Shown: one piece after another, positions 1 to 64,000 of the stretch
Position numbering within the stretch: the stretch's first letter is position 1
Layout of the letters: the number at the start of each line of letters is the position of its first letter
IMG/VR virus record: IMGVR_UViG_3300028280_000187
Strand: one strand, 5' to 3'
Source of the DNA: a virus
Taxonomy: Duplodnaviria > Caudoviricetes
Length of the DNA: 64,000 bases
The notes under the pieces: generated by a model
Databases searched by the model: none
Told to the model about the DNA's origin: nothing
Seen by the model: the letters and a program-made list of their open reading frames with translations, nothing else
Translations under genes and position numbers: made by a program

Positions 1-133
1 GAGAACCATCGCCTCCCAAATCTAAGTTATTACCTAAAACGAGTGTTAATGCATCACGGTCCAGTATTACAGACTGCGTGACGTTACCTACACTCATGAA
101 GTTTTTAACTGTTATATTCTTAATCTTTAGCAA
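1..133 (-). CDS. gp46: Recombination endonuclease ATPase subunit (T4 gp46/SbcC/Rad50-like), 5' part only, runs off the window
   Basis: Manual translation from TTG at 133: (M)LKIKNITVKNFMSVGNVTQSVILDRDALTLVLGNNLDLGGDGS, a typical gp46 N-terminus (KNFMSVGN, LVLGxN before Walker A). AGAGAGG SD upstream; gp47 two genes upstream. Confidence 0.9.
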   Translation of the reverse strand, partial: MLKIKNITVKNFMSVGNVTQSVILDRDALTLVLGNNLDLGGDGS

Positions 134-137
134 ACGT

Positions 138-734
138 TTACCTCTCTCTTGCGTATATTCCTGCTTGTATTGGGTCTACAGAAATTTCGTTAATATTAAC
201 ATAATCTGGTTGATTAATCAACCATAAAATTAAATCGGCTACATACTCTGTATCTAAAAACTTTCTATCAGGGTGTTTTTTCATCACACTTGGTGTAGTC
301 AAACTGCCCGGTGACAAACATGTAGTCTTTATATTAGACCCACCCATTGTCATGTATGTTAGGTCACGATTGTAATCTCTTAATGCTTTCTTTTCAGTTG
401 GGTATCTCCACGTTCTTCCTTTTACACCTGTATCGGCTGTAGAACCCATATGTATCAAATATGCAGAATGCTTTTCTTCAACGCATTTTGCATAAACTTG
501 TTCAGCAATCATAATTTGATGAAACTTCCATATTGCGGAATTGTTAATAAAGATATCAAATTTATTATCTACAAAATAATCTGCTAGTCGTTTTTGTTCT
601 GGACCTACGTCCAAATTCCAACCATTGCTCCGACTGACAGTAGTATAGTTAATATCATCCACAGTATCAAACAGATTGCAAATACTCTTGCAAAGCCCAT
701 AGTCTCTGTTTCCTGTTATTAAAACGTTTTTCAT
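138..734 (-). CDS. Short-chain dehydrogenase/reductase (SDR)
   Basis: VLITGNRDYGL Rossmann motif, DIFINNSA, catalytic YPTEK (YxxxK), C-terminal 'VADLILWLINQPDYVNINEI' typical of YdfG-like SDRs. Confidence 0.85.
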   Translation of the reverse strand: MKNVLITGNRDYGLCKSICNLFDTVDDINYTTVSRSNGWNLDVGPEQKRLADYFVDNKFDIFINNSAIWKFHQIMIAEQVYAKCVEEKHSAYLIHMGSTADTGVKGRTWRYPTEKKALRDYNRDLTYMTMGGSNIKTTCLSPGSLTTPSVMKKHPDRKFLDTEYVADLILWLINQPDYVNINEISVDPIQAGIYARER

Positions 735-736
735 GT

Positions 737-1753
737 CTATAGATTTTGATATAGTTCTACGAGAACTTTTTTATTAAAGCTACCATTATCATCTATTGAG
801 TTTAATTGTGATATCACAATTTCGTCAATAGTTTCAAAATGAATTTCAGCACCAGTGTCATCTTCGTGTTCAGTGTTTTTCATAGGTTGAAGTGTTATGT
901 CTCGTAAGTCATATGCCTCAATGAATGTATCTTTGATGAATGTTGCTTCTTCGTATGATATATCAATATCAAGTGAAATTCTTGCACTTGTTTTAGGTAA
1001 CAAGTACGCAGATGGATTTTCAAGTAAGTTAGATAATGTGATGTTTTTATATTTAGGAGCATCAGGCCATGCAAAGAATTCTGGTTCTTTGTCCCATTCT
1101 AAGAACATCCAACCACGGTCATCGTCTCCTGCGTCAGAGAAGTTATGTGGGAATGCATTACCTGTGTATATCACATTACCTTTTACTTGACGATGATGAA
1201 AATGTCCACTAAAAACAAAGTCTTGGTGTTCAAACATTTCACTTTTCAGACCACCATGGTCTGGCATTTCTACCATTGCGTTTAACTTAAACGTAGGTAG
1301 TTCAAAGTGACCAAACATATACTTTGTTTTAATTTTCGGAATTTTTTTCCATTCATCACCAACTAACCACGGAACAATAGCTACATCATCTTGTACAAAT
1401 TGTTCATTGATTAGTACTATATTAGGTAATTCTTTTGCAAACTCAACTGAGTTAACGTCACGTGTTTCACGATAGAATAAATCATGGTTGCCTAAGATAA
1501 AGTAAACTTTTTCAAAAGCATCGTTGAGTTTTCTTAAGCCTGCAAGACTGTACTTCATAGTTGAAATATTCAGACTGGCTCTGTTATGATGCCAATCTCC
1601 GCCAAATATACAGGTTTCGCACCCTTTTGATTTAGCTTCTCCTATGACCCAATCAATGAATTCGTCACAATCTTGATTGTGTAGGCGTGCATTGTTACGC
1701 ATGCCATAGTGAATATCAGTGAACCAAGCGGCTTTGTTGAAAAGATTAGTCAT
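737..1753 (-). CDS. gp47: Recombination endonuclease nuclease subunit (T4 gp47/SbcD/Mre11-like)
   Basis: Metallophosphoesterase motifs FTDIHYG, GGDWHH, LGNHD, GHFE, SGHFH. Start set at ATG 1753, overlapping the gp55 stop. Confidence 0.92.
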   Translation of the reverse strand: MTNLFNKAAWFTDIHYGMRNNARLHNQDCDEFIDWVIGEAKSKGCETCIFGGDWHHNRASLNISTMKYSLAGLRKLNDAFEKVYFILGNHDLFYRETRDVNSVEFAKELPNIVLINEQFVQDDVAIVPWLVGDEWKKIPKIKTKYMFGHFELPTFKLNAMVEMPDHGGLKSEMFEHQDFVFSGHFHHRQVKGNVIYTGNAFPHNFSDAGDDDRGWMFLEWDKEPEFFAWPDAPKYKNITLSNLLENPSAYLLPKTSARISLDIDISYEEATFIKDTFIEAYDLRDITLQPMKNTEHEDDTGAEIHFETIDEIVISQLNSIDDNGSFNKKVLVELYQNL

Positions 1754-2618
1754 TGTCAGCGTAAATCTCTTTGATAGTTTCTGTTGGGATTTGTTCATCA
1801 GTAATTCTTGTTTTAATTACTTTTTGCCATCTTTCCTGAGACTTCATTTCATGTTCTAATTGTCTAGTCCAACTTGGCATCTGACCTGATTTCTCTAATA
1901 GGTCGTCACGAATGCCTTGATTTTTCTTTTCAGTGTTTAGAACACGTGTAAATGAATTGTTTACAGCCGCTGTATAATATGCGAATGGGTTATCACTCTT
2001 TGCTTCATTGAACTGTAATCCAATCTGTGCAAGTTGTAATAATGCCTGTCCACGCATTTCGTCAATATACGTATAGCCTCTCCAGTTACTTCTTTGAGAA
2101 TAACGCTCGACTAATTTGATATACATGTTGGCTAACGTTGCCGTAATCTTACCGCCACGTAAATCAAACTCTTTGTCTTTGTTATGATGTGAATATGCTA
2201 CTTCTCTTACACCTTTCCCTTCAATTACATAATGCTTGAATGGTGGGAAATGCAATTTCACTTTATGGTCTGCAATAGTCTTTGGGTTTGCTTTACGGCC
2301 AGGTTCATCTGGAATATGGTCGAAAGTCATAACTCTGAAAACCAACGATTCTTTTTCGAAAGATGCTGGATCTACTGCAAAGTCTACTTGTCTTTTCTTT
2401 TTATCTTCATTTAAGTCCCAAGCGGCCTTTTGTAATCTGTTTGCCCGATTGGTTCTTGCTTGTTCTTCTGCTTGATGAATTTCACTTACATCATCTAAGA
2501 TGATATCATGTTGATGATGCAAATCTCTGTTTTCAAACCAACTAAAGTTGGCTTTAGAGATATGAATTTCTTTCAGCATATCTTTGTTGTTTAAATAATT
2601 TTGACCTCTACGTGCCAT
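1746..2618 (-). CDS. gp55: Late transcription sigma factor (T4 gp55-like)
   Basis: NYLNNKDML N-terminus, SNWRGYTYIDEM and FNEAKSDNPFAYYT motifs; AGGAG SD before ATG 2618; adjacent to gp47/gp46 as in T4-like phages. Confidence 0.88.
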   Translation of the reverse strand: MARRGQNYLNNKDMLKEIHISKANFSWFENRDLHHQHDIILDDVSEIHQAEEQARTNRANRLQKAAWDLNEDKKKRQVDFAVDPASFEKESLVFRVMTFDHIPDEPGRKANPKTIADHKVKLHFPPFKHYVIEGKGVREVAYSHHNKDKEFDLRGGKITATLANMYIKLVERYSQRSNWRGYTYIDEMRGQALLQLAQIGLQFNEAKSDNPFAYYTAAVNNSFTRVLNTEKKNQGIRDDLLEKSGQMPSWTRQLEHEMKSQERWQKVIKTRITDEQIPTETIKEIYADND

Positions 2619-2643
2619 GGTTTTGCTCCTATTAATATTATTA

Positions 2644-2672
2644 ATTATAATACATATGAAAACCAATGTCAA
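2644..2672 (-). promoter_or_regulatory. Consensus sigma70 promoter for gp55-gp47-SDR-gp46
   Basis: TTGACA (2672-2667), 17 bp spacer, TATAAT (2649-2644) on the minus strand. Confidence 0.85.
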
Positions 2673-2690
2673 GTGCTAATTGTATATATT

Positions 2691-2710
2691 CTTAAACTTC
2701 GAAGTTTAAG
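2691..2710. repeat. Perfect 20-bp palindrome CTTAAACTTCGAAGTTTAAG between divergent promoters
   Basis: Read directly from the sequence. Confidence 0.9.
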
Positions 2711-2714
2711 TAAC

Positions 2715-2722
2715 GATAAATA
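2715..2722 (+). promoter_or_regulatory. Putative late promoter GATAAATA
   Basis: T4 late-promoter-like (TATAAATA) octamer upstream of the baseplate operon; the same octamer precedes gp25, the 27171 gene and the 53500 gene. Confidence 0.75.
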
Positions 2723-2742
2723 CAAGAAACAAGGAGTATAAC

Positions 2743-3312
2743 ATGGATAATATCTACAAAGAACAACAGCCCGTAACTATACGTGACCCTAGTGGTCGTT
2801 TAGGTGCGTCTGGGCTTGGTGCAATGCAATTTCCGTATACACCAACGATAACAGTGTTGACAAGTACTGGGTATAGTTCATATGACCTATCGCATACAAA
2901 CTTTCAACAAAGAGCGTTTGATATGTCTTCAAATACAGAATTTAACATGACAGCTCCTATTATTGTTCGCAGTGAACAAGAAGCAGACACAGTATTACAG
3001 ATGGCCAACTTTATGAGGGGTGCATTAAAGATGGATTTCGGTATGCAGTCAGCAAATGCTGGATTACCCCCACCGATATTAAGGTTAGATGCACATGGTA
3101 TTTACACAAATGTTCCCGTGCTAATAAGAGACTTTACGTGGAACTTAGACTCTGATATTGACTATATTAATACAAGAAGCGGCGCAAGAGTTCCAGTACA
3201 AAATATGTTTGTTATGTCATTGACTACAACATATTCTCCAAAGAACGTTAGAGAAAACTTTACTATGAATGATTATTTGAATGGGCGTTTAGCTAGTAAG
3301 GGGTATGTATAA
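2743..3312 (+). CDS. Baseplate/tail-tube initiator protein (gp48/gp54-like)
   Basis: FPYTP and PPPILRLDAHG..NVPVLI motifs of myovirus tail-tube-initiator family; position before gp53. Confidence 0.65.
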   Translation: MDNIYKEQQPVTIRDPSGRLGASGLGAMQFPYTPTITVLTSTGYSSYDLSHTNFQQRAFDMSSNTEFNMTAPIIVRSEQEADTVLQMANFMRGALKMDFGMQSANAGLPPPILRLDAHGIYTNVPVLIRDFTWNLDSDIDYINTRSGARVPVQNMFVMSLTTTYSPKNVRENFTMNDYLNGRLASKGYV

Positions 3313-3605
3313 TGGCATATGATCCAACTTCACCGTGGAAGAAAACTGCGGTAATAAAAAATAAAGTACTAGACATACAAAATCCTGTCTACTTACAAAA
3401 AAGTGCGTTAGACGAAACGTATACTATACCACAGAACTACAATCTTAGACCTGATTTGTGTAGTTATGACCTATATGGTACTTCCAAATACTGGTGGGTT
3501 TTTGCTAAAAGAAATCCTGATACTATTCAGGACCCGATAAACGATTTCACAGCGGGTACTAAAATTAAAATACCTAGCAAAAATCAATTAGACGAAATGA
3601 AGTAG
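3312..3605 (+). CDS. gp53: Baseplate wedge subunit gp53 (LysM-like)
   Basis: RPDLCSYDLYG..YWWVFA.RN...DPINDF..G..I.IP signature. Confidence 0.85.
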   Translation: MAYDPTSPWKKTAVIKNKVLDIQNPVYLQKSALDETYTIPQNYNLRPDLCSYDLYGTSKYWWVFAKRNPDTIQDPINDFTAGTKIKIPSKNQLDEMK

Positions 3606-3611
3606 TGTACA

Positions 3612-6600
3612 ATGGCAGTCAGAAGCGTAAGAAATAATAACCCAGGTAACATCAGAAGCAATGCAACAGCATGGCAAGGTGCAACAGGTGGCGATGGTTC
3701 ATTTGTTTCATTTGCTACGCCTGAGCATGGAGTAAGGGCTTTAGGCAAAACGCTAGAAACTTACCAAGATAGGCACGGACTAACTGATGTAGAGGGAATG
3801 ATTCAACGTTGGGCTCCTCCTAATGAAAATGATACATCTGGATATGTAGATTTTGTAGCAAATAAAATGGGAATAGATAAAAATACTCCTATTGATTTAT
3901 CTGCTAATCCAGAACTAGCAGAAAAAATGGTAAGTGCAATGATTCAAAAAGAAGGCGGAAATGAAGCATCTGCCTATTTCGCAGACAGTATCGGTACTGG
4001 GTTGGACATGGCATATGGTAATATACCTGATAGTTCTCCTGTTATTGATGATGATACTCAGCGTGATTTATTTTCAAATGGCGAACAGCTTAGTGAACCC
4101 CCAACTCAAGGAATTGACGATACGAGAAGCCTAAAAAGTAATGCGATATCTGGTTCAGGAAGTTTGTCCAGTTTATTAAAAAATATGGAATCGAATAATT
4201 TATTTTGGGAAAATGAATTAGATGCGTTTGAACATTATACTTACAATTTAGATTTGTTTGTTGTTAACCAACAAGAAGCAAATAAGTTTCTTGCCTATGA
4301 ACAGACTCCACAACTTATAGACGATGTGGTAAACGATGCTTGGCCTACTAACAACATGAATGTGATTACGATAGCAAGAACGGGCGTCACCACAGAATTA
4401 AACATTACAGATTTAACTATCACTAGTGTCGGTAACGGAACTGGTTCAGCATCAAAAATGGCAGGTACTGCCACTAATTTACAATTTACTATCAGCCAAG
4501 TTGGCGGAACTTCTTTGCCTGATATGTTACAAAACAGTATTTTATTGTGCGGATATCCTGACTTACAGAATGCAATATTCTTTATGAAAGTACGCTTTAA
4601 GGGTTATGATGAAAGTGGCAACCAAGTTAGAAACTTACCCGCTACAAAAATATTCCCATTTGTTATTACAAAATATAATGAACTACAATCTCAAACAGAA
4701 AGTAAAGGTACAAACTTAATATTAGATGGTACAATCGTAAATGATAAAGTAGTAGCTGATACTGAACTGTCTCAAATGGATTATAACTTTGAATTTGATG
4801 TTGCGGCTACCTTAGAAGAAACACTAGACAACTTCTTTAAAAAACTAAACGCAAAGATAGAAGAAAAAGCAGTAACGTCAAACTCAGATTTTATTAATGA
4901 ATATAATTTCGAAATGTCTGACGATTTTAAACAAATGTTTGGTCAAGGCCAAATGACTTCTCCGGATGTTCCCAATACTTCATCTGGAAATAATGAAACA
5001 TCTGAAACAGCTAGTGTTAAAATAGGACAGCAAACTGGTGTTATAACGCCTGGTTCATCTATATATAATGCAATAGAAAGTATTTGTTTAAACTCAAGTT
5101 TAATTAGAGAAGCACTAACTGATGATTCTCCTCAACTATCAAACTTGTTTAGAGTTCTACCACATGCAACACCTAAGTTAGGTGGCTATAATGTATTGAC
5201 AAGTAAACAAACTTATGAAGTAAATTATTTTTTAACTGTGCAAAAAAGTTTAATAGTACAAAATCAATCACACAACGCAAAGCTAACAGAAGATACTGCA
5301 AAAGTTTTAAGAAGTATATTCTTAGAAGGTCATTGTAATAAAAGATATTACTATCAATATACTGGTAGGAATGAACACATATTAGATTTAACTATATCAC
5401 TGGATAATCAACTTCAAAAAGCATACGTAAAACCTAGCGATACCTACATGGCAAATGGTTTCTTAGAAGCAGTTGGAGATTGGCGTACACAAATCGATGA
5501 AAGAGCCCAACAGAAGCTAACAGAACTGGAAGAAGAGTCTGGAACATTGGGTGAAACACTTAGAATGCATAGAGCAAACGCTCGAACACTTGAAGGACAA
5601 TTTGCAGACCTTAGTGCAGAAGTACGAAACGAATTCAGAGACAGACTTATGAGTCGTGTTGGTGGACCAGGAGAGGCCGCCGAAGCACAAAAAATATATG
5701 AACAAATTCAAAATGCTGATGCAAATCAAATGATGAGTATGTTTGATGAAGATTCACAAGAGTATGAAATTCTTCAAGATATTATGAAGGGAGAAGTTCG
5801 TGAAAATCGTAACAAGCTATTTAATCAAATACAAGATTCAAACCAAAGTCAAAATGATTTACTAAGAGAAGAAAAAGAAAATGAAATTGCACAAAATGAC
5901 TTAATGCGTGAGGCATTGGGACAACTATACTCAACTAAAATTATTGAAAGCACTTCAACCATCGGAGACAATTGGAATGACTTGGGATTATTCCCTGGCA
6001 GTGAAGGACAGGAACTTATACTTACTGAAAATTTAGATAAAGAAATGATTAGTAAATTAAGTCTTGACCAATTTGATAGTTTATTAAAAGCACTTGTAGA
6101 AAACCCAGTTAACTTTTCACGTATTACTAAATCATTATTAGAAAATCCTACTAACTTGAATGTTATTAAATCGGCTGACCAAGAAGATATTGAACTTGCA
6201 CAAGCAAAATATTATGAAGGAAGAAATAATAATTTAAGTATGATGAATGCACAAATGACTATCAAAGGAGACCCATATTGGGTAGATAGCGTGTATTCTC
6301 CTTCTATGATAAAAGCAAAATACGGCAATGCAAATGCACTTGATGAATATAAAATGCATTCTACGAATATTAATGGAGTAAATTATCTTATCTTAGTTAC
6401 AGATAAAGCAGAAGGCGTTTATTTAAATAACCCAGAGAGAGTAGGACTAGATGCAGAAAATTATGATGGAATAAAAAAGACACGACTAATGACTAGTGTA
6501 TATTCTGTTAACTCAGTTATTAGTTCATTCAGTGGTGGATTATTTACACAAACATTACAAATGGTAAAGATACCAGCGGCGGAAGAATTTCAAACAGTAG

Positions 6601-8477
6601 ATGCAGTACTAGGAGCTCCTAATCCAGAATTAATGTCAGACGGTTATTTTCAATTACCAGTACAAGATAGATTAGGACTCAATGATGGAGGCGATGCTGT
6701 TGTGAATCCAAATGCAAAAGAAGACGCGGAAGCAAAAGAATTTGCAGATGATATAGTTGCACCACAGGGCGCAGGTACTGGAATAACACCAGAGGGCGAT
6801 GTGTATGTAGTTGATATAGATGGTGCGGGACCGCATGCGGTCATGGCATTACAAACTGCAACAAATAACTTTCTTGAACCTTCAAACCAAAACGATTACG
6901 CAGTTCCAAATGAATCAGTTGCAAAACAATTAGCACTTGCTAGACAACAGGCCGAGGGACTATGTGCATTAGGTCATGAACAATCTTGTATTGCGGTACA
7001 ACAATCTGCACAAAAGATTGCAAAAAGATTAGCAGACGATTATCAAACAGGAAATGAGTCAGTATCGGATGCAACTCGAAATGCTTACAATGAAGCCATA
7101 GACGAAGGTTATACTGTAACAGCACAAACTATGGCAGAGATAGACCACGCACTTGAGGCAACTGAAAATGCAACCGTGGGAACAACTGTAACAGGATTAG
7201 ACCAAGAAGCACTAACTAAGGTAAACGAAGCAAATCGAATAGAATCAGAACGATACCTTAAAGGCGAGGATGATATTATAAAAGATCCACAATCAATAAT
7301 GTCTGATTTAGAAACGATAGATGTGAACGACCCTAACACAACCAATGCAGAAAAGGCGGCAAGTATCAATGGTGCCGCGTCAATTCTTGACGGTACTGTT
7401 CCAATAGAAAATCACGGACATCAGGTAAACGTAGAAAGTTACCGAACAGGACTTGGCACAAGAAATTATTCAGTTGATGTTGGGCTTAATACTCTTACAG
7501 TAAACGAAGCAGACAAAGTTTCAGCATTGAACCAAAAAGCCATTAATATTATCGATGGCAGAAGTTTACATGATTTAACAGACCAAGAATATTCGGAAGT
7601 CAAAGCAATAGAAAGCACTATTGATACAATTACAACAAACGCAACCTCAGGAACTAGAGGAGAGGCAATAGATGCATTGAAGAAACAAAAGAAATTAGAG
7701 TTGCTAAATGAAAAAGAAGCAGAACTAAAAGACACAGAAGAAAGATTAGAGAGTTGGTATTGGACAGAAGCAGGAAGAGAAAGTGACGAAGAACTTGCAT
7801 CTAAATTACAAACCGAAGTAAATGATATAAGAAGTGATTTAAGTTCAACCGATGGTGTAACTACTGGTATAATACCAGTTGAAGAAAATGGCGAAATTAA
7901 ATATGAAAATGTTGCAGTACCAATCAAAGAACCAAATGCTACTGCACCTATAATAGTAGTTGAAACACTTGGTGATAGGACTGGCACATCAATTTCTAAC
8001 AGTAATATAGTTGATGCAATATCAGACGGAGAAGTGTCTGCTTCACAAGTTGCACAATATACTAATGCAAAAGATGTGTACAATGATATATTAACCAAAG
8101 TTGAAGCGGCACCAAGAACAACATTAACAGAAACTTTTGATGGAGAAACTTACACCTCGCAAGTATTAGATTACAGTGCAATTGGTCCTATAACATATAG
8201 AGACTCTTCAGGAACAATACAAACGATAACAGACCCAGTAACACATTTTGGATTAGTCGATTCAACTGCGCCTGTTGGATCATTTGAATATTATAAACCT
8301 GGACTAAACCCAATGAATTTAAAAAATACAATAGCCAATGAGTACCCAGATATTGCGGTAACAACTGCATCGGGAGTTGCAAATGAAGATAGTAGAAACC
8401 CAGAAACTGGTGCATTGCAAATAGGCGTTCGATTTAATGCCGCTGATTTTGTGATAGTTAACCCACCAACGCCGTAG
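3612..8477 (+). CDS. Large baseplate hub protein with N-terminal lysozyme-fold muralytic domain
   Basis: N-terminal RNNNPGNIR...F.TPEHG.RA...RWAPPNENDT..Y motif; internal MTIKGDPYW and Y.V.SV.S.FSGG.FTQTL hub (gp27/Mu gp44-like) motifs; lies between gp53 and gp5. Confidence 0.7.
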   Translation: MAVRSVRNNNPGNIRSNATAWQGATGGDGSFVSFATPEHGVRALGKTLETYQDRHGLTDVEGMIQRWAPPNENDTSGYVDFVANKMGIDKNTPIDLSANPELAEKMVSAMIQKEGGNEASAYFADSIGTGLDMAYGNIPDSSPVIDDDTQRDLFSNGEQLSEPPTQGIDDTRSLKSNAISGSGSLSSLLKNMESNNLFWENELDAFEHYTYNLDLFVVNQQEANKFLAYEQTPQLIDDVVNDAWPTNNMNVITIARTGVTTELNITDLTITSVGNGTGSASKMAGTATNLQFTISQVGGTSLPDMLQNSILLCGYPDLQNAIFFMKVRFKGYDESGNQVRNLPATKIFPFVITKYNELQSQTESKGTNLILDGTIVNDKVVADTELSQMDYNFEFDVAATLEETLDNFFKKLNAKIEEKAVTSNSDFINEYNFEMSDDFKQMFGQGQMTSPDVPNTSSGNNETSETASVKIGQQTGVITPGSSIYNAIESICLNSSLIREALTDDSPQLSNLFRVLPHATPKLGGYNVLTSKQTYEVNYFLTVQKSLIVQNQSHNAKLTEDTAKVLRSIFLEGHCNKRYYYQYTGRNEHILDLTISLDNQLQKAYVKPSDTYMANGFLEAVGDWRTQIDERAQQKLTELEEESGTLGETLRMHRANARTLEGQFADLSAEVRNEFRDRLMSRVGGPGEAAEAQKIYEQIQNADANQMMSMFDEDSQEYEILQDIMKGEVRENRNKLFNQIQDSNQSQNDLLREEKENEIAQNDLMREALGQLYSTKIIESTSTIGDNWNDLGLFPGSEGQELILTENLDKEMISKLSLDQFDSLLKALVENPVNFSRITKSLLENPTNLNVIKSADQEDIELAQAKYYEGRNNNLSMMNAQMTIKGDPYWVDSVYSPSMIKAKYGNANALDEYKMHSTNINGVNYLILVTDKAEGVYLNNPERVGLDAENYDGIKKTRLMTSVYSVNSVISSFSGGLFTQTLQMVKIPAAEEFQTVDAVLGAPNPELMSDGYFQLPVQDRLGLNDGGDAVVNPNAKEDAEAKEFADDIVAPQGAGTGITPEGDVYVVDIDGAGPHAVMALQTATNNFLEPSNQNDYAVPNESVAKQLALARQQAEGLCALGHEQSCIAVQQSAQKIAKRLADDYQTGNESVSDATRNAYNEAIDEGYTVTAQTMAEIDHALEATENATVGTTVTGLDQEALTKVNEANRIESERYLKGEDDIIKDPQSIMSDLETIDVNDPNTTNAEKAASINGAASILDGTVPIENHGHQVNVESYRTGLGTRNYSVDVGLNTLTVNEADKVSALNQKAINIIDGRSLHDLTDQEYSEVKAIESTIDTITTNATSGTRGEAIDALKKQKKLELLNEKEAELKDTEERLESWYWTEAGRESDEELASKLQTEVNDIRSDLSSTDGVTTGIIPVEENGEIKYENVAVPIKEPNATAPIIVVETLGDRTGTSISNSNIVDAISDGEVSASQVAQYTNAKDVYNDILTKVEAAPRTTLTETFDGETYTSQVLDYSAIGPITYRDSSGTIQTITDPVTHFGLVDSTAPVGSFEYYKPGLNPMNLKNTIANEYPDIAVTTASGVANEDSRNPETGALQIGVRFNAADFVIVNPPTP

Positions 8478-8485
8478 GAAATAGA

Positions 8486-9472
8486 ATGAAGACTAACGAA
8501 TTTAATAATGAGTATTCAACTTTCAGTAAGTTGTTTGATGATGGAAGACATGATATGGATAAAACATATTATACTCCGTATACCATTGACCCTAAATTTG
8601 GTGAACAAAAAGAAGTATGGCCTAATGCTTGGCCTACAAGAACAGACTTAACAAATTTTGAAGATTTCGAAGAAGAAATAATTCCTATATTCGGTGATAG
8701 TTTTATGTTTGGCGATGGGTTACCAGAGAAATGGTGCTTGAGTGCGTTATTGAATAAAAAAGATAAAAATAAGTTTTGGATAAATTTAGCAAAACCTGGT
8801 TCTGGAAACGAAACAATAATGCGAAGATTAGAACAATGGACAAATGAACCAAAGTCTAAACAGACAAAAACTATTGTGTATAGTATGTCCTCGATGATGA
8901 GACATGCATGGTATATGAACATTTTGTCACCTGGTATAGACAAACCAACTAAGCCAATATACAATGAGCTACTAAGAGCTTGGGATACAAATGCAAATAT
9001 TAATCCAAATTTAGGAATAAGAAAAATGCCGATAGTTGATCCAGAAATTCTATGGGAACTACCAGAAGCATCGCAAGAGTTTCATACAAATTTTAACAAA
9101 CGTAGTGCAAAAGCCCAAAAAGCATTAGACGAATCTTGGGCGGCGCATATGCTACATATTAATACTAATGCAAATTCTTTTATTAAAAATGTTGAGATAA
9201 TATTAAGACGATTGCATTGGTTAACTCTTGCAAACAAATGGAATATTATATTTGTTAATATAGGATTTTGGGAACAGTATAATATTTTACCAGATGCAAT
9301 GGAATTGGCAAATAAATACATAAATGATATGAATACTTTAGACAGAAAAGTAGAAATTATCAATACACCACTTGATTATAGTAGGCTAAGTTGTGGGCAT
9401 TTTGATGAAATTGCGAATAAAGATTTAGCTAAAAACATACATCAAGCGTATAGGAAAATAAACAATGGCTAA
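8486..9472 (+). CDS. SGNH/GDSL-like hydrolase or acyltransferase
   Basis: FGDSFMFG block I, NLAKPGSGN block II, C-terminal CGHF. Confidence 0.6.
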   Translation: MKTNEFNNEYSTFSKLFDDGRHDMDKTYYTPYTIDPKFGEQKEVWPNAWPTRTDLTNFEDFEEEIIPIFGDSFMFGDGLPEKWCLSALLNKKDKNKFWINLAKPGSGNETIMRRLEQWTNEPKSKQTKTIVYSMSSMMRHAWYMNILSPGIDKPTKPIYNELLRAWDTNANINPNLGIRKMPIVDPEILWELPEASQEFHTNFNKRSAKAQKALDESWAAHMLHINTNANSFIKNVEIILRRLHWLTLANKWNIIFVNIGFWEQYNILPDAMELANKYINDMNTLDRKVEIINTPLDYSRLSCGHFDEIANKDLAKNIHQAYRKINNG

Positions 9473-11321
9473 TCAATCTACTATAGGAAACAGTCTTGCA
9501 AAATCTCTTTTGAGCAATCGAAAGTCGCAAGAAAATCCTATTTTACAGAATATTAAAAGTGGCATATATAAAGCCATAACTGTTGGAGGAAAACCAGATC
9601 CAGAAGGACGAGGACGTATAGCGGCTTATGTTCCTAAATTGGGCGGAGATCCAGATGAGCCAATGTATTTTATGTATGCAAGTTCTTTCGGAGGCTCAAA
9701 CTCTCAAGGTTCATATGGTATGTTCTCTGTCCCACCAGATGGCGGAGTTACTATATTAGTTTTCTTTGCAGATAACGGAAATCTAAACGAAGGTTATTGG
9801 TTCGCAGTTGCACAAGAAGTTCCCGGCACTGTACCAGGTGGTGCGGCAGGTACTGCCAATCCTGACGGCAGTGGAATGGGTGAAGGAATTGCCAAAGATG
9901 TTAAAGTTGCAAAGTCTACACCTAACACATTAGCAGAATTACAAAATACAGATGAAGCAGACCAAGGAAATTCTAACAGAAATGTAAACTCAGCAAGTCA
10001 AGGTATATTTTCTGATAATAAACGAGGACAATCTACTGCAAGTCCATTACGTGATGCAAACTATGAAACAACGCAACACTCAAAAGTTTATGGCTGGACT
10101 ACACCAGGTGGTAATGGAATTACAATGGATGATGGGTCTGTCGGAGACGATGGCACAATACACCCTAATCAAATTAGAATTTCGACAGGTTCAGGCGCAC
10201 AAGTTATTGTTGATGGCACAAATGATTTTGTATATGCAATCAATAGTTCAGGTTCCGGTTGGGTTGAAATTGGAGCAGATGGTGAAGTGATGGTTTATGC
10301 TGAAGGATCATTGTCGATGCGTACAGAAAAAGATTTCAATCTACGTGCAGATAAAAATATAAACCTTGAAGCTGGTGAAAATATTAATCTACATGCTATA
10401 AACAATTATAATATTAACGTAGATAATCAAATGCATACTAAGACTATTGGTTCGCAGTTTTATGAAAGTGGTGGGTCACTACATCAGAAAGTTGAAACAA
10501 GTATGTATGTTTCTACAGTTAATGGCAAGCTACATCTTAATGGTCCTATGGCTTCTATCGCTTATGATATACCATTAGAAACACAACCAGATATTCAGAA
10601 TTTAGAAAACACAGTAATTGAAAAAAGTATTATACCTAAATTCCCAACACATGAACCTTTCTTGCGTGGTACAGAAACAGTACAAAAAGCCGCAGATGGG
10701 TCTACGCCTGGCGAGAATAACAACGAAACACAAAACGCTGGTAATGAAATAGCAAGTGATCCAAATAGTGCATCTGGACAAATGGATGCCGCAAATCAAG
10801 ATTCAAATGAAACATCAAACGAAGATGTTCCTGGGCTTCCTCCCGGAGAAGGCTTGGCATCTATACGTGCAAGTAATGGAGTAGGCTGTCAGGTTGCGGC
10901 AATATTCCAATCTAACTTCCAAGGATTAATTGATGATTTAGAAGCAACCGGATACGTTATTAAAACATTGGGCGGTTACTGTAATAGAAATCAAAGAGGT
11001 GGTTCAAGACCTAGCTTCCATGCAATGGGAGCCGCAATAGATATTAATGCATATGCACCAAACGGATATGCACGAACAAGACCAGCTGGTTGGAATCCAG
11101 GTGTGACTAGAGGCGCAGACCAAGGCTGTGACTTCCCACTTAACATCGGTGAGATAGCCGCAAGGCATGGTTTAGGTTGGGGCGGAAACTGGAGTGCTCC
11201 ATGGGATCCAATGCATTTCTCAGCCGCAAGTGCAGAAAGAGGCGCATACCGATTAACTCGTTCATACAGTGTAGCAGATAGTTCTTCTGTTACAGGAACA
11301 ACCGCAGTGAGGTTAGCGTAA
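9465..11321 (+). CDS. gp5: Baseplate spike gp5 with C-terminal peptidase M15 domain
   Basis: DPEGRGRI..YVP..G OB-fold, GMFSVPP.G..VLV.F, beta-helix repeats, P.HEP motif, then SFHAMGAAIDIN / WGGNW / DPMHF Zn-peptidase M15 motifs. Confidence 0.85.
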   Translation: MANQSTIGNSLAKSLLSNRKSQENPILQNIKSGIYKAITVGGKPDPEGRGRIAAYVPKLGGDPDEPMYFMYASSFGGSNSQGSYGMFSVPPDGGVTILVFFADNGNLNEGYWFAVAQEVPGTVPGGAAGTANPDGSGMGEGIAKDVKVAKSTPNTLAELQNTDEADQGNSNRNVNSASQGIFSDNKRGQSTASPLRDANYETTQHSKVYGWTTPGGNGITMDDGSVGDDGTIHPNQIRISTGSGAQVIVDGTNDFVYAINSSGSGWVEIGADGEVMVYAEGSLSMRTEKDFNLRADKNINLEAGENINLHAINNYNINVDNQMHTKTIGSQFYESGGSLHQKVETSMYVSTVNGKLHLNGPMASIAYDIPLETQPDIQNLENTVIEKSIIPKFPTHEPFLRGTETVQKAADGSTPGENNNETQNAGNEIASDPNSASGQMDAANQDSNETSNEDVPGLPPGEGLASIRASNGVGCQVAAIFQSNFQGLIDDLEATGYVIKTLGGYCNRNQRGGSRPSFHAMGAAIDINAYAPNGYARTRPAGWNPGVTRGADQGCDFPLNIGEIAARHGLGWGGNWSAPWDPMHFSAASAERGAYRLTRSYSVADSSSVTGTTAVRLA

Positions 11322-11959
11322 TGTTATTTGATAAAAGAAAAGGGTCATTGCTAAATTATATTCAACTTCCGTTGAATGTTGTAACTCCTAATGGCACTTA
11401 TTTAGGTACGGGCTACAAAGAAACCGGTGAGCCTACTTATATATTATCACACGTTAGATTGACATGCTTTCCAATAACAGATTTAATATTCAGTGAAATG
11501 AGTAAGAATGCAATCATTGATACAAACAAACCTATGTTAGAGATAACAGATGATACTGTTGGGTTTGGTTATAAAATAACAAATACAGAAAAGCGTTATG
11601 GATATATAACCGTTGCCTCACAGAGAATAGACATAGGTACAGGCAAAATTACAAAACCAATGGCAAACTTTATATTAGAAAAGCAATTACGTAATATAGG
11701 AAATGTTTTAGAAAAGTTTGTTAAGAAAGAATTATCTCAACCACAATTTGATGCATTGTTATATTATTTCTTCAATGAAGGCGTTGATAAAATTGAAGGA
11801 CATCCTATCATTGCATTGATTAATAATGAAAAATGGTATAATATTACAGATGAAATTCAGACTAATATTAAAAAGAATAACGGCCAGATTAATGAAAAAC
11901 TAGCCGCTATGAAAATTAAAACTTCTAAGATGTGGAGTTTTGTTCCTGGCTTTAGTTAG
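11321..11959 (+). CDS. Degenerate GH24 lysozyme-like virion protein
   Basis: TVGFGY and LSQPQFDALLYYFFNEG resemble GH24 (TIGYG; L.Q.QFDALVSF.FN.G); catalytic residues not apparent. Confidence 0.6.
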   Translation: MLFDKRKGSLLNYIQLPLNVVTPNGTYLGTGYKETGEPTYILSHVRLTCFPITDLIFSEMSKNAIIDTNKPMLEITDDTVGFGYKITNTEKRYGYITVASQRIDIGTGKITKPMANFILEKQLRNIGNVLEKFVKKELSQPQFDALLYYFFNEGVDKIEGHPIIALINNEKWYNITDEIQTNIKKNNGQINEKLAAMKIKTSKMWSFVPGFS

Positions 11960-12303
11960 GCTACCTCTTTAAAACCAAAATTAGCAACTACTGATTGCTT
12001 GCCATCTTCATCTTCCACAATGTCACCAACACTAACACTGTACATACGAGACAAACGCTCAATGTCTTCTTCTGGGCCCATGTTCCCTACATGAAACACG
12101 CCCTCTAAACTATCAGCAGTGATGTTACTAACATGCGTGTAGTATCCACGATTGAATGCATCACGGGCAACCATACCTGTGTCATTCTTTGAAAAATTCA
12201 TATCTAATTTCAATGATTGCTTATGAACAGCATCATGTCCTTCTTCATTGATTAAATCAATTTCTGCATCTGTAAGATGAATTTGATATAACTTGTATTT
12301 CAT
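11956..12303 (-). CDS. YodL-like domain protein
   Basis: YKLYQI...LEGVF..GN...MYSVSVGDIV resembles the YodL SxSVxDxV signature; AGAGAGG SD and its own promoter. Confidence 0.55.
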   Translation of the reverse strand: MKYKLYQIHLTDAEIDLINEEGHDAVHKQSLKLDMNFSKNDTGMVARDAFNRGYYTHVSNITADSLEGVFHVGNMGPEEDIERLSRMYSVSVGDIVEDEDGKQSVVANFGFKEVA

Positions 12304-12333
12304 ATTAGTAACCTCTCTGTTGATTATGTAATT

Positions 12334-12361
12334 AATATAACACGATTCGCTAGTTTGTCAA
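12334..12361 (-). promoter_or_regulatory. Early sigma70 promoter with GANTC in spacer
   Basis: TTGACA-AACTAGCGAATCGTGT-TATATT. Confidence 0.8.
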
Positions 12362-12364
12362 GTT

Positions 12365-12718
12365 TTAGTCTAAACGTGAACCACAAGAAGCATTAAACCC
12401 AGCAGAAGACATTACATCTGCATATGCCTGAGCACCTGCTTCTTTAACATCAACATTTTGTACGTTAACTTTACCTGGATTCCAGATTTGCCACGCTTTG
12501 CCAGTCCAATCTTTTGAAAATCCCATAGATTCTAACACTCTACGTTCTTCTTTACCTAGCTTAGTATTGCCCTTATTTTCAGGACGAACAGTAACCCATG
12601 CAAAACCACAGGGATAATTGTCCTTACCACCTAGTTTTGAATTGAAATAATCTAAAGAAGCCTGATTTGCTTTTGATTCTGCTAACACACTTAGTTCTTT
12701 TACTGTCATTGTAGTCAT
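12365..12718 (-). CDS. Conserved phage hypothetical protein (CGFAWV motif)
   Basis: 117 aa ORF with AGAGAGGG SD and promoter; CGFAWV...KEAGA.AYA.V...G...SRLD pattern. Confidence 0.75.
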   Translation of the reverse strand: MTTMTVKELSVLAESKANQASLDYFNSKLGGKDNYPCGFAWVTVRPENKGNTKLGKEERRVLESMGFSKDWTGKAWQIWNPGKVNVQNVDVKEAGAQAYADVMSSAGFNASCGSRLD

Positions 12719-12750
12719 ATTTAAACCCTCTCTTTATTGAATATACTATT

Positions 12751-12778
12751 ATTATACTACGATTCGCTAATCTGTCAA
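12751..12778 (-). promoter_or_regulatory. Early sigma70 promoter with GANTC in spacer
   Basis: TTGACA-GATTAGCGAATCGTAG-TATAAT. Confidence 0.85.
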
Positions 12779-12790
12779 GTTTTTAGCCAT

Positions 12791-12833
12791 AAAAAAACGG
12801 GTTAAATTGCATTTAATTACATTTTAACCCGTT
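12791..12833 (-). terminator. Intrinsic terminator after clpP; also holds tandem TTAA-N7-TTAA boxes
   Basis: Inverted repeat AACGGGTTAAA (12796-12806) / TTTAACCCGTT (12823-12833) followed by a T run on the minus strand. Confidence 0.75.
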
Positions 12834-12847
12834 AAGTATTAGACTAC

Positions 12848-13450
12848 TTACTGATTTTCAGGTCTTTCATTGATAATTTTATCAATTAACCCGTATTCTA
12901 GTGCCTCTTCTGGGCCCATGAACTTATCACGTTCCATATCACTATAGAAATCTTCATAAGTTTTGCCTTTAGAGTTATGTTTTACATAGATACTAGTCAA
13001 ACTTTCTTTAACTTTTAAGATTTCTTTGACTTGAATTTCCATGTCAGTTGCCTGTCCACCGGCGCCGCCACTTGGTTGATGTATCATGTGTCTTGCATGA
13101 GGTAACATAAATCGTTTGCCGGGAGCTCCCGCAGTTGCCAATAATGAACCCATGCTACATGCTTGACCTAAAACCATTGTTGAAACATCTGGTTGAATGA
13201 ATTGCATAGTATCATAGATTGCCATTCCGGCTGTTACTGCTCCGCCTGGTGAGTTGATATAAAAATGTATATCTTTTGTTGGGTTTTCTGCTTCTAGGAA
13301 CAGAAATTGGGCACAAAGTAAGTCAGACTGATAGTCATTGACTTCACCTGTTAAGAATATAACTCTTTCTTTTAACAAACGTGAGAATATATCAAAGCTA
13401 CGTTCTCCGTTTGCAGTTTGGTCTACGACCATTGGTACTAAGTTTGGCAT
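12848..13450 (-). CDS. clpP: ATP-dependent Clp protease proteolytic subunit
   Basis: [30 protein letters not shown], catalytic ACSMGS, MIHQP, ERD; start at ATG 13450 after GGAG. Confidence 0.97.
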
Positions 13451-13487
13451 ACTTTTATTTATTCTCCATTTGTATTTGATTAAATTA

Positions 13488-13516
13488 ATAATAACAGAAA
13501 TTACAACAAAAGTCAA
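13488..13516 (-). promoter_or_regulatory. sigma70 promoter for clpP
   Basis: TTGACT-17 bp-TATTAT on the minus strand. Confidence 0.65.
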
Positions 13517-13542
13517 TACAAAAAGTACGAAGTTTATATGTT

Positions 13543-13550
13543 GATAAATA
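13543..13550 (+). promoter_or_regulatory. Putative late promoter GATAAATA
   Basis: Octamer 26 nt upstream of the gp25 start. Confidence 0.75.
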
Positions 13551-13576
13551 CTCTTAATAAGTATAGAGAGAACATT

Positions 13577-13933
13577 ATGGCAAGATTTATAGGTTTCAGT
13601 ACTAAAAACAAAAGTGCAATCAATCATACTCTAACTGGAAAAGAGTTAGTAGTAGAAGATTTATTGAATAATATCATGACTCGCAAAGGCGAAAGAATTA
13701 TGATGCCTACTTATGGGTCGATTATACATGACCTTATCTTTGAGCCGTTGACCTCTAACATAAGAACACTTATTGAAGAAGATTTAACGAACATCATCAG
13801 CGATGAACCTAGAGTGAATTTAGAGTCCATTAACTTAACTGAAGGTGAGCATACAGTCACAGCATCTATTAGTGTCGCTATATTACCAGATAATGAGCCT
13901 GTAACACTAACAATAGATTTAAAGAGAGAATAA
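13577..13933 (+). CDS. gp25: Baseplate wedge subunit gp25
   Basis: [21 protein letters not shown]...EPRV signature; ATG 13577 after AGAGAG. Confidence 0.92.
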
Positions 13934-13937
13934 AAAA

Positions 13938-16900
13938 ATGAGTCAAGAAAGAATAGATAACTTATTTGCAAGTGAAAGCTGGACCAGTGTATACACTGCT
14001 TTCAGTAACGTGAGTTTGAAGTCTTATGATTTCGATACAATACGTGAAAGTTTACTTGCGTACATCAATAAGACATACCCAGAAAAATTTAATGATTTTA
14101 TAGCAAGTTCTGAATTCATTGCGATTTTAGACCTTGTAGCATACTTAGGACATTCACTAGCATTCAGAAGTGATATGAATACACGTGAAAACTTTATGGA
14201 TACGGCTGAACGCCGTGAAAGTATTTTACGTATGGCTAGAACACTTGGTTATACAAAGACACGACCAATCAATGCAAGTGGTATGATGAAAATCACAAGC
14301 GTCACAACTACAGAAGATGTAGCAGACAACGAAGGTAACTCTCTCGCCGGCAACGTTGTTAACTGGAATGACTCAAATGATGTTGACTGGTATGAAAAAT
14401 TCATTACTGTTTTAAATTCTTCATTCAATAAAAATACAAAAATTCAAGATCCTAGTGCAAGTTTGAATATCGGCAATGTTGAAAATTACTTATATGAAGT
14501 AAATGAGAACAAGAATTCTAAATCTATTGCATACGCATTCACATCGAATGTAGCAGGTGCCAATAGACGGTTTGAGGCTGTAAGAGCAAGTATCGAAAAT
14601 AATAAGATTATAGAAGGTGCTCCGCTCAATGATAAAAATTTCACAATCATTAATAGAAATGATAACTTGGGACCTGCATCAGACAGAACAGGTTTCTTCG
14701 TTCTTGCTAAAGCAGGACAACTGCAATTTGAGAACTTTAGATATGGAATAAAGGCATCTAATAGAGTAGAAACATTAACAGATGCAAACGTTTCTAATAC
14801 TGATGTTTGGTTGCACAAATTAGATAGTAACTTAAATTATAAATCAGATGTTACTAAAGTTGACAATGATACACGTGAAACTGCAATCTACAATTCACTT
14901 AGAACTGGAAATGGCGACCTTGTAAATATCTCAACTGGTATTAACAATACAATCGAACTTAGATATCCAGACGGTATATTCGGCAATGCGGCATTCGGTG
15001 ATTATAGAGCATGGTTTAGAACTTGTACAAACGAAAACTTTTCTGTAAATTCAGGCGATATTTCAAACGTTACAATATCTATCCCATATACTGGTGCAGA
15101 TGATAAGTCATACAGACTTACAATTACAATGGCAAGCACTAAAGACTTTGGTGAAAACTTTGCGGGTGAAACATTCACAAGCGTAAGAAGAATTGCACAG
15201 AAATCATATTACGCCCAAGACAGAATGGTCAACGCACAGGACTACAATGTATACCCATTAACATTAGGTAACAACATTGTAAGAAAGCTGAAATCAGTAA
15301 ACACAAGTTTTGCAGGCAATTCTCGTTACTTTGAAATGGATGACGTTACCGGACATCACTCAAACTTAAGCATTACAGGAACAGATGGTTCTGTGTTTGT
15401 TGAAGACGAAAGCCTAAACATGTCATTGTACTTTAATAGGACTAGTGGCAACAGCGATGATTTTATTAGAAATGAACTTTCAAGAGCAATCGGACATCCG
15501 TCATTGTTTAATAAGTTTTATCATTTATACCGAGACGCGGCTAGTATTAATATTGACGTAAATGAATTATATACAAAAAGCCCATTAAATAATTTACAAA
15601 TCGAAGGCACTGCGCCTTGGAATATAGAACAAGGTGACTATGTAAAAATACTAGGAGAGTCAAGTACGGAGTATTATGCAAGAGTTAAAAAAGTTGTTTC
15701 TACAGACCCAGGACAGATTATTTTAGATAGAGTCATTACAGAAAAGGGAACATTGAAATCTGTAATCAGAGGCTACAGAAGTAAATTTACAGAAGCAGAA
15801 ATCACAGCAATCAAAACTCAAAAAATTGATGACTTGAATGTTACATCATTTACTTTATATTATGATGTTGCTCAAGGACAAACAACTAAATGGGAATGGA
15901 AAATATGGGATGGAGTAGTAGACCTCAGTGATAAAATAAAAGTAGAGTATGAATATAATCCTGGCATTCGAACCCACGAAACTATGTATGTTGCCAAAAT
16001 TAACGGCAAGAAAGTTGTGTTTGAAAGCTACGACCAAGTTAGATTTTATTATGGCAACAATGAAGTAGTTGTAGATAATGAAACAAATCTTGCTGAAAGA
16101 GACAAACTATTAATTAACTACTATGATGGCGCTAAGACAGTAACCTCTTCGGACTCAAATATTTCAGATGAGATTACTGTAGGTTATACACCAGTGTCAG
16201 AATTTGCATCAAACGGCAGTGGCGGTGGAACATTCAAGGCAAAATATCGCAACACCGGTGCAGATGTAACATACGACTATGTTGAGAATAACAGTACTAT
16301 TTCGACAGTTGATTATAAACATCAATTAGTATCGCCTGCGGGAATTACATACGACTTGCCAACTAGTGCAATAACTTCACCTGCAACACCAAATAATATC
16401 ATCGGTTCAACTCCTGATTTTGAATTAGAACTTGAAGTTGATGATTTGTCTCAATATGTTTCATTGCTAACGAATGTAGAAGACGATTCGGTTGTAACGA
16501 CAGGGTCTGAAACGCACATTTCACCAAACGGAATGCCAATTGATGGCGAACAGAACGCAGAAGCACAAGCAAACGCAGTAGCATCACATAGTACAATATC
16601 GTCCACTAACTTAAAAAATATACATGGGTTTAAGGGCGAACCTTCTTTATCATATTTTGGTTCTGCACCGACAACAAATAACTTTTTATGGATTGATACT
16701 AGTTCATTACCAACTGGAGAAACAAGAGAGACTGCAACATTTGGTATGACAGGTGTACAAAAAGATTTCATTACAGAATACTTGTCAGGAACTTCATCGT
16801 ATAAATTTACATATCCATATAAGAATTGGAATGTACAACCAGATGGCACAGGCGGAGATGGTATAACACAATCTGATACCGCAGAAAATGATGTTAGATT

Positions 16901-18284
16901 TAAACAGACAGCATACGGTGAAATAAATTTCTCAACATCTGAAACTATAACACAATCTAATATGGTTATCAAAGATAACAACGGACAAATTATATCATCG
17001 AATCATTGTGAATTAGTAGCGGGTGCTGGCAATTCATATAAAATTATATTCTGGACAATAGATCCAGGCACTTCAAGTTTATTAGATGTTTTTGTAGGCG
17101 ATGGTAGTGCCACTACTACATTAGCAGACTTTGGAGTCAAAGTTGTGGCCGATGTACAAGTAGCTAAGAAAGTTGAAGTACAAACATCATCTTACGTTAC
17201 TACAAGTGCATATGTTTATGATGAATATAGAATAAGTTCAGGATACATTGATCCTACAAGAGTTAAATTACTGACATTAAGTGCAGACGGAAATCCATAT
17301 GGATTATTGAATGTATTTAATTTAAAAGATGACCAAGGAAACGTGACTTCATCTAAATTTATTATAGAGTCATACAAATTCAGTCATGCAGGCTATGAAA
17401 ATATAGATTTACATAGAGCATCAAAATCTGCAACAGCGGCACCAAATGCCGGAACAGTTAGTAACCCAACACCAGAAGGCAATTTACCAAGTTATAAAAT
17501 ATGGTTTAACACAGATGATAGCGAATGGTACTTATATCAAGCAGGTACTTGGTCAAAATCGTTTGTGTACTATGAACAATCTCCTACAGTTATTTGGTAT
17601 GGCGACACACAATACTCAGTAGTCGATGGCAAAAGTTTTGTTGAAGACAAATTTATGAGTTATAGATGGGATCATTATGCAGACGTAGATAAAAGAATTG
17701 ATCCTAGTACAAGTAATATCGTTGACATGTATGTTCTTACAAGTGACTATGTAAGACAAGTAAATCAATGGATAGCAGGTGGTTTCAAAACAGCAGTACC
17801 TACATCTCCAAATAATTACGAATTGTCAACATTGATGAGTGGTATTGAACCCAAATCGTCTATTGCAGACCATATTTCATATATACCAGTCAAGTTCAAA
17901 TACTTGTTCGGCAACTTCGCATCTCCTGAAAATCAGGCTACATTCAAAGTTGTTAAGAAATCAGGAACAGCATATACTGACAGTGAGGTCAAGACCGCAG
18001 TGTCAACTAAAGTAAATGAATACTTCGAATTAGATAACTGGGAGTTTGGTGACACATTCTACTTCTCAGAATTAGCATCATACTTACATAATCAACTTGG
18101 AGATTATATTGCAAGTGTTGTTACAACACCTAAATATTCTACTAGCGGTTTTACAGACTTGCTAAGTATTACTAGTGAACCAAATGAAATTTTCTTAAGT
18201 GTAACAACATCAGAAAATGTTAAAATCATTTCAGCAATTTCATCATCAGAACTTCAAGGCGAGGATGTAGTAAGCAATGGCTAA
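13938..18284 (+). CDS. gp6: Baseplate wedge subunit gp6 (extended)
   Basis: YDFDTIRESL, DLVAYLG, ENFMDTAERRESI..LGY, QDRMVNAQDY, W.FG.TFYFSEL motifs. Confidence 0.88.
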   Translation: MSQERIDNLFASESWTSVYTAFSNVSLKSYDFDTIRESLLAYINKTYPEKFNDFIASSEFIAILDLVAYLGHSLAFRSDMNTRENFMDTAERRESILRMARTLGYTKTRPINASGMMKITSVTTTEDVADNEGNSLAGNVVNWNDSNDVDWYEKFITVLNSSFNKNTKIQDPSASLNIGNVENYLYEVNENKNSKSIAYAFTSNVAGANRRFEAVRASIENNKIIEGAPLNDKNFTIINRNDNLGPASDRTGFFVLAKAGQLQFENFRYGIKASNRVETLTDANVSNTDVWLHKLDSNLNYKSDVTKVDNDTRETAIYNSLRTGNGDLVNISTGINNTIELRYPDGIFGNAAFGDYRAWFRTCTNENFSVNSGDISNVTISIPYTGADDKSYRLTITMASTKDFGENFAGETFTSVRRIAQKSYYAQDRMVNAQDYNVYPLTLGNNIVRKLKSVNTSFAGNSRYFEMDDVTGHHSNLSITGTDGSVFVEDESLNMSLYFNRTSGNSDDFIRNELSRAIGHPSLFNKFYHLYRDAASINIDVNELYTKSPLNNLQIEGTAPWNIEQGDYVKILGESSTEYYARVKKVVSTDPGQIILDRVITEKGTLKSVIRGYRSKFTEAEITAIKTQKIDDLNVTSFTLYYDVAQGQTTKWEWKIWDGVVDLSDKIKVEYEYNPGIRTHETMYVAKINGKKVVFESYDQVRFYYGNNEVVVDNETNLAERDKLLINYYDGAKTVTSSDSNISDEITVGYTPVSEFASNGSGGGTFKAKYRNTGADVTYDYVENNSTISTVDYKHQLVSPAGITYDLPTSAITSPATPNNIIGSTPDFELELEVDDLSQYVSLLTNVEDDSVVTTGSETHISPNGMPIDGEQNAEAQANAVASHSTISSTNLKNIHGFKGEPSLSYFGSAPTTNNFLWIDTSSLPTGETRETATFGMTGVQKDFITEYLSGTSSYKFTYPYKNWNVQPDGTGGDGITQSDTAENDVRFKQTAYGEINFSTSETITQSNMVIKDNNGQIISSNHCELVAGAGNSYKIIFWTIDPGTSSLLDVFVGDGSATTTLADFGVKVVADVQVAKKVEVQTSSYVTTSAYVYDEYRISSGYIDPTRVKLLTLSADGNPYGLLNVFNLKDDQGNVTSSKFIIESYKFSHAGYENIDLHRASKSATAAPNAGTVSNPTPEGNLPSYKIWFNTDDSEWYLYQAGTWSKSFVYYEQSPTVIWYGDTQYSVVDGKSFVEDKFMSYRWDHYADVDKRIDPSTSNIVDMYVLTSDYVRQVNQWIAGGFKTAVPTSPNNYELSTLMSGIEPKSSIADHISYIPVKFKYLFGNFASPENQATFKVVKKSGTAYTDSEVKTAVSTKVNEYFELDNWEFGDTFYFSELASYLHNQLGDYIASVVTTPKYSTSGFTDLLSITSEPNEIFLSVTTSENVKIISAISSSELQGEDVVSNG

Positions 18285-21200
18285 GAATAAAATTTATGAC
18301 TTTCTTCCGGGACATTTAAAGAATAGTGAATTACAAACTATCTTTGAAGGCACACTTGAACGAGCATTCTCAAAAGGCTCAGTCGAAAAGACAAGAGCAT
18401 ATGTTGGTAGAAAAGAAAAAGGAATAAACAGAGAAGAAGATATATATCTCTCGTTTCCTCCACATGCATATGGTCGTGAGAATTACGGTTTAGAACCAGT
18501 ATACTCTAGTAAGAATGATAAGGTCTTTTATGAAGACATGTTGAATTCTTTATTTAATAAAGGTGCTTTGACAAATGACCATAGAAGATTATTCGATACT
18601 ACAAAGAAAACAATTAATATACCAGTAGACTTAGACAAGTTTATAAACTACGAAATGTATTACTGGGTTAAGCCAGGATTCGACCTAACTATAACTGGTA
18701 GTAATAAAAAACATTATGTTACGATTGCCAGGGACGATGCAAATCTTTTTGCAGTTGATAACTGGTGGTCTAATGAAAACTCATGGTATCATTACGATGA
18801 TATAAAATCATTTATAACAAGTACAAATAGTGATAAGATAGAACAAGCTAAACGTCCTATCATAGAATTTGATAGTAGAATAGAACTTGGAAATGATAGT
18901 TTAAATAAAGTCGCTTCAACAGATTGGGAGTTTCCTACATTTAAAATATATGACAAAGATGGCAATGCTGGAAATATAGTAGATTCAAAAATCTTTTCAT
19001 ATGTGATTGGTGATTCCGCATTATATAACGCAGACCAAGAATTAGGATTTGTTCCATTATTAAAAGCAGGCGATTATGCTAGTGAATTTCAATTTATTGT
19101 TGATATACCTGATAATGCACAATATGATTTAGATGGAGTAATGACTGGTATCTATATTGATACTACATTCGATTATAGAAACTTTAGACAAGAGTATGGA
19201 AGAGAATCTGGGAAAGTATTAACCTTATCACAAACACCAAAGACAACTAATGCCGTTGATGTTTATGTTGAGGGTATGAAACAGATTGCTAATTATACAG
19301 TTGATTTGACAAACAATACAGTGACATTGGATAATGAACCAGATGGGTTTGTGTATATTGATTACTGTACAAAAAGCGGTGTAGTAAATGATGGCGACAA
19401 CGGCTTTCAACGATTGCATCACTCAATAGAATTTAACGTAGATAATAAAAGCTACAATAATATAAATTTATCATACTCAATATTGTATGAACATTTTTTA
19501 AGAATTTTAGAAACTGCTCCTGGTCTTACCGGTGAAGCAAATGGATTTAATAACTTTAGAAACCTAAATACTGTTGGACATCTTAACACTTTTCATAATA
19601 AAGGAAGTGTGTTAGTTACAAACTCTGTTGATGTTAAAGATGCATTCTTTTCTATAACAAGGGATGATTATGACCCAATAAAAGCAGTTGAGTTTTTATC
19701 AACAACGTATCAAGGATACAAAAACAAATTAGTAACGACAGTAAGAGATATTCTCAATGATGCAGGAAGCCAATCTAAATCAGACTTAATGATTTTAGAA
19801 GAAGCAATAAATCTAATTGCATTATCAAAGAGAGATAGCATTAGTATATTTGATAAACTTGACATGATTAATCATGGTGAATTATACTCTAATTACCAAG
19901 AAGCAGAAATAACAGAAATTATAGCAGATGCTACTGAACAGTTTGTACCTGATGAATTAGGAGCTATAGCGTTTCCTGAAACTCTGTCAGTATTTAAAGA
20001 TGGTGTATTGCAAAGACTTAACATAGATTATACTATCATTATCAGTCAAGGCGGTAAGGATATTTTAAATTTTAGGTCTCCGGTATCAGGCAACAGTACT
20101 ATCTATCTTAGAAGATATGATAGCATCAAAGAAACATTCGTCCCACCAAGTGCTACATACTTGAAATTATACCCAGCATTTAGACCTATGATTATGGATG
20201 ATATGGGATATAGTTCCGGAGTAACACAATTCCTTATAGGACATGACGGTTCAAGAATGAAACTTTGGGGCGACAAGACAGATGACATTATGTTAATGTT
20301 TGAAACTCTTATATGGAACAACCTAGATGATAATCTTGCAAGAACAAATTTAGATGCTGTAAATTATGGGGTGTACAAATCTGCACCAAGCGAATGGTCT
20401 AATTCTGAAAAGAACTACACGATGTATCCTTTCTTTAAGAAATGGCTAATTAGAAATAATATAGATGATTTACAGAATACAGGATTTGATGCTAGTGATT
20501 GGACTACATGGAATTATAGAAACATAAATGCAGACTCTCCGGGACACTGGCGTGGTATATTTAAATATGCATACAATACAGATAATCCTATAGAAGAACC
20601 GTGGAAAACAATAGGACTTTCACAAGAGCCTACAACGTTTAGAACTACATACGGTTCCAACTTTGCTGACCCAAGTTTTTGGTCTAACTTATTTTCTATT
20701 AATAATATCACAAATGTTCCAATTCCAGTCGATGCTGGCGGCAACTATATTGATATTAATAATTTATTTTTTAGCGGATCAATCTTAAACAATGATATAG
20801 GCAGATTATCAGAAGATTGGGAATTCGGTGATGGATCTCCAGTAGAAATGGCATGGAAGAATTCAAGTGAATATCCTTTCATAGAATTCATACTAATGAT
20901 GCTGACCAAACCTTTCAAAATATTCCACACATACAAAGATGAAATTGATACGAGTATTTCAATTTACAATAGTAGAGAAGGATATAATACTGCAAATATC
21001 ATAATACAAAAACAAGATTATGAATTTAAACTTGGCTCAAAGCTAGGTGGATTTGTTAATAACTTCAAGCTGTTAGCAGAAAATACATCTATGACTAACA
21101 GTAAATATACAGAAATTCCTAAAGACAATTATGATTTAGTAATACATTCTGGTGAGCCGAATAGAAGTGAATTTTTCAGTGCTATTGTTATTGAAAAAGT

Positions 21201-24200
21201 TTCATTAGATAGCCCTCATCCGGTATATTCAAAAGCAAATACTATGACATATCTAAAAGGTGATATTGTCTTAAATGAGTTTGACGGCAAATATTACAGA
21301 AGAATAGCAGAGTCACAGACAGCAAAAGAACAACAATCAAGTCCTATAATTCAATTTGATTATCAAGCATGGTCTCTTATCTCTCAACCAAAGACACAAT
21401 CATTTGGATATAGAATACAAGGATATGACGATATCAATCCTACATTCTTTGCAATGGATTGGGATAGAACATCTGGCGAAAAGGCATTCAGTACTAAAGG
21501 TGACAGAATGCATCTTTCTGATTGGCAACAAGGAAACTATTATAGACAAGATTCTTATATGAAATATCAAGGACAGCCTTATGTTTGTCTAAATGCACAT
21601 ACATCTACTACATTGATAGATGATAACATTGAGGATTGGAAACAGCTAGTAGAATGGCCAGTTACTAATGTAGTTACAGCATACGGTTGGAAAAAGTTTA
21701 AAAATGATGCTGTAAAAACATTCAACTATGGTGATATTTTAACTTCGATAGATGATGTCGCACACTTGATGGTAGGCTATCAGGAATATTTAGGACTGAT
21801 AGGTTGGGGATTTACGGATATAGATGAAGATGGAAACACCATTGACTTTAAACAGCTTTTATTAAAATTCTTAGAATGGAGTTCAGAGACACATGAACCA
21901 GGAGACTTTATTACACTATCTCCTGTATTATTAACAGGTAGTTTCACTGCACCATATGGTGTCGCATCAGTTAGAAAAGAAACACATAAAAACTTCTATC
22001 GTGTTGTAGATGCATCTGGAAGATTAATTCCAAACTCAGAAATATCATTCACAACAGATGGCAAGGCCATAAACTTTAGAAGTAATGTTCCGGTATACGG
22101 GATGAAGATTGATATACAAGACGTAGAACATGCGTTTGTAGTAGACAGAGTAGATAGTTATGGTGACATAATATATGATCCTCATATGCACAATAGAAAC
22201 TTACGTATGCAAATTGATTGTAATAGGCAGTCAGATTGGGACGGAACTTTAACAGTTGACGGTTATTTAACATACGGCGATGAACTAATACCTAACTTTG
22301 AAACAATGGCAGAAGAGTCAAAGTATTACAGAGATACACTTATTGACCAAAGTTTGGAAGCAATAAATGGGCTAAAAGGTTCACAAATAGGATATAACAA
22401 ACGAGCATACTTAAGCAATCACGGCATTGAAAGAGAAAGTGCGTTAGAATTCTATAAAGGCTTCTTGGCACATAAAGGAACTGAGTCTTCTATTAACAGA
22501 ATTATTAACAACAATAGTAACTTCAAAGATATTACTCACCAAGATGTTTGGGCAATAAAAGTAGATGACTATGGTAAAGTAAACAACGGATATAATATAA
22601 CTAAGTCTGTCAACACTATTGACATTTTAAGTGACCCACATGCTGTAGAATTTGATACGCTTCCTAGGCCTTTTGTGTACAGAGATATTACAAAAGAATT
22701 TCCAATTAGAACTACAGGATATGTGGATGGAAATGACGTTAATTACACAGTAAAAACAGAATATGATTTAACATCATTGAATGCCAATACATTATATGAA
22801 GGCGATACAGCTTGGTTGCAGTTCGACCCAATACGTGAATGGGACGTAAGACGCTTAAGTGAAGTAGCAGAAATTTCTTATGTTGGTGAAACAGAAGACA
22901 ATCAGTTATATTTGGGTTTAGTAAATGAAATTGATATCGTTGATAGCGTATATATAAAAATTAAAAATGAAACTATTGATCCAGAAATTGCAGATTATTA
23001 TTATCTAGTAAGCAACGGCACAAAAGAAGTAGGCGGAATTACAATATATGAGTACCTAGTATTTGAATTAAATTATGAACCTCTTATTGTAGAAATCGAT
23101 AGTTCAACATCTAGCAGTTTGTTTGTACCAACTTCATCCTCACAAGGAGTTGAAGCAATAGGCTCAGTAAGTAACCCAGTATTTGCATCAGGTGATGCAT
23201 TAGTAATTGATGGCATAAGCTATACTTACACACCAGGGTCTGGTTCAGTATCAAGTGGAATTGCAATAGGTGGTGACGGTGCAACAGTTGATCCGGTAAT
23301 ATCAGCAAATGAAAAAATGCAAATGGTTGTATATGGAAACAATGGAACTATTGTAAACTCGAATACAGTTGTTACATTTAGAGGAACAACAGCAACAGCA
23401 ACATCGGCGTTAGCGTCAGTCAAAGATGACATAATTGAAATTGATGGTACACCATTGACTATTGGATATAGTGCAATTTCTAGCATCAGCGAGACTTCAT
23501 CTGTGACAGAAACAACTGCGGTTGCATCAGGTGATACTATTGTCGTTGATGGAACAACAAAGTCTTTTGCAGACTTAACTGTTACTGGAACTGTTTCAGC
23601 GCCAACTATACCTCAAAACAAACCACTACAGGTTAATGGAACATTGCTATCACTAACCGCGGCAGATGATATAGATGCAGTTATACTAAACATTAATACG
23701 AATAGTCTTGATGTTATTGCAAGTAAAACAGCGAATGATGAGTTAATATTAACTACAACAAGTGGTGTACTTGAACTATCAGGTTCCGCACTAACTGACT
23801 TGGGTTTATCAACTACTTCATCATATAAACAAAGTAAGTTTAAAAATATTGCTACAGAACTATCTACAATATCAGGTATAACATCTACTGTATCAGCGGG
23901 CGGATTGTTAACTATTGCAAGTACAAACAACACAATGACATTGGCTGGGACAGCATTGTCGGTGTTAGGCATGACTGCTGGTAATTATAGTGCAACAAGT
24001 AATCCAACTGCACAATCGGTTGTTAATCAAATCAATGCGTTGGGTATTGTAGACGCATCAGCATCAGGTAACGCAATAACAATTTCTAGTTCAAATTCAG
24101 ATTTAGTTATTACAGAAACAACACCGGGCGCTATGGGTAGACTAGGATTTGCTACAACTACTGTAACAGTAGACGCACTAACAAATATTATTGAAGATAT

Positions 24201-27117
24201 TCAAAATCAAGCATTACAGGGTGTAACAGGTGTAACATTATCTAAGAGTGCATCGGGCAGACAATTACAGATTGTTAGTTCACAGTCAAGTATAGTTCTT
24301 TCTAATATAACTGGTAATCCATTAAACGATTTGGGTATACTTGTAGGAACTTATAATAATTCTACAACAGTAAGTAGCAGTGCATCAGAATTCAAAGATT
24401 ATATAAACTCACAATCAAGTGATATCATTGTAAATATTACAAGTGATGGTAGAATGGTATTCACTACAAGTGCAGTTAGTTTAACATTTAGCGGAACCAC
24501 AGACGCAATGTTATCTAAGTTAGGATTATATAGAGACTATACAAGTGTTACAAGTAACGCAAACTTTAAAGCAATGCGTTGGAAGTCAATGAGATTTACT
24601 CCTAATTATTTGTTTGAAACATTTGACGAGTTCTATACAGACTTAGGATTAAATGCAGAGGCTTTGATTTGGGCAGATGATTATATAAGTGAAGGTTGGG
24701 CTGTCTTAAACAGAAATAGCACTGGTTCTCTTTTAATAAGAAACAGACAAGCAAACACACTTGAAGTAGATTACATGAAGCGTGTGATAATAAAAGATGG
24801 TAATAACTTCTTTAACTATCAACTATATGACCCACTTAACTTAAAATTCCCAGGTTCAGCAACAAGAGATATTGATTACGTTACATGGGAAGATCCGGCT
24901 GGGTATGATACTACAACAGACAATGAACTATGGCTTGATGAGAACTTAGGAAAGATTTGGTGGGACACTACACTCGCACGTTACTATAGGTATAATGATT
25001 ATGGAGACGCAAACAAATTAATAGTCGAATCATTTGCATCAAAGTATTGGGGCAAGTTGGTTGCAGGTTCAGAGATTAATATTAAACAATGGTCTAAGAG
25101 CGAACAATTACCAGAAGGAATAACAAAGTTCACAACCAAAGTGTACTTTGATACAACAAAGAATAAATCTATTACTGAATACTACTATTGGAGTGAAGTG
25201 GGAAACAGCCCAGTCGCTGGTAAGACATTAAGCATTGCAGAAATAAAAATGCTACTTGAAAGCGGTGATATTAATAATAAGTTTATTCCAATTTCAAATA
25301 ATAAAATACTTATAAGCAACAATGCATACATATTTGAAAACGAATCGATTGATGTTTCTATCGAATATAGAGTAACATCAGATATATCAGCCAAACACAC
25401 AGATTGGAAATTCGTCAAAGAAGGCGGAAAATATGATACGAGTGTAGTTGATGGCGAACTACAAAGGCAAATGATTGATAGTATCGCTAATGTTCATTTT
25501 GAACAGTATGACCAGAAGAAAGTTGAGCAATCTATGTTGGGTGATCCTAATCACACAATTATAACATTCCCAATTCTTTCAGGTTTATATGGCGGCGGCA
25601 GAGACGATGCAACCATCAATGATACCGTTGTTACACTTAACTCTAAAATAATCGATGCATCAGATATTGGGTTTGATATTTCTACAACAAATCCAAATTT
25701 GGCTAAGTTGCTAATTGCTAAGTCAGTAACAGTATTACCAGACGATGTAGTAAGAGTTTACAGAATGATACCTACAGAAAATAATTGGTTTACGAATCTA
25801 CAAATTGCTAGAGAAAACTTTGCATCAATTCTTAACAAAGAGTTGTCTAACAAACACTTAACAGGTAGCTTCCCATTCTATAAAGATTTTATAGAACCAG
25901 ACCAACTTGCATTATCATTGGGTGACTGGTACTTAGCAGACGAATACAAAGAAATTAAGAGATACGGATATCTATCAAAGACACGCAACTTTGACATGCT
26001 AAAATTATACAAAGAAGGCGTAACATCATTCAAGTTAGAATTGCCTACACACGATGAGTATTATGCTGAACATGACGGTGCTTTGCGTTTAGTTCATAGT
26101 TCAAAGAACGCACTTAGATTATCTTATAATGATTTAGTATTTCCAGAGAATGACCAAGCATCTGCAAAATATTACGAAAATGCATTAGGTGTTCAAATAC
26201 ACGAACTAATGGGATTGTTAATAACATATCCTAAGAGAAATCTTCTTAACAATCTATTATTTGGTATGATTAATTATATGTATACTGAGAAAACACATCC
26301 AGATTGGATATTCAAATCAAGCTATATTGATATCACAATGTATCATAGAGACTTAAGACAGTATGCTATATATCAACGTGACAGCGAAGAAGATATTTTA
26401 GAATATCTAACTGAGGCAAAACCGTATCATACAAAGATACGAACAAAGACACGCATATACGGAAAAGACGAACTTATAAAGTCAGATGTAGATATTGAAG
26501 AAAAAATGGAAATCTCACTTGACTTTGGTAACCATTCACGTTATATTGAATCAGACACTATTGACGGCGGCGATGAGCAGATTATCGATGCAGATAATTA
26601 TGTCGATATCGCAGACGGAACATGGGAACAAGGAAGACTATTAAGAACCAGACAAGAATATACTGCCGAAGCAGGCGGGTTCGATACTGGTCTTGTACTT
26701 CCTACAATACTAGATTCATCTACTGTGATGGTTAAGCAATATACAGATGCAACGAAGACAACGCACGACAAAACATACATGTTCGTATATGACATGTTCG
26801 GACGTGGTTGGAGAATTGGAGTTGATGCAGAATCTACAGCAACATCATTTGATGGTACAACAGTTGTAGTAGATACACCAGCATCATTTAAGACTGCATC
26901 TAAGAAGAATAAGAAACTAATTGCTTTTGAAAACGAAACAACAGGTGTTATAGAATTTATGACATACAATAAGAAAGCAAGTCAAAACCTTACTATTGAC
27001 GAAAGAGGACTCTATACAGGATTGCATACAGCACCGGGATCAACTAGCAAAGTATATGCGTTAGATACGCCACTTGAAATGGTTCTTCACGGAAAACTTA
27101 AGACAGAATGGATATAA
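18277..27117 (+). CDS. Very large baseplate wedge/virion structural protein (gp7-like) with Ser/Thr-rich repeat insert
   Basis: 2946 aa directly after gp6; DLDKFINY..YYW, FYKGF..HKGT, W...GKIWWD and C-terminal KPYHTKIR motifs of jumbo-myovirus baseplate proteins. Confidence 0.7.
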   Translation: MAKNKIYDFLPGHLKNSELQTIFEGTLERAFSKGSVEKTRAYVGRKEKGINREEDIYLSFPPHAYGRENYGLEPVYSSKNDKVFYEDMLNSLFNKGALTNDHRRLFDTTKKTINIPVDLDKFINYEMYYWVKPGFDLTITGSNKKHYVTIARDDANLFAVDNWWSNENSWYHYDDIKSFITSTNSDKIEQAKRPIIEFDSRIELGNDSLNKVASTDWEFPTFKIYDKDGNAGNIVDSKIFSYVIGDSALYNADQELGFVPLLKAGDYASEFQFIVDIPDNAQYDLDGVMTGIYIDTTFDYRNFRQEYGRESGKVLTLSQTPKTTNAVDVYVEGMKQIANYTVDLTNNTVTLDNEPDGFVYIDYCTKSGVVNDGDNGFQRLHHSIEFNVDNKSYNNINLSYSILYEHFLRILETAPGLTGEANGFNNFRNLNTVGHLNTFHNKGSVLVTNSVDVKDAFFSITRDDYDPIKAVEFLSTTYQGYKNKLVTTVRDILNDAGSQSKSDLMILEEAINLIALSKRDSISIFDKLDMINHGELYSNYQEAEITEIIADATEQFVPDELGAIAFPETLSVFKDGVLQRLNIDYTIIISQGGKDILNFRSPVSGNSTIYLRRYDSIKETFVPPSATYLKLYPAFRPMIMDDMGYSSGVTQFLIGHDGSRMKLWGDKTDDIMLMFETLIWNNLDDNLARTNLDAVNYGVYKSAPSEWSNSEKNYTMYPFFKKWLIRNNIDDLQNTGFDASDWTTWNYRNINADSPGHWRGIFKYAYNTDNPIEEPWKTIGLSQEPTTFRTTYGSNFADPSFWSNLFSINNITNVPIPVDAGGNYIDINNLFFSGSILNNDIGRLSEDWEFGDGSPVEMAWKNSSEYPFIEFILMMLTKPFKIFHTYKDEIDTSISIYNSREGYNTANIIIQKQDYEFKLGSKLGGFVNNFKLLAENTSMTNSKYTEIPKDNYDLVIHSGEPNRSEFFSAIVIEKVSLDSPHPVYSKANTMTYLKGDIVLNEFDGKYYRRIAESQTAKEQQSSPIIQFDYQAWSLISQPKTQSFGYRIQGYDDINPTFFAMDWDRTSGEKAFSTKGDRMHLSDWQQGNYYRQDSYMKYQGQPYVCLNAHTSTTLIDDNIEDWKQLVEWPVTNVVTAYGWKKFKNDAVKTFNYGDILTSIDDVAHLMVGYQEYLGLIGWGFTDIDEDGNTIDFKQLLLKFLEWSSETHEPGDFITLSPVLLTGSFTAPYGVASVRKETHKNFYRVVDASGRLIPNSEISFTTDGKAINFRSNVPVYGMKIDIQDVEHAFVVDRVDSYGDIIYDPHMHNRNLRMQIDCNRQSDWDGTLTVDGYLTYGDELIPNFETMAEESKYYRDTLIDQSLEAINGLKGSQIGYNKRAYLSNHGIERESALEFYKGFLAHKGTESSINRIINNNSNFKDITHQDVWAIKVDDYGKVNNGYNITKSVNTIDILSDPHAVEFDTLPRPFVYRDITKEFPIRTTGYVDGNDVNYTVKTEYDLTSLNANTLYEGDTAWLQFDPIREWDVRRLSEVAEISYVGETEDNQLYLGLVNEIDIVDSVYIKIKNETIDPEIADYYYLVSNGTKEVGGITIYEYLVFELNYEPLIVEIDSSTSSSLFVPTSSSQGVEAIGSVSNPVFASGDALVIDGISYTYTPGSGSVSSGIAIGGDGATVDPVISANEKMQMVVYGNNGTIVNSNTVVTFRGTTATATSALASVKDDIIEIDGTPLTIGYSAISSISETSSVTETTAVASGDTIVVDGTTKSFADLTVTGTVSAPTIPQNKPLQVNGTLLSLTAADDIDAVILNINTNSLDVIASKTANDELILTTTSGVLELSGSALTDLGLSTTSSYKQSKFKNIATELSTISGITSTVSAGGLLTIASTNNTMTLAGTALSVLGMTAGNYSATSNPTAQSVVNQINALGIVDASASGNAITISSSNSDLVITETTPGAMGRLGFATTTVTVDALTNIIEDIQNQALQGVTGVTLSKSASGRQLQIVSSQSSIVLSNITGNPLNDLGILVGTYNNSTTVSSSASEFKDYINSQSSDIIVNITSDGRMVFTTSAVSLTFSGTTDAMLSKLGLYRDYTSVTSNANFKAMRWKSMRFTPNYLFETFDEFYTDLGLNAEALIWADDYISEGWAVLNRNSTGSLLIRNRQANTLEVDYMKRVIIKDGNNFFNYQLYDPLNLKFPGSATRDIDYVTWEDPAGYDTTTDNELWLDENLGKIWWDTTLARYYRYNDYGDANKLIVESFASKYWGKLVAGSEINIKQWSKSEQLPEGITKFTTKVYFDTTKNKSITEYYYWSEVGNSPVAGKTLSIAEIKMLLESGDINNKFIPISNNKILISNNAYIFENESIDVSIEYRVTSDISAKHTDWKFVKEGGKYDTSVVDGELQRQMIDSIANVHFEQYDQKKVEQSMLGDPNHTIITFPILSGLYGGGRDDATINDTVVTLNSKIIDASDIGFDISTTNPNLAKLLIAKSVTVLPDDVVRVYRMIPTENNWFTNLQIARENFASILNKELSNKHLTGSFPFYKDFIEPDQLALSLGDWYLADEYKEIKRYGYLSKTRNFDMLKLYKEGVTSFKLELPTHDEYYAEHDGALRLVHSSKNALRLSYNDLVFPENDQASAKYYENALGVQIHELMGLLITYPKRNLLNNLLFGMINYMYTEKTHPDWIFKSSYIDITMYHRDLRQYAIYQRDSEEDILEYLTEAKPYHTKIRTKTRIYGKDELIKSDVDIEEKMEISLDFGNHSRYIESDTIDGGDEQIIDADNYVDIADGTWEQGRLLRTRQEYTAEAGGFDTGLVLPTILDSSTVMVKQYTDATKTTHDKTYMFVYDMFGRGWRIGVDAESTATSFDGTTVVVDTPASFKTASKKNKKLIAFENETTGVIEFMTYNKKASQNLTIDERGLYTGLHTAPGSTSKVYALDTPLEMVLHGKLKTEWI

Positions 27118-27137
27118 AACCATATAGAGAGTATTTT

Positions 27138-27145
27138 GATAAATA
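27138..27145 (+). promoter_or_regulatory. Putative late promoter GATAAATA
   Basis: Octamer 25 nt upstream of ATG 27171. Confidence 0.7.
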
Positions 27146-27170
27146 GTTAAGATTACTAAGAGAGATAAAA

Positions 27171-27842
27171 ATGTTTAAAGATAATATAGAAGCACAAGTA
27201 GTTGGTGTACTAAAAATCTCTGACAAAGAGACAGGCCAAGTACTTGTAAACAAGAAAAATGCTATTCATCCAGGAAATATGGCATATGTTCTAGCGTCTG
27301 GACTTGCTGGTAAGCCAACAAGTATCAATTCGACTGGTTCAGCACCATATATCAATTGGATGGCATTTGGTAATGGTGGGAGTAATTCAACTACTACTCT
27401 ATCTTACCGTTCTCCAAGAGTATTCACAACTTATGATACATTGGATATGACAGCGAGTAATTCAAAGTTATATGCAAAAACATATCAACAGGAAACAACT
27501 AATACAGTTTTTTATCCTGGCGAGAGTGTTAATGGAACACTTATTCCAGAAAACACTTCTAAGATTAATTTCAAAGTAACATTGTCGCACAATGACTATG
27601 AGAGTATGTTGCAATTAACTGATCCTACTGTGAGTACACCGGAAACAGATAGTTCGACAGATGCTAATAGTGTCGCGGCATTTACTTTTGATGAAATTGG
27701 TTTATTGTCTGGCGTCACTAACGCCGGAGAGTTACAAGAAGAAAAGACCCTGATGCTAACACATGTAACATTTCATCCTGTGTTATTATCAGCGAATAGA
27801 ACTATCGTTATAGATTATACGGTAACTATTCAACTTAGCTAA
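27171..27842 (+). CDS. Baseplate/virion structural protein
   Basis: KNAIH, MAFGNGG, FDEIGL, LTHV.FHPV..SANR.I.IDYT motifs; structural operon context. Confidence 0.65.
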   Translation: MFKDNIEAQVVGVLKISDKETGQVLVNKKNAIHPGNMAYVLASGLAGKPTSINSTGSAPYINWMAFGNGGSNSTTTLSYRSPRVFTTYDTLDMTASNSKLYAKTYQQETTNTVFYPGESVNGTLIPENTSKINFKVTLSHNDYESMLQLTDPTVSTPETDSSTDANSVAAFTFDEIGLLSGVTNAGELQEEKTLMLTHVTFHPVLLSANRTIVIDYTVTIQLS

Positions 27843-27865
27843 GAGGAATCCGGAAATACCTCGAG

Positions 27866-27881
27866 GTTAAGTATAATTTAA
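27866..27881. promoter_or_regulatory. CtrA-type box GTTAA-N7-TTAA overlapping TATAAT
   Basis: GTTAA GTATAAT TTAA in the 66-bp intergenic region; GAATC at 27846-27850. Confidence 0.45.
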
Positions 27882-27908
27882 TGACTAGTCAAATTTAGGA
27901 GTATAAAC

Positions 27909-28814
27909 ATGGCGGTGATATCAAATAGTGACTTAAGTACACTAAGAGACACCTTAAATTCAATTTTGAATGGAACAGGAGTCGGCGGTGGCTATAACCA
28001 AAGTCACACAGTTGCGGCTAACCCTTCTGCGGGAGATACAATCGATGATGCATATCAAGATTCAATCTATTCCGCGGCGGCAAAGGTAGCAAATTTTTAT
28101 AATATTAGTAACCCATTTACGGCAGTTGATGCTGGTGATGTAATTGACGATGCACAATTTTATAATGACGCATCATCATTTACTAGTTCAATCAGTACAC
28201 GTTTTGATAATCCATGGGATTATTCAACTGGTTGGGACATGAGTGTTACATCAGAGACTTCACAATCAGTAAGCAACTGGAACGGCACAAGAACACAAAT
28301 CGTTAAAGTAGCTTTCGGTAGTGAAGCAAACATGAATGCGTGGATGTCAGCAGGTGGGGAAATTAGAATTTCAGCATCACATAGCGATACAAGTTCAAAC
28401 CAACAAGGTACTTCGTGGGAACAACTAACAGCAGAATTAGGAACATATAGAATTTCATTACGTGCAACAGATTCAACTAACGTTGATACGTCTACACGTA
28501 AAAAGTATTCTGACCTAAGTGGTTCTTACGCAGAAATTAAGAAAGAATACGCAGACGATGGCGACTATAGTTCAAACTATATCTCTATTGAGGCTTACAA
28601 ATCAGGTGGCGACATTTATGTTAAAACTACTTTAGCAGATGCACACGTGGCACGTTCTGGTTCTGGGTCAGGTTATGCAGGCCCATGGTCTTGGTCAGGC
28701 GCTGACCAGGCAGTAGGGACTTCAACAGTCGCATTAACATCATTAAAATTAAGTAATACATCAGGTTCTGTTAATTTAACAAATCCAACATTTACAATTA
28801 CGGACAACCTATAA
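27909..28814 (+). CDS. Ser/Thr/Gly-rich virion structural protein (fibre-like), paralog of the next gene
   Basis: GYNQ and F.SEA...AWMSAGGEIRI motifs shared with 28850; AGGAG SD. Confidence 0.6.
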   Translation: MAVISNSDLSTLRDTLNSILNGTGVGGGYNQSHTVAANPSAGDTIDDAYQDSIYSAAAKVANFYNISNPFTAVDAGDVIDDAQFYNDASSFTSSISTRFDNPWDYSTGWDMSVTSETSQSVSNWNGTRTQIVKVAFGSEANMNAWMSAGGEIRISASHSDTSSNQQGTSWEQLTAELGTYRISLRATDSTNVDTSTRKKYSDLSGSYAEIKKEYADDGDYSSNYISIEAYKSGGDIYVKTTLADAHVARSGSGSGYAGPWSWSGADQAVGTSTVALTSLKLSNTSGSVNLTNPTFTITDNL

Positions 28815-28849
28815 TAGGTTTCCAAGATGAAAAGAGATAGGTTAACAGC

Positions 28850-29800
28850 ATGCCACAAAGTTACTACTTAGGAGGAAAGATACGAGCATCCGATTATAAC
28901 GGTTTCGCAGATGATATAAACGAAATTGTTGGAATTGGTGCGGTCGACTCGGGTTATGGTCAAAATCAACTCGTTATCCCTCACGTAGCTAGTGGTACAA
29001 AAATTAACGCTTCTCACATGCAGTTACTCCTAACTGCTCTTAAGTTTGCAGGAAGGCATCAGGGAACTAGTATAGCTTCACCAGAAGATACTAGTGACCC
29101 TGCTTTCCCAACTGCAGGCAAAATTATTGAAATAATCCCAGATTTATTATCAGACATTACAAATGTTCGTGCTAATAAACTAAATTTTGATATCGCACAA
29201 ATGACCGCAGAGTCTAATAAAATTTCATCATCTAAGACATATGATGTTCCAGGTGCTGGTGCAATCCACACTTGGAATTCAAATATATTTTATGAAGTAT
29301 CTGCAATTTTTGCCAACGCAGATGACCGAAGACATTTCTTCAACGCAGGCGGAGATTTAAGACTAGATACTTCATTAGCAAATTATGACGTTTCCCATAA
29401 GCAAAGTACTGACTGGGCCACAATGTTTACAAACATTGGAAATGTCAAACTATCACACAACGTTACAGAATCTTCTGGTGGTGTAGGAACACCAGCTGGT
29501 GGATTTACATCATTAACATCAGCATATTCTAAAATATATGAAAAATCAGGTGGCGATGGTAGCAGTGGTTATTATACAAATAACAAATTCGAAGTACATG
29601 CTAGATTAAATGGCACAAATGCAATAGATATTAAAGTAGAATTCTATGATGCATATGCAACAAGTCAATATAATTTGACTGATTATGTCGCCGGTACATT
29701 ATCAGTACAAGTAGATTTGCTACGTGCAGATGACCAAGATGCATCTGGACTTGGCGTACAACTATCCTCTCCGACTTTTTCACACATTTCTGAACTTTAA
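28850..29800 (+). CDS. Virion structural protein (fibre-like), paralog of 27909
   Basis: I.ASDYN, GYGQ, RHFFNAGG.LR motifs. Confidence 0.6.
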   Translation: MPQSYYLGGKIRASDYNGFADDINEIVGIGAVDSGYGQNQLVIPHVASGTKINASHMQLLLTALKFAGRHQGTSIASPEDTSDPAFPTAGKIIEIIPDLLSDITNVRANKLNFDIAQMTAESNKISSSKTYDVPGAGAIHTWNSNIFYEVSAIFANADDRRHFFNAGGDLRLDTSLANYDVSHKQSTDWATMFTNIGNVKLSHNVTESSGGVGTPAGGFTSLTSAYSKIYEKSGGDGSSGYYTNNKFEVHARLNGTNAIDIKVEFYDAYATSQYNLTDYVAGTLSVQVDLLRADDQDASGLGVQLSSPTFSHISEL

Positions 29801-29803
29801 GGC

Positions 29804-29832
29804 TTGACAAACAGTCTGTTTTCTTGTATTAT
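29804..29832 (+). promoter_or_regulatory. sigma70 promoter at the start of the glycan cluster
   Basis: TTGACA (29804-29809), 17 bp spacer, TATTAT with TG immediately upstream. Confidence 0.7.
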
Positions 29833-29856
29833 ATAAAGAATACAAGGAGTATAACC

Positions 29857-30240
29857 ATGTCAAATAAAGAAACTATTACGCCTTCAAGTGAACAACTTGA
29901 ACGGCTAGAAAGAGCATTAGAGTTTTCGAACACTATGCAGACTTTCAACCTTAATAAAAACAACTTAAAAGTTAAAACACAGAATTTATTGAACTATAGT
30001 AGTTCTGGTGGTACATTTAAAGTATCACAAGAATTGATTAATTTTATTAATATGATTGTTGTGTCTGGAAAAGATGAAGTAATTCTCTTAGACAAAAACG
30101 ACATTCCAATTAAAATTGAAGATACTAAGAAATTTTTAGAAGATATTTCTAGTTTGTATTTCGAAGTCATTAATGAATATTATAATGATTATCAGAAACT
30201 ACGTAGTTCACGTAAGATTGAGAAGGTCTTGGAAATCTAA
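29857..30240 (+). CDS. Hypothetical protein
   Basis: AAGGAG SD before ATG 29857; coupled to the next gene. Confidence 0.75.
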   Translation: MSNKETITPSSEQLERLERALEFSNTMQTFNLNKNNLKVKTQNLLNYSSSGGTFKVSQELINFINMIVVSGKDEVILLDKNDIPIKIEDTKKFLEDISSLYFEVINEYYNDYQKLRSSRKIEKVLEI

Positions 30241-31109
30241 TGAGCAAAGGCATTATAATCTTTGCGACAAATAATGGTTTACTAGATTACATAAAAATTG
30301 CATGTACATGTGCAGGATATGTAAGAAAAAATCTATCGGGGTTTGACGAAATAGCCCTAGTTACAAACAATGAATCATTGTTAGACAACGAAGAACTAGT
30401 AAACAAATATTTTGATAGAACTATTATTTCCGCATCAACACAAGATAGTAATATAAGGTTATTCAAAGATACTGCACAACAATCGCAGTATGCACCTTTC
30501 GTCAATATGTCACGTAGTGATGTATATGACCTATCACCTTACGAAGAAAGTTTGGTAATAGATTGTGATTACTTTGTAATGAGTGACACTCTTGACCAAG
30601 TATGGGGTAGTGAAAACGACTTCATGATTAATTGTCAATATAGGGACGTAGCTGGTAGACATGGCGGCAACGTTTCCTATATTGACGATTTCTCCATACC
30701 GATGTATTGGGCAACAGTCTTTTACTTTAGAAAATCCGAATACACTGAAAACTTATTCACTTTAGTTAGTCATATAAAAGAAAACTATAAGTACTATTAC
30801 TATTTGTATAATTGTTCTGGTACACTGTTTAGAAATGATTTTGCGTTCTCAATGGCTGTTCATATTTTAAATGGACAAGTAGCATGCCAAACACCTTCAT
30901 TGCCTATTGATTATCTAAACAACAGTTTTGATTTAGATGATATTTTTAGAGTAAACAGTGCAAATGATATTATAATGTATTGCGCCAAACCCGAAAAAAC
31001 AACTGAGCATATATTAGCTAGATTTACTAACACAGATATACATATTATGAACAAGTCTGCGATACAACGCAACATAGATGTGTTATTGGCGCAAGGAGAT
31101 ACGCTATGA
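30240..31109 (+). CDS. GT-A fold glycosyltransferase (GT8-like)
   Basis: Y.LSPYEESLVIDCD (DxD), WATVFYF, RNDFAF; paralog of the next gene. Confidence 0.7.
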   Translation: MSKGIIIFATNNGLLDYIKIACTCAGYVRKNLSGFDEIALVTNNESLLDNEELVNKYFDRTIISASTQDSNIRLFKDTAQQSQYAPFVNMSRSDVYDLSPYEESLVIDCDYFVMSDTLDQVWGSENDFMINCQYRDVAGRHGGNVSYIDDFSIPMYWATVFYFRKSEYTENLFTLVSHIKENYKYYYYLYNCSGTLFRNDFAFSMAVHILNGQVACQTPSLPIDYLNNSFDLDDIFRVNSANDIIMYCAKPEKTTEHILARFTNTDIHIMNKSAIQRNIDVLLAQGDTL

Positions 31110-31963
31110 GTAGAGGATATATTTGTATAGCACAGAATAGTAAGTATGATTATCTTAATCAGGCTTATGCTTTAGCGTTGTCGCTTAAAGCTACACAACA
31201 AGAGAATGCAATCTGTGTATGCGTAGATGCTTTAACAAAAACACAAATAACTGGTAAACACAAAGAAGTGTTTGACCATATAGTAGATATCCCTTGGCAC
31301 GATGATGCTGGTGCAGATGAATGGAAGATCCATAATAAATGGAAGTATCCACACATGACACCGTTCAAAGAAACTATTATTTTAGATACTGATGTGTTGT
31401 TTACACACCCAGTAGACCATTGGTGGGATCATCTATCTAAAAAAGATGTATGGGCATGTACACATGTCAAAACATTTAGAAACGAACAAGTAGTTGATGA
31501 CTACTATCGTAAAAAATTTACACAATTAGGTTTACCTAATGTGTATAGCAACATGACTTATTTTAAAGAATCAGATACAACTTTTGAATTGTTTAAAATG
31601 ATTGAATTGATTATGGTTCATTGGAACGTATACTATGATAAATTTCTTAAAGGTACTGGACAAGATTGGATGAGTGCAGACTTAGCCTATGCTCTTGCTA
31701 TTCGTTTATTAGATTTAGAAGAAGAAGTAATAGACAATGATATCAAAGATGTGCCTACGTTTACGCACATGAAAAGCTATATTCAAAACATTCCTAATAA
31801 CAAGATATCAGGTGTTTGGACAGAAAGTATCCCAAGCAGTTTATCAAGTGATTTAAAAATTCGTGTAGCAAATTATGAACAGTCACTTCCTTTTCACTAT
31901 GTTGAAAAGAAATGGCTTACAGAAGAAAAAATTAATATGTATGAAAAGGCACTAGATATATGA
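31106..31963 (+). CDS. GT-A fold glycosyltransferase (GT8-like)
   Basis: TPFKETIILDTD (DxD), FTHMK, PFHYVEK. Confidence 0.7.
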   Translation: MSRGYICIAQNSKYDYLNQAYALALSLKATQQENAICVCVDALTKTQITGKHKEVFDHIVDIPWHDDAGADEWKIHNKWKYPHMTPFKETIILDTDVLFTHPVDHWWDHLSKKDVWACTHVKTFRNEQVVDDYYRKKFTQLGLPNVYSNMTYFKESDTTFELFKMIELIMVHWNVYYDKFLKGTGQDWMSADLAYALAIRLLDLEEEVIDNDIKDVPTFTHMKSYIQNIPNNKISGVWTESIPSSLSSDLKIRVANYEQSLPFHYVEKKWLTEEKINMYEKALDI

Positions 31964-32547
31964 AAATATTAAGCACCGGGTTCACACATGAGACTAAAGA
32001 TGCAAGAGCGGTTAACTTCAATGAGCATGGTGACATTGTTAGTATAACATCTATGAGTATAGAAGATGATGTACTAAAATGTGCTTGGTTCTCTATGGAA
32101 TCTATAAAACCATTTCTTATGGGAAATTATAAGTTCTCTGATTACAAAGTAGTCAAAACAGATGATATATTTGTTTATGAGATTATAAAATCCAAAGTAG
32201 ATATTAAACAACGCAATAAAGATTCTCAACTACACAAATTGAATAATGAGAAGTATTGTGAAATATCTGTAACATGGGACGGAACCGAATTATGTTTTAC
32301 TCCTAGCAAAGAATTAGTGAAGAATGCAAACGTTGATGAACATCAAAATGTCACGTTGGCAGGAAAAACTCATCACCCATTTTTCATAACATATGAAAAT
32401 AGACCAGATTTTATTATACAAACTATCTCTATTCCGTTCGCAAAACTATTGAGTTCTGAGACTAGAGTTAAATTCGAATATAATAAATACAATATAAGTT
32501 TATATACCCAGAAATATCTGGAAACATATTCATTCAGGAGAACATGA
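31960..32547 (+). CDS. Hypothetical protein
   Basis: 195 aa ORF with overlapping start/stop on both sides. Confidence 0.75.
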   Translation: MKILSTGFTHETKDARAVNFNEHGDIVSITSMSIEDDVLKCAWFSMESIKPFLMGNYKFSDYKVVKTDDIFVYEIIKSKVDIKQRNKDSQLHKLNNEKYCEISVTWDGTELCFTPSKELVKNANVDEHQNVTLAGKTHHPFFITYENRPDFIIQTISIPFAKLLSSETRVKFEYNKYNISLYTQKYLETYSFRRT

Positions 32548-33524
32548 TGAGCAAACTAGAAATCGGCGAGTTAGATGTATTCTATCTAAGTTACGATGAG
32601 CCTAATAAAGAAGAACATTGGGCAGATATTATAAGTAAATTTCCATTTGCAAAGCGAGTAGACGGCGTAAAAGGATTCGACAATGCACATAAAGAATGTG
32701 CAAGACAAAGTGATACAGAAAGATTTATTACTATTGATGGTGATAATATCGTAGATGAAAAATTCTTTGATATGGAATTAACATTTCCAGAAGATACTGA
32801 TTTGGCAAACTCTGTTATCTCATGGTCAGCGAAGAACGTTGTTAACGGTCTAGTATACGGCAATGGTGGTATCAAATGCTGGCCAGTACAGCTTGTATTA
32901 GATATGAAAACCCATGAAAATGCAGTAGATGAAACAAAGAAAGTAGATTTTTGTTGGGACTTAAATTATATTCAGATGAATAACATTTATTCTACAGTAC
33001 ATAATGCAGGGTCTCCATTTCAAGCCTTTCGTGCAGGTTACCGTGAAGGTTCTAAAATGTCACTTGATGAGGGAAAGAAAGTACCAGTAGAAGACTTTAA
33101 GAAGTGTATCTGGCCTAAGAACTATGAACGTCTAATTACATGGATGAATATTGGTGCAAATGTAGAGAACGGACTATGGGCATGTTATGGTGCAAGACTA
33201 GGATGTTACGATACAAATCTTAACCCTGATTTTGTTTTAGAAAATATTTCTAGTTATGATTGGTTTAAAGAGTACTTTGATAATACTGTATTCCCTAAGT
33301 TTGAAGGCGGAGATATGAAATGCGAAAAGACAAAATTAGAATGGGACTATGAAAAATTATTTGATGAATGCTTAGTAATAGGTGATATTCTAGTAGATAA
33401 AATTGGTATGGAACTTTGTGATCCAACACCAGAGGTAGCAACATTCTTCAAACGTGTATATACGAATCCACCAAGAGTTAACAACCCATTAGCAACAGAA
33501 AAACAAACTGGCTGGGACAAATAA
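32544..33524 (+). CDS. Putative GT-A glycosyltransferase
   Basis: SYDEPN, RVDGVKG..AH, FITIDGDN (DxD), NGLVYGNGG, AFRAGYREG. Confidence 0.6.
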   Translation: MMSKLEIGELDVFYLSYDEPNKEEHWADIISKFPFAKRVDGVKGFDNAHKECARQSDTERFITIDGDNIVDEKFFDMELTFPEDTDLANSVISWSAKNVVNGLVYGNGGIKCWPVQLVLDMKTHENAVDETKKVDFCWDLNYIQMNNIYSTVHNAGSPFQAFRAGYREGSKMSLDEGKKVPVEDFKKCIWPKNYERLITWMNIGANVENGLWACYGARLGCYDTNLNPDFVLENISSYDWFKEYFDNTVFPKFEGGDMKCEKTKLEWDYEKLFDECLVIGDILVDKIGMELCDPTPEVATFFKRVYTNPPRVNNPLATEKQTGWDK

Positions 33525-33530
33525 TATATA

Positions 33531-35099
33531 ATGTCAAATTATGATGATGATGCACAGATAACGAAAGAAAAATTAAATTCTCTTTCACCGTCTATGTGTA
33601 TGGCTAAGTGGTTGCAAGTTAGTTTGCATCTGCCCCAAGGTCGCACACACAGTTGCTATCATCCACCTACACACCCTATTCCGTTAGAAGAACTTAAGAA
33701 AGATGTTAATGCATTACACAACACTACATTCAAATTAGAAGAAAGAAAGCAAATGAAATGCGGCACCCGTCCTGAAGGTTGTCAGTATTGCTGGAATGTA
33801 GAAGATGCGCCTGACGCCCAACAAGGCGGAAGACTTAGTGACAGACATTATCGTTCAAGTGAGTGGTGGGTTAAAGATGCATGGGACGAAGTCGTAAACA
33901 ATGACTTTGACCACAACATTACTCCTAGATATGTTGAGGTGAACTTTAATCAGGCTTGTAATTTCAAGTGTAGTTATTGTTCGCCTCATCTAAGTACAGC
34001 ATGGGAAGATGATATCAAAGAACATGGCGGCTTTCGTTTTTCAAATGGAACTGGTCATAATGATATCGATTACCTGCGTAAAACAGGTCTCATGCCATTA
34101 GAAGTAGCACGTAAGGACAATCCTTATATTGAAGCATTTTGGGAATGGTTTCCACAGATATACAGAGATTTGAAAGTATTTCGTATGACAGGCGGAGAGC
34201 CTCTTATGGATAATAATACATTCAAAGTATTTGACTATGTTAATGAAAACCCTAATCCTTTTCTTGACCTAAGTATTACATCGAATATGTGTCCACCAAG
34301 TCCTAAGTTGATGGATAAGTTTATTGAAAAAATACAAGCATTAGAAAAAATTCGTGTATGGGAAGACCCAGAACGTTTTAATCCTGATAGTGGCAATCAC
34401 TGGTATGTTGCACCAGCATGTAAACACTTTAGTTTATATGTGAGCGTAGATGGTGTAGGACCTCAAGCAGAATATATGCGTGACGGATTAGACTTTGATA
34501 CACTATATCAAAATTGTCGTAGAGTCTTAAGTGAAACAGATGGAACAGAAATTTCATTCATCAATACATTTCAATTATTGAGCATCCCAAATTTACGTGG
34601 GTTTTTGCAAATGATATTAGATTTACGTGAAGAATTTGGATATGAGAACCAAGAAGATAAAATTATTCAACCACCAGACCATGATGGGTTTAAGCACCCA
34701 GAGTTTGTACGTAAAAAACGCCAGCGTGTATGGTTTGACATTCCCTATCTGCGTTATCCTGATTGGATGACTATTCAATTAGCAGACCAAGAAATGCTGG
34801 ATGTAATTCAATCTAACATTGACTTTATGAAAGAAAATGTACTACCGAATGATTTATATGGTCGCAAGTATACAGGCTTTAAGAACTATGAAGTATTAAA
34901 ACTTGAACGAGATTTAGCATGGGCCAAAGAAGGACTAAATATGAGTGATGATGAATTAAGTAATAACTTAATTCGTTTTTATGAATACTTTACAGAGTAT
35001 GACAGACGTAGAGGATTAAACTTTTTAGAAACCTTTCCAGAAATGACAGCGTTTTGGAATGAAGCAAAAGAAGAAGCAGAGGAAAAATATGGGTCGTAA
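33531..35099 (+). CDS. Radical SAM protein with N-terminal Twitch/SPASM-like domain (type A1)
   Basis: CNFKCSYC, TGGEP; N-terminal CMAKW, SCYH, CQYCW. Confidence 0.9.
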   Translation: MSNYDDDAQITKEKLNSLSPSMCMAKWLQVSLHLPQGRTHSCYHPPTHPIPLEELKKDVNALHNTTFKLEERKQMKCGTRPEGCQYCWNVEDAPDAQQGGRLSDRHYRSSEWWVKDAWDEVVNNDFDHNITPRYVEVNFNQACNFKCSYCSPHLSTAWEDDIKEHGGFRFSNGTGHNDIDYLRKTGLMPLEVARKDNPYIEAFWEWFPQIYRDLKVFRMTGGEPLMDNNTFKVFDYVNENPNPFLDLSITSNMCPPSPKLMDKFIEKIQALEKIRVWEDPERFNPDSGNHWYVAPACKHFSLYVSVDGVGPQAEYMRDGLDFDTLYQNCRRVLSETDGTEISFINTFQLLSIPNLRGFLQMILDLREEFGYENQEDKIIQPPDHDGFKHPEFVRKKRQRVWFDIPYLRYPDWMTIQLADQEMLDVIQSNIDFMKENVLPNDLYGRKYTGFKNYEVLKLERDLAWAKEGLNMSDDELSNNLIRFYEYFTEYDRRRGLNFLETFPEMTAFWNEAKEEAEEKYGS

Positions 35100-36636
35100 A
35101 CATTGGGAGGGAGAAACCCTTCATCAATACAAAGAGCGTATGATTGATAGCAAGAGCGAAAGCTACTGTGCTTCTAAATGGTATAACGCTACTATCTGGT
35201 TAGGACATGGGCAGACTGCAAGTTGTCATCACCCACCAGGGCATTGGATCCCACTTGAAGAAATTAAAGATAATCCTTCAGCAATTCATAATACAAAGCA
35301 TAAGAAACTTATGCGTAAACATATGCAAGAAGGCAAAAGACCTGCTGAATGTGAATACTGTTGGAAAGTTGAAGACATGGGCAAGGATCATATATCTGAC
35401 CGTGTATTCAAAACTGAAATCTTTAAAGACGAAGATATTGACAAGAGTATGGAAATGCCATGGGATGATAACGTAAACTTGCGTACACTTGAAATCTCAT
35501 TTGATAGAGCATGTAATCTAAAATGTTCATATTGTAATCCTGCTTTCAGTACCGCATGGGTTAAAGATATCAATACATATGGTGGATATCAAAATATACA
35601 ATCTGATGGCAGAGGACACTTTGTTGATACTGCACCTTGGGCGGCTCCCAAGACAAAGAAAGAAGAAGACAACCCATACATACAAGCATTTCATAAATGG
35701 TGGGAGAGTGACTTAGCAGATTGTTTAGAAGAAATTCGTATCACTGGTGGTGAACCCATCATGCATAGAGGTACATGGAAATTGTTTGATTGGTTTGAAC
35801 AGAATCCAGATAGAGGACGTAATATGCGTTTTGCTATCAACTCTAACTTGTCTCCGGAGAAACCAAAAGTATTAGACAGATTAATTGAAAAGTCTTGGCA
35901 TGTCCCCAACTTTGAGATATACACTTCAATGGAAGCAACCAAAGACCAAGCAGAATATATACGTGATGGATTAGATTATGACTTATGGAAGAATAATATA
36001 CATCGTGTATTAAAAGAATCAAACGTAGCAAAACTACATATGATGATGACTATTAATTCACTGTGTCTTGTTACTATCACAAATTTTATGGATGAAATGT
36101 TAGACCTACGTGAAGAATATGGACAACGTGCTCCTACTATGACGCTAAACATTTTGCGTTTCCCTTCTTTTCAAAGTGCGGCAATACTTCCTGAGGATGT
36201 AAAGACATTTTATAAAGACAAACTAGAAGCATGGTTCAACACAGAAAGACCACAAGAAAAATTATCAGAAGGTGAAAAAGCAAGTATACAAAGATTGATT
36301 GACTATCTTGATATTGTTAAAACACCACATAAGAATACAGCAGAAACTCCGAAGCTATATAATGATTTTAAAGCATTCTTTTCTCAGTTTGATGTGCGAA
36401 GAGGACATAATTTCAGGGAAACATTCAAAGGACCTATTGCAGATTGGTACGAAACTTTAGAAGCAGAAGCACCAAGTAGAGAACAGATTTTGAATAAAGA
36501 ATTAGTATTTAAAAATAGCGACAGAGCAGGTGACCCAGCCACTACAAAAGACTATGAAGGAGGTGACGATGCTCACGAAAAAGTTGGTGGTTGGGACACT
36601 GAAAATGATGCACTAGGAGGAGTCAAAGTTGAATGA
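35089..36636 (+). CDS. Radical SAM protein with N-terminal Twitch/SPASM-like domain (type A2)
   Basis: CNLKCSYC, TGGEP; N-terminal CASKW, SCHH, CEYCW; AGAGG SD before ATG 35089. Confidence 0.9.
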   Translation: MGRKHWEGETLHQYKERMIDSKSESYCASKWYNATIWLGHGQTASCHHPPGHWIPLEEIKDNPSAIHNTKHKKLMRKHMQEGKRPAECEYCWKVEDMGKDHISDRVFKTEIFKDEDIDKSMEMPWDDNVNLRTLEISFDRACNLKCSYCNPAFSTAWVKDINTYGGYQNIQSDGRGHFVDTAPWAAPKTKKEEDNPYIQAFHKWWESDLADCLEEIRITGGEPIMHRGTWKLFDWFEQNPDRGRNMRFAINSNLSPEKPKVLDRLIEKSWHVPNFEIYTSMEATKDQAEYIRDGLDYDLWKNNIHRVLKESNVAKLHMMMTINSLCLVTITNFMDEMLDLREEYGQRAPTMTLNILRFPSFQSAAILPEDVKTFYKDKLEAWFNTERPQEKLSEGEKASIQRLIDYLDIVKTPHKNTAETPKLYNDFKAFFSQFDVRRGHNFRETFKGPIADWYETLEAEAPSREQILNKELVFKNSDRAGDPATTKDYEGGDDAHEKVGGWDTENDALGGVKVE

Positions 36637-37376
36637 AACGGCATATGATAATGTTCAATGCAAGAAGTGGAAGTACGGTAGTTGGCAATCATGTAGCGGC
36701 TAACTTATGCACTCCTGCATTTGACTTTAATGCACACGGATTGCCGTCAACTGAAATTCATGATTGTGAATATGACTGGTATTTTGATATGATTTCAGAA
36801 ATCAATAACAAATATCCAGGAATAGAATGGTGTATGAAATGGAACATTATGTGCGGACATATCGATTCTATGACCAAGTTAAACGAAAAAGTAAATCCAG
36901 AAGTTATATGGTATTTTAATTTTGATAAAGTACATCATTTCTTTAAAAGCCTAGGGGTTACTGATTTACATTTCACATTCAGACATGATATAATAGATAC
37001 AATATGTAGCTTCCTTATTGCAGAAGAAACAGGCAACTGGGTTATAGGTAAACGTAAAAAAGCAAAATACGATAAAATAACTTTTACACCCGAACAAATA
37101 TCGGCATGTATTGATTCATATGATTTAGCATACCAAGTGTATTCTCGGTCTGTAATAGAAATGATGGACAAGTACGATTGTCATTTTTATCCATATGAAG
37201 ATTTAGAAAATATCATCGACCTTGATAATGACCCACATGGGTTGATTAAGCAACTCAGTAAAGAAGATAAAAAACATATCATCACTAATTACGAAGAAGT
37301 AGAGAGAAGTATCAAGGAATCGAGAATATGGAAGTGTCAGTATGATAAACAGACTGGAGTGTATTCCTTTGATTAG
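36633..37376 (+). CDS. Sulfotransferase-like protein (Stf0-like)
   Basis: ARSGST 5'-PSB P-loop, FR...D...S..IA..TG.W, YEDL, I.NYEEV. Confidence 0.65.
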   Translation: MKRHMIMFNARSGSTVVGNHVAANLCTPAFDFNAHGLPSTEIHDCEYDWYFDMISEINNKYPGIEWCMKWNIMCGHIDSMTKLNEKVNPEVIWYFNFDKVHHFFKSLGVTDLHFTFRHDIIDTICSFLIAEETGNWVIGKRKKAKYDKITFTPEQISACIDSYDLAYQVYSRSVIEMMDKYDCHFYPYEDLENIIDLDNDPHGLIKQLSKEDKKHIITNYEEVERSIKESRIWKCQYDKQTGVYSFD

Positions 37377-38544
37377 TTACAATACAATATATGACCTTCA
37401 ACTAGAAGTAAGCAGTTTGTGTAACGCTAGATGTATTATGTGTAGTCGTAGAGAACAAGGTGGCGAAAAGAACCCAACATTTGTAGAAACATATTTAACA
37501 CTGCAAAATATAAAAGATTGGTTTCCAATTGATTTACTTAAGCAAGTAAAGATAATCGGAATGTGCGGAAACTTTGGCGATGCTATGACTAATCCAGAAC
37601 TTATAGATATAGTCAAGTATATCATATCAGTTAATCCAGATATCAAATTTACTATGAACACAAATGGCAGTGGCAGAGACGATAACTTCTGGCGTGAACT
37701 AGGTGAACTATTTAAAGGTAGGGGACAAGTTACTTTTAGTGTCGATGGATTAGAAGATACAAATTGGATATATAGACGAGGAACTCACTGGGATAAAATT
37801 ATATCTTCAATGAAGGCATATGTTTCAACTGGTGCAGATTCGTCTTGGGATTTTTTAGTGTTCAAACATAATCAACATCAAATAGAAGAAGCAAGAGAAC
37901 TATCAAAAAAGATAGGAATAACTAGCTTTTATCAAAAGAAAGCATTTGGATTTTATGATGGCGATGATAATGCAATGAATGTATATCGTAGTGATGGCAA
38001 ATTCGAATATACTATTATGGCACCAGATGAAGATTTACAAGGAACAAACAGAGACCCAAAAAGAGATACACAGAATTTAGGTAAGAATTGGTTATCAGGT
38101 AAGAAAAAAACTTCTACAGGATTTGTAGAAGATATAAAAAAACAATTAGAAAATGTAGAGAGTACTACAAAGACATTACATTGGAGTTTTAAAAATTATA
38201 CCAAGCCGAATGAATTAAGTCTCACTGATAGAAAACTTAGCGAATTAAAAATAAATTGCCAAGCATCTGAATCAAACAGTGTGTTCGTAGACCACAACGG
38301 TATAGTTGTTCCATGCTGTTGGATAGGTGCATTCTATCCCGGAGACGGCGGCGATATCTCACAACCAATAAAAGAATTTTTAGAAAAAGACGGCATAGAT
38401 AAAATATCATTAAAACATAATTCACTTGAGAATATTATAAATGGTGAAATGTTTTCAACCAGTTGGATTGAAAGTTTCAATGACTATGATATAAGAAATA
38501 AAAGATTGAAAGCCTGTTCAATATTTTGCGGAGTAAATGAATGA
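37369..38544 (+). CDS. Radical SAM protein with C-terminal SPASM/Twitch domain (type B1)
   Basis: CNARCIMC, CGNFGDAM, FSVDGLEDTN, VFKHNQHQ, C..PCC..CSIFCG; probable TTG start after GGAG. Confidence 0.9.
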   Translation: MISYNTIYDLQLEVSSLCNARCIMCSRREQGGEKNPTFVETYLTLQNIKDWFPIDLLKQVKIIGMCGNFGDAMTNPELIDIVKYIISVNPDIKFTMNTNGSGRDDNFWRELGELFKGRGQVTFSVDGLEDTNWIYRRGTHWDKIISSMKAYVSTGADSSWDFLVFKHNQHQIEEARELSKKIGITSFYQKKAFGFYDGDDNAMNVYRSDGKFEYTIMAPDEDLQGTNRDPKRDTQNLGKNWLSGKKKTSTGFVEDIKKQLENVESTTKTLHWSFKNYTKPNELSLTDRKLSELKINCQASESNSVFVDHNGIVVPCCWIGAFYPGDGGDISQPIKEFLEKDGIDKISLKHNSLENIINGEMFSTSWIESFNDYDIRNKRLKACSIFCGVNE

Positions 38545-39935
38545 AAACTATACCAATTTGGAAAAGTGACGGAAGTTGTGCAGAAGAAAGTAAGAACAAA
38601 ACTTTCTGCATGGCTCCATGGTCGCATACATACATATCTCCACAAGGTGAACGTAGACTATGCTGTGCGTCACGTGAAGAACATTCATTTCAAAAGCAAT
38701 ACATCGATGCATCAAATGATGAACGCTATGGTAAAGTAACTGATTCTAAAACTGATGCTGATGATTTTAATCCAGTATCACTAGAAGAACACTGGAACTC
38801 TCCTTATATGAAAGACATTAGAAAGAAACTAATGGCAGGAGAACGTATTCCACAATGTGATGTTTGCAATGATGACATTCTAAGTTTATCATCTTATCGT
38901 AAATGGTTTACTGGTGTACTATTCAGAGACAAGATACAAGAAGCATTTGATAAGACAGACGATGACGGGCATACAACAATGCCTGCTATATCATTTGACT
39001 ATCGTTACTCTAACTTGTGTAACTTTAAATGTCGCATGTGTGGTGAACAGTTATCAAGTTCGTGGGAAGCAGAAAAGAAAAAACATGACATGTGGTCGAT
39101 TGAGCATCAACCATTTATGCAACCTACAGTAAAACAAAAGATGGTTAAGTTTCAGCGTACAGTCGTTGAACCAGAATTTAAGAAAGCAATTAGTGATGGC
39201 ATCGTAGAAGAAATATATTGGGTAGGCGGCGAGCCACTTATGTATGATATACATTGGTGGGCATTAAAAGAAATGGTCGCTAATGGTTCTGCAAAGAATT
39301 GCCACTTAAGATATAACTCTAATTTATCTCGTACAACATTTAAAGGTATGGAGTTGTTTGATTATCTACCTCAGTTTAAAGACTGGTTAATGTGTGCAAG
39401 TATCGATGGTACAGGTGATATCGTAGAGTTCATTCGTAAAGGTATTGTATGGGACGAGTGGTTAGCTAACTTTAAGAAAGGACTAGCGGCACCAGGTGGT
39501 AAGGACAAGATGTTATTTGACTTGACTATTACTGGTCCGGGTATGTTTAGTATCAAAGATTTATTTGATTTGAGTTTGGAATTAGATGTAAGAATAGAAA
39601 CAAAGATTATGTTTGCCTTTCATGCTGATATCGTGTTTAGTCCTTTTGCATGGCCTAAGCATATACTACATAGACATTTAGATGAGTTACTTGCGTACAT
39701 AGAACCAAAAGCAACACACAAGCAATTAACATTAGTAAATACATTAAAGGGTATGAAGGATAGAGAAACATTTGAAGAACAATGGCCTGATACTCATGAA
39801 GAACAATTTTTTAATGGCAGAAATTATCAAGAACAACTTGATAGAATTAGACAAGAACAACACAGACTAGAAGATATATACAAAGCAGATCCCGAACTAT
39901 ATGATTGGTGGACCAGACAAAAGAAAGAAAAATGA
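38541..39935 (+). CDS. Radical SAM protein with N-terminal Twitch-like domain (type A3)
   Basis: CNFKCRMC, GGEP; FCMAPW, LCC, CDVC. Confidence 0.9.
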   Translation: MKTIPIWKSDGSCAEESKNKTFCMAPWSHTYISPQGERRLCCASREEHSFQKQYIDASNDERYGKVTDSKTDADDFNPVSLEEHWNSPYMKDIRKKLMAGERIPQCDVCNDDILSLSSYRKWFTGVLFRDKIQEAFDKTDDDGHTTMPAISFDYRYSNLCNFKCRMCGEQLSSSWEAEKKKHDMWSIEHQPFMQPTVKQKMVKFQRTVVEPEFKKAISDGIVEEIYWVGGEPLMYDIHWWALKEMVANGSAKNCHLRYNSNLSRTTFKGMELFDYLPQFKDWLMCASIDGTGDIVEFIRKGIVWDEWLANFKKGLAAPGGKDKMLFDLTITGPGMFSIKDLFDLSLELDVRIETKIMFAFHADIVFSPFAWPKHILHRHLDELLAYIEPKATHKQLTLVNTLKGMKDRETFEEQWPDTHEEQFFNGRNYQEQLDRIRQEQHRLEDIYKADPELYDWWTRQKKEK

Positions 39936-39936
39936 C

Positions 39937-40908
39937 ATGACAAAACTTAGAATTACATTTTCTAAAAACTATGCAGAGTTGCCGTTAAGAGGTGAACACA
40001 ATGCACGTATTCCGGATCCGGATATTGATGATACGTTTGTGCTTGAATGGGATTTGATGTCTAACTGTTCGACCACATCTAAGTTTATATCGTTGATGCA
40101 AGAGACATACAGAATTGAAGAAAATGGTGTAAAGATTAATTATAATTTTTACCCATCAGTGTCTCCTGAACAGTTTATGCTTATGAAGAAGCGTATGAAT
40201 TTTGTAGTTAAAAAGATTGCAGAGATAGAAGGGATACCAGCGGCGGACCCTTCATTAAAATTAAAAACAGATTCTACAGACATAGAAATAGACAAACTAA
40301 ATGCATTACATTTATATTTTGAAGATGTGTCTAATGATCCTGTAATAACTAAAAGGGAAGATTACACCGCCGGCGATATATACAAATACCTAGAAGAAAT
40401 TAACCAATTAGTTCACTCAATGGAAGATTGGAAATACCAAGATTGGGATGAATTTTTTGGAACATGCAGACTAGCTCCTAGACGCGGCGCTATGGCTTCT
40501 GAATTGACAGTACCACTAGATGCAGAAGACTATAAGAAGTTTACATGCGAAGCGTGGTATGGGGATTTAATGCTAGACTATTTTAGAGTTGGAAAAGATT
40601 TAGATGCATGTAGGTCAACAAATGATACTGCATTAGTAAAAAATAAAGGACTGGCTCAGCAAAATACAGTACACACCTGTTTCTCATTTCAGTTTCATAA
40701 TTTTTTAGATGGAACACAAACAGGGTGGTTAGGTATTGATGACTGGATTAAAAATAATAACCTAGAGAAGTACTATGATTTTACTGCACCCGAATTTACT
40801 AATGGAAGAGTATGTTTAGGTAAATTAAATATGCAAGGTAAAACAAGAGAAGAAATTACATCTGAAATGATGAAAGCTACAAGTATATTAAATGTGGAAT
40901 TAGCATGA
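39937..40908 (+). CDS. Hypothetical protein within the radical SAM cluster
   Basis: ORF starts 2 nt after the upstream stop; LNALH.YFE, IN..VH..E, GDL.LDY..VGK motifs; function unknown. Confidence 0.7.
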   Translation: MTKLRITFSKNYAELPLRGEHNARIPDPDIDDTFVLEWDLMSNCSTTSKFISLMQETYRIEENGVKINYNFYPSVSPEQFMLMKKRMNFVVKKIAEIEGIPAADPSLKLKTDSTDIEIDKLNALHLYFEDVSNDPVITKREDYTAGDIYKYLEEINQLVHSMEDWKYQDWDEFFGTCRLAPRRGAMASELTVPLDAEDYKKFTCEAWYGDLMLDYFRVGKDLDACRSTNDTALVKNKGLAQQNTVHTCFSFQFHNFLDGTQTGWLGIDDWIKNNNLEKYYDFTAPEFTNGRVCLGKLNMQGKTREEITSEMMKATSILNVELA

Positions 40909-40936
40909 CAAATATTAAACAATTAGGATAGATATT

Positions 40937-42124
40937 ATGAGTGAAACTTTTTGCCCATTATTATTTCAACATCTTGCTACGCATCCGCATGGAGGCGTGA
41001 CACATTGTTGTGTTGCAGACCATCGTAATTCATTGAGTAGTTCACGTGATGGTGATAGATTTTATAATCTTAATCGTGACACTGTATTCGATACTATGAA
41101 TAGCGAAAGCTATAGGAAAGCAAGATTAGAAGTACTAGATGGCAAAAAACCTAAAGCATGTATGCGTTGTTATTCAGAAGAAGCTAAAGGTATGGCTTCT
41201 AAAAGATTAGAAGAAATAAAGAACTATCCTGAGTATACTGTGGGAGTTGCTAGGGACGCCACTGAGAGCGACGGCTCAATGAAAGACGTTCAGCTTGAGT
41301 TCGTTGAGTTAAGATTAGGTAATGTTTGCAATGTTGCGTGTCGTACTTGTAATCCTGCTTCTAGTAGCAAATGGCGAAATGATTATGATAAATTACAAAA
41401 GAAAACGACATTTACTCTTACTACATATGATACAATGGAAGGATTCAGATGGCCTGAACGTGAAGGATTTTGGGATGACTTGTTACAACATTGTGATAAC
41501 GTAAAGACATTCTACATCAATGGTGGTGAACCAACACTTATTAAAGAACATTTTAGATTTTTAGAAAGACTAGTAGAGTTAGGCAAGACTGACATTAAAC
41601 TGTGGTATAACATAAACATGACAAACATGAATGATAAAGTCATAGACTTGTGGAAAAAGTTTGACCATGTAAAAGTAAGTTGCAGTATAGATGATTTGGG
41701 TGATAGAAATCATTATATAAGATACCCTACAAAATGGAATGATGTTGAAAAGAACTTCTTAAGATTAAAGAAAGAAGGCTTTGAGATTGATGTAACACAG
41801 ACTGTATCATGGATGAACTATAGCACTCTAGGTGATTTTTATAACTTCTTCCATAGAGAACATGGGGTATGGGTTCATCATAATTATGTATATGATCCTG
41901 ATATATTATCTCCAGCAGTATTGCCCAAAGCAATGCGTGATGCGATACATAATAAGTTTTCTAATGTATTTGATGATTGGAAAATGCAAGAATTTAAGAA
42001 AATGTTTGGAGGACCAGACAACCCAGCCAAATGGGAAAAAGCAAAAGAGTATACTAGAAATCTTGATGAGATTAGAGAACAGAATATACTAGACTTCTTA
42101 CCGGAGTTTGAAGGACATTTTTAA
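40937..42124 (+). CDS. Radical SAM protein with N-terminal Twitch-like domain (type A4)
   Basis: CNVACRTC, NGGEP; FCP, HCC, CMRC. Confidence 0.9.
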   Translation: MSETFCPLLFQHLATHPHGGVTHCCVADHRNSLSSSRDGDRFYNLNRDTVFDTMNSESYRKARLEVLDGKKPKACMRCYSEEAKGMASKRLEEIKNYPEYTVGVARDATESDGSMKDVQLEFVELRLGNVCNVACRTCNPASSSKWRNDYDKLQKKTTFTLTTYDTMEGFRWPEREGFWDDLLQHCDNVKTFYINGGEPTLIKEHFRFLERLVELGKTDIKLWYNINMTNMNDKVIDLWKKFDHVKVSCSIDDLGDRNHYIRYPTKWNDVEKNFLRLKKEGFEIDVTQTVSWMNYSTLGDFYNFFHREHGVWVHHNYVYDPDILSPAVLPKAMRDAIHNKFSNVFDDWKMQEFKKMFGGPDNPAKWEKAKEYTRNLDEIREQNILDFLPEFEGHF

Positions 42125-43320
42125 TGTATAGATATGATTTAATAAAAAATATACATTTAGAAGTAAGCAGTCTGTGTAATGCAGAATGTTCTATATGCAA
42201 TCGGCGTGTGAACGGTGGACCAAAGAACCCAACAATGATTGAAAGATTTATTAGTTTAAAAGAATACAAAGAGTGGTTTGATGCTGACCTAATAAAACAG
42301 TTAGAGTCGATAACTTTGTGTGGCAACTACGGCGATCCAATGACCAATCCAGAGTTAATTCCAATAATGAGATATACAAAAGAATTAAATCCGGATATTA
42401 CTTTTCATATGAATACAAACGCCAGCGGCAGAGATAAACAGTTTTGGACAGACTTAGCAGATGTTATAGGAAAATCAGGAAATGTTGTTTTCAGTGTTGA
42501 CGGATTAGAAGATACAAACCATATATACAGAAAAGGTACAAACTGGAAAAAAATAATGAATGCTATGGAATGGTTTACTGCGGAGAACAAATCACATGCA
42601 GTATGGGAATTCTTAGTATTCAAACACAATCAACACCAGATACAAGAAGCAAGATTACTTTCTGAGAGTTTGGGCTTTACAAGTTTTCATGCCAAAAAAG
42701 CTATGGGATTTTCTGACAAACATGGTTTAGAAATGAAATCTCTTAAACATGATGGCACACTTGACTATTATATGCAGGCACCAGACGATGAATGGAGAAA
42801 TGAAAAAGTAAAGAAAAAACAAATTGTTAGAAAACACGGTGCATCTCCGGCAGTAATTACTAAAAAAACATTATCATTTATGTTTGACCATACTCGTACT
42901 CCTGTTATCGATGAAGACCCAAAAGAACTAGAAGGATATGATAATTGTAAAATCAACTGTACAGCAATACGTTGGTCTGGCAAAGACCTAAGAAGTATAT
43001 TCGTTGCGTCAACTGGATTAGTATTCCCTTGTTGTTTTACAGCAAGTAAATATTATGGAGTAGGGGTATTTGAAACGTTGCAACTGAGAAATTTTATAAA
43101 AGAATATGGTGAAGAAACAATAGACCTATCAAAAGGCAATACAGTAAAAAGCATTACAGATAGTGAACTATTTCAAATTGGATACAATAAAAGTTGGCTT
43201 AAGTCTACAACCGAATTAGGAAAGCTATTGACATGTAGTAAATTTTGTGGATCAAATGTAAACACTGAAATTCTTAGCACGAAAAAAAGTGTACAGAGAA
43301 GCGGAGAATACAATGTATAA
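42124..43320 (+). CDS. Radical SAM protein with C-terminal SPASM/Twitch domain (type B2)
   Basis: CNAECSIC, CGNYGDP, FSVDGLEDTN, PCC, CSKFCG. Confidence 0.9.
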   Translation: MYRYDLIKNIHLEVSSLCNAECSICNRRVNGGPKNPTMIERFISLKEYKEWFDADLIKQLESITLCGNYGDPMTNPELIPIMRYTKELNPDITFHMNTNASGRDKQFWTDLADVIGKSGNVVFSVDGLEDTNHIYRKGTNWKKIMNAMEWFTAENKSHAVWEFLVFKHNQHQIQEARLLSESLGFTSFHAKKAMGFSDKHGLEMKSLKHDGTLDYYMQAPDDEWRNEKVKKKQIVRKHGASPAVITKKTLSFMFDHTRTPVIDEDPKELEGYDNCKINCTAIRWSGKDLRSIFVASTGLVFPCCFTASKYYGVGVFETLQLRNFIKEYGEETIDLSKGNTVKSITDSELFQIGYNKSWLKSTTELGKLLTCSKFCGSNVNTEILSTKKSVQRSGEYNV

Positions 43321-44542
43321 GCATGATGAAATACTTCATTTAGATTTTGAAAGTAGTAGCCTGTGCAATGCTCTCTGTCCTGTATGCAACCGCAGAGAAC
43401 AGGGTGGGAAAAAGAACCCAAGATACAAAGAGACTTATATTTCATTAGAACAATTTAAGAAGTATTTTAGTGTAAAATTCTTAACACAGTTATATGGCAT
43501 GTCTTTGTGTGGTAACTACGGTGACGCTATGACTAATCCAGAACTAATTGATATTCTAAAGTATACAAAATCTATAAATCCTAATATTAGAATTACAATG
43601 AATTCAAATGCTAGTGGTCGTAACGCAACCTTCTGGTACGAATTAGGACAGATAATCGGAACTAATGGACACATGACATTTAGTGTTGATGGACTTGAGG
43701 ATACAAATTGGATATATCGTAGAGGAACTCATTGGAATAAAATTATGACTGCTATGGAAAACTATATCGCTGGTGGTGGCCATGCTAGATGGGAATTCTT
43801 AGTATTCAAACATAATCAGCATCAAATAGAAGAGGCAAAGATATTAGCAAAAAAAATAGGCATACAAGATTTCTTTTCAAAGAAAGCATTGGGATTTGTT
43901 GACAGTGTGGTCGAAGGAAATGCACAATCATCTTTAGCAGTATTTAATGAAAGCGGAACAAAGGACTATGAATTGCATCCTCCATCTGATGGTAACTCTA
44001 ATGAAATCATTAATAAATATATTAAACAATCATCATTTAAACGAATCGACGGCGAAGACACAGACAGTCCAGAAAAGATTTTACAAACAATTCGATTTGC
44101 TAAAACAAACCCATCGGGTGAGTATACACACAAATATGAATTAGATGAAAACAGACCACTAACTGAACACGAAAAGAAGTTAGGAAATACAAGAATAGAT
44201 TGTATGGTTATCAAGCCTAAAAGTATTTTCGTGTCTAGTGAAGGATTAGTTTTCCCATGTTGTATGACTGCTAGTAAACTATATGCATTCCCAGATGAGG
44301 AAACTGTGCAGTTACAAAAATTTATAGATGACTTTGGTAAGGAAAGAATAAGTTTAGAACATACTAAACTAGAAGACATAATTAATGGTCCAATGTTTCA
44401 AACGCACTGGCCTGATAATTGGAAAGATAATAATATCAATAATAAAAGATTGAGAACGTGTTCAATCTTTTGTGGTAAAGATACTAATCAAGAATTCAAT
44501 GCAACCATGAAAAGTATTAAGAAGAAAGAAAGCTATGCATAG
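43313..44542 (+). CDS. Radical SAM protein with C-terminal SPASM/Twitch domain (type B3)
   Basis: CNALCPVC, CGNYGDAM, FSVDGLEDTN, PCC, CSIFCG; GGAG SD before ATG 43313. Confidence 0.9.
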   Translation: MYKHDEILHLDFESSSLCNALCPVCNRREQGGKKNPRYKETYISLEQFKKYFSVKFLTQLYGMSLCGNYGDAMTNPELIDILKYTKSINPNIRITMNSNASGRNATFWYELGQIIGTNGHMTFSVDGLEDTNWIYRRGTHWNKIMTAMENYIAGGGHARWEFLVFKHNQHQIEEAKILAKKIGIQDFFSKKALGFVDSVVEGNAQSSLAVFNESGTKDYELHPPSDGNSNEIINKYIKQSSFKRIDGEDTDSPEKILQTIRFAKTNPSGEYTHKYELDENRPLTEHEKKLGNTRIDCMVIKPKSIFVSSEGLVFPCCMTASKLYAFPDEETVQLQKFIDDFGKERISLEHTKLEDIINGPMFQTHWPDNWKDNNINNKRLRTCSIFCGKDTNQEFNATMKSIKKKESYA

Positions 44543-47177
44543 AATGTTTTACAATAAGTGGACAACTGTCCGTTCTGATAGAATTCAACAGATACACACA
44601 GAGCCACAACACTATGACCTATATCAAAACTTTGTTGATGAGTTACACCCTGACGTAAGATTTGAAAAGTATTATTTTATTTCTCCATGGATTGCATGTA
44701 TGTGGGCAGAGGAGCATGGCAACTATCTTACGCACACAGATAATCTAATTGAAGATGTTATCAAAGACAAATCTATAACGAAAGATTTAGAAGATGGGAT
44801 TGCTTGTATTGTATTTGATATGGGTGCAGAATTTATACCACTGGACTATTATTATAAAATAGATAAATTTTATTCTAATAAAAAGAATCACAAAAATGTT
44901 AAGTATTGGACTATGTTTGAAAACTCTGCAAAGCTAATAAAAGATGGCACAGTTCAATGTATTACAGTTTCCACAAGTACTTTGAGGTTTGCTGATTATG
45001 AAAAGGGAAAAATAAAAACAGATACATCACATTATAAAGATATATCAAAGAAACATTTACTGTTTCTTAATAAAAGAATTAGACCTCATCGTCTTGATGT
45101 CCTTGCCAAGTTTATTGAGAAAGATTGCAACTTGCATAAAAATTCCTACTTTAGTTTACTAGGTGAAGAATTTGATGGAGATAAAAATAATCCGTTATAT
45201 CTAGGAGACGTTGCGGCTATCAAAAATTGTAATAGTACAAAAGACATACATGAAGAAATAGTTAATAGATATTTAGGTAATAAATTACCATATAGTATAG
45301 AAACCGGAAGAGACGATTGGTTATCAGGATCGAACCTTAATAGAATAGAAGAACTAGAAATATACAGAAGAAGGACATATGTAGAAGTAATTACAGAGTT
45401 TACTGCTAGTGATGAGTTTGTTTCATTAAGTGAAAAAATTTCACAGGCGATAATATCGCACCAGCCATTTATTATAGTAGGAGATAAAGGATATCTTGCA
45501 CAACTAAAAAATCTTGGGTTCAAAACATTTGATACTTTTTGGGACGAGAAATATGATGAGTTGCCTTACAATGAACGAATAGAAGAAATCTCAAATGTAG
45601 TCAAAGGCATTGTTGACAATGTACAGATAATTCGCGGTAAGACAGAGTTTACATATTCTAAGAAAATGCAAGAGGTGTTAGATTTTAATTATCATCATTA
45701 TAAAAATCAATATGCTCCTAGAGTATACAACGATGCATTTCAAAGTATTAGTGTAGGAGATTATGTTCCGCAAATACAAATTGATCCAACAGATGCACAC
45801 GGACGAAATGTGTTTGATGATGACTCACGTATGAGAGGATATGTTTGGTATAATGAAAATACTAATACACTAATTCAACCAATATCAGGATGCTTAGAAA
45901 ATGAGATAGAAGAAATCATTGCACCTAATTTGGGATATAGATTGCGTAGAAGGGATGAGTTGCCAGATATCTCTAATATTCCAGCAATTATATTTACCAG
46001 AAGACCTGACAAGAGACTATCTGCATATTTGAAAAAAACAGGTAAGAAACTAGAAGAAGTCAAATTACTATCACAATCTGCATATCATTATGAATTAAAT
46101 TGCAAATGTGTAATTGATATAGATAATATGAGTGGTACTGGTAATTATAAAAGAACATTAGATTGGATTGAAGATTTTGGACAGCGTGATATTGCCAGAC
46201 GCATTTGCGAGTTGTTAGAGACAGTTGAAGTAAAGACTCCTGCTAAGTTGACTAAAAAGCAAATGAAATATTGCGATGAGAATTACGAATGGGATTGGCA
46301 TATGTATAATGAGTGGGGTTCTTGGCGTTTTAGAAAACCACACAATATATCCAGAATTGGGGTTGAATTCGGAAAGTACATTGATACTTTTACTGATGTA
46401 TATAAAAAAGAATTCAAAAAGATAACAAAAAATTCTGTATCTCATAGAGAGTATTTCAAAGGCTCGTTAGTTCCGGGTTATTGGGCTAACCATTCTATGA
46501 TACTTGATAACATCGGACTTAACTATGCACCAAAAGATATTAAGATACTTGATGTGGGCACTCACTTTGGTTTTATGCCACACTTTCTAAAAAGCCAAGG
46601 TTATACCAATGTACATTCGACCAATTCATATAAAGAAGCAGGTGATTCGATAGATGAACTTAAAGAGATTTGGAAGACGTTGGATATTAAACCTCCAGCA
46701 GATGTACACATTTATCCATGTAGAGACTTTGATTTGTTGAATAATATTAATAATTGTTACGGAAAAGACTTTAATCCTAACGAGAAATATGATATAATAT
46801 TAATTAACATGTCAAATATATTTTGGAAAACTGATAAAATAATTAGACTACATGATGGAAATCTGTCACAGTCTTGGGAAATACGTGATAAGAACGATAG
46901 CCCAAATACTTTCTTTGCACCGTATGAAAGCCACGATATCATGTCATTTATAGAATGCATTAAGAAATTCCTTAACATGGGAGGCATAGCAGTAGTTCAA
47001 CCTTACCCATGGGCTTACACAGATTTCGAAGGCTTTGTGGAAGAAAAGAATTTACTGATGCATTGGCAAAATCCTCATAGAGGACATGAGGCACCAAAGT
47101 CAACTGCACATTCTCCCAACGCATCTGTTAATGATTATTTTATTGTACAAAAGGAGATAACAGATGGACGAGATTAA
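44535..47177 (+). CDS. Multidomain protein: GT-B-like domain, sulfotransferase-like remnant and class I SAM methyltransferase
   Basis: FLNKRIRPHR / EVITE / SEKI / PFIIVG / LGFKTFD.FWDE.YD in the N-half; FTRRPDKRL.A and SQ..Y in the middle; KILDVGTHFG motif I near the C-terminus. Confidence 0.55.
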   Translation: MHRMFYNKWTTVRSDRIQQIHTEPQHYDLYQNFVDELHPDVRFEKYYFISPWIACMWAEEHGNYLTHTDNLIEDVIKDKSITKDLEDGIACIVFDMGAEFIPLDYYYKIDKFYSNKKNHKNVKYWTMFENSAKLIKDGTVQCITVSTSTLRFADYEKGKIKTDTSHYKDISKKHLLFLNKRIRPHRLDVLAKFIEKDCNLHKNSYFSLLGEEFDGDKNNPLYLGDVAAIKNCNSTKDIHEEIVNRYLGNKLPYSIETGRDDWLSGSNLNRIEELEIYRRRTYVEVITEFTASDEFVSLSEKISQAIISHQPFIIVGDKGYLAQLKNLGFKTFDTFWDEKYDELPYNERIEEISNVVKGIVDNVQIIRGKTEFTYSKKMQEVLDFNYHHYKNQYAPRVYNDAFQSISVGDYVPQIQIDPTDAHGRNVFDDDSRMRGYVWYNENTNTLIQPISGCLENEIEEIIAPNLGYRLRRRDELPDISNIPAIIFTRRPDKRLSAYLKKTGKKLEEVKLLSQSAYHYELNCKCVIDIDNMSGTGNYKRTLDWIEDFGQRDIARRICELLETVEVKTPAKLTKKQMKYCDENYEWDWHMYNEWGSWRFRKPHNISRIGVEFGKYIDTFTDVYKKEFKKITKNSVSHREYFKGSLVPGYWANHSMILDNIGLNYAPKDIKILDVGTHFGFMPHFLKSQGYTNVHSTNSYKEAGDSIDELKEIWKTLDIKPPADVHIYPCRDFDLLNNINNCYGKDFNPNEKYDIILINMSNIFWKTDKIIRLHDGNLSQSWEIRDKNDSPNTFFAPYESHDIMSFIECIKKFLNMGGIAVVQPYPWAYTDFEGFVEEKNLLMHWQNPHRGHEAPKSTAHSPNASVNDYFIVQKEITDGRD

Positions 47178-47550
47178 AGAAGAAATAACAAATCAATTTG
47201 AGCATAGCCAGATGACCAAGGCAGGAAAACTTGCTATGGAACTAGGTGCAGAAAAGAAAAGATTAAAAAAAGAATTAGCAGAACTACAGACAGAAGTAGA
47301 AGACTTAACTCCTACTACGCCAGTCGGAACAGTTGACTGGTATATCAAATGGGCGGCCATGGCATTGGCAGTGTCTGGTGTATTTCTAATGAGTGCGGGA
47401 CTAATATTTTGGGGACAAGTTGCATATATTATTAGTAGCATAGGATGGGTAGCAGTAGGTATGGCATGGGGAGATAGAGCGATTATGATAGGTAGTGCTA
47501 TCACTGGTACCGCAGTTATGATGAATTTCGTGCAGGGATATATAGTATGA
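47164..47550 (+). CDS. Small membrane protein with N-terminal coiled coil
   Basis: DWYIKW followed by three hydrophobic segments; AAGGAG SD. Confidence 0.7.
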   Translation: MDEIKEEITNQFEHSQMTKAGKLAMELGAEKKRLKKELAELQTEVEDLTPTTPVGTVDWYIKWAAMALAVSGVFLMSAGLIFWGQVAYIISSIGWVAVGMAWGDRAIMIGSAITGTAVMMNFVQGYIV

Positions 47551-48437
47551 AATATTATATAGCAGGAGACAGAGGACTTGTCGGTACTTGGTATAAGAAA
47601 CTTATAACTGATGCAGATGGAGGTAACACCCAGACTGCAAATTATAGTTCACGCATATCTACTAAACAAGATATACAAATGCGAAAGCCCACACACGTAA
47701 TTATAAATGCGGCTACTGTTGGTGGCCTGCAAGAAGACTTAGACAAGAGTTTTGAATTAATGATTAAGAACTTAACAATTCAAAATAACTTATTTGAAGC
47801 ATGTCGTTTCGCAAGAACAGACAGAGTACTACTACAAGGAAGCACATGTAGTTATCCAGAGATTGGCGAACAACCCTATAATGAAACTCAGTTACTACAA
47901 GGCGAACCTTTCGCTACATACTTTCCTACTGCATTACCTAAACTCATGGGTATGTATCAATGTAGAGCAAGTAATGAAAAGTACAATACTAATTGGCGTA
48001 CAGCAATAAACACAAATATGTTCGGACCGCATGATAGGACAGGAGAACATGCACACGTAATAGGTGCGTTGATGCAAAAGTTTGTAGACGCATGTAAAAG
48101 CAATGCAGACAGTATTGAGATATGGGGTTCTGGAAATCAAAGTAGAGATATACTTTACATTGAAGACGCAGTTGCGGCCATGGATATAATATTAAATAAT
48201 GACAAGTATGATACAGTCAACGTAGCAAGTGGCTATGAAATTTCTATCAGAGAAATAGCTGAACTATTAATTAAAGTCAGTGGTTACAAAGGTAATCTTT
48301 GGTTCAATACGGATAGACCTGAAGGAATTAAGAATAGAGCGATAGATAATTCTCGCTTAAAGGAATTAGGTTGGAAGCCAGAGTATAGTATGGAAGAAGC
48401 ATTTGCTAAAACATACAAGTGGTATTATGACTTATAA
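47547..48437 (+). CDS. GDP-L-fucose synthase-like NDP-sugar epimerase/reductase (Fcl/WcaG family)
   Basis: IAGDRGLVG, AATVGG, GSTCSYP, HVIGAL, IWGSG...R..LY..D, RPEG. Confidence 0.85.
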   Translation: MKYYIAGDRGLVGTWYKKLITDADGGNTQTANYSSRISTKQDIQMRKPTHVIINAATVGGLQEDLDKSFELMIKNLTIQNNLFEACRFARTDRVLLQGSTCSYPEIGEQPYNETQLLQGEPFATYFPTALPKLMGMYQCRASNEKYNTNWRTAINTNMFGPHDRTGEHAHVIGALMQKFVDACKSNADSIEIWGSGNQSRDILYIEDAVAAMDIILNNDKYDTVNVASGYEISIREIAELLIKVSGYKGNLWFNTDRPEGIKNRAIDNSRLKELGWKPEYSMEEAFAKTYKWYYDL

Positions 48438-49416
48438 TTATCAGTCTCAAACAAAAACAGATATACCAATACAAAGTTTTGATAATGATTTTGTTTATAC
48501 TGGTCCTAGTTGGGCTGTACAAAGTTATTCATCTCCATTAGGAGATAAAAGTGATGAGCCAAACATAAACATAGGTGATATGTTTGCAAAAGAATTTAAA
48601 CATAGTCTAGGAACACACAACCATGCATGGTTGCCTAGACATGGCAACAGTAATACAAAATGTGTACTAGAAATAAAAAAATGGCAAAAGAGAAAAGAGT
48701 ATGGAGTTGAACCATTCAGTGGACCAGTAATATGGGTCTTGTGCGATCCGTTAGCTAGATTATATTTTGATCCTGAGACAGGCCAACAGACATGGCCATT
48801 ATATAAGAAAGAAACAATACTTTATAAATCAATCACGTATAATAAATTTATTGAAAACTTACTTTGCAGTAATGATTGGCTATCGTACAGACATCAACTA
48901 TTACATATGGATTTAAAAGAAATGAATGAATTAAACATGCCTATAGGAATTATAGGATCTCATTCAGATATTACATATGTAGATGTTGAACCATATGAAA
49001 ATCTTACAGTCATAGAACCTAGTTGGCAAAATGTATTATGTGAACATGCAGGCATTAAAGGCATGTCTCCTAATCTAGGCGCAGACTTTGTACATCAAAC
49101 AATAAAAGCATACGCAAGTGAAGACGAAATTCATGCCTATATAGAAAAACATAATATAGATAAATACAGATGGGCACTGAATGAAAAGGTTGGAAAACTC
49201 ATGGCAATGTTAATGTCACAAGTTTTTGACCCTAAGATAACGAAATTTGTTCATCCCAATGTTGTAGACTATGTACACGGTCAATATGATTGTTGGAAAC
49301 AATTAGAAGAAAAACAATTATTTAACTGGGTACACCCAAGTATTGAGGGCAATTTAGTTTTCTATGAGCATGTAAAATATAAGATGGAGAAATTTGTAAA
49401 TGCTAACAAAAAATAG
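48427..49416 (+). CDS. SGNH-like hypothetical protein
   Basis: TGPSWA block I-like, HGNSN, C-terminal VHPS..G. Confidence 0.45.
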   Translation: MTYNYQSQTKTDIPIQSFDNDFVYTGPSWAVQSYSSPLGDKSDEPNINIGDMFAKEFKHSLGTHNHAWLPRHGNSNTKCVLEIKKWQKRKEYGVEPFSGPVIWVLCDPLARLYFDPETGQQTWPLYKKETILYKSITYNKFIENLLCSNDWLSYRHQLLHMDLKEMNELNMPIGIIGSHSDITYVDVEPYENLTVIEPSWQNVLCEHAGIKGMSPNLGADFVHQTIKAYASEDEIHAYIEKHNIDKYRWALNEKVGKLMAMLMSQVFDPKITKFVHPNVVDYVHGQYDCWKQLEEKQLFNWVHPSIEGNLVFYEHVKYKMEKFVNANKK

Positions 49417-50473
49417 TCATATGAACCCAGTGTATGGGAAAGAAGAAATAGAAAGCGTATACGACTATGTTAACTCTGGTGGTTGGATTATGGAACATAC
49501 CAAAACTAGAGAGTTAGAATCTCTTATATGTGACTATACTGGCGCCAAGTATGCACACATGGTAACAAGTGCTACTACAGGTCTCCTGTGTGCTTCTATG
49601 ATAGCTAAAATACAGCCAGGAGAAAAGTTTGCCGTAAGTGCGTATACACAAGCGGCTACATGTAACGGCGCAATACTAATGGGAGGCATACCAGTGATAG
49701 TTGATGTTGACCCATTTAGCTACTGTATAAACTTCGATAAGATACCATCTGATTGTAGAGTTATATTTGTATCAGCAATCAATGGAAGATACCCAAAAGA
49801 TGTTCAAGAACAAATCAAATCTTTAAGAGAAAGTGGTAGAGTCGTAATTGAAGACTCTGCACAAGCACTAGGTAGTAGAACAGTAAACGATATACACTGT
49901 GGTACTATGGGTGACATGGGCGTATTCAGTTTTGGAGCACCAAAGATTATTACTACAGGACAAGGTGGTTGCATCATTACTAATGATAAAGGTATTAGTG
50001 ATGAGATTGTAGCAATCAAAAACTTTGGCAGAACGGTCAAGGTTGGAGAAGTATATAATGTCATGGGTTCTAATTTTAAGTTTACAGATTTACAAGCATC
50101 TTTCGGTGTACCACAGATGAAGAAACTGCCATTTATTGTCGAGCATAAGAAACATTTATTTAAGTGGTATTGTAAACATCTAAAAGGTGTGGTAGATTTT
50201 ATTAATACTGATTTAGAATTTGTAACGCCAACGTATCCTGAAATATTAGTAAGCAAACGTGATGAACTTGTATTAGAATTACGAGAAGAAGGCATAGGAT
50301 GCCGTGCAGTATATGATAGTCTATGTAATCAACCCTTTCATAAACAATGGAAAACCCCTACACCAATTGCAGACGAATTAGCAAGTAGAGGCCTACATTT
50401 ACCAGGTCAGTTTGATTTACGTGAAGAAGACGTAAAGAAGATTGCAAGTGTTATTAAAAATCACGCGGCGTGA
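49400..50473 (+). CDS. DegT/DnrJ/EryC1/StrS PLP-dependent NDP-sugar aminotransferase
   Basis: SATTGL, IEDSAQALG, FSFGAPK.ITTGQGG (PLP lysine), GSNFKFTDLQA. Confidence 0.93.
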   Translation: MLTKNSHMNPVYGKEEIESVYDYVNSGGWIMEHTKTRELESLICDYTGAKYAHMVTSATTGLLCASMIAKIQPGEKFAVSAYTQAATCNGAILMGGIPVIVDVDPFSYCINFDKIPSDCRVIFVSAINGRYPKDVQEQIKSLRESGRVVIEDSAQALGSRTVNDIHCGTMGDMGVFSFGAPKIITTGQGGCIITNDKGISDEIVAIKNFGRTVKVGEVYNVMGSNFKFTDLQASFGVPQMKKLPFIVEHKKHLFKWYCKHLKGVVDFINTDLEFVTPTYPEILVSKRDELVLELREEGIGCRAVYDSLCNQPFHKQWKTPTPIADELASRGLHLPGQFDLREEDVKKIASVIKNHAA

Positions 50474-51354
50474 TATAACTTAACTAAACTATCAATACCA
50501 TCTTCAAGAGTTTCGGTAGCAGTGAATCCGATGTTTCTAATTTTTGAATAGTCAACAAAATAGTCTCTGCCATCTTTATCGTGAGATAATTCATCGTTAA
50601 TAATTAATTCATAATCGACTTTGCTTTTAATAATTTGTGCAATGTCTAACTTAGTATGATTTAATGTTTCATCACCGACATTCCATATCTCGCCTTTCAT
50701 AATATCGTATTTCTCTAACGCCCATCTGAATGAACGTGCCAAGTCGTTAATGCTTAAGAAAGTACGTTTGAAGTGCTTTTCAAATAAGACCAATTTCTTT
50801 TCAGCTATTGCTTTGTAAGTAAAGTCATTAACAAGTAAGTCTTGTCTTAATCTATTACTCACACCAAATGCAGTTGCTGGTCTTAGTATAACCGCATCAG
50901 TTCCTTCTAATTTCTTTTCACCATCAAGTTTGTAAACACTGTATGTACTGATTGGATTAGTCTCACATGTTTCGTCACATGTCTTGCCTAACTCACCGTA
51001 TACACTTCCTGTACTTGCATATACAAAAGGCTTATCAATAGAAGCATCAATAACTCTATTAGTTCCTTCTACATTAATTCTGTATGCTAAGTCTGGTTCA
51101 CGTTCACATGCAGGATATCCTACAATGCCTGCTAGATGTATTACTGCATCTGCACTTTTTAGAATAGGCTCAACTGCTGGATCACAGATATCCATCTTAT
51201 GTAGATGAAATCCTTTTCTATCTAAGATATTTAATATAGGTTGTACCCCATACTTTAACCAATCTATACAAATAACTTCATGTCCGTTATTCAGTAATTG
51301 TTCACTTAATCTACAACCAACATATCCTGCCCCGCCTGTTATTGCAATTTTCAT
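50461..51354 (-). CDS. NAD-dependent NDP-sugar epimerase/dehydratase/reductase
   Basis: ITGGAGYVG, HLAGIVG, ASTGSVYG, YSVYK (YxxxK). Confidence 0.92.
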   Translation of the reverse strand: MKIAITGGAGYVGCRLSEQLLNNGHEVICIDWLKYGVQPILNILDRKGFHLHKMDICDPAVEPILKSADAVIHLAGIVGYPACEREPDLAYRINVEGTNRVIDASIDKPFVYASTGSVYGELGKTCDETCETNPISTYSVYKLDGEKKLEGTDAVILRPATAFGVSNRLRQDLLVNDFTYKAIAEKKLVLFEKHFKRTFLSINDLARSFRWALEKYDIMKGEIWNVGDETLNHTKLDIAQIIKSKVDYELIINDELSHDKDGRDYFVDYSKIRNIGFTATETLEDGIDSLVKLYHAA

Positions 51355-51941
51355 TTTATGTTCTCCTTGAATAATTTATAATCTTCTAAGTAATATTCCT
51401 TAATTTGTGCTTTATATTTTTTTAATTGTAATTTTAATTCTTCTTTCTGTTTAGAAATATCATTATAACGTGTTGTATTTTGAATGGTCTCTAATACATT
51501 ATCTATATGTTTATGTCCTATAGGTCTTATGTTGTCTGCATCTATATAATGCAAAGGTACATCTTCAAGCCCTTCTAAAAAACTACACTGAGTTTTCATG
51601 TGAACATCGTCTTCCCTGTTACTTAACCACCATTCTATGCTTTCTTCTATTGTACAATTATATATTTTTGATACTACTGATAGCTGTCCTAAAAATCGTT
51701 CACTAGGGTATCGTATAAATGTATAACCTGTATAAGAAAGTGTCCATGAATCATTTTTTGGCAGTGATACAAGTTTATAATCATATTGTTCTGCTATATT
51801 GAACAAGAAACTTGAACTAGCATTTCTCCAAATAGGAACAAAGTACGTATGGTGTTTATGATTTATCCATATGGCGTCTTCCCATAACTTGACTGACCCG
51901 TTCTGTGCAATCACTTCTTTGGCAGTATATTCTCTAATCAT
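51351..51941 (-). CDS. Sulfotransferase family 2-like protein
   Basis: FVPIWRNASSS (5'-PSB-like), TFIRYPSERF (3'-PB-like), H.KTQ..F, Y.EDYKLF. Confidence 0.6.
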   Translation of the reverse strand: MIREYTAKEVIAQNGSVKLWEDAIWINHKHHTYFVPIWRNASSSFLFNIAEQYDYKLVSLPKNDSWTLSYTGYTFIRYPSERFLGQLSVVSKIYNCTIEESIEWWLSNREDDVHMKTQCSFLEGLEDVPLHYIDADNIRPIGHKHIDNVLETIQNTTRYNDISKQKEELKLQLKKYKAQIKEYYLEDYKLFKENIK

Positions 51942-53124
51942 CTGATTTATTTTCTGCAATATGTACTATGGGCATTGCAAATAACATTCTACCGCCTTGC
52001 TCAATCCATTCACTTTCTTTTTCTGTAAACATATCTTTAAACCCAAAGTTAGGAACAAAGAACAAGTCTGCATCTTTCTTTGCATCATCTTCGTGTACAA
52101 TGGGTATACCTGTGCCGACTGTGAATCTGCCTACTTTGTCTGGATGTATTTCTGCCGCACCATCAAACAACCCATGTAGTTTCCAAAATTGCAACATTGT
52201 ATTTCCTTTTGTACTAGCGCCGTAAACATAATTCTTACCGCCGTTTTTCTTGTTGTCTGTCAATACGGTTCTTAATAACGCACCGTTGCGTTCTACATCA
52301 TTAAAGAATGTTTTCAATGAAGATAAGTCTTCGTAGTGTTCAATACTGCCTTCATTCTTTTTTCTAGCCCACAGTTGATAACTACCGCCTTGTATATCGT
52401 TCTCTACTACTTTGTAAATCTCAAGACCATTAGTTTCATATAATTCTACAAGACTTTTATAGCTGTAGTATTCTAAATGTTCATGACATACATTGCCTAA
52501 GTCTTTCATTTTAAGCATAGGAGCAAGTGTCATTAACTGAGCAATAAAAATGCCATCATCGGTCATCGCCTCATTTACGCTATAAATGAAATCATTTGGA
52601 TTATCCATATCATAAAACATACCAATAGCAGTAATAACTTTTGCTTTCTTACCTTGCATCAGTTTGTAATGCCACATGTCATTAATTGTTGCTTCGCAAT
52701 TCTTTACTAACTTCTTAATTAGATTAGGTGCTGGTTCGCATCCTATCCTATATCTATCTGAGTTAACTGCACTAAGTAGTGTACCGTCATTTGCACCGAT
52801 ATCTAATACAACATCACCTTTAGTAGTGTTGTCATTTATATATCCTGCAATGTCGAATAGGTTATCTTTTAGTTTCTTGTTAAGTCCACTTTCATACCAA
52901 TAGTGTTCACCATATAATACTTTTGGATTAACTGTATGTCTAAGTTGAACCAAATCACAATTCACACATTGGTCCAGAACCATGGGCGCTTCTCCCGGAG
53001 TATGATTTGGGTCTAAAGGAAAATCATTTATGTGTATAGAACCAAAGTCTACAACCTTTTTAACCTCAGAACCACAAACTCTACAGTCCGTTCGTTCATT
53101 TATAATCATAGGATAATTACTCAT
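51934..53124 (-). CDS. NDP-hexose 3-C-methyltransferase (Zn-binding)
   Basis: CRVCGS and C..C Zn site, LDIGANDG, HEHLEYY, YGASTKGN. Confidence 0.9.
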   Translation of the reverse strand: MSNYPMIINERTDCRVCGSEVKKVVDFGSIHINDFPLDPNHTPGEAPMVLDQCVNCDLVQLRHTVNPKVLYGEHYWYESGLNKKLKDNLFDIAGYINDNTTKGDVVLDIGANDGTLLSAVNSDRYRIGCEPAPNLIKKLVKNCEATINDMWHYKLMQGKKAKVITAIGMFYDMDNPNDFIYSVNEAMTDDGIFIAQLMTLAPMLKMKDLGNVCHEHLEYYSYKSLVELYETNGLEIYKVVENDIQGGSYQLWARKKNEGSIEHYEDLSSLKTFFNDVERNGALLRTVLTDNKKNGGKNYVYGASTKGNTMLQFWKLHGLFDGAAEIHPDKVGRFTVGTGIPIVHEDDAKKDADLFFVPNFGFKDMFTEKESEWIEQGGRMLFAMPIVHIAENKSDD

Positions 53125-53500
53125 TAGTATCTACCCTAGTCAAAGGCTCATCACAGTCGTCCCATTTCTTCGTTATGAGTGCGATTGCTTTTGAGTCTGA
53201 TGTTGGATAGAATGTATGAGGTGTCAGTCTAGGAATAAAGATACAGTCTCCTGTTGCAACGGGAGTTACTAATTCTTTTCCTTCTGATAACTCAGTATAC
53301 ACACCGCTTCCTTCTACAAACATAATGTATTCATCAAACTCTTTGTGTAGATGATGTCCTCTCACAGAACCTTTTAGAGTTACTATATAACTCCATTCTT
53401 TAATATCAGTTGTTTGAGGATAGTATGTGCTTATTATACCTCTGCCATCTTTAACTGTTATTGGATTGATATCTGGGTCTAGTTTAATAATTCTTTTCAT
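53117..53500 (-). CDS. Cupin, NDP-sugar isomerase/epimerase-like (FdtA/WxcM/RmlC type)
   Basis: DGRG, VRGHHLHK..DE, IP...PH motifs. Confidence 0.7.
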   Translation of the reverse strand: MKRIIKLDPDINPITVKDGRGIISTYYPQTTDIKEWSYIVTLKGSVRGHHLHKEFDEYIMFVEGSGVYTELSEGKELVTPVATGDCIFIPRLTPHTFYPTSDSKAIALITKKWDDCDEPLTRVDTNE

Positions 53501-53527
53501 ATTTTAATTCTCTATTAACTACATACT

Positions 53528-53535
53528 TATTTATC
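53528..53535 (-). promoter_or_regulatory. Putative late promoter GATAAATA for the minus-strand sugar operon
   Basis: tatttatc on the plus strand, 27 nt upstream of ATG 53500 and just downstream of a terminator. Confidence 0.7.
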
Positions 53536-53538
53536 TAT

Positions 53539-53565
53539 AAAAAAAGCCCGACATTGAGCCGGGCT
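53539..53565 (-). terminator. Intrinsic terminator after the FG-GAP gene
   Basis: AGCCCG/CGGGCT stem followed by a T7 run on the minus strand. Confidence 0.8.
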
Positions 53566-53590
53566 AATTTAGTTTAAAAATAGTTAATTA

Positions 53591-55348
53591 TTAGAAATCT
53601 GACTTATATTTCCAATAGCCTCCAGGCGCCATCATATCAGCATCTGGGAATCCTGTGAACTTTCTGTTCTGTCCACCGTACTCGCTTTTGTAAAAGTCAA
53701 CCCATTCATTCTCCCATGCTTGGTAAGGAGATACTTTCTTAAACTCTAAGTTACCTTGATTTACAAAGAACCAACCACTATGCACATCTTGAGGAGATCC
53801 TTGGCACATAATATCCATCAGCCCATCATTGTTTACATCAATCAAAACATTTCTCGTACAAAATGAGTTGTATGCATTTGTTTCCATGTTGATGCCTTTC
53901 TTAAATCCTTTTCTTGTTTTAACAAAGTCAGGAGAAGGAATAAGTGGAGTTTGGTCTGCGACAGTAAAGTTACCTTTGCCATCATTAGCCCAAATAGTTG
54001 TTGTACCACCAACATATAGTGGACCAATATTTGAACCTGCGATATCTACATCGCCATCATTATCAAAGTCCCATGATACTGGACCAATAACATCAGTTAA
54101 CAAGAACCCAGAACCAAAGATATCATTTGCTGATTCCATAGAAGTTCTTTTCTTCTTGCCGAAATAACCTGAACTATCACCAAATAGAATTACAGTTTGT
54201 TGTTGAGGCAAAGAACTATCGTGCTTGTAAGCTGGACTCTGATGCCATCCGCCTGATGCCATTAAGTCTACATGTCCATCACCGTTGTAATCACCTGTTG
54301 TAAGAGCATGAGCCCACTGGTCACCGCATTTCTTTACAGTAAAAATACCTTTACCATCATTCACATGACACCAGATATTACCACCACCTTTAGACCTAGA
54401 CCATTGCACATCTGATACGATAACATCAATGTCACCATCGTTGTCAATATCTGCCGCAGTGGCACCGTGACTAAAGTTATGGAATGTTCCGTTCTTATCT
54501 ATCTTCACACCCTTTTCAGCAGTTTCTATCCATTGTCCTTTTCCATTAGAAAGAAATACTAAGTCAGCGCCTCCGTACTGATGTTTGCCATTGACTTTGG
54601 CTTTATATGCACTAGGAGAATAGATATCATCAATACCGTCACCATTGAAGTCTGCCGTAATAGTTCTAATACTATTCCTTGGCGAGACATGATTATTTAC
54701 AACGATTTGTTCTACTAAATCTTTTCTACTCATGCTACCAATTTCAAACAATGCGAAAGGGAGTCTTTGTTGTATGTCTGACATTTTTTCGTCACCACAC
54801 TTCCAAGTACCAATGTTACCATCTGATTCAAATTTACCTCTACATTGATTATGTAGTTCGAACCCCATTACTAAGTCAGGAGTATTGTCGCCATTAAGAT
54901 TTGCGAATGCACCAGTAATAGTCCAGAAGATTTCTTGATTATCTCCTTGATATTCTCTCATGTAAAAATCACCTGGTAGAAAGTATCTTTTTGTTCTCCA
55001 TGTTCCCGGAGATACCATGTTGTCAGGAGAAATATAATTACCAAATGTTGTAATCATACCATTCTTTTTTTGTGTTTCAAAATCTAATGCAGGCATTTCT
55101 GACACTGCTAGTTTCAAATCTGTAATCTCATTAGCATCTATTGTGCCGTCAAATACTTTGCCACTATCAGCATAGAAATTTTCTATAGCCGTTGTTGTAA
55201 GATTTCCAGTTAACCCATCTGTTGGGCCTGCTTGATAGCCTAACTGATTAAGCATCTGTTGACTAGCCATTACATTGGGTGATGCAAATGACATTGTACC
55301 TATAGCTACAACCATTGATGTAGTAGCAAGTAACTTTTTCATATTCAT
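53591..55348 (-). CDS. Secreted protein: signal peptide, peptidoglycan-binding domain and FG-GAP/VCBS repeats
   Basis: MKKLLA..signal; QQMLNQLGY..G..DG..G..T..AI..F (PG_binding_1); repeats DFNGDGIDDI, DIDNDGDIDV, DYNGDGHVDL, DFDNDGDVDI, DVNNDGLMDI. Confidence 0.85.
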   Translation of the reverse strand: MNMKKLLATTSMVVAIGTMSFASPNVMASQQMLNQLGYQAGPTDGLTGNLTTTAIENFYADSGKVFDGTIDANEITDLKLAVSEMPALDFETQKKNGMITTFGNYISPDNMVSPGTWRTKRYFLPGDFYMREYQGDNQEIFWTITGAFANLNGDNTPDLVMGFELHNQCRGKFESDGNIGTWKCGDEKMSDIQQRLPFALFEIGSMSRKDLVEQIVVNNHVSPRNSIRTITADFNGDGIDDIYSPSAYKAKVNGKHQYGGADLVFLSNGKGQWIETAEKGVKIDKNGTFHNFSHGATAADIDNDGDIDVIVSDVQWSRSKGGGNIWCHVNDGKGIFTVKKCGDQWAHALTTGDYNGDGHVDLMASGGWHQSPAYKHDSSLPQQQTVILFGDSSGYFGKKKRTSMESANDIFGSGFLLTDVIGPVSWDFDNDGDVDIAGSNIGPLYVGGTTTIWANDGKGNFTVADQTPLIPSPDFVKTRKGFKKGINMETNAYNSFCTRNVLIDVNNDGLMDIMCQGSPQDVHSGWFFVNQGNLEFKKVSPYQAWENEWVDFYKSEYGGQNRKFTGFPDADMMAPGGYWKYKSDF

Positions 55349-55379
55349 AATTAACCTCTCTATTGTTGATTATGTATAT

Positions 55380-55407
55380 ACTATAACACGATTCGATAGT
55401 TTGTCAA
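55380..55407 (-). promoter_or_regulatory. Early sigma70 promoter with GANTC in spacer
   Basis: TTGACA-AACTATCGAATCGTGT-TATAGT. Confidence 0.85.
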
Positions 55408-55411
55408 GTTT

Positions 55412-56194
55412 TTAGCTATTATTTTTTCTTTGTATGTCTGTTTCTTCACATAATTCACCATATTGTACTTCAATTATGTGTGCTGGTTCATCACCGATAT
55501 TTGTTGTTTTATGCCAGCATTCCTTAGGTATTAAGAATGTGTCATGTGGACGCAGATAGATTGCTTCTTTTTTCTTACCAAATTCTAGTTCAATCATGAT
55601 ATCTCCTTCTAAGACATACCAATATTCGTTTCTATATCTATGTTTCTGATTTGATAAACTCTTGCGTGGGTTGATAACTAGTTCTTTGACTTTTTGCCCA
55701 ACCTTAGGTTGCTTATCATCAAGTACTCGCCAGTAGCCCCATGTTCTATGTGTTCTCTGTGTTTTCCAATCATCAAGTATCCAACTACTAGAGTTACGTT
55801 TGTTTGTACCACCTACACCAAATTCAAATCTGACCCATGGCATTTCTGCGTATTGTTTGTATTCGGGTGTTGTAGCATTACCTCTATCTCCGCCATTTGC
55901 GAATATAAACTTAGTACCAATTGGATACATAGATTGTATCTTGTATAATGCGTAACTGGCTGTATCGTCACTATCATCAAAGTCAATAACCTTGTCAACT
56001 ACTTCTAGTGCTTCGATGATTGCTTTGCGTTCAGCAAAGTTCATAAATGCTCTGCCTTTTTTACGGGTAAGCCATTCGTCTGAATTTATCCCTACGACTA
56101 ATTCATCACCGAGTTCTTTTGCTGATTTAAAATACTCTATATGTCCAGAGTGTAGTGGGTCGAACCCACCCGTTACTAAAACTACTTCTTTCAT
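55412..56194 (-). CDS. Cytidylyltransferase-family nucleotidyltransferase fused to a type II mannose-6-phosphate isomerase-like cupin
   Basis: TGGFDPLHSGH (HxGH), NSDEWL.RKKG, FANGGDR, K.NSSS; then R.WG.WRVL, LS.QKH..R.E.W, IIEVQYG..C.E.DI.R. Confidence 0.88.
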   Translation of the reverse strand: MKEVVLVTGGFDPLHSGHIEYFKSAKELGDELVVGINSDEWLTRKKGRAFMNFAERKAIIEALEVVDKVIDFDDSDDTASYALYKIQSMYPIGTKFIFANGGDRGNATTPEYKQYAEMPWVRFEFGVGGTNKRNSSSWILDDWKTQRTHRTWGYWRVLDDKQPKVGQKVKELVINPRKSLSNQKHRYRNEYWYVLEGDIMIELEFGKKKEAIYLRPHDTFLIPKECWHKTTNIGDEPAHIIEVQYGELCEETDIQRKNNS

Positions 56195-56240
56195 GTTAAT
56201 ACTTATCTTCTTGGGATTTAGTAATTTGTATACGTTTGAA

Positions 56241-56624
56241 TTATTTACTTGAGTATATTTCTTCAAACTTGCTTTCTCTGTCTAAGAATTTATATTCTAC
56301 TTTCGTAGGTTCCATTACTTCTAAGAAAGGTAGAACCTGATTAGGATCCATTTCAGAACAAGTATATACATCTAACTGACACAATGCAGGACTCACTTCG
56401 TCCCATATATGCATAGCGATATGTGATGTTTCTATAATTGCAAAGGCTGTTAACCCTCTGTTGCCTTCCATCTTACAATACGTGGCAGTAGGACCATACA
56501 TCGGTTTCATGCCGATTGCTTTAATCATCTTTCGCAAATACTTAATTGCCTTATTTTTATTTTGTAAAGGCTTATTAACCTCTGCACGAATTAATAGGTG
56601 CTTGTGTACTAGTAACTTATTCAT
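56241..56624 (-). CDS. speD: S-adenosylmethionine decarboxylase proenzyme
   Basis: HKHL, IIETSHIAMHIW (pyruvoyl-forming Ser in the SH motif), LDVYTC. Confidence 0.88.
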   Translation of the reverse strand: MNKLLVHKHLLIRAEVNKPLQNKNKAIKYLRKMIKAIGMKPMYGPTATYCKMEGNRGLTAFAIIETSHIAMHIWDEVSPALCQLDVYTCSEMDPNQVLPFLEVMEPTKVEYKFLDRESKFEEIYSSK

Positions 56625-56632
56625 AATCGTAT

Positions 56633-56737
56633 TTAGTCTTTCATTGGTGGTTCTTCATTATTCCATAAGACAAGCATTAAAATAATGCCGGCAAATATAC
56701 CGGCAGTAAGTAATAAGGATATAAGTATAGGACTCAT
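56633..56737 (-). CDS. 34-aa single-pass membrane peptide (below ORF track cutoff)
   Basis: MSPILISLLLTAGIFAGIILMLVLWNNEEPPMKD; ATGA overlap with the upstream stop. Confidence 0.55.
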   Translation of the reverse strand: MSPILISLLLTAGIFAGIILMLVLWNNEEPPMKD

Positions 56738-57534
56738 ATAGCTTTAACGTAATTTAATCTTGTCTCTGCAATGTGGTCTTGATTCCAAACAGTACCGTGG
56801 CTTTTTACTTTAGCACTAATTGTAAAATCTTTATCAACTTCCCATATTTCTTTTGTACTAAAGAAACTAATACGGTTGCCGTCACTAGTGATAGCTGATA
56901 CATTTAGTCCTGGATAACTCTGACTACTGTTTGCTTTGAGAACAGTAATGTCTGCGAACACAAGTCCATCTTTGCGGGTTGATGTTAAGTGTACTGAATT
57001 TTCACTACGGTCAGTAACTTCCCGTTCCCATACTTTTTTAACTGCATAAGTCGGTAGATAAGCGGCAACACCCCAATATTGCTTTGGTAATTTATCTGTA
57101 GTTGCAAGAATAGTTGCAATGCCACTTTCAAATTCATTCATGTTCTCTGACATAATCTTAAACATGAAATCCATTTCAAGTTCTTTAATAATTTCTTTTG
57201 CCGCATTCATATGCTTTGGTTGTATTAAGTGTGGATAAAGATGCAACACGCCGACTAGAATTTCTTTGTTAGGTAATTTCATTTGTAGATAACGACTACC
57301 CTCTGGAGTCTCGGCAAAACTATAAACTCCTTGGTCAACTTTTATATACTCACCTTCATTCATTTCGTTTGCAACTAGGGATGCCGCAATAACAGTTTCA
57401 CGGTTCCAACCATTTTCTTCACGTTCCTTAATATCTTTATAGTCAACGCCCGAGTTGTCTAGTTGAAAGTTGTACTTGTGATGATAGAGTACGTTACGTT
57501 CAAAATGAGTGTGCTTATCACCTACATGTTCCAT
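56734..57534 (-). CDS. Hypothetical protein with possible C-terminal OB-like fold
   Basis: AGAGG SD before ATG 57534; C-terminal 'I.AKVK.H....ETRLNYVK' pattern. Confidence 0.65.
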   Translation of the reverse strand: MEHVGDKHTHFERNVLYHHKYNFQLDNSGVDYKDIKEREENGWNRETVIAASLVANEMNEGEYIKVDQGVYSFAETPEGSRYLQMKLPNKEILVGVLHLYPHLIQPKHMNAAKEIIKELEMDFMFKIMSENMNEFESGIATILATTDKLPKQYWGVAAYLPTYAVKKVWEREVTDRSENSVHLTSTRKDGLVFADITVLKANSSQSYPGLNVSAITSDGNRISFFSTKEIWEVDKDFTISAKVKSHGTVWNQDHIAETRLNYVKAI

Positions 57535-57567
57535 ACTATATACCTCTGCTGAATTAATCATAATATT

Positions 57568-57595
57568 ATATTAACACCTTTTTCATAGTTGTCAA
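57568..57595 (-). promoter_or_regulatory. Early sigma70 promoter (no GANTC)
   Basis: TTGACA-ACTATGAAAAAGGTGT-TAATAT. Confidence 0.6.
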
Positions 57596-57597
57596 GT

Positions 57598-57996
57598 TTA
57601 TGGGTGTAGCGGAAACAAACCCAAGATTGCATTAATAACCGGATCATCCTTATCACCAAATACATAACCACATGTATCAAGTGGTATGTGATGCACTACG
57701 TCTCCGTCTTGAATAGGATATGTTGGGTCGTGTACTATTCCACAATGTGATAGATGTTTCTCTGCCATCATAATAGAAGATTGTAATTGGGCTTCATTGA
57801 CACTTAGAACAAGAACTGTTCCGAAACCCTGCGTAGTCTCATTAGACCACATATTAAACAATTCGTAATCAATCATTCCTCCCTCTTTTATATTGTGAAC
57901 AAACTGATTACTGGCATGTGATGCCTGCGCCATTGCTTTACCAGGGTTAAGACTATCTAAGTCATTACGCATTAGTATATAAAGTACCGGTGTCAT
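57598..57996 (-). CDS. Peptidyl-tRNA hydrolase type 2 (Pth2-like)
   Basis: YILMRNDL.S.NPGKAMAQASHA signature, W...G..VLVL. Confidence 0.75.
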   Translation of the reverse strand: MTPVLYILMRNDLDSLNPGKAMAQASHASNQFVHNIKEGGMIDYELFNMWSNETTQGFGTVLVLSVNEAQLQSSIMMAEKHLSHCGIVHDPTYPIQDGDVVHHIPLDTCGYVFGDKDDPVINAILGLFPLHP

Positions 57997-58019
57997 TTAG
58001 ATTCCCTTTTAACTACGAA

Positions 58020-58057
58020 CATAAATATAGTATATAGTGATTCGAACTATTTGTCAA
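58020..58057. promoter_or_regulatory. Overlapping promoters: minus-strand early promoter with GANTC and plus-strand late-like CATAAATA
   Basis: Minus: TTGACA-AATAGTTCGAATCACTA-TATACT (58057-58029); plus: CATAAATA 58020-58027. Confidence 0.7.
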
Positions 58058-58067
58058 GGAATTTAAT

Positions 58068-59306
58068 ATGAGCAAAGACTGGTTACCAAAGCATAAGAAA
58101 CTACAGCGATGGCAATATATGCGGGTAGATGATTGGGATGCTGAATGGAAAGCTCCAATGAGTGATTTTGAATTAGGGTTTTGGACAGTGAATGGATTTC
58201 ATACGTTAGAAGATTCTCATGAACCCATTACAGACTTAAGACCGTCAATACCTAGGCTAACGGGTATAATAGACTACGACACTCAAATAGGATGGCAAGT
58301 TGCTGAACCACCTGGAAAAAACCCGTACTGGTATTCTAATTGGAACGGTAGCGACCATCCAAAAAGATTTGATGATATGGCTTCTGTTATACCTGAAGGT
58401 TGGCGTTGGCATAACCAAAAAATAAAATACCGCAACAACAAGCAAGGCTTTCGATGTAATAAAGATTTTGATGAAATTGATTGGAAGAATAGTTATGTCA
58501 TAACTGGCTGTTCGCATATTTATGGTATAGGACAACAACTGAATGAAACTATCGGAGAAATGATTAGTGAAAAAATTAAAGCACCAGTTATCAATCTCGC
58601 AATCGGTGGAACAGGCAACGGAGTTATATTACATAACTTAGTTCATTTAATTCGCAAGTATGGTAAACCAAAAGGCATATTCGTCTATTGGACATACCCA
58701 ACTAGGTTCACACGGGTTCTTGGTTATGTAAAAGAAACTAAGGATGCATGGGGAATTGATATATCTCGTACTTGGTTACGTAGAGATATATTACCCGGAA
58801 CAGACACACCAACAAATATAATAGAACCAGGTGAAAAAGTTGGACCGCTGATGAGAGAATTAGTTATTCCAGATGTAGATATGGTAAGCAATTCTAGGAG
58901 TTTCTATCAAAGAACCATAGCACAAGAAACGTTGTTTGCTATAATGGGTGAAGAAAATGTATATCAACTACGTTGTGATAATCCCGGAAAAGTAACAGAA
59001 GAAGATGATCCTATCGATACAGATTTAACTACTATGTGTCCTAGCTGGACACATGATGTAATAAGAAATTGTATACAGATACCAAAACACCAAGCAGACA
59101 CAACACTGCCGTGGGAAGAATTTAATAACAGTGATGGCTCATTAAGTGATGCACAACTCTATGTATTAAATAAAATAAAAGCCAGAGATATAGGAGCGTA
59201 TGAGCCTGAAGGTAACGGACCTATAGGCGGACATTGGGGTCCCATAATGAATAAAAAAGTTGCATTAAGGTTTGTTAAAAAATGGAGACACATAAATGAA
59301 GGGTAA
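58068..59306 (+). CDS. SGNH-like hydrolase/acyltransferase, paralog of the next gene
   Basis: YRNNKQGFR, GCSHIYGIG, NLAIGG, W..PTR, ARD...GHWGP..N. Confidence 0.6.
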   Translation: MSKDWLPKHKKLQRWQYMRVDDWDAEWKAPMSDFELGFWTVNGFHTLEDSHEPITDLRPSIPRLTGIIDYDTQIGWQVAEPPGKNPYWYSNWNGSDHPKRFDDMASVIPEGWRWHNQKIKYRNNKQGFRCNKDFDEIDWKNSYVITGCSHIYGIGQQLNETIGEMISEKIKAPVINLAIGGTGNGVILHNLVHLIRKYGKPKGIFVYWTYPTRFTRVLGYVKETKDAWGIDISRTWLRRDILPGTDTPTNIIEPGEKVGPLMRELVIPDVDMVSNSRSFYQRTIAQETLFAIMGEENVYQLRCDNPGKVTEEDDPIDTDLTTMCPSWTHDVIRNCIQIPKHQADTTLPWEEFNNSDGSLSDAQLYVLNKIKARDIGAYEPEGNGPIGGHWGPIMNKKVALRFVKKWRHINEG

Positions 59307-60288
59307 TATAAATCCTGGTATAGATTTTTCAGATGCAAATCGTTATGTTAACTTAGGTATTGATTGGTTTTGTTGTAGATATAGTGAGAATGATTACCTA
59401 GATTCCACTGAGGAGTTAAACCATAAACGATTTTCTGAAAAGTTAGGAACAAGTTGGAAATATCATATATCAAAAAGGCCATTACAATACATACATAATG
59501 AAATAGGGTTCAGAGAAAAACCATTAAATACATTTGATATTGCTAATTCATTTGCAATATTTGGGTGTTCGCATATATATGGTACAGGTAATTACTACAA
59601 TGATACAGTAAGTCAATTTCTTAAACAATATCTAGGTCATGACTGTTTAAACTTTGGTGTAGGTGGGGCATCAACTACTACTGTATATAATAATTTATTA
59701 AAGTTCTTAAGTGTGAATGACACATGTAAAGGTATCGCAGTTGTATGGCCAAATGTTAATAGACTTACTAGTATATGGAGATATGCCGGAGATGAAGTTC
59801 ATCAACGTTGGAGAAGACATGATGTGGTACCCGGAACTAATAAACTAAACTACTGGTACCTTGACAAAGAGTTTAAGAGAAAACCAGAAGACGTTCATCC
59901 ATCCATGCCCAGGTCTCATCATATAGATAATCCGCATAACATTTATTTGATTAATTCATATCGTCTTGCAATACAGATGATTTGCAAAGAACGTAATATA
60001 CCATTAGCTGAAATGTTTATAGATGATATCTTTGATAGTTATCCGTGGCCTAATTGCGATATCAACGTGCCTCGAAGAACAGAACAAAATTTAACACAAT
60101 GGTCTATGGGAGGCTATTGGCATGAAGTACCTGAAAGGGATAGATGGTGGTTTATAAACAATATGTATGCTAGAGATATATCAAGGATGGATACGAATGA
60201 AATACATAGGTTGTTAGCACATAGAGGGTGTGCAGTGAACCGAGGTATAGCAAAGTCGCTGAGTAATATATTTAATGAAGTGTCTTAG
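59296..60288 (+). CDS. SGNH-like hydrolase/acyltransferase
   Basis: YIHNEIGFR, GCSHIYGTG, NFGVGG, WP..NR, ARD...HRG..VN. Confidence 0.6.
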   Translation: MKGNINPGIDFSDANRYVNLGIDWFCCRYSENDYLDSTEELNHKRFSEKLGTSWKYHISKRPLQYIHNEIGFREKPLNTFDIANSFAIFGCSHIYGTGNYYNDTVSQFLKQYLGHDCLNFGVGGASTTTVYNNLLKFLSVNDTCKGIAVVWPNVNRLTSIWRYAGDEVHQRWRRHDVVPGTNKLNYWYLDKEFKRKPEDVHPSMPRSHHIDNPHNIYLINSYRLAIQMICKERNIPLAEMFIDDIFDSYPWPNCDINVPRRTEQNLTQWSMGGYWHEVPERDRWWFINNMYARDISRMDTNEIHRLLAHRGCAVNRGIAKSLSNIFNEVS

Positions 60289-60490
60289 GGTCTCGTTCTA
60301 TATACTTGTCAATGTAATCGTATTCGTCAAGTCCTTCTTCAATAAAACCTAACTCAACACAACGATAGAACCCAGGTGAAGCCCACCCAGGAAACCCAAA
60401 TACTTCTATTAACTGTATCAATTCATCAGAGGTCATTGCACCACTTAGTTCATCAACATCTAATAACTTATTATTGTAAAGAATTTTCAT
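60272..60490 (-). CDS. Hypothetical protein
   Basis: Acidic ORF; ATGA overlap with the upstream gene. Confidence 0.6.
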   Translation of the reverse strand: MKILYNNKLLDVDELSGAMTSDELIQLIEVFGFPGWASPGFYRCVELGFIEEGLDEYDYIDKYIERDPKTLH

Positions 60491-60912
60491 TGTACTATTG
60501 TACATCTACCACCTTGGATCATTTTCTTTCCAGTCATATCGATTGACTGTACTACTGAATATTCCAAAGTTTGTCTATTAACTGTGAATACCATGTATCC
60601 GTTTTGTATATCTACCCAGAAACTATATTCTGTTGGACTTGGTTGCACGTGTACTGGTATCCAATCTGTCCATTCGCCATTTGGTTTGCGTATCAATGGT
60701 CGTATAGATGCACGTTGTTGCACTGGTAACATGTAAACAGCTATTGCATAATCCATTGTTTCATCAAAGCCACACAACAGTTTAATTTCGGTTATGCTCT
60801 TTTTGTCTGGTAATTCTTCTGCACGTGCCATTGAGACAGTGCCACTTATAATCATAGCCCATACAGCCAGGACTAGGAGACCAGCAAATAAATTTCTAAT
60901 TATGTGTTTCAT
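60487..60912 (-). CDS. Hypothetical exported protein
   Basis: Signal peptide ending ARA; ORF track. Confidence 0.65.
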   Translation of the reverse strand: MKHIIRNLFAGLLVLAVWAMIISGTVSMARAEELPDKKSITEIKLLCGFDETMDYAIAVYMLPVQQRASIRPLIRKPNGEWTDWIPVHVQPSPTEYSFWVDIQNGYMVFTVNRQTLEYSVVQSIDMTGKKMIQGGRCTIVQ

Positions 60913-60924
60913 TCTAGTGCTTAT

Positions 60925-61086
60925 TTATTTTAGGAATAAAATTAATAGTCCTAATGCGACAATCCAGGGCGCATATCGCCAACCGAATTTAACGGAGCCG
61001 ACTATAACTGCTAGTACAACACCAACAGTTATCCCGGTAATGATTAAGGGTTGAAGTGTATCCCAAAAAACTTGAAGTGAATCCAT
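60925..61086 (-). CDS. 53-aa two-helix membrane protein (below ORF track cutoff)
   Basis: MDSLQVFWDTLQPLIITGITVGVVLAVIVGSVKFGWRYAPWIVALGLLILFLK; starts directly after the upstream stop. Confidence 0.65.
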   Translation of the reverse strand: MDSLQVFWDTLQPLIITGITVGVVLAVIVGSVKFGWRYAPWIVALGLLILFLK

Positions 61087-61284
61087 TTAGTGAATCCAAT
61101 CATACACGGCTTCGTGCAAGAACGAACCGTTCTCATTGATTACTTCTAACTGTTCTTCGGTAGCTTCAACGCCATCGATTTCAGCCTCTGAGATATATGC
61201 ATCACAGAATTTAGGAGCATCAGCATAATCGATGCCCTCTACACTCATTACATCTACCTTACTAAAGTCTATTTTTATTTTCAT
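61087..61284 (-). CDS. Conserved small phage hypothetical protein
   Basis: GID..DAPKFCDAYISEA motif; AAGGAGG SD. Confidence 0.75.
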   Translation of the reverse strand: MKIKIDFSKVDVMSVEGIDYADAPKFCDAYISEAEIDGVEATEEQLEVINENGSFLHEAVYDWIH

Positions 61285-61294
61285 ATGTGCCTCC

Positions 61295-61591
61295 TTAAGC
61301 TACTTTACGTGTTATCATTGATTTGTGCAATCGAGTACTACCTCGAAAGATTGGGTTATTACCAGCATTAGATACGTCTACTGTTGAACGATTGTTCTTG
61401 GTAATGACACCTTGCTTTAGTACCCCACCGTATTCCCATTCGATAGTATCACCAATCTTAAGTCCTGCGGCTTTTTGTTTACCTAGAAACGTTTGGTGTC
61501 TACGAAAATGGTCTGCTAGTACTGACAACTCACCACTAGATTGTATACGGCTCAGAGCCACGATTGCATTTTCTAATTCTTTACTCATCAT
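61295..61591 (-). CDS. Hypothetical protein with SH3/KOW-like C-terminus
   Basis: LKIGDTIEW...G.ITK.NR.TV.V; AGAGAGG SD and promoter. Confidence 0.7.
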   Translation of the reverse strand: MMSKELENAIVALSRIQSSGELSVLADHFRRHQTFLGKQKAAGLKIGDTIEWEYGGVLKQGVITKNNRSTVDVSNAGNNPIFRGSTRLHKSMITRKVA

Positions 61592-61624
61592 AGTATTAAC
61601 CTCTCTTTTATTAACTATACTTAC

Positions 61625-61652
61625 AGTATAACACTGATTCGATATTTGTCAA
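61625..61652 (-). promoter_or_regulatory. Early sigma70 promoter with GANTC in spacer
   Basis: TTGACA-AATATCGAATCAGTGT-TATACT. Confidence 0.85.
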
Positions 61653-61656
61653 GTTT

Positions 61657-61956
61657 TTACAACATATCCAATATAGGAGACTTCAACCAAGCACGTAAAC
61701 CCTTTTCATACTGTATTGAATCAGCAAACTTCTGTTTGTCAAATGGTTTGACAATCGTTTGTTCTAGGGCTTTCATCTTCTTGGCTTGTACTAGTGTTAC
61801 ACGTACACGTTTGTTATCATCAGTAAGCACTGACGTAAGCGGTTTAGGGTTCCCTTGCGAGTCTTCTATCTTAGAAAACTGTAGGAACATCTTCGCTTGT
61901 TTATACGACGGACCGTATTCATCTTCTTCTGTTCTGTTATAACTTTCTTTGCTCAT
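61657..61956 (-). CDS. Hypothetical protein
   Basis: 99 aa, AGAGAGG SD. Confidence 0.7.
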   Translation of the reverse strand: MSKESYNRTEEDEYGPSYKQAKMFLQFSKIEDSQGNPKPLTSVLTDDNKRVRVTLVQAKKMKALEQTIVKPFDKQKFADSIQYEKGLRAWLKSPILDML

Positions 61957-62066
61957 AATACTACCTCTCTGTTAGTTTGTTATTTGCGTGTCCTCCGAAA
62001 AAGGCGTCGCGGAAACTCTTTCTCTTTCGGAAAATTTTTCTCATATAGATAAACTACTCATATAAT

Positions 62067-62213
62067 CTATTGTTGTCTAGTCCTCCGAAGTTCACGTTTA
62101 ACCCGTTTCATTTCACGATACATGTGCCAACGGTATTGCAAGTATTCAGACCCTATAATAACGGCTGAGACAATGATTGACGCTATCCCAATGATAATCC
62201 AATCAGAATACAT
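62067..62213 (-). CDS. 48-aa membrane-anchored basic peptide (below ORF track cutoff)
   Basis: MYSDWIIIGIASIIVSAVIIGSEYLQYRWHMYREMKRVKRELRRTRQQ; TAATG overlap with the upstream stop. Confidence 0.6.
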   Translation of the reverse strand: MYSDWIIIGIASIIVSAVIIGSEYLQYRWHMYREMKRVKRELRRTRQQ

Positions 62214-62593
62214 TATGATACCGCCATCAATTCTATCTTACCACTTGCTGAGTTAGGTACTAGTTCCATGTGTACATTCTGCTCAACAGCCGCATCAAGG
62301 ATAATCTGTTCCATAATCGGTTCTACTATCTCTGTAATACGATCCCACTGACCTTCATAGTAATACCCGTGACGATATTCAGGTAATGGTAATTGATCCC
62401 GGCGTAAGCCTAACACACGTAACTGCCTACCCCTATTACCCAATCCGTTATTGAATATGTCATGTACTACATTCCCTGCTTTACGTAGTCGCTCTAAACA
62501 CTTATTCTTATTCACTGAATGTACAGAACCCTCTAGTGGAATACTTTCATCTAGTTTATATACTACTGATTCTAAATCTTTACATACCCACAT
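62213..62593 (-). CDS. Hypothetical protein
   Basis: 126 aa; LR.A.N..HD.FNNGL.N motif; GAAAGG SD and promoter. Confidence 0.7.
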   Translation of the reverse strand: MWVCKDLESVVYKLDESIPLEGSVHSVNKNKCLERLRKAGNVVHDIFNNGLGNRGRQLRVLGLRRDQLPLPEYRHGYYYEGQWDRITEIVEPIMEQIILDAAVEQNVHMELVPNSASGKIELMAVS

Positions 62594-62621
62594 GTTTAAA
62601 CCTTTCTTTGACTATAGATAT

Positions 62622-62649
62622 AATATATCACTGATTCTTTATTTGTCAA
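62622..62649 (-). promoter_or_regulatory. Early sigma70 promoter with GANTC in spacer
   Basis: TTGACA-AATAAAGAATCAGTGA-TATATT. Confidence 0.8.
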
Positions 62650-62653
62650 GTTT

Positions 62654-62983
62654 TTATTGATAGTATTTTGGATTATTATATATCTCATCAGCAATCATAT
62701 TATTCTCATGTAGAATAGCTAACTGAGTATGTGGATGAAACGCAACACACATAAATCCATCTTCTTCGTATAGCTTAATGTTCTCTTGATACTCATGTTC
62801 AGTTAAACAATCAGCATACTCTAAGTGAGTTAATCCTGGTTCTAATACTAGATAGTCATGCTTGAAGTTGACAAATTCGGTATCGGGTTCTAAATCATGC
62901 TTAGATAAAAAGTTCTCATACATAGTAGTAGCAAATGAGTTAGAGGCAGAACTTATATAGTTAGACATATTAGTAACAATCAT
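62654..62983 (-). CDS. Hypothetical acidic protein
   Basis: 109 aa, AAGGAG SD and promoter. Confidence 0.65.
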   Translation of the reverse strand: MIVTNMSNYISSASNSFATTMYENFLSKHDLEPDTEFVNFKHDYLVLEPGLTHLEYADCLTEHEYQENIKLYEEDGFMCVAFHPHTQLAILHENNMIADEIYNNPKYYQ

Positions 62984-63012
62984 AGGGGAGACTCCTTAAT
63001 TAAGATATACGT

Positions 63013-63041
63013 AGTATACACGATTATACACGGTTTGTCAA
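63013..63041 (-). promoter_or_regulatory. Early sigma70 promoter (degenerate GANTC)
   Basis: TTGACA-AACCGTGTATAATCGTG-TATACT. Confidence 0.75.
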
Positions 63042-63355
63042 GTTTTGGCACCCTATACATGACACGGTGGTAAAAATATTCTGCGTATTTTTTTGGAATG
63101 TGGATCCAATATAAAAAAGTGGTAAACACTGTATAGGGAAACCCTATATGGAAATAGAGGCAAAAAATGGTCTGCGACCAAACGCCACCTCCAGGCCAAA
63201 CACTTTCCTACTATATATACAAAAGTTCCGATTCGCAAGGCCTTTTATTTTATTTTTTATTTTTACCTGAATCTTTTTGTTTTTCTTTCCATGCACGGTA
63301 ACCATCAAGCCACGCTGTTTCCATAGTAGTAGGAGTCTTACTCTTAGACTTCTTA

Positions 63356-63700
63356 CTATGCTTGTGCTTTGCCGTTATGTTCTTTTTTCCATTCCCATTC
63401 ATCTGTACTCCATTCGTAATCATCATAGTCTACCCCATCCTCATAGTCTATGGGTATGCACTCTGCTATCTTATGAGTAGTATACAAGTCACCAGTATAG
63501 TCTGAGTTCCAGTCCTGTGCTGATACTTCTACTTCCTCTCCCTTATAGAACCCATCCTTATATACGACACGCTCTATGCCTCCACACTCCAGTACGGCTT
63601 CTTCTGCCTGCTCTGGAGAGTCCGCTACTACATCATACTCTACCCATGTAGTGTACGCTGTCTTAACCCTGAACTTCTGCTTACCTATATCTTTATGCAT
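63356..63700 (-). CDS. Hypothetical acidic protein
   Basis: 114 aa; V.ADS.EQAEE motif common in small phage proteins; overlaps the upstream stop. Confidence 0.7.
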   Translation of the reverse strand: MHKDIGKQKFRVKTAYTTWVEYDVVADSPEQAEEAVLECGGIERVVYKDGFYKGEEVEVSAQDWNSDYTGDLYTTHKIAECIPIDYEDGVDYDDYEWSTDEWEWKKEHNGKAQA

Positions 63701-63914
63701 TGTTATCCTTTATTACAGTTGCTTGATACTTCCCGTTAACAGTATATAATATCTTATACCTATCATAGTATGTCTTAGGGTCCCATGCTATGTTCTGTAG
63801 CTTCTGTTCCCACATAGCACGATAGTTCGGGTCTATGTTGTCTGGTAAACGATGTATAAACTGTTTTAGTTTATTAGCACGTTCCCATTGAGTATTGAAA
63901 TCAAATGGACCCAA
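63693..63914 (-). CDS. Hypothetical protein
   Basis: TTG start after AGGAGG SD. Confidence 0.65.
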   Translation of the reverse strand: MGPFDFNTQWERANKLKQFIHRLPDNIDPNYRAMWEQKLQNIAWDPKTYYDRYKILYTVNGKYQATVIKDNNA

Positions 63915-64000
63915 TTAGTCCTCCTGTGATAGCAACACTGAACGTAGCATTAATACAATGCCAGACACAGTGAATATACCAAACCCTAGCCAGTTATTTG
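63915..64000 (-). CDS. 3' end of a small membrane protein (partial)
   Basis: ...NNWLGFGIFTVSGIVLMLRSVLLSQED-stop. Confidence 0.45.
   Translation of the reverse strand, partial: NNWLGFGIFTVSGIVLMLRSVLLSQED

Follow-up and report, generated by a model that had tools for sequence, protein, structure and literature searches.

A position-fixed GAWTC box in the spacer of a phage promoter class resembles the GcrA site of Alphaproteobacteria in word, position and strand

A class of phage promoters with AAAAC before a TTGACA -35 element carries the word MGAWTCR at a near-constant place in the -35/-10 spacer, and its conservation suggests a functional element whose most likely reader is the host regulator GcrA, a reading to which we give a probability of about one half. 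Because GA(A/T)TC sits at the spot where GcrA docks in Caulobacter, the phage probably borrows GcrA from its host.

The window analyzed here is a 64-kb stretch of DNA from an uncultured marine giant phage; its minus strand has eight promoters of the form AAAAC-TTGACA-N16/17-TAnnnT, all where a preliminary description of the sequence had placed them. AAAAC lies immediately 5' of the -35 in every one, and an AGAGAGG-type ribosome-binding site with an ATG follows ~35 nt downstream of each. GAATC is present in six of the eight, 4-5 nt 5' of the -10 hexamer. The plus-strand heptamers reported earlier were all recovered, as were the degenerate site at 63021 (TAATC) and the siteless promoter at 57568:

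P1, 12334-12361, minus strand: boxed, AAAAC-TTGACA-AACTAG-CGAATCG-TGT-TATATT (plus-strand CGATTCG at 12343-12349); drives a 115-aa ORF at 11956-12303.
P2, 12751-12778, minus strand: boxed, TTGACA-GATTAG-CGAATCG-TAG-TATAAT (plus-strand CGATTCG at 12760-12766); drives a 117-aa ORF at 12365-12718.
P3, 55380-55407, minus strand: boxed, TTGACA-AACTAT-CGAATCG-TGT-TATAGT (plus-strand CGATTCG at 55389-55395); drives a 585-aa protein, 53591-55348, with a peptidoglycan-binding domain and FG-GAP repeats.
P4, 57568-57595, minus strand: same AAAC-TTGACA class, no GANTC; drives a 275-aa ORF at 56734-57561.
P5, 58029-58057, minus strand: boxed, TTGACA-AATAGTT-CGAATCA-CTA-TATACT (plus-strand TGATTCG at 58038-58044); drives a PTH2-like 132-aa ORF at 57598-57996.
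P6, 61625-61652, minus strand: boxed, TTGACA-AATAT-CGAATCA-GTGT-TATACT (plus-strand TGATTCG at 61635-61641); drives a 98-aa ORF at 61295-61591.
P7, 62622-62649, minus strand: boxed, TTGACA-AATAA-AGAATCA-GTGA-TATATT (plus-strand TGATTCT at 62632-62638); drives a 126-aa ORF at 62213-62593.
P8, 63013-63041, minus strand: degenerate box, TAATCG instead of GAATCG; drives a 109-aa ORF at 62654-62983. A GAGTC lies further downstream, within the ribosome-binding site.
Weak ninth candidate, 63215-63250, minus strand: TATATA preceded by a poor -35, TTGCGA, that shares bases with CGAATCG; GANTC at 63230.

The ninth promoter had been proposed from a CGATTCG overlapping its -35 at 63229; the overlap is there, but that -35 is only the weak TTGCGA and the promoter stays a candidate. 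The site is absent from the promoters at 2672 (assigned to gp55 in the preliminary description), 13516 (clpP) and 29804, as had been noted. P1, P2 and P3 are almost identical across 28 nt. On the template strand MGAWTCR reads YGATTCK, and it stands directly 5' of the extended -10 (TG). From the promoter type and the small ORFan genes downstream, we infer that the class is an early one.

Chance cannot explain the placement of the box. GANTC occurs 117 times in the window (~0.0018 per position) and is under-represented relative to shuffled window sequence (195 +/- 13), and the positional enrichment over background that the preliminary description had proposed to look for is clear: the site falls within one base of a single position in six of the eight promoters, with p ~1e-12 if the promoters are independent. 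The overall observed/expected ratio for GANTC is 0.65, and its density in the window is 5.5 per kb in intergenic DNA versus 1.7 per kb. CcrM-bearing Alphaproteobacteria show a similar pattern, with the word depleted overall and denser intergenically (Gonzalez 2014).

The same promoters are found in close relatives. The complete 342.6-kb IMG/VR relative G001 has ~20 of them, on one strand only; when scanned for AACTTGACA-N5-9-GANTC-N3-6-TAnnnT, with the reversed pattern as a control, it gave 18 forward matches, no reverse matches and none to the control, while G002 gave 10 forward and no reverse matches. In a set of promoters picked blind to the spacer, GANTC is present in 38 of 50. Counted with the -10 hexamer at -12 to -7 rather than from mapped transcription starts, the G of GANTC lies at -21 in 34 of the 50 promoters (35 in a count of 51) and at -22 in three, and nine contain an additional site at -28. 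The most informative positions are G-21, A-20, W-19, T-18, C-17, R-16, T-15 and G-14, the last two forming the extended -10 (T in 45/50, G in 40/50). The central base is A or T in all 38 boxes and G or C in none; a scan of the collection for G/C-centered versions found 43 stretches with a single match each, which we take as mostly background. The flanks are oriented with the promoter, M at the 5' side and R at the 3' side, regardless of the central base, and the most frequent heptamers are CGAATCG (41 copies), CGAATCA (19), AGAATCA (15) and AGAATCG (12).

These comparisons also bear on the idea that the box has no function and was inherited with its promoters from one duplicated cassette, which would fit the near-identity of P1, P2 and P3 but which we consider highly improbable. 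Across more than 100 promoters from many genomes, GA-W-TC is retained although the seven bases that separate it from the -35 are free to change, the position of the box is constant within one base, and among all 5-mers of the genome the word otherwise ranks second in degree of avoidance. The central base also flips among orthologues: those of P1 in L002-L006 carry CGATTCG on the promoter strand, so that GATTC stands where the window has GAATC and only GA..TC is constant. Since flanking bases vary and the central base flips while GA..TC is kept, common descent is ruled out as the sole cause, and the conservation pattern contradicts a functionless cassette origin. The state of individual promoters is also shared with relatives: the P2 box is kept in L002-L006 and in G001 (at 168652), and the G001 orthologues of P4 (at 125242) and P8 (at 118631) are likewise box-less and degenerate (CTAATCG), respectively.

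The closest known counterparts of the class are the GcrA/CcrM-dependent sigma70 promoters of Caulobacter crescentus such as PcsM, with which it has in common the GANTC core, the YGAKTCK flanks and the word TGATTCG (PMC4647560, PMC5887438, PMC9976885). YGAKTCK is the Caulobacter GcrA consensus; it covers seven of the eight best-bound words, with TGATTCG top-ranked (Haakonsen 2015, PMC4647560). All six window boxes fit this consensus, two of them as TGATTCG itself, and ~90% of the relatives' boxes fall within the 8 of 32 NGANTCN words that it comprises; CGAATCA, for example, is TGATTCG read on the other strand. AGATTCG, which lies outside YGAKTCK, occurs in seven copies. The geometry is shared as well. 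The PcsM scaffold used for cryo-EM of GcrA with RNA polymerase is TTGACA-N7-G(m6A)ATC-N5-TATAAT on the non-template strand (PMC9976885), and the phage promoters read TTGACA-N6/7-GAATC-N4/5-TATAnT on that same strand, with the box extending from -21/-22 to -17/-18 and centered at -19/-20, the position and strand of the PcsM Gm6AATC box. Sites in the GcrA regulon cluster tightly around a center of ~ -20 (PMC4647560, PMC9976885), and Wu 2023 distinguished two upstream positions, -20 +/- 1 and -30 +/- 2 (PMC9976885). Some phage promoters, like some in Caulobacter, have a second upstream site, although its center is at -26 in the phage.

There are also differences. The phage promoters lie close to consensus and have an extended -10 with TG, unlike those of Caulobacter, which are GC-rich and weaker; they belong to a phage, in which small ORFan genes are under their control; and no GANTC enrichment was seen at +2 to +30, the other known location of GcrA sites. 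GAGTC is likewise accepted by Caulobacter GcrA, unlike the phage box with its exclusively A/T center. The claim of a GcrA-read promoter class held up in part: the fixed element, the YGAKTCK word and the PcsM position and strand are all there, and read-out through GcrA is the predicted part.

An alphaproteobacterial host, as had been proposed, is supported by a permuted tmRNA in four relatives that share the promoter class. Its best-scoring Rfam model is alpha_tmRNA (92-123 bits; 122.6 in G001, 122.1 in G002 and 91.7 in both G003 and G004, with a gathering score of 50), a model that among 14 control genomes matched in Caulobacter only. Such a host would not assure the presence of GcrA, since a GcrA hit was obtained in only 100 of 151 sampled alphaproteobacterial genomes. 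The same promoter architecture was no more frequent among the 100 genomes with a GcrA hit (13 matches) than among the 51 without (10 matches), although this count is underpowered. The preliminary description had suggested a search for phage-borne gcrA or ccrM, which came up empty in the relatives: at E <= 0.01, six-frame searches of G002, G003 and the complete G001 gave no match to GcrA (PF07750), and adenine methylases of PF01555, PF02086 and PF05869 were not found in G001-G004. With no phage GcrA or methylase of these three families found, both the reader and the methylation would be the host's; absence of a phage methylase also means that the DNA of a fast-replicating phage may be poorly methylated.

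A phage-encoded or virion-delivered DNA-binding regulator could instead read MGAWTCR, with the resemblance to the GcrA box a matter of coincidence or mimicry; it might be a repressor bound within the spacer, silencing these promoters once the early period is over, or an injected activator. We regard this as a doubtful but serious alternative. As a lineage-specific factor predicts, boxed promoters are limited to one near subclade (10/17, versus 0/10 in the clade of relatives at 56-60% aa), and the subclade that uses the box avoids GAWTC at other places (1.2-1.5 per kb, versus 1.9-2.7 per kb in box-less relatives). The A/T-only center and promoter-oriented flanks define a word narrower than GANTC, and the cultured alphaproteobacterial myophages Atu_ph07, HTVC008M, RHph_TM61 and phiM12 have no box enrichment. 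The promoters do not need an activator: a perfect -35, TG and a near-consensus -10 should make them strong without one, which counts against GcrA too. On the other hand, no candidate protein was identified, and a site of 5-7 bp is on the short side for a helix-turn-helix repressor dimer and would better suit a monomer such as GcrA or a reader resembling an enzyme. That core, both flanks, position and strand should all match the GcrA box, in phages with an alpha-type tmRNA, would be a large coincidence, and two promoters of the same architecture in a separate type of complete 158-166 kb phage hint at a shared host determinant. Among relatives at 47-59% aa, 0/14 promoters are boxed; these relatives are binned in MAGs of an alphaproteobacterial order with GcrA hits in 0/42. 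In weighing host GcrA as the reader, we counted in its favor that the box co-varies with phage clade and is absent where the order of those MAGs lacks GcrA hits, and against it the A/T-only center, the GAWTC-specific avoidance, the AGATTCG copies, the box-less cultured myophages and the lack of a +2 to +30 signal.

The avoidance is genome-wide and specific to GAWTC (observed/expected 0.58-0.60), with only a weak effect on GASTC (0.85-0.88); GCWGC is absent, GATC stands at 0.25 and GGATG is low. This profile resembles avoidance of restriction, and a host methylase of GAWTC specificity is implied by it. That is in line with another reading that we judge unlikely, in which m6A from a host GANTC/GAWTC methylase directly tunes promoter melting or binding without GcrA. 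The same reading has a second form, in which the box belongs to the core promoter recognized by host polymerase and either prolongs the extended -10 on its 5' side (GAWTC-RTG-n-TATAnT) or gives the spacer a DNA shape sensed by sigma region 3/beta' zipper. The conserved block indeed runs without a break from G-21 into the TG motif at G-14. A few bacterial promoters are similar: in the low-GC alphaproteobacterial MAG G113, GAATC lies 4 nt 5' of the -10 in the tuf and rpsP promoters, and G085 has the exact phage architecture 5' of a small gene. Both genomes carry GcrA, however, so their promoters cannot separate a core element from a GcrA site. Among the known contacts of sigma70 and core polymerase, none reads a run of five bases from -21 to -17, and 12 of 50 class promoters are without GANTC, as is P4 in the window, where P8 is degenerate; the box is thus an optional module outside the core.

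GcrA accompanies the sigma70-RNA polymerase of Alphaproteobacteria and places its small DNA-binding domain in the major groove of a GANTC box centered at about -20, on the side of the DNA facing away from the polymerase; its binding is strongest once host CcrM has N6-methylated the site. If host GcrA is the reader, the phage promoters, which combine a UP-like A-tract, a perfect -35, the box, the TG and a -10 close to consensus, would be optimal for the GcrA-loaded holoenzyme and would fire small, probably early, genes right after injection. We infer this chain from host GcrA and CcrM through methylated virion DNA and GcrA binding to early genes; the cell-cycle gating put forward in the preliminary description is pure conjecture. 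A more elaborate proposal, which we think quite improbable, holds that the box marks parental DNA epigenetically. Full methylation of the boxes, by the CcrM of the previous host, would then be confined to injected genomes, whose promoters would fire via the GcrA-loaded polymerase. In the absence of a phage methylase, replication would dilute the mark and so switch the early class off without a dedicated repressor; firing would also be linked to the host's GcrA-rich S phase, and whether a member of the phage family has the box would depend on whether its host lineage has GcrA and CcrM.

Links between phage transcription and a global regulator specific to Alphaproteobacteria, as proposed here, have a precedent in the CtrA boxes of phiCbK-like and other phages, the GcrA homologue of phiCbK and the CcrM-like methylases of Sinorhizobium phages (Mascolo 2022, PMC9437464). 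That scan of cultured alphaproteobacterial phages detected CtrA sites, while GcrA sites lacked a positional signal (PMC9437464), which we also count against the GcrA reading; here the box is fixed within the core promoter; phiCbK-like phages encode a GcrA homologue, and neither GcrA nor CcrM was found in the relatives studied here. The class also resembles the early promoters of T4, likewise a myovirus of the gp55 (late sigma) type, in its strong host-type -35 and -10, its upstream A-tract and its many one-strand copies before small, here probably early, genes. The T4 early promoters are of the host sigma70 type, with additional conserved positions and A-rich elements 5' of them; to our knowledge their spacers have no position-fixed 5-bp palindromic word, nor one corresponding to a site of host methylation.

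We know GcrA to date solely from cell-cycle genes of Alphaproteobacteria. Should it be the reader, no phage promoter class before this one would have been built on the docking site of a methylation-reading sigma70 cofactor, and a virulent phage would have a new route to the host polymerase, matching the cofactor-loaded holoenzyme and not bringing its own factor. The box would also offer a sequence signature from which to predict hosts for giant phages of the sea that are abundant but uncultured; proteins of the window are present on 79-166 public marine contigs.

The AAAAC-TTGACA-N16/17-TAnnnT architecture is common to eight minus-strand promoters of the window (P1-P8), most of which also have a TG extended -10 element and each of which is followed ~35 nt downstream by an AGAGAGG-type ribosome-binding site. 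On re-check, the coordinates assigned to promoters and 7-mers in the preliminary description were all correct. Six of the eight carry GAATC on the promoter strand within the spacer (the box), with 6-8 nt separating it from the -35 and 4-5 nt from the -10; the remaining pair consists of a promoter whose copy is degenerate (TAATC) and a promoter lacking it. The box was absent from all three of the other sigma70-like window promoters inspected (2672, 13516, and 29804), and GANTC is rare in the window overall, with 117 copies observed vs 195 ± 13 in shuffles. Judged from its sequence setting, the box is a real, functional, and position-fixed element. Window features around two boxed promoters, and the gene clusters in the same part of the window, are:

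55380-55407, minus strand: boxed promoter P3
53591-55348: protein with a peptidoglycan-binding domain and FG-GAP repeats, driven by P3
58029-58057, minus strand: boxed promoter P5
57598-57996, minus strand: homologue of PTH2-type (archaeal/eukaryotic-type) peptidyl-tRNA hydrolase (E 1.7e-7), directly behind P5
33531-44542 and 47547-56266: cluster of radical SAM/SPASM paralogues, then sugar-nucleotide genes (epimerase, C-methyltransferase, cytidylyltransferase-cupin fusion)

The window (35% G+C) has the coding content of a large myovirus, including baseplate wedge and hub proteins, ClpP, the radical-SAM cluster and the sugar-nucleotide genes; its baseplate operon contains a giant ORF of 2946 aa. 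Among cultured phages, Rak2/GAP32/121Q-like jumbo phages come closest, with only ~31% amino-acid identity, and a search of GenBank phages gave no near match. Public marine contigs carrying window proteins number 79-166, with a maximum length of 322 kb, and IMG/VR contains many relatives. Among these, G001, which was fetched entire, is a complete genome of 342,607 bp with terminal repeats and 76% aa identity, and G002 is a 187-kb fragment with a baseplate wedge 85% identical at the aa level.

In G001, one strand has 18 matches to AACTTGACA-N5-9-GANTC-N3-6-TAnnnT and the other has none; the reversed-pattern control gave no match in that genome, and there are 10 and 3 matches in G002 and the relative G003, respectively. 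The near-fixed spacer position proposed in the preliminary description was borne out in a set of 50 promoters collected without regard to the spacer (from loci fetched via a baseplate protein, G001, and the window): GANTC was present in 38, its G being placed at -21 (34 promoters) or -22 (three), and enrichment sought across ±100 nt, including +2 to +30, was seen nowhere beyond the spacer positions. The consensus is MGAWTCR-TG-n-TATAnT. In IMG/VR scans, at least 115 stretches had GAATC as the central word and 81 had GATTC, whereas GAGTC and GACTC combined accounted for only 43. The flanks do not switch with the central base, as they would for a single asymmetric word placed in either orientation; relative to the promoter they stay M...R for every centre. 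Between the -35 and the box the sequence is free to vary among relatives, and the central base is not constant across orthologous promoters (the window has GAATC where loci L002-L006 have GATTC), and therefore hitch-hiking on a duplicated cassette is ruled out; the same two observations argue against a box without function, which we regard as highly improbable. About one-fifth of promoters (nine in the spacer-blind set) have a second GAWTC directly abutting the -35 (TTGACA-GAWTC, G at -28), for example at 80842, 169063, and 337736 in G001 and in loci L009-L014; L007 and L008 have this copy at promoters whose -21 copy has decayed to GAATTG.

The GcrA word is TGATTCG, more broadly YGAKTCK, and sites of the GcrA regulon are "narrowly centered around -20" or lie at +2 to +30 (Haakonsen et al., PMC4647560). 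The GcrA-RNAP-sigma70 complex was solved on a PcsM derivative with the non-template strand TTGACA-CCCGGGC-G(m6A)ATC-CCTGC-TATAAT, in which the box spans -22 to -18 (Wu et al., PMC9976885). The phage promoters match this scaffold in word, strand, and distance from the -35, with the box 4-5 nt from the -10. YGAKTCK fits all six window boxes, the phage CGAATCA corresponds to the TGATTCG of GcrA, and ~90% of relatives' boxes fall within the 8 of 32 NGANTCN words that YGAKTCK covers. We put the probability that a GcrA-type host factor reads the box at roughly one-half. Two features of the promoters count against this reading: they are near-consensus, such that an activator is not needed, and the centre of the box is only ever A or T. 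We consider an intrinsic or methylation-only effect of the box on the promoter rather improbable.

The preliminary description placed the reading of the box with host GcrA and host methylation and allowed for a phage activator. A search of G001-G004 for phage gcrA and ccrM returned no PF07750 (GcrA), PF01555, PF02086, or PF05869 protein, and a weak PF01555 match in G001 proved to be a radical SAM/SPASM protein; by these profiles, the phages encode neither the reader nor the writer. We see a phage-encoded regulator that binds the spacer as possible if unlikely.

In the near subclade 10 of 17 promoters are boxed, vs 0 of 10 promoters in IMG/VR relatives at 56-60% identity. Sharing of the box by unrelated phages was not borne out, as 120 of 170 IMG/VR loci with matches belong to the window's own clade and two clear copies were seen only in a 158-166 kb phage type. 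The latter comprises two complete genomes (IMG/VR 3300045988_106160 and _120782; loci L244 and L255), each with two promoters of the form TTGACA-AATAGTA-GATTC-GTGC-TATAAT; tblastx of their fetched loci against the jumbo clade gave no similarity. A blastn search for cultured phages with the 36-nt promoter consensus gave no relevant match. Against host GcrA, the box is not enriched in the cultured alphaproteobacterial myophages Atu_ph07, HTVC008M, RHph_TM61, and phiM12, and a published scan of alphaproteobacterial phages found no positional signal for GcrA sites (PMC9437464).

Across 401 alphaproteobacterial genomes, TTGACA-N6-8-GAWTC-N4-5-TAnnnT gave 52 matches (one from an unpublished genome, G247) vs 14 for the reversed control. 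In an underpowered count, which also weighs against host GcrA, genomes with a GcrA match did not have the architecture more often than genomes lacking one. Among the matches are two promoters, those of tuf and rpsP, in a low-GC MAG that has GcrA (G113; L385, L386; C57, C80). In these and in a promoter of a second such MAG (G085; L384:5048; C7), GAATC lies 4 nt upstream of the -10; the latter, TTGACA-N7-AGAATCG-TGT-TATATT, is identical to the phage architecture. Each MAG represents a single-species order with one genome.

Word avoidance provides a further argument against host GcrA, in that GAWTC rather than GANTC is avoided (observed/expected 0.58-0.60 vs 0.85-0.88 for GASTC); ranked by z-score, GAWTC comes second among avoided 5-mers. 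GCWGC (GCAGC/GCTGC) occurs nowhere in the window (21 expected) or in G001 (L197-L214; 104 expected), GATC has an observed/expected ratio of 0.25, and GGATG/CATCC, AGCTC, and AGATC are also low. Such a profile appears typical of restriction avoidance, and its strength could assist host identification. Relatives at 56-60% aa identity retain some GCWGC (0.33 per kb).

The alphaproteobacterial host proposed in the preliminary description is favoured by alpha-type tmRNA in relatives of the window rather than in the window itself, support that is good but indirect. The permuted two-piece tmRNA of G001 (281167-281489; L211:1167-1489) reaches 122.6 bits against Rfam alpha_tmRNA (for which the gathering score is 50), the best-scoring model of the tmRNA clan, and matches were also found in G002 (122.1 bits) and in G003 and G004 (91.7 bits); in a control over 14 genomes, only Caulobacter matched. 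Further tmRNA loci are L332, L333, L334, and L335:3380-3915. The gene lies behind its own box-less sigma70 promoter, and the tmRNA-bearing phages also encode ClpP. The relatives' tags are ANDNYQPEMAMAA, ANANYQPEMAMAA, ANTNAAPAMAKLAA, and ANDNYAPEMALAA; tmRNA sequence and tags pointed to no one lineage, and ANDNYQPEMAMAA-like tags resemble several unrelated lineages. The phage tmRNA had no close host counterpart in 400 genomes from the class and 30 from the order, compared by BLAST and local alignment. In GTDB genomes, a signature scan returned a single contig (L335; PALK01000009.1, C8 of G007), in the MAG "Rickettsiales bacterium SAT45", which was rejected as a host tmRNA because it is a phage contig.

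SAT45 and a 2.0-Mb relative (G417 C3, C5, and C10), both public MAGs from an alphaproteobacterial order with small genomes, contain jumbo-phage contigs, either as bin contamination or as a hint to the host of box-less relatives. The 42 small genomes of this order (~30% G+C) have no GcrA match, and only five have PF01555 methylases; across the class, 100 of 151 sampled genomes have a GcrA match (the tally includes one unpublished genome, G047, on which no result rests). The binned contigs are only 47-59% identical (aa) to the window's clade, have GANTC in 0 of 14 sigma70-type promoters, and do not avoid GATC; binning is therefore uninformative about the window's host and was dropped as evidence against GcrA. 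If anything, binning alone would pair box-less phages with a GcrA-less lineage, as the host-GcrA reading predicts.

Follow-up and report, generated by a model that had tools for sequence, protein, structure and literature searches.

A phage island of glycosyltransferases and seven radical SAM enzymes behind the tail genes that may build and edit a glycan on a protein

We find that an uncultured marine jumbo phage carries, directly behind its tail genes, a ~26-kb stretch of soluble sugar-transferring, sugar-modifying and seven radical SAM genes (positions 29857-56194 of the window, the 64,000-nucleotide stretch of viral DNA analysed here; Table 1). Its genome measures ~322-342 kb, whereas the smaller pelagimyophages have less than half that size. 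The island probably builds a glycoconjugate. We regard the chances as about even that it does so as a wholly cytoplasmic, phage-encoded system in which a glycan is assembled and edited while attached to a protein or peptide, and the nature of that acceptor, taken on its own, is an equally balanced call; an acceptor in the virion specifically is somewhat less probable. Virion glycosylation, put forward in a preliminary description of this DNA, is nevertheless a plausible candidate role, and a soluble glycan pathway does lie behind the virion genes. The analysis itself shows gene families and folds, along with synteny, the promoter and distribution.

Throughout 29857-53500 the genes are separated by gaps of at most 40 nt, in agreement with the tight coupling described before. 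The preliminary description also saw no obvious terminator in the 56-nt gap ahead of the first gene, but it missed a near-consensus sigma70-type promoter there, whose hexamers are kept and whose spacers have diverged in the relatives L006, L008, L013 and L029. Judged by this motif, the operon is headed by its own conserved, early-type sigma70 promoter and would not simply be part of the late tail transcript. Such a promoter suits modification of the host surface or of DNA no less well than decoration of the virion. The minus-strand sugar operon is preceded by a late-promoter-like motif that has five copies in the window, four of which stand in short gaps between genes and are directed towards a gene. 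The entire island contains a single TM-like segment, inside the DUF6552 product, and therefore no flippase, Wzy or ABC exporter, as had been stated; a priming phosphoglycosyl transferase, a polymerase, a ligase or any polytopic membrane protein is likewise absent from it. With three GT-A-type and one GT-B-type transferase domains, enzymes that tailor NDP-sugars and neither membrane nor export components, the earlier proposal of a cytoplasmic pathway for building and tailoring a glycan is supported. The right-hand end of the interval probably lies outside the island, because the FG-GAP gene has its own promoter, and because the nucleotidyltransferase-cupin gene (55412-56194), itself probably not part of the island proper, pairs with speD, also in relatives without sugar genes; both points had been overlooked.

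Table 1. Features of the island and its flanks (positions in the window).
Feature	Position	Strand	Evidence or remarks
Sigma70-type promoter, TTGACA-17-TATTAT, followed by AAGGAG and ATG at 29857	29804..29832	+	near-consensus; in 56-nt gap
Conserved 127-aa protein, function not assigned, first core gene	29857..30240	+	no HMM match; orthologs in L006, L008, L013, RsoM2USA ORF354
GT8-like (glycogenin-like) GT-A glycosyltransferase, paralog 1	30240..31109	+	profile; invariant DxD (D108, D110); no Pfam match
GT8-like GT-A glycosyltransferase, paralog 2	31106..31963	+	profile; phrog_1903; RsoM2USA ORF352
195-aa protein, no assigned function, variable in sequence	31960..32547	+	position in core
GT-A-fold transferase with helical C-terminal domain	32544..33524	+	AF2 model, fold matches, invariant D65xD67
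N-terminal-twitch radical SAM (NF033640)	33531..35099	+	294 bits; CNFKCSYC at residue 143
N-terminal-twitch radical SAM (NF033640), acidic C-terminal tail	35059..36636	+	311 bits
247-aa protein, sulfotransferase-like by motif only	36633..37376	+	RSGST; FRxDxxDTxxS (alignment A8)
Radical SAM, C-terminal SPASM/twitch-type domain	37342..38544	+	Radical_SAM 44.6 bits, SPASM 21.7 bits; alignment A7
N-terminal-twitch radical SAM (NF033640)	38541..39935	+	331 bits
335-aa protein, function not assigned	39901..40908	+	no family or PDB match; recurs between radical SAM genes in relatives
N-terminal-twitch radical SAM (NF033640)	40937..42124	+	361 bits
Radical SAM, C-terminal auxiliary-cluster domain	42124..43320	+	HMM matches; alignment A7
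Radical SAM, C-terminal auxiliary-cluster domain	43289..44542	+	HMM matches; alignment A7
880-aa three-domain protein	44535..47177	+	GT-B-like ~40-410; 51351-like middle ~430-600; class I methyltransferase-like ~620-870
DUF6552 small membrane protein, sole TM-bearing island product	47164..47550	+	HMM, TM scan
Fcl-like SDR (GDP-fucose-synthase-like)	47547..48437	+	below equivalog cut-off; Thr at catalytic-Tyr position
337-aa protein, SGNH-like by motif only	48403..49416	+	GPSW...HPSxxGN
DegT/DnrJ/EryC1-type sugar aminotransferase	49400..50473	+	207 bits; LegC/PseC-like, below cut-offs
NAD-dependent sugar epimerase/reductase, extended SDR	50461..51354	-	GxxGxxG, YxxxK
202-aa protein, sulfotransferase-like by motif only	51351..51959	-	homologous to middle domain of 880-aa protein (alignment A5)
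NDP-sugar C-methyltransferase architecture	51934..53124	-	Methyltransf_13 + 23 + 14
Small cupin, weakly FdtA/WxcM-like	53117..53500	-	HMM
GATAAATA, late-promoter-like motif ahead of minus-strand sugar operon	53528..53535	-	motif search
Cytidylyltransferase-like + PMI-type cupin fusion, co-operonic with speD	55412..56194	-	HMM

Comparison with relatives divides the island into two parts. The conserved core consists of hyp-GT8-GT8-hyp-GT-A and the four N-terminal-twitch enzymes (29857-36636 plus 38541-39935 and 40937-42124). Its order, 28850-hyp-GT8-GT8-hyp-GT-A-N_Twi-GT-A', is kept behind a giant virion protein in the cultured Ralstonia phage RsoM2USA, whose ORF361, ORF359 and ORF356 are virion proteins (PMC8504454), and the core recurs in part in Bdellovibrionia chromosomes. 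The position right behind virion genes, already recognised for this phage, is thus conserved as far as a cultured one. Outside the core, the three radical SAM enzymes with C-terminal auxiliary-cluster domains, the 880-aa protein and the Fcl-like, DegT, SDR, C-methyltransferase and cupin genes make up an optional module; the 880-aa protein and the sugar genes occur together in seven of seven loci and are both absent from nine fully covered loci.

The three GT-A genes proposed earlier (30240, 31106 and 32544, named here by their first positions) are recognised by no HMM library, and their assignment stands on profiles and folds instead. The first two are paralogs, and their joint profile (alignment A4) matches glycogenin-1/2 (GT8) with E ~1e-5 across the half that holds the DxD. 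The AF2 model of 32544 (pLDDT 92) contains a GT-A domain that structure comparison (VIA Z ~10) relates to B4GALNT1, SpsA, SunS and PBCV-1 A64R; with more than 7600 homologs in 1167 clusters at 50% identity, this protein would, on the modelled fold, found a large unannotated GT-A family. In prokaryote genomes, the family neighbours N_Twi genes at 29 of 80 loci, directly at 15, Bdellovibrionia chromosomes included. Fold matches to GT-B and class I methyltransferases lend modest support to the suggested fusion in the 880-aa protein, although its model is mediocre (pLDDT 63), and HMM, PDB-sequence and ESM searches returned no match for it.

Exactly seven CxxxCxxC ORFs lie between 33531 and 44542, and all seven match Radical_SAM, which confirms the count given before. 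Four of them score 294-361 bits against NF033640 N_Twi_rSAM (cut-off 170 bits) and share the CxxxCxxC and GGEP motifs and four invariant N-terminal cysteines, whereas 37342, 42124 and 43289 have the radical SAM core first, followed by five invariant C-terminal cysteines; in L008, an in-frame fusion joins the ortholog of 43289 to the homolog of the 880-aa protein, which follows it. Orthologs of the four N_Twi enzymes are 71-96% identical across 18 viral contigs, and the 40937 protein is found unchanged on at least 159 contigs of up to 322 kb. The paralogs are mutually only 18-22% identical and thus appear to be ancient and long diverged within one operon. NF033640 is a catalogue family for which the literature searched yielded no characterised member. 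A related complete genome holds eleven N_Twi paralogs, some scattered away from the tail genes and including a second array with Asp/Asn beta-hydroxylases, and in Vibrio phage K566 no partner GT could be detected for the four N_Twi-like genes; paralogs remote from tail genes and N_Twi-like genes lacking a GT count against a glycan built and edited on a protein.

On what do these enzymes act? The N-terminal region of the N_Twi proteins aligns with the twitch domain of BtrN (E 0.002) and the core matches BlsE (E 3e-7). BtrN and BlsE act on sugars or nucleoside sugars and have the auxiliary [4Fe-4S] twitch domain in common with the island enzymes, although the domain order is inverted in N_Twi. 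These matches would fit the BtrN/NeoN-like sugar tailoring suggested before, but TvgB and SkfB match equally well or better. Action on sugars is thus no more than a candidate role, because the nearest solved relatives of the core by sequence include the peptide maturases TvgB (8VPO), SkfB and CteB alongside BlsE and MoaA.

HMM matches bear out the previously listed Fcl-like, DegT, SDR, C-methyltransferase and cupin genes and the cytidylyltransferase-PMI-cupin fusion. The two SDRs (one of them Fcl-like), the C-methyltransferase, the aminotransferase and the cupin form a set that may parallel GDP-sugar pathways to C-methyl-branched 6-deoxyhexoses, such as that of Coxiella virenose, or those with TylC3-type NDP-hexose C-methyltransferases. 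The set differs in that its enzymes all fall below equivalog cut-offs, that a Thr takes the place of the catalytic Tyr in the Fcl-like protein and that neither operon nor island holds a 4,6-dehydratase; a clear nucleotidyltransferase for this branch was not found inside the operon either. The branched, aminated glycan suggested before would fit the DegT and C-methyltransferase genes, but these belong to the optional module and not to the core. Overall, the gene content described earlier held for the radical SAM and sugar enzymes and, by deeper methods, for GT-A and GT-B, but not beyond motifs for the rest: neither putative sulfotransferase (36633, 51351) has an HMM match, 36633 lacks Pfam and PDB matches and has a weak ESM lead to PF09037, and the SGNH-like ORF has no HMM or PDB match. 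Sulfation of the glycan is likewise a suggestion from motifs.

The best pointer to the acceptor comes from bacteria, where 32544-domain homologs fused to GT-B adjoin double-glycine leader peptides with G/S/T/Y/C-rich cores, in cassettes that also hold a C39-ABC exporter, HlyD, another GT-A and a GT8. Because relatives of 32544 sit in such glycopeptide cassettes, a protein or peptide acceptor is favoured by analogy. Glycocin-type systems are similar in leader peptide, C39-ABC and HlyD, and their S-/O-glycosyltransferases SunS and ThuS are among the fold matches of 32544 (Z 8.7-8.8); the phage island differs from them in lacking leader peptide, protease and exporter, and the bacterial cassettes seen differ from the island in lacking radical SAM genes.

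Alternatively, the island might remodel the host surface, which we consider unlikely. At the inner membrane face, the soluble GT8-like and GT-A enzymes would work on host lipid A-core or a different lipid-linked glycan, unusual residues would come from the radical SAM and sugar enzymes, and host MsbA or Wzx would export the product, the changed receptor blocking superinfection or freeing progeny from trapping. GT8 is a family of LPS-core transferases, and the GT8-like character of 30240 and 31106 would fit, as would the early-type promoter and the LpxO-like hydroxylases of the second array; such a role has been proposed for the cassettes of GT and radical-SAM genes that pelagimyophages carry in their host recognition clusters (PMC7029224). 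However, the island lacks the membrane machinery named above, the bacterial relatives of 32544 belong to peptide-glycosylation cassettes, and a host-specific LPS target is hard to square with a core conserved across phages of hosts as different as marine bacteria and Ralstonia. Less probable still is a RiPP-like maturation system unrelated to the virion, in which radical SAM enzymes and GTs would modify a host protein or a small phage protein, such as the 127-aa or 195-aa product, and so yield an effector, glycosylated and cross-linked by radical chemistry, that acts within the infected cell or beyond it. The maturases closest to the N_Twi core, the leader peptide cassettes and the two conserved small core proteins are consistent with it, but the window has no leader-type precursor, C39 protease/ABC exporter or RRE domain, its intergenic gaps leave no space for a peptide gene that annotation overlooked, neither the 127-aa nor the 195-aa ORF is rich in Ser, Thr or Cys, and the many NDP-sugar enzymes point to glycan chemistry. 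In T-even phages, early enzymes attach glucose or arabinose to hmC, and the soluble enzymes and early-type promoter here could likewise serve to put an unusual sugar on a modified phage base and evade restriction or CRISPR, but this is very improbable: the window has no base-hydroxymethylase, DNA-kinase or DpdA/TGT-type gene, the thymidylate synthase of the related genome looks ordinary (339 bits), we know of no GT8/glycogenin-like or SpsA-like GT-A enzyme that acts on DNA, synteny with structural genes is conserved, and the same GT domain serves bacterial peptide cassettes.

How might a glycan be built and edited on a protein? Acceptor, product and chemistry are what we infer here. We envision that the GTs would start a short glycan on phage proteins rich in Ser and Thr and then lengthen it. 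The fibre and baseplate proteins, whose genes directly precede the island, are the foremost candidates; the three ORFs immediately ahead of the island are Cys-free and contain 18-26% Ser+Thr. Where present, the optional module might start from an NDP-4-keto-6-deoxyhexose of the host, add a C-methyl and an amino group to it and so contribute a branched amino sugar of a rare kind. With 5'-deoxyadenosyl radicals and an auxiliary [4Fe-4S] cluster, the radical SAM enzymes may oxidise, epimerise, deoxygenate or cross-link either the sugars or the acceptor, in reactions that need no oxygen.

Comparable in part is virus-encoded virion glycosylation (PBCV-1 A64R, 2P6W; mycobacteriophage capsid and tail), which also employs soluble GT-A enzymes near structural genes and no export machinery. 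A64R matches the fold of 32544 (Z 8.3) at ~9-12% sequence identity; to our knowledge these systems involve no radical SAM enzymes, and they glycosylate virions, whereas the present island is known from its genes. In marine T4-like phages, hypervariable regions by the tail-fibre genes likewise contain GTs, LPS-type sugar genes and radical SAM cassettes, among them the pelagimyophage host recognition cluster (PMC7029224) and an environmental genome with 12 radical SAM genes (PMC5332604). Those reports list genes and propose O-antigen modification or Fe-S metabolism; they define no core, neither the N-twitch family nor the novel GT-A family is recognised in them, and a connection with RsoM2USA and Bdellovibrionia goes unmentioned. 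New here are the conserved core, the optional module, the operon promoter and the bacterial glycopeptide-cassette relatives of the GT-A domain.

We consider it likely that the gene block starting at 29857 specifies a system for building and tailoring a glycoconjugate around an ancient core of glycosyltransferases (GTs) and radical SAM enzymes. Its source is an uncultured marine jumbo myophage, which encodes upstream of the island a gp47/SbcD-like nuclease, a gp55-like late sigma factor, a gp5-like baseplate hub/lysozyme and a prohead protease, together with giant proteins of 1621, 1448 and 2946 aa. The exact protein of ORF 40937 (window ORFs are named by their start coordinate) is encoded on at least 159 metagenome contigs, which reach lengths of up to 322 kb; a relative at 88% identity is a complete genome of 342.6 kb that has terminal repeats. 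When the island was compared by megablast with 50,697 phage records, nothing matched, so that no cultured phage corresponds to it at the nucleotide level; judged by its proteins, the nearest relative in culture is RsoM2USA, a jumbo phage of Ralstonia. The island fits a host recognition cluster of the pelagimyophage type, that is, a variable block of GT, sugar and radical SAM genes beside the fibre genes of a T4-like phage, and its content differs among the 18 related viral contigs that formed our comparison set. GT and radical SAM cassettes near tail-fibre genes, the feature shared by both, have been listed without analysis for pelagimyophages (PMC7029224), as has a T4-like genome that carries 12 genes for radical SAM enzymes (PMC5332604).

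The synteny check across related phages advocated in the preliminary description found key core genes nearly throughout the 18 viral contigs and the core order kept in RsoM2USA. Orthologs of ORF 32544 and of the four island enzymes of the N-terminal-twitch radical SAM family (NCBIfam NF033640; N_Twi hereafter) are present in nearly all of these contigs at 71-96% identity, and the number of N_Twi paralogs at this place rises to eight or nine in some relatives. An 880-aa protein and the Fcl-like, DegT, SDR, C-methyltransferase and cupin genes constitute one optional module: they occur together in seven loci and are jointly absent from nine fully covered ones, a co-occurrence that is not a strict statistic because the loci are related. 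In RsoM2USA, ORF355-348 run in the order 28850, hypothetical gene, GT8-like, GT8-like, small ORF, 32544-like, N_Twi and 32544 paralog, and follow the giant ORF361 protein, detected by mass spectrometry as part of virions (PMC8504454). Searching prokaryote genomes with a 32544 profile returned 80 loci; by our own HMMs a strong N_Twi gene lies within 10 kb in 29 of them and directly adjacent in 15. Bacterial contexts of N_Twi were thus reached indirectly, through 32544-family loci, and some of the N_Twi-bearing ones probably represent phage contigs that were mis-binned. In Bdellovibrionia, contigs as long as 494 kb hold a compact set of GT, short GT paralog, N_Twi and two more radical SAM genes amid ordinary cellular genes, and Rhodobacterales isolates carry the GT without N_Twi, the one context examined there (Ruegeria) being GT-rich.

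What do the core GTs resemble? Ten island ORFs and ten divergent homologs returned nothing usable from Pfam (to E 10), NCBIfam or PHROGs. Although these HMM libraries give no match, profile and fold evidence supports all three GT-A enzymes recognised earlier from the sequence. ORFs 30240 and 31106 are paralogs with an invariant DxD (D108, D110), and their joint profile matches glycogenin-1/2 (GT8) in the PDB (E 9e-6 to 2e-3) along a stretch of about 110 residues up to the DxD. This match covers the nucleotide-binding half and stops short of the invariant C-terminal H268 and K272; neither protein matches PF01501 at E up to 10, which places both outside the GT8 HMM family. ORF 32544 falls into an unannotated family that is very large (more than 7600 matches in one search, 1167 clusters at 50% identity in another). 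Its model, built from a 34-sequence alignment, has a pLDDT of 92, and residues 4-155 superpose on GT-A enzymes with VIA Z 8-10 over about 140 residues and Foldseek E from 5e-4; the fold matches include B4GALNT1, a Leptospira GT, STIV A197, SpsA, SunS, ThuS, PBCV-1 A64R and mimivirus R699. Because nucleotidyltransferases of the same fold also match this model at Z 8-9, we infer transferase activity from fold and motif. A nucleotidyltransferase nevertheless appears less likely, since D65xD67 is invariant or nearly so in the alignment, a GxGxR signature is absent, and many family representatives are C-terminal fusions to GT-B enzymes of the GT28/EryCIII type.

As originally counted, the CxxxCxxC motif occurs in exactly seven ORFs, each of which encodes a radical SAM protein. 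By whole-protein score over the curated cut-off of 170 bits, four belong to NF033640 (33531, 294 bits; 35059, 311; 38541, 331; 40937, 361) and three do not (37342, 42124 and 43289, 30-52 bits). The four N_Twi proteins share invariant C6, C25, C75 and C78 ahead of the core C131/C135/C138 in the alignment; SPASM Pfam matches fall at residues 6-110, and the same region can be aligned to the twitch domain at the C-terminus of BtrN (E 0.002). They are mutually just 18-22% identical, consistent with paralogs that are old and individually conserved. The other three form a second paralog family in which the core comes first and is followed by five invariant C-terminal cysteines, also present in two paralogs; Pfam SPASM scores 37342 barely above its cut-off (21.7 bits) and 43289 below it (18.8), and does not match 42124. 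From the CxxxCxxC and GGEP/GN(F/Y)GD motifs, reductive SAM cleavage by a [4Fe-4S] cluster would be predicted. The solved proteins nearest to the N_Twi core by sequence are TvgB (8VPO), SkfB, BlsE (a nucleoside-sugar decarboxylase), CteB and MoaA. TvgB is a RiPP cyclopropyl synthase (PMC10878394). Our search of the literature on N-terminal-twitch radical SAM proteins found no characterised enzyme.

N_Twi genes also occur away from this setting. The related complete genome has 11 of them at six places, and its second radical SAM array (L025; 90-110 kb of genome G001), away from the tail genes, combines three N_Twi proteins, two C-terminal-domain types and two other radical SAMs with a 32544 paralog, two Asp/Asn beta-hydroxylases, an aminotransferase and RpiB, with thymidylate synthase adjoining. 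The cultured Vibrio phage K566 (161.5-168.3 kb) has four N_Twi-like genes in a single block, and our own profiles found neither a GT8-like nor a 32544-like gene as a partner up to 9 kb away.

The sugar genes of the preliminary description (Fcl-like SDR, DegT aminotransferase, second SDR, C-methyltransferase, cupin and nucleotidyltransferase-PMI fusion) are all real, and all score below equivalog cut-offs. The C-methyltransferase has a Methyltransf_13/23/14 architecture. The Fcl-like SDR reaches 222 bits against an Fcl equivalog cut-off of 500 and thus falls outside GDP-L-fucose synthase; it keeps GSTCSYP and the His, and has P-T-A-L-P-K at the position of the catalytic Tyr (YxxxK) of Fcl.

Other assignments are more tentative. 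For the 880-aa protein, described as a fusion of a GT-B-like enzyme and a methyltransferase, Foldseek on a pLDDT-63 model matches TarM, SdgB, OtsA and 3oy2 (GT-B; E 3e-4 to 5e-3, about 370-400 columns) and class I methyltransferases (E 2e-3 to 8e-3, about 220-250 columns), and the protein carries the motif ILDVGTHFG; HMM and PDB-sequence searches gave no match and the ESM Atlas nothing usable. A homolog of its middle domain exists as a separate gene, the 202-aa ORF 51351. In one 187-kb relative the 43289 ortholog and the 880-aa homolog form a single 1295-aa frame with no stop between; we considered a frameshift artefact, but the frame reads through cleanly, in this one contig only. The two sulfotransferase-like ORFs, and with them a sulfated product, are reduced to motifs: 36633 has invariant R11-x-G-S-T and F-R117-x-D-x-x-D-T-x-x-S, and 51351 and the 880-aa middle domain share R-x-P-x-x-R, all PAPS-loop-like by eye, and these two ORFs and their homologs have no match, to a sulfotransferase family or otherwise, in Pfam, NCBIfam, PHROGs or the PDB. 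The sole lead, a weak one from ESM, has PF09037 in 12% of the members of three of the 30 nearest clusters. Likewise, the SGNH-like call for 48403 comes down to GPSW (S36) and HPSxxGN (H311), with no HMM or PDB match. PDB-sequence profile searches were empty or returned noise for the 880-aa protein, 36633, 39901 and 48403, and neither family nor PDB profiles explain 39901.

Inside the island genes abut or overlap, with no intergenic gap above 40 nt, which bears out the tight coupling noted before. The island is real, and we end it at about 53535 instead of 56194 because the FG-GAP/VCBS gene, which separates the sugar and speD operons, has its own promoter, and because the nucleotidyltransferase-cupin gene pairs with speD and, in a relative that has no sugar genes, is still found next to speD as a copy or a part. 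RsoM2USA also encodes a VCBS-repeat protein.

Coordinates of features in and near the island and in related loci
Feature	Coordinates	Strand	Remark
Double-glycine leader peptide ORFs	L037:9705-9914, L036:9390-9923, L033:3254-3463, L030:705-1046		Beside GT-B::32544 fusion cassettes
speD-like S-adenosylmethionine decarboxylase overlapping cytidylyltransferase-like/PMI-cupin fusion	55412-56624	-	Pair conserved in related complete genome (L026)
585-aa protein, N-terminal peptidoglycan-binding domain and FG-GAP/VCBS repeats	53591-55348	-	Own sigma70-type promoter
Fcl-like SDR	47547-48437		
Peptidyl-tRNA hydrolase PTH2-like gene	57598-57996		
Radical SAM/880-aa fusion frame	L008:11188-15072	+	187-kb relative
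DUF6552-like small membrane protein	L028:7589-7741		Directly upstream of lone N_Twi (8965-10404) in related genome; echoes island DUF6552

How might the island be expressed? The 56-nt gap before 29857 indeed contains no terminator-like site, and it holds TTGACA-17-TATTAT followed by AAGGAG and ATG, a sigma70-type promoter at 29804 that is the only strong intergenic site of this type on the plus strand of the structural block and whose hexamers are kept, with differing spacers, in four relatives. Near-consensus sigma70-type promoters also precede minus-strand non-structural genes (63041, 62649, 61652, 58057, 55407, 12778 and 12361); most of these have CGAATC, a GANTC site, in the spacer, and the 29804 promoter does not. 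The sequence TATAAATA, the T4 late-promoter core, is absent from the 64-kb window (0 against 11.3 expected). Four of the five window copies of GATAAATA are located in short gaps between genes and each face a gene (2715, 13543 and 27138 on the plus strand, 53528 on the minus strand); the copy at 27138 is upstream of the last structural genes and that at 53528 precedes the minus-strand cupin/C-methyltransferase operon. This arrangement suggests that GATAAATA may be a variant late-promoter consensus for the gp55-like sigma factor. Judging from these sites, transcription of the main operon probably starts early at its own promoter, and late read-through perhaps adds a second round, which weakens the argument from co-transcription with the tail genes.

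Which molecule receives the glycan? GT-B::32544 fusions in three independent metagenomic contexts occupy the same type of bacterial cassette, with one or two small ORFs that combine a double-glycine leader (…LLNG…AGG) with a core rich in Gly, Ser, Thr, Tyr and Cys, an HlyD/AprE-type protein, an ABC exporter with C39 peptidase and a 235-aa GT-A, in one case with a Pfam GT8. This is the architecture of secreted glycopeptides. Glycocin systems, whose transferases SunS and ThuS are among the fold matches of 32544, likewise combine a double-glycine leader peptide with a C39-ABC exporter, and the bacterial cassettes may represent a new, undescribed glycocin-like class. Because the bacterial fusions sit in such leader-peptide cassettes, the comparison makes a protein or a peptide the favoured acceptor of the 32544 family; the argument is one of guilt by association and bears on that family, not directly on the phage. 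For the island itself we regard a protein or peptide acceptor as an even call, and a virion acceptor specifically as a tentative proposal. Three Cys-free ORFs just upstream of the island, with 18-26% Ser+Thr, and the Ser/Thr-rich segment of a giant protein are candidate acceptors only.

Alternatively, the island might remodel the host surface, which seems to us rather unlikely. The earlier statement that flippase, Wzy and ABC exporter are missing holds, because the only TM-like segment is in a small DUF6552 protein, and no part of a Wzx/Wzy- or ABC-dependent O-antigen or capsule pathway (priming transferase, flippase/polymerase, exporter) has a Pfam match in the island. A non-virion protein or a RiPP-like product is less probable still: no leader-bearing precursor and no dedicated protease or exporter is found among the island ORFs, and the gaps between its genes do not exceed 40 nt. 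We give very little credence to modification of DNA.

Returning to a protein-linked glycan, we can envision, as a speculative extension, an ancient O2-independent toolkit for glycan and protein editing, comprising the novel GT-A enzymes and N_Twi and shared by jumbo phages and the predatory Bdellovibrionia, that would place radical-derived modifications (for example keto, epimerised, deoxygenated, or C-C or C-S cross-linked residues) on a protein-linked glycan of the virion fibres. To our knowledge, radical-derived glycan decoration of this kind has not been described for any virus. The proposal is directly testable because the core module exists in RsoM2USA, a cultured and tractable phage. 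If fibres or another protein do carry a radically tailored glycan, this would be new chemistry in the recognition between ocean viruses and their hosts, and would provide a first function for NF033640 and the 32544-type GT-A family, which together have thousands of uncharacterised members.
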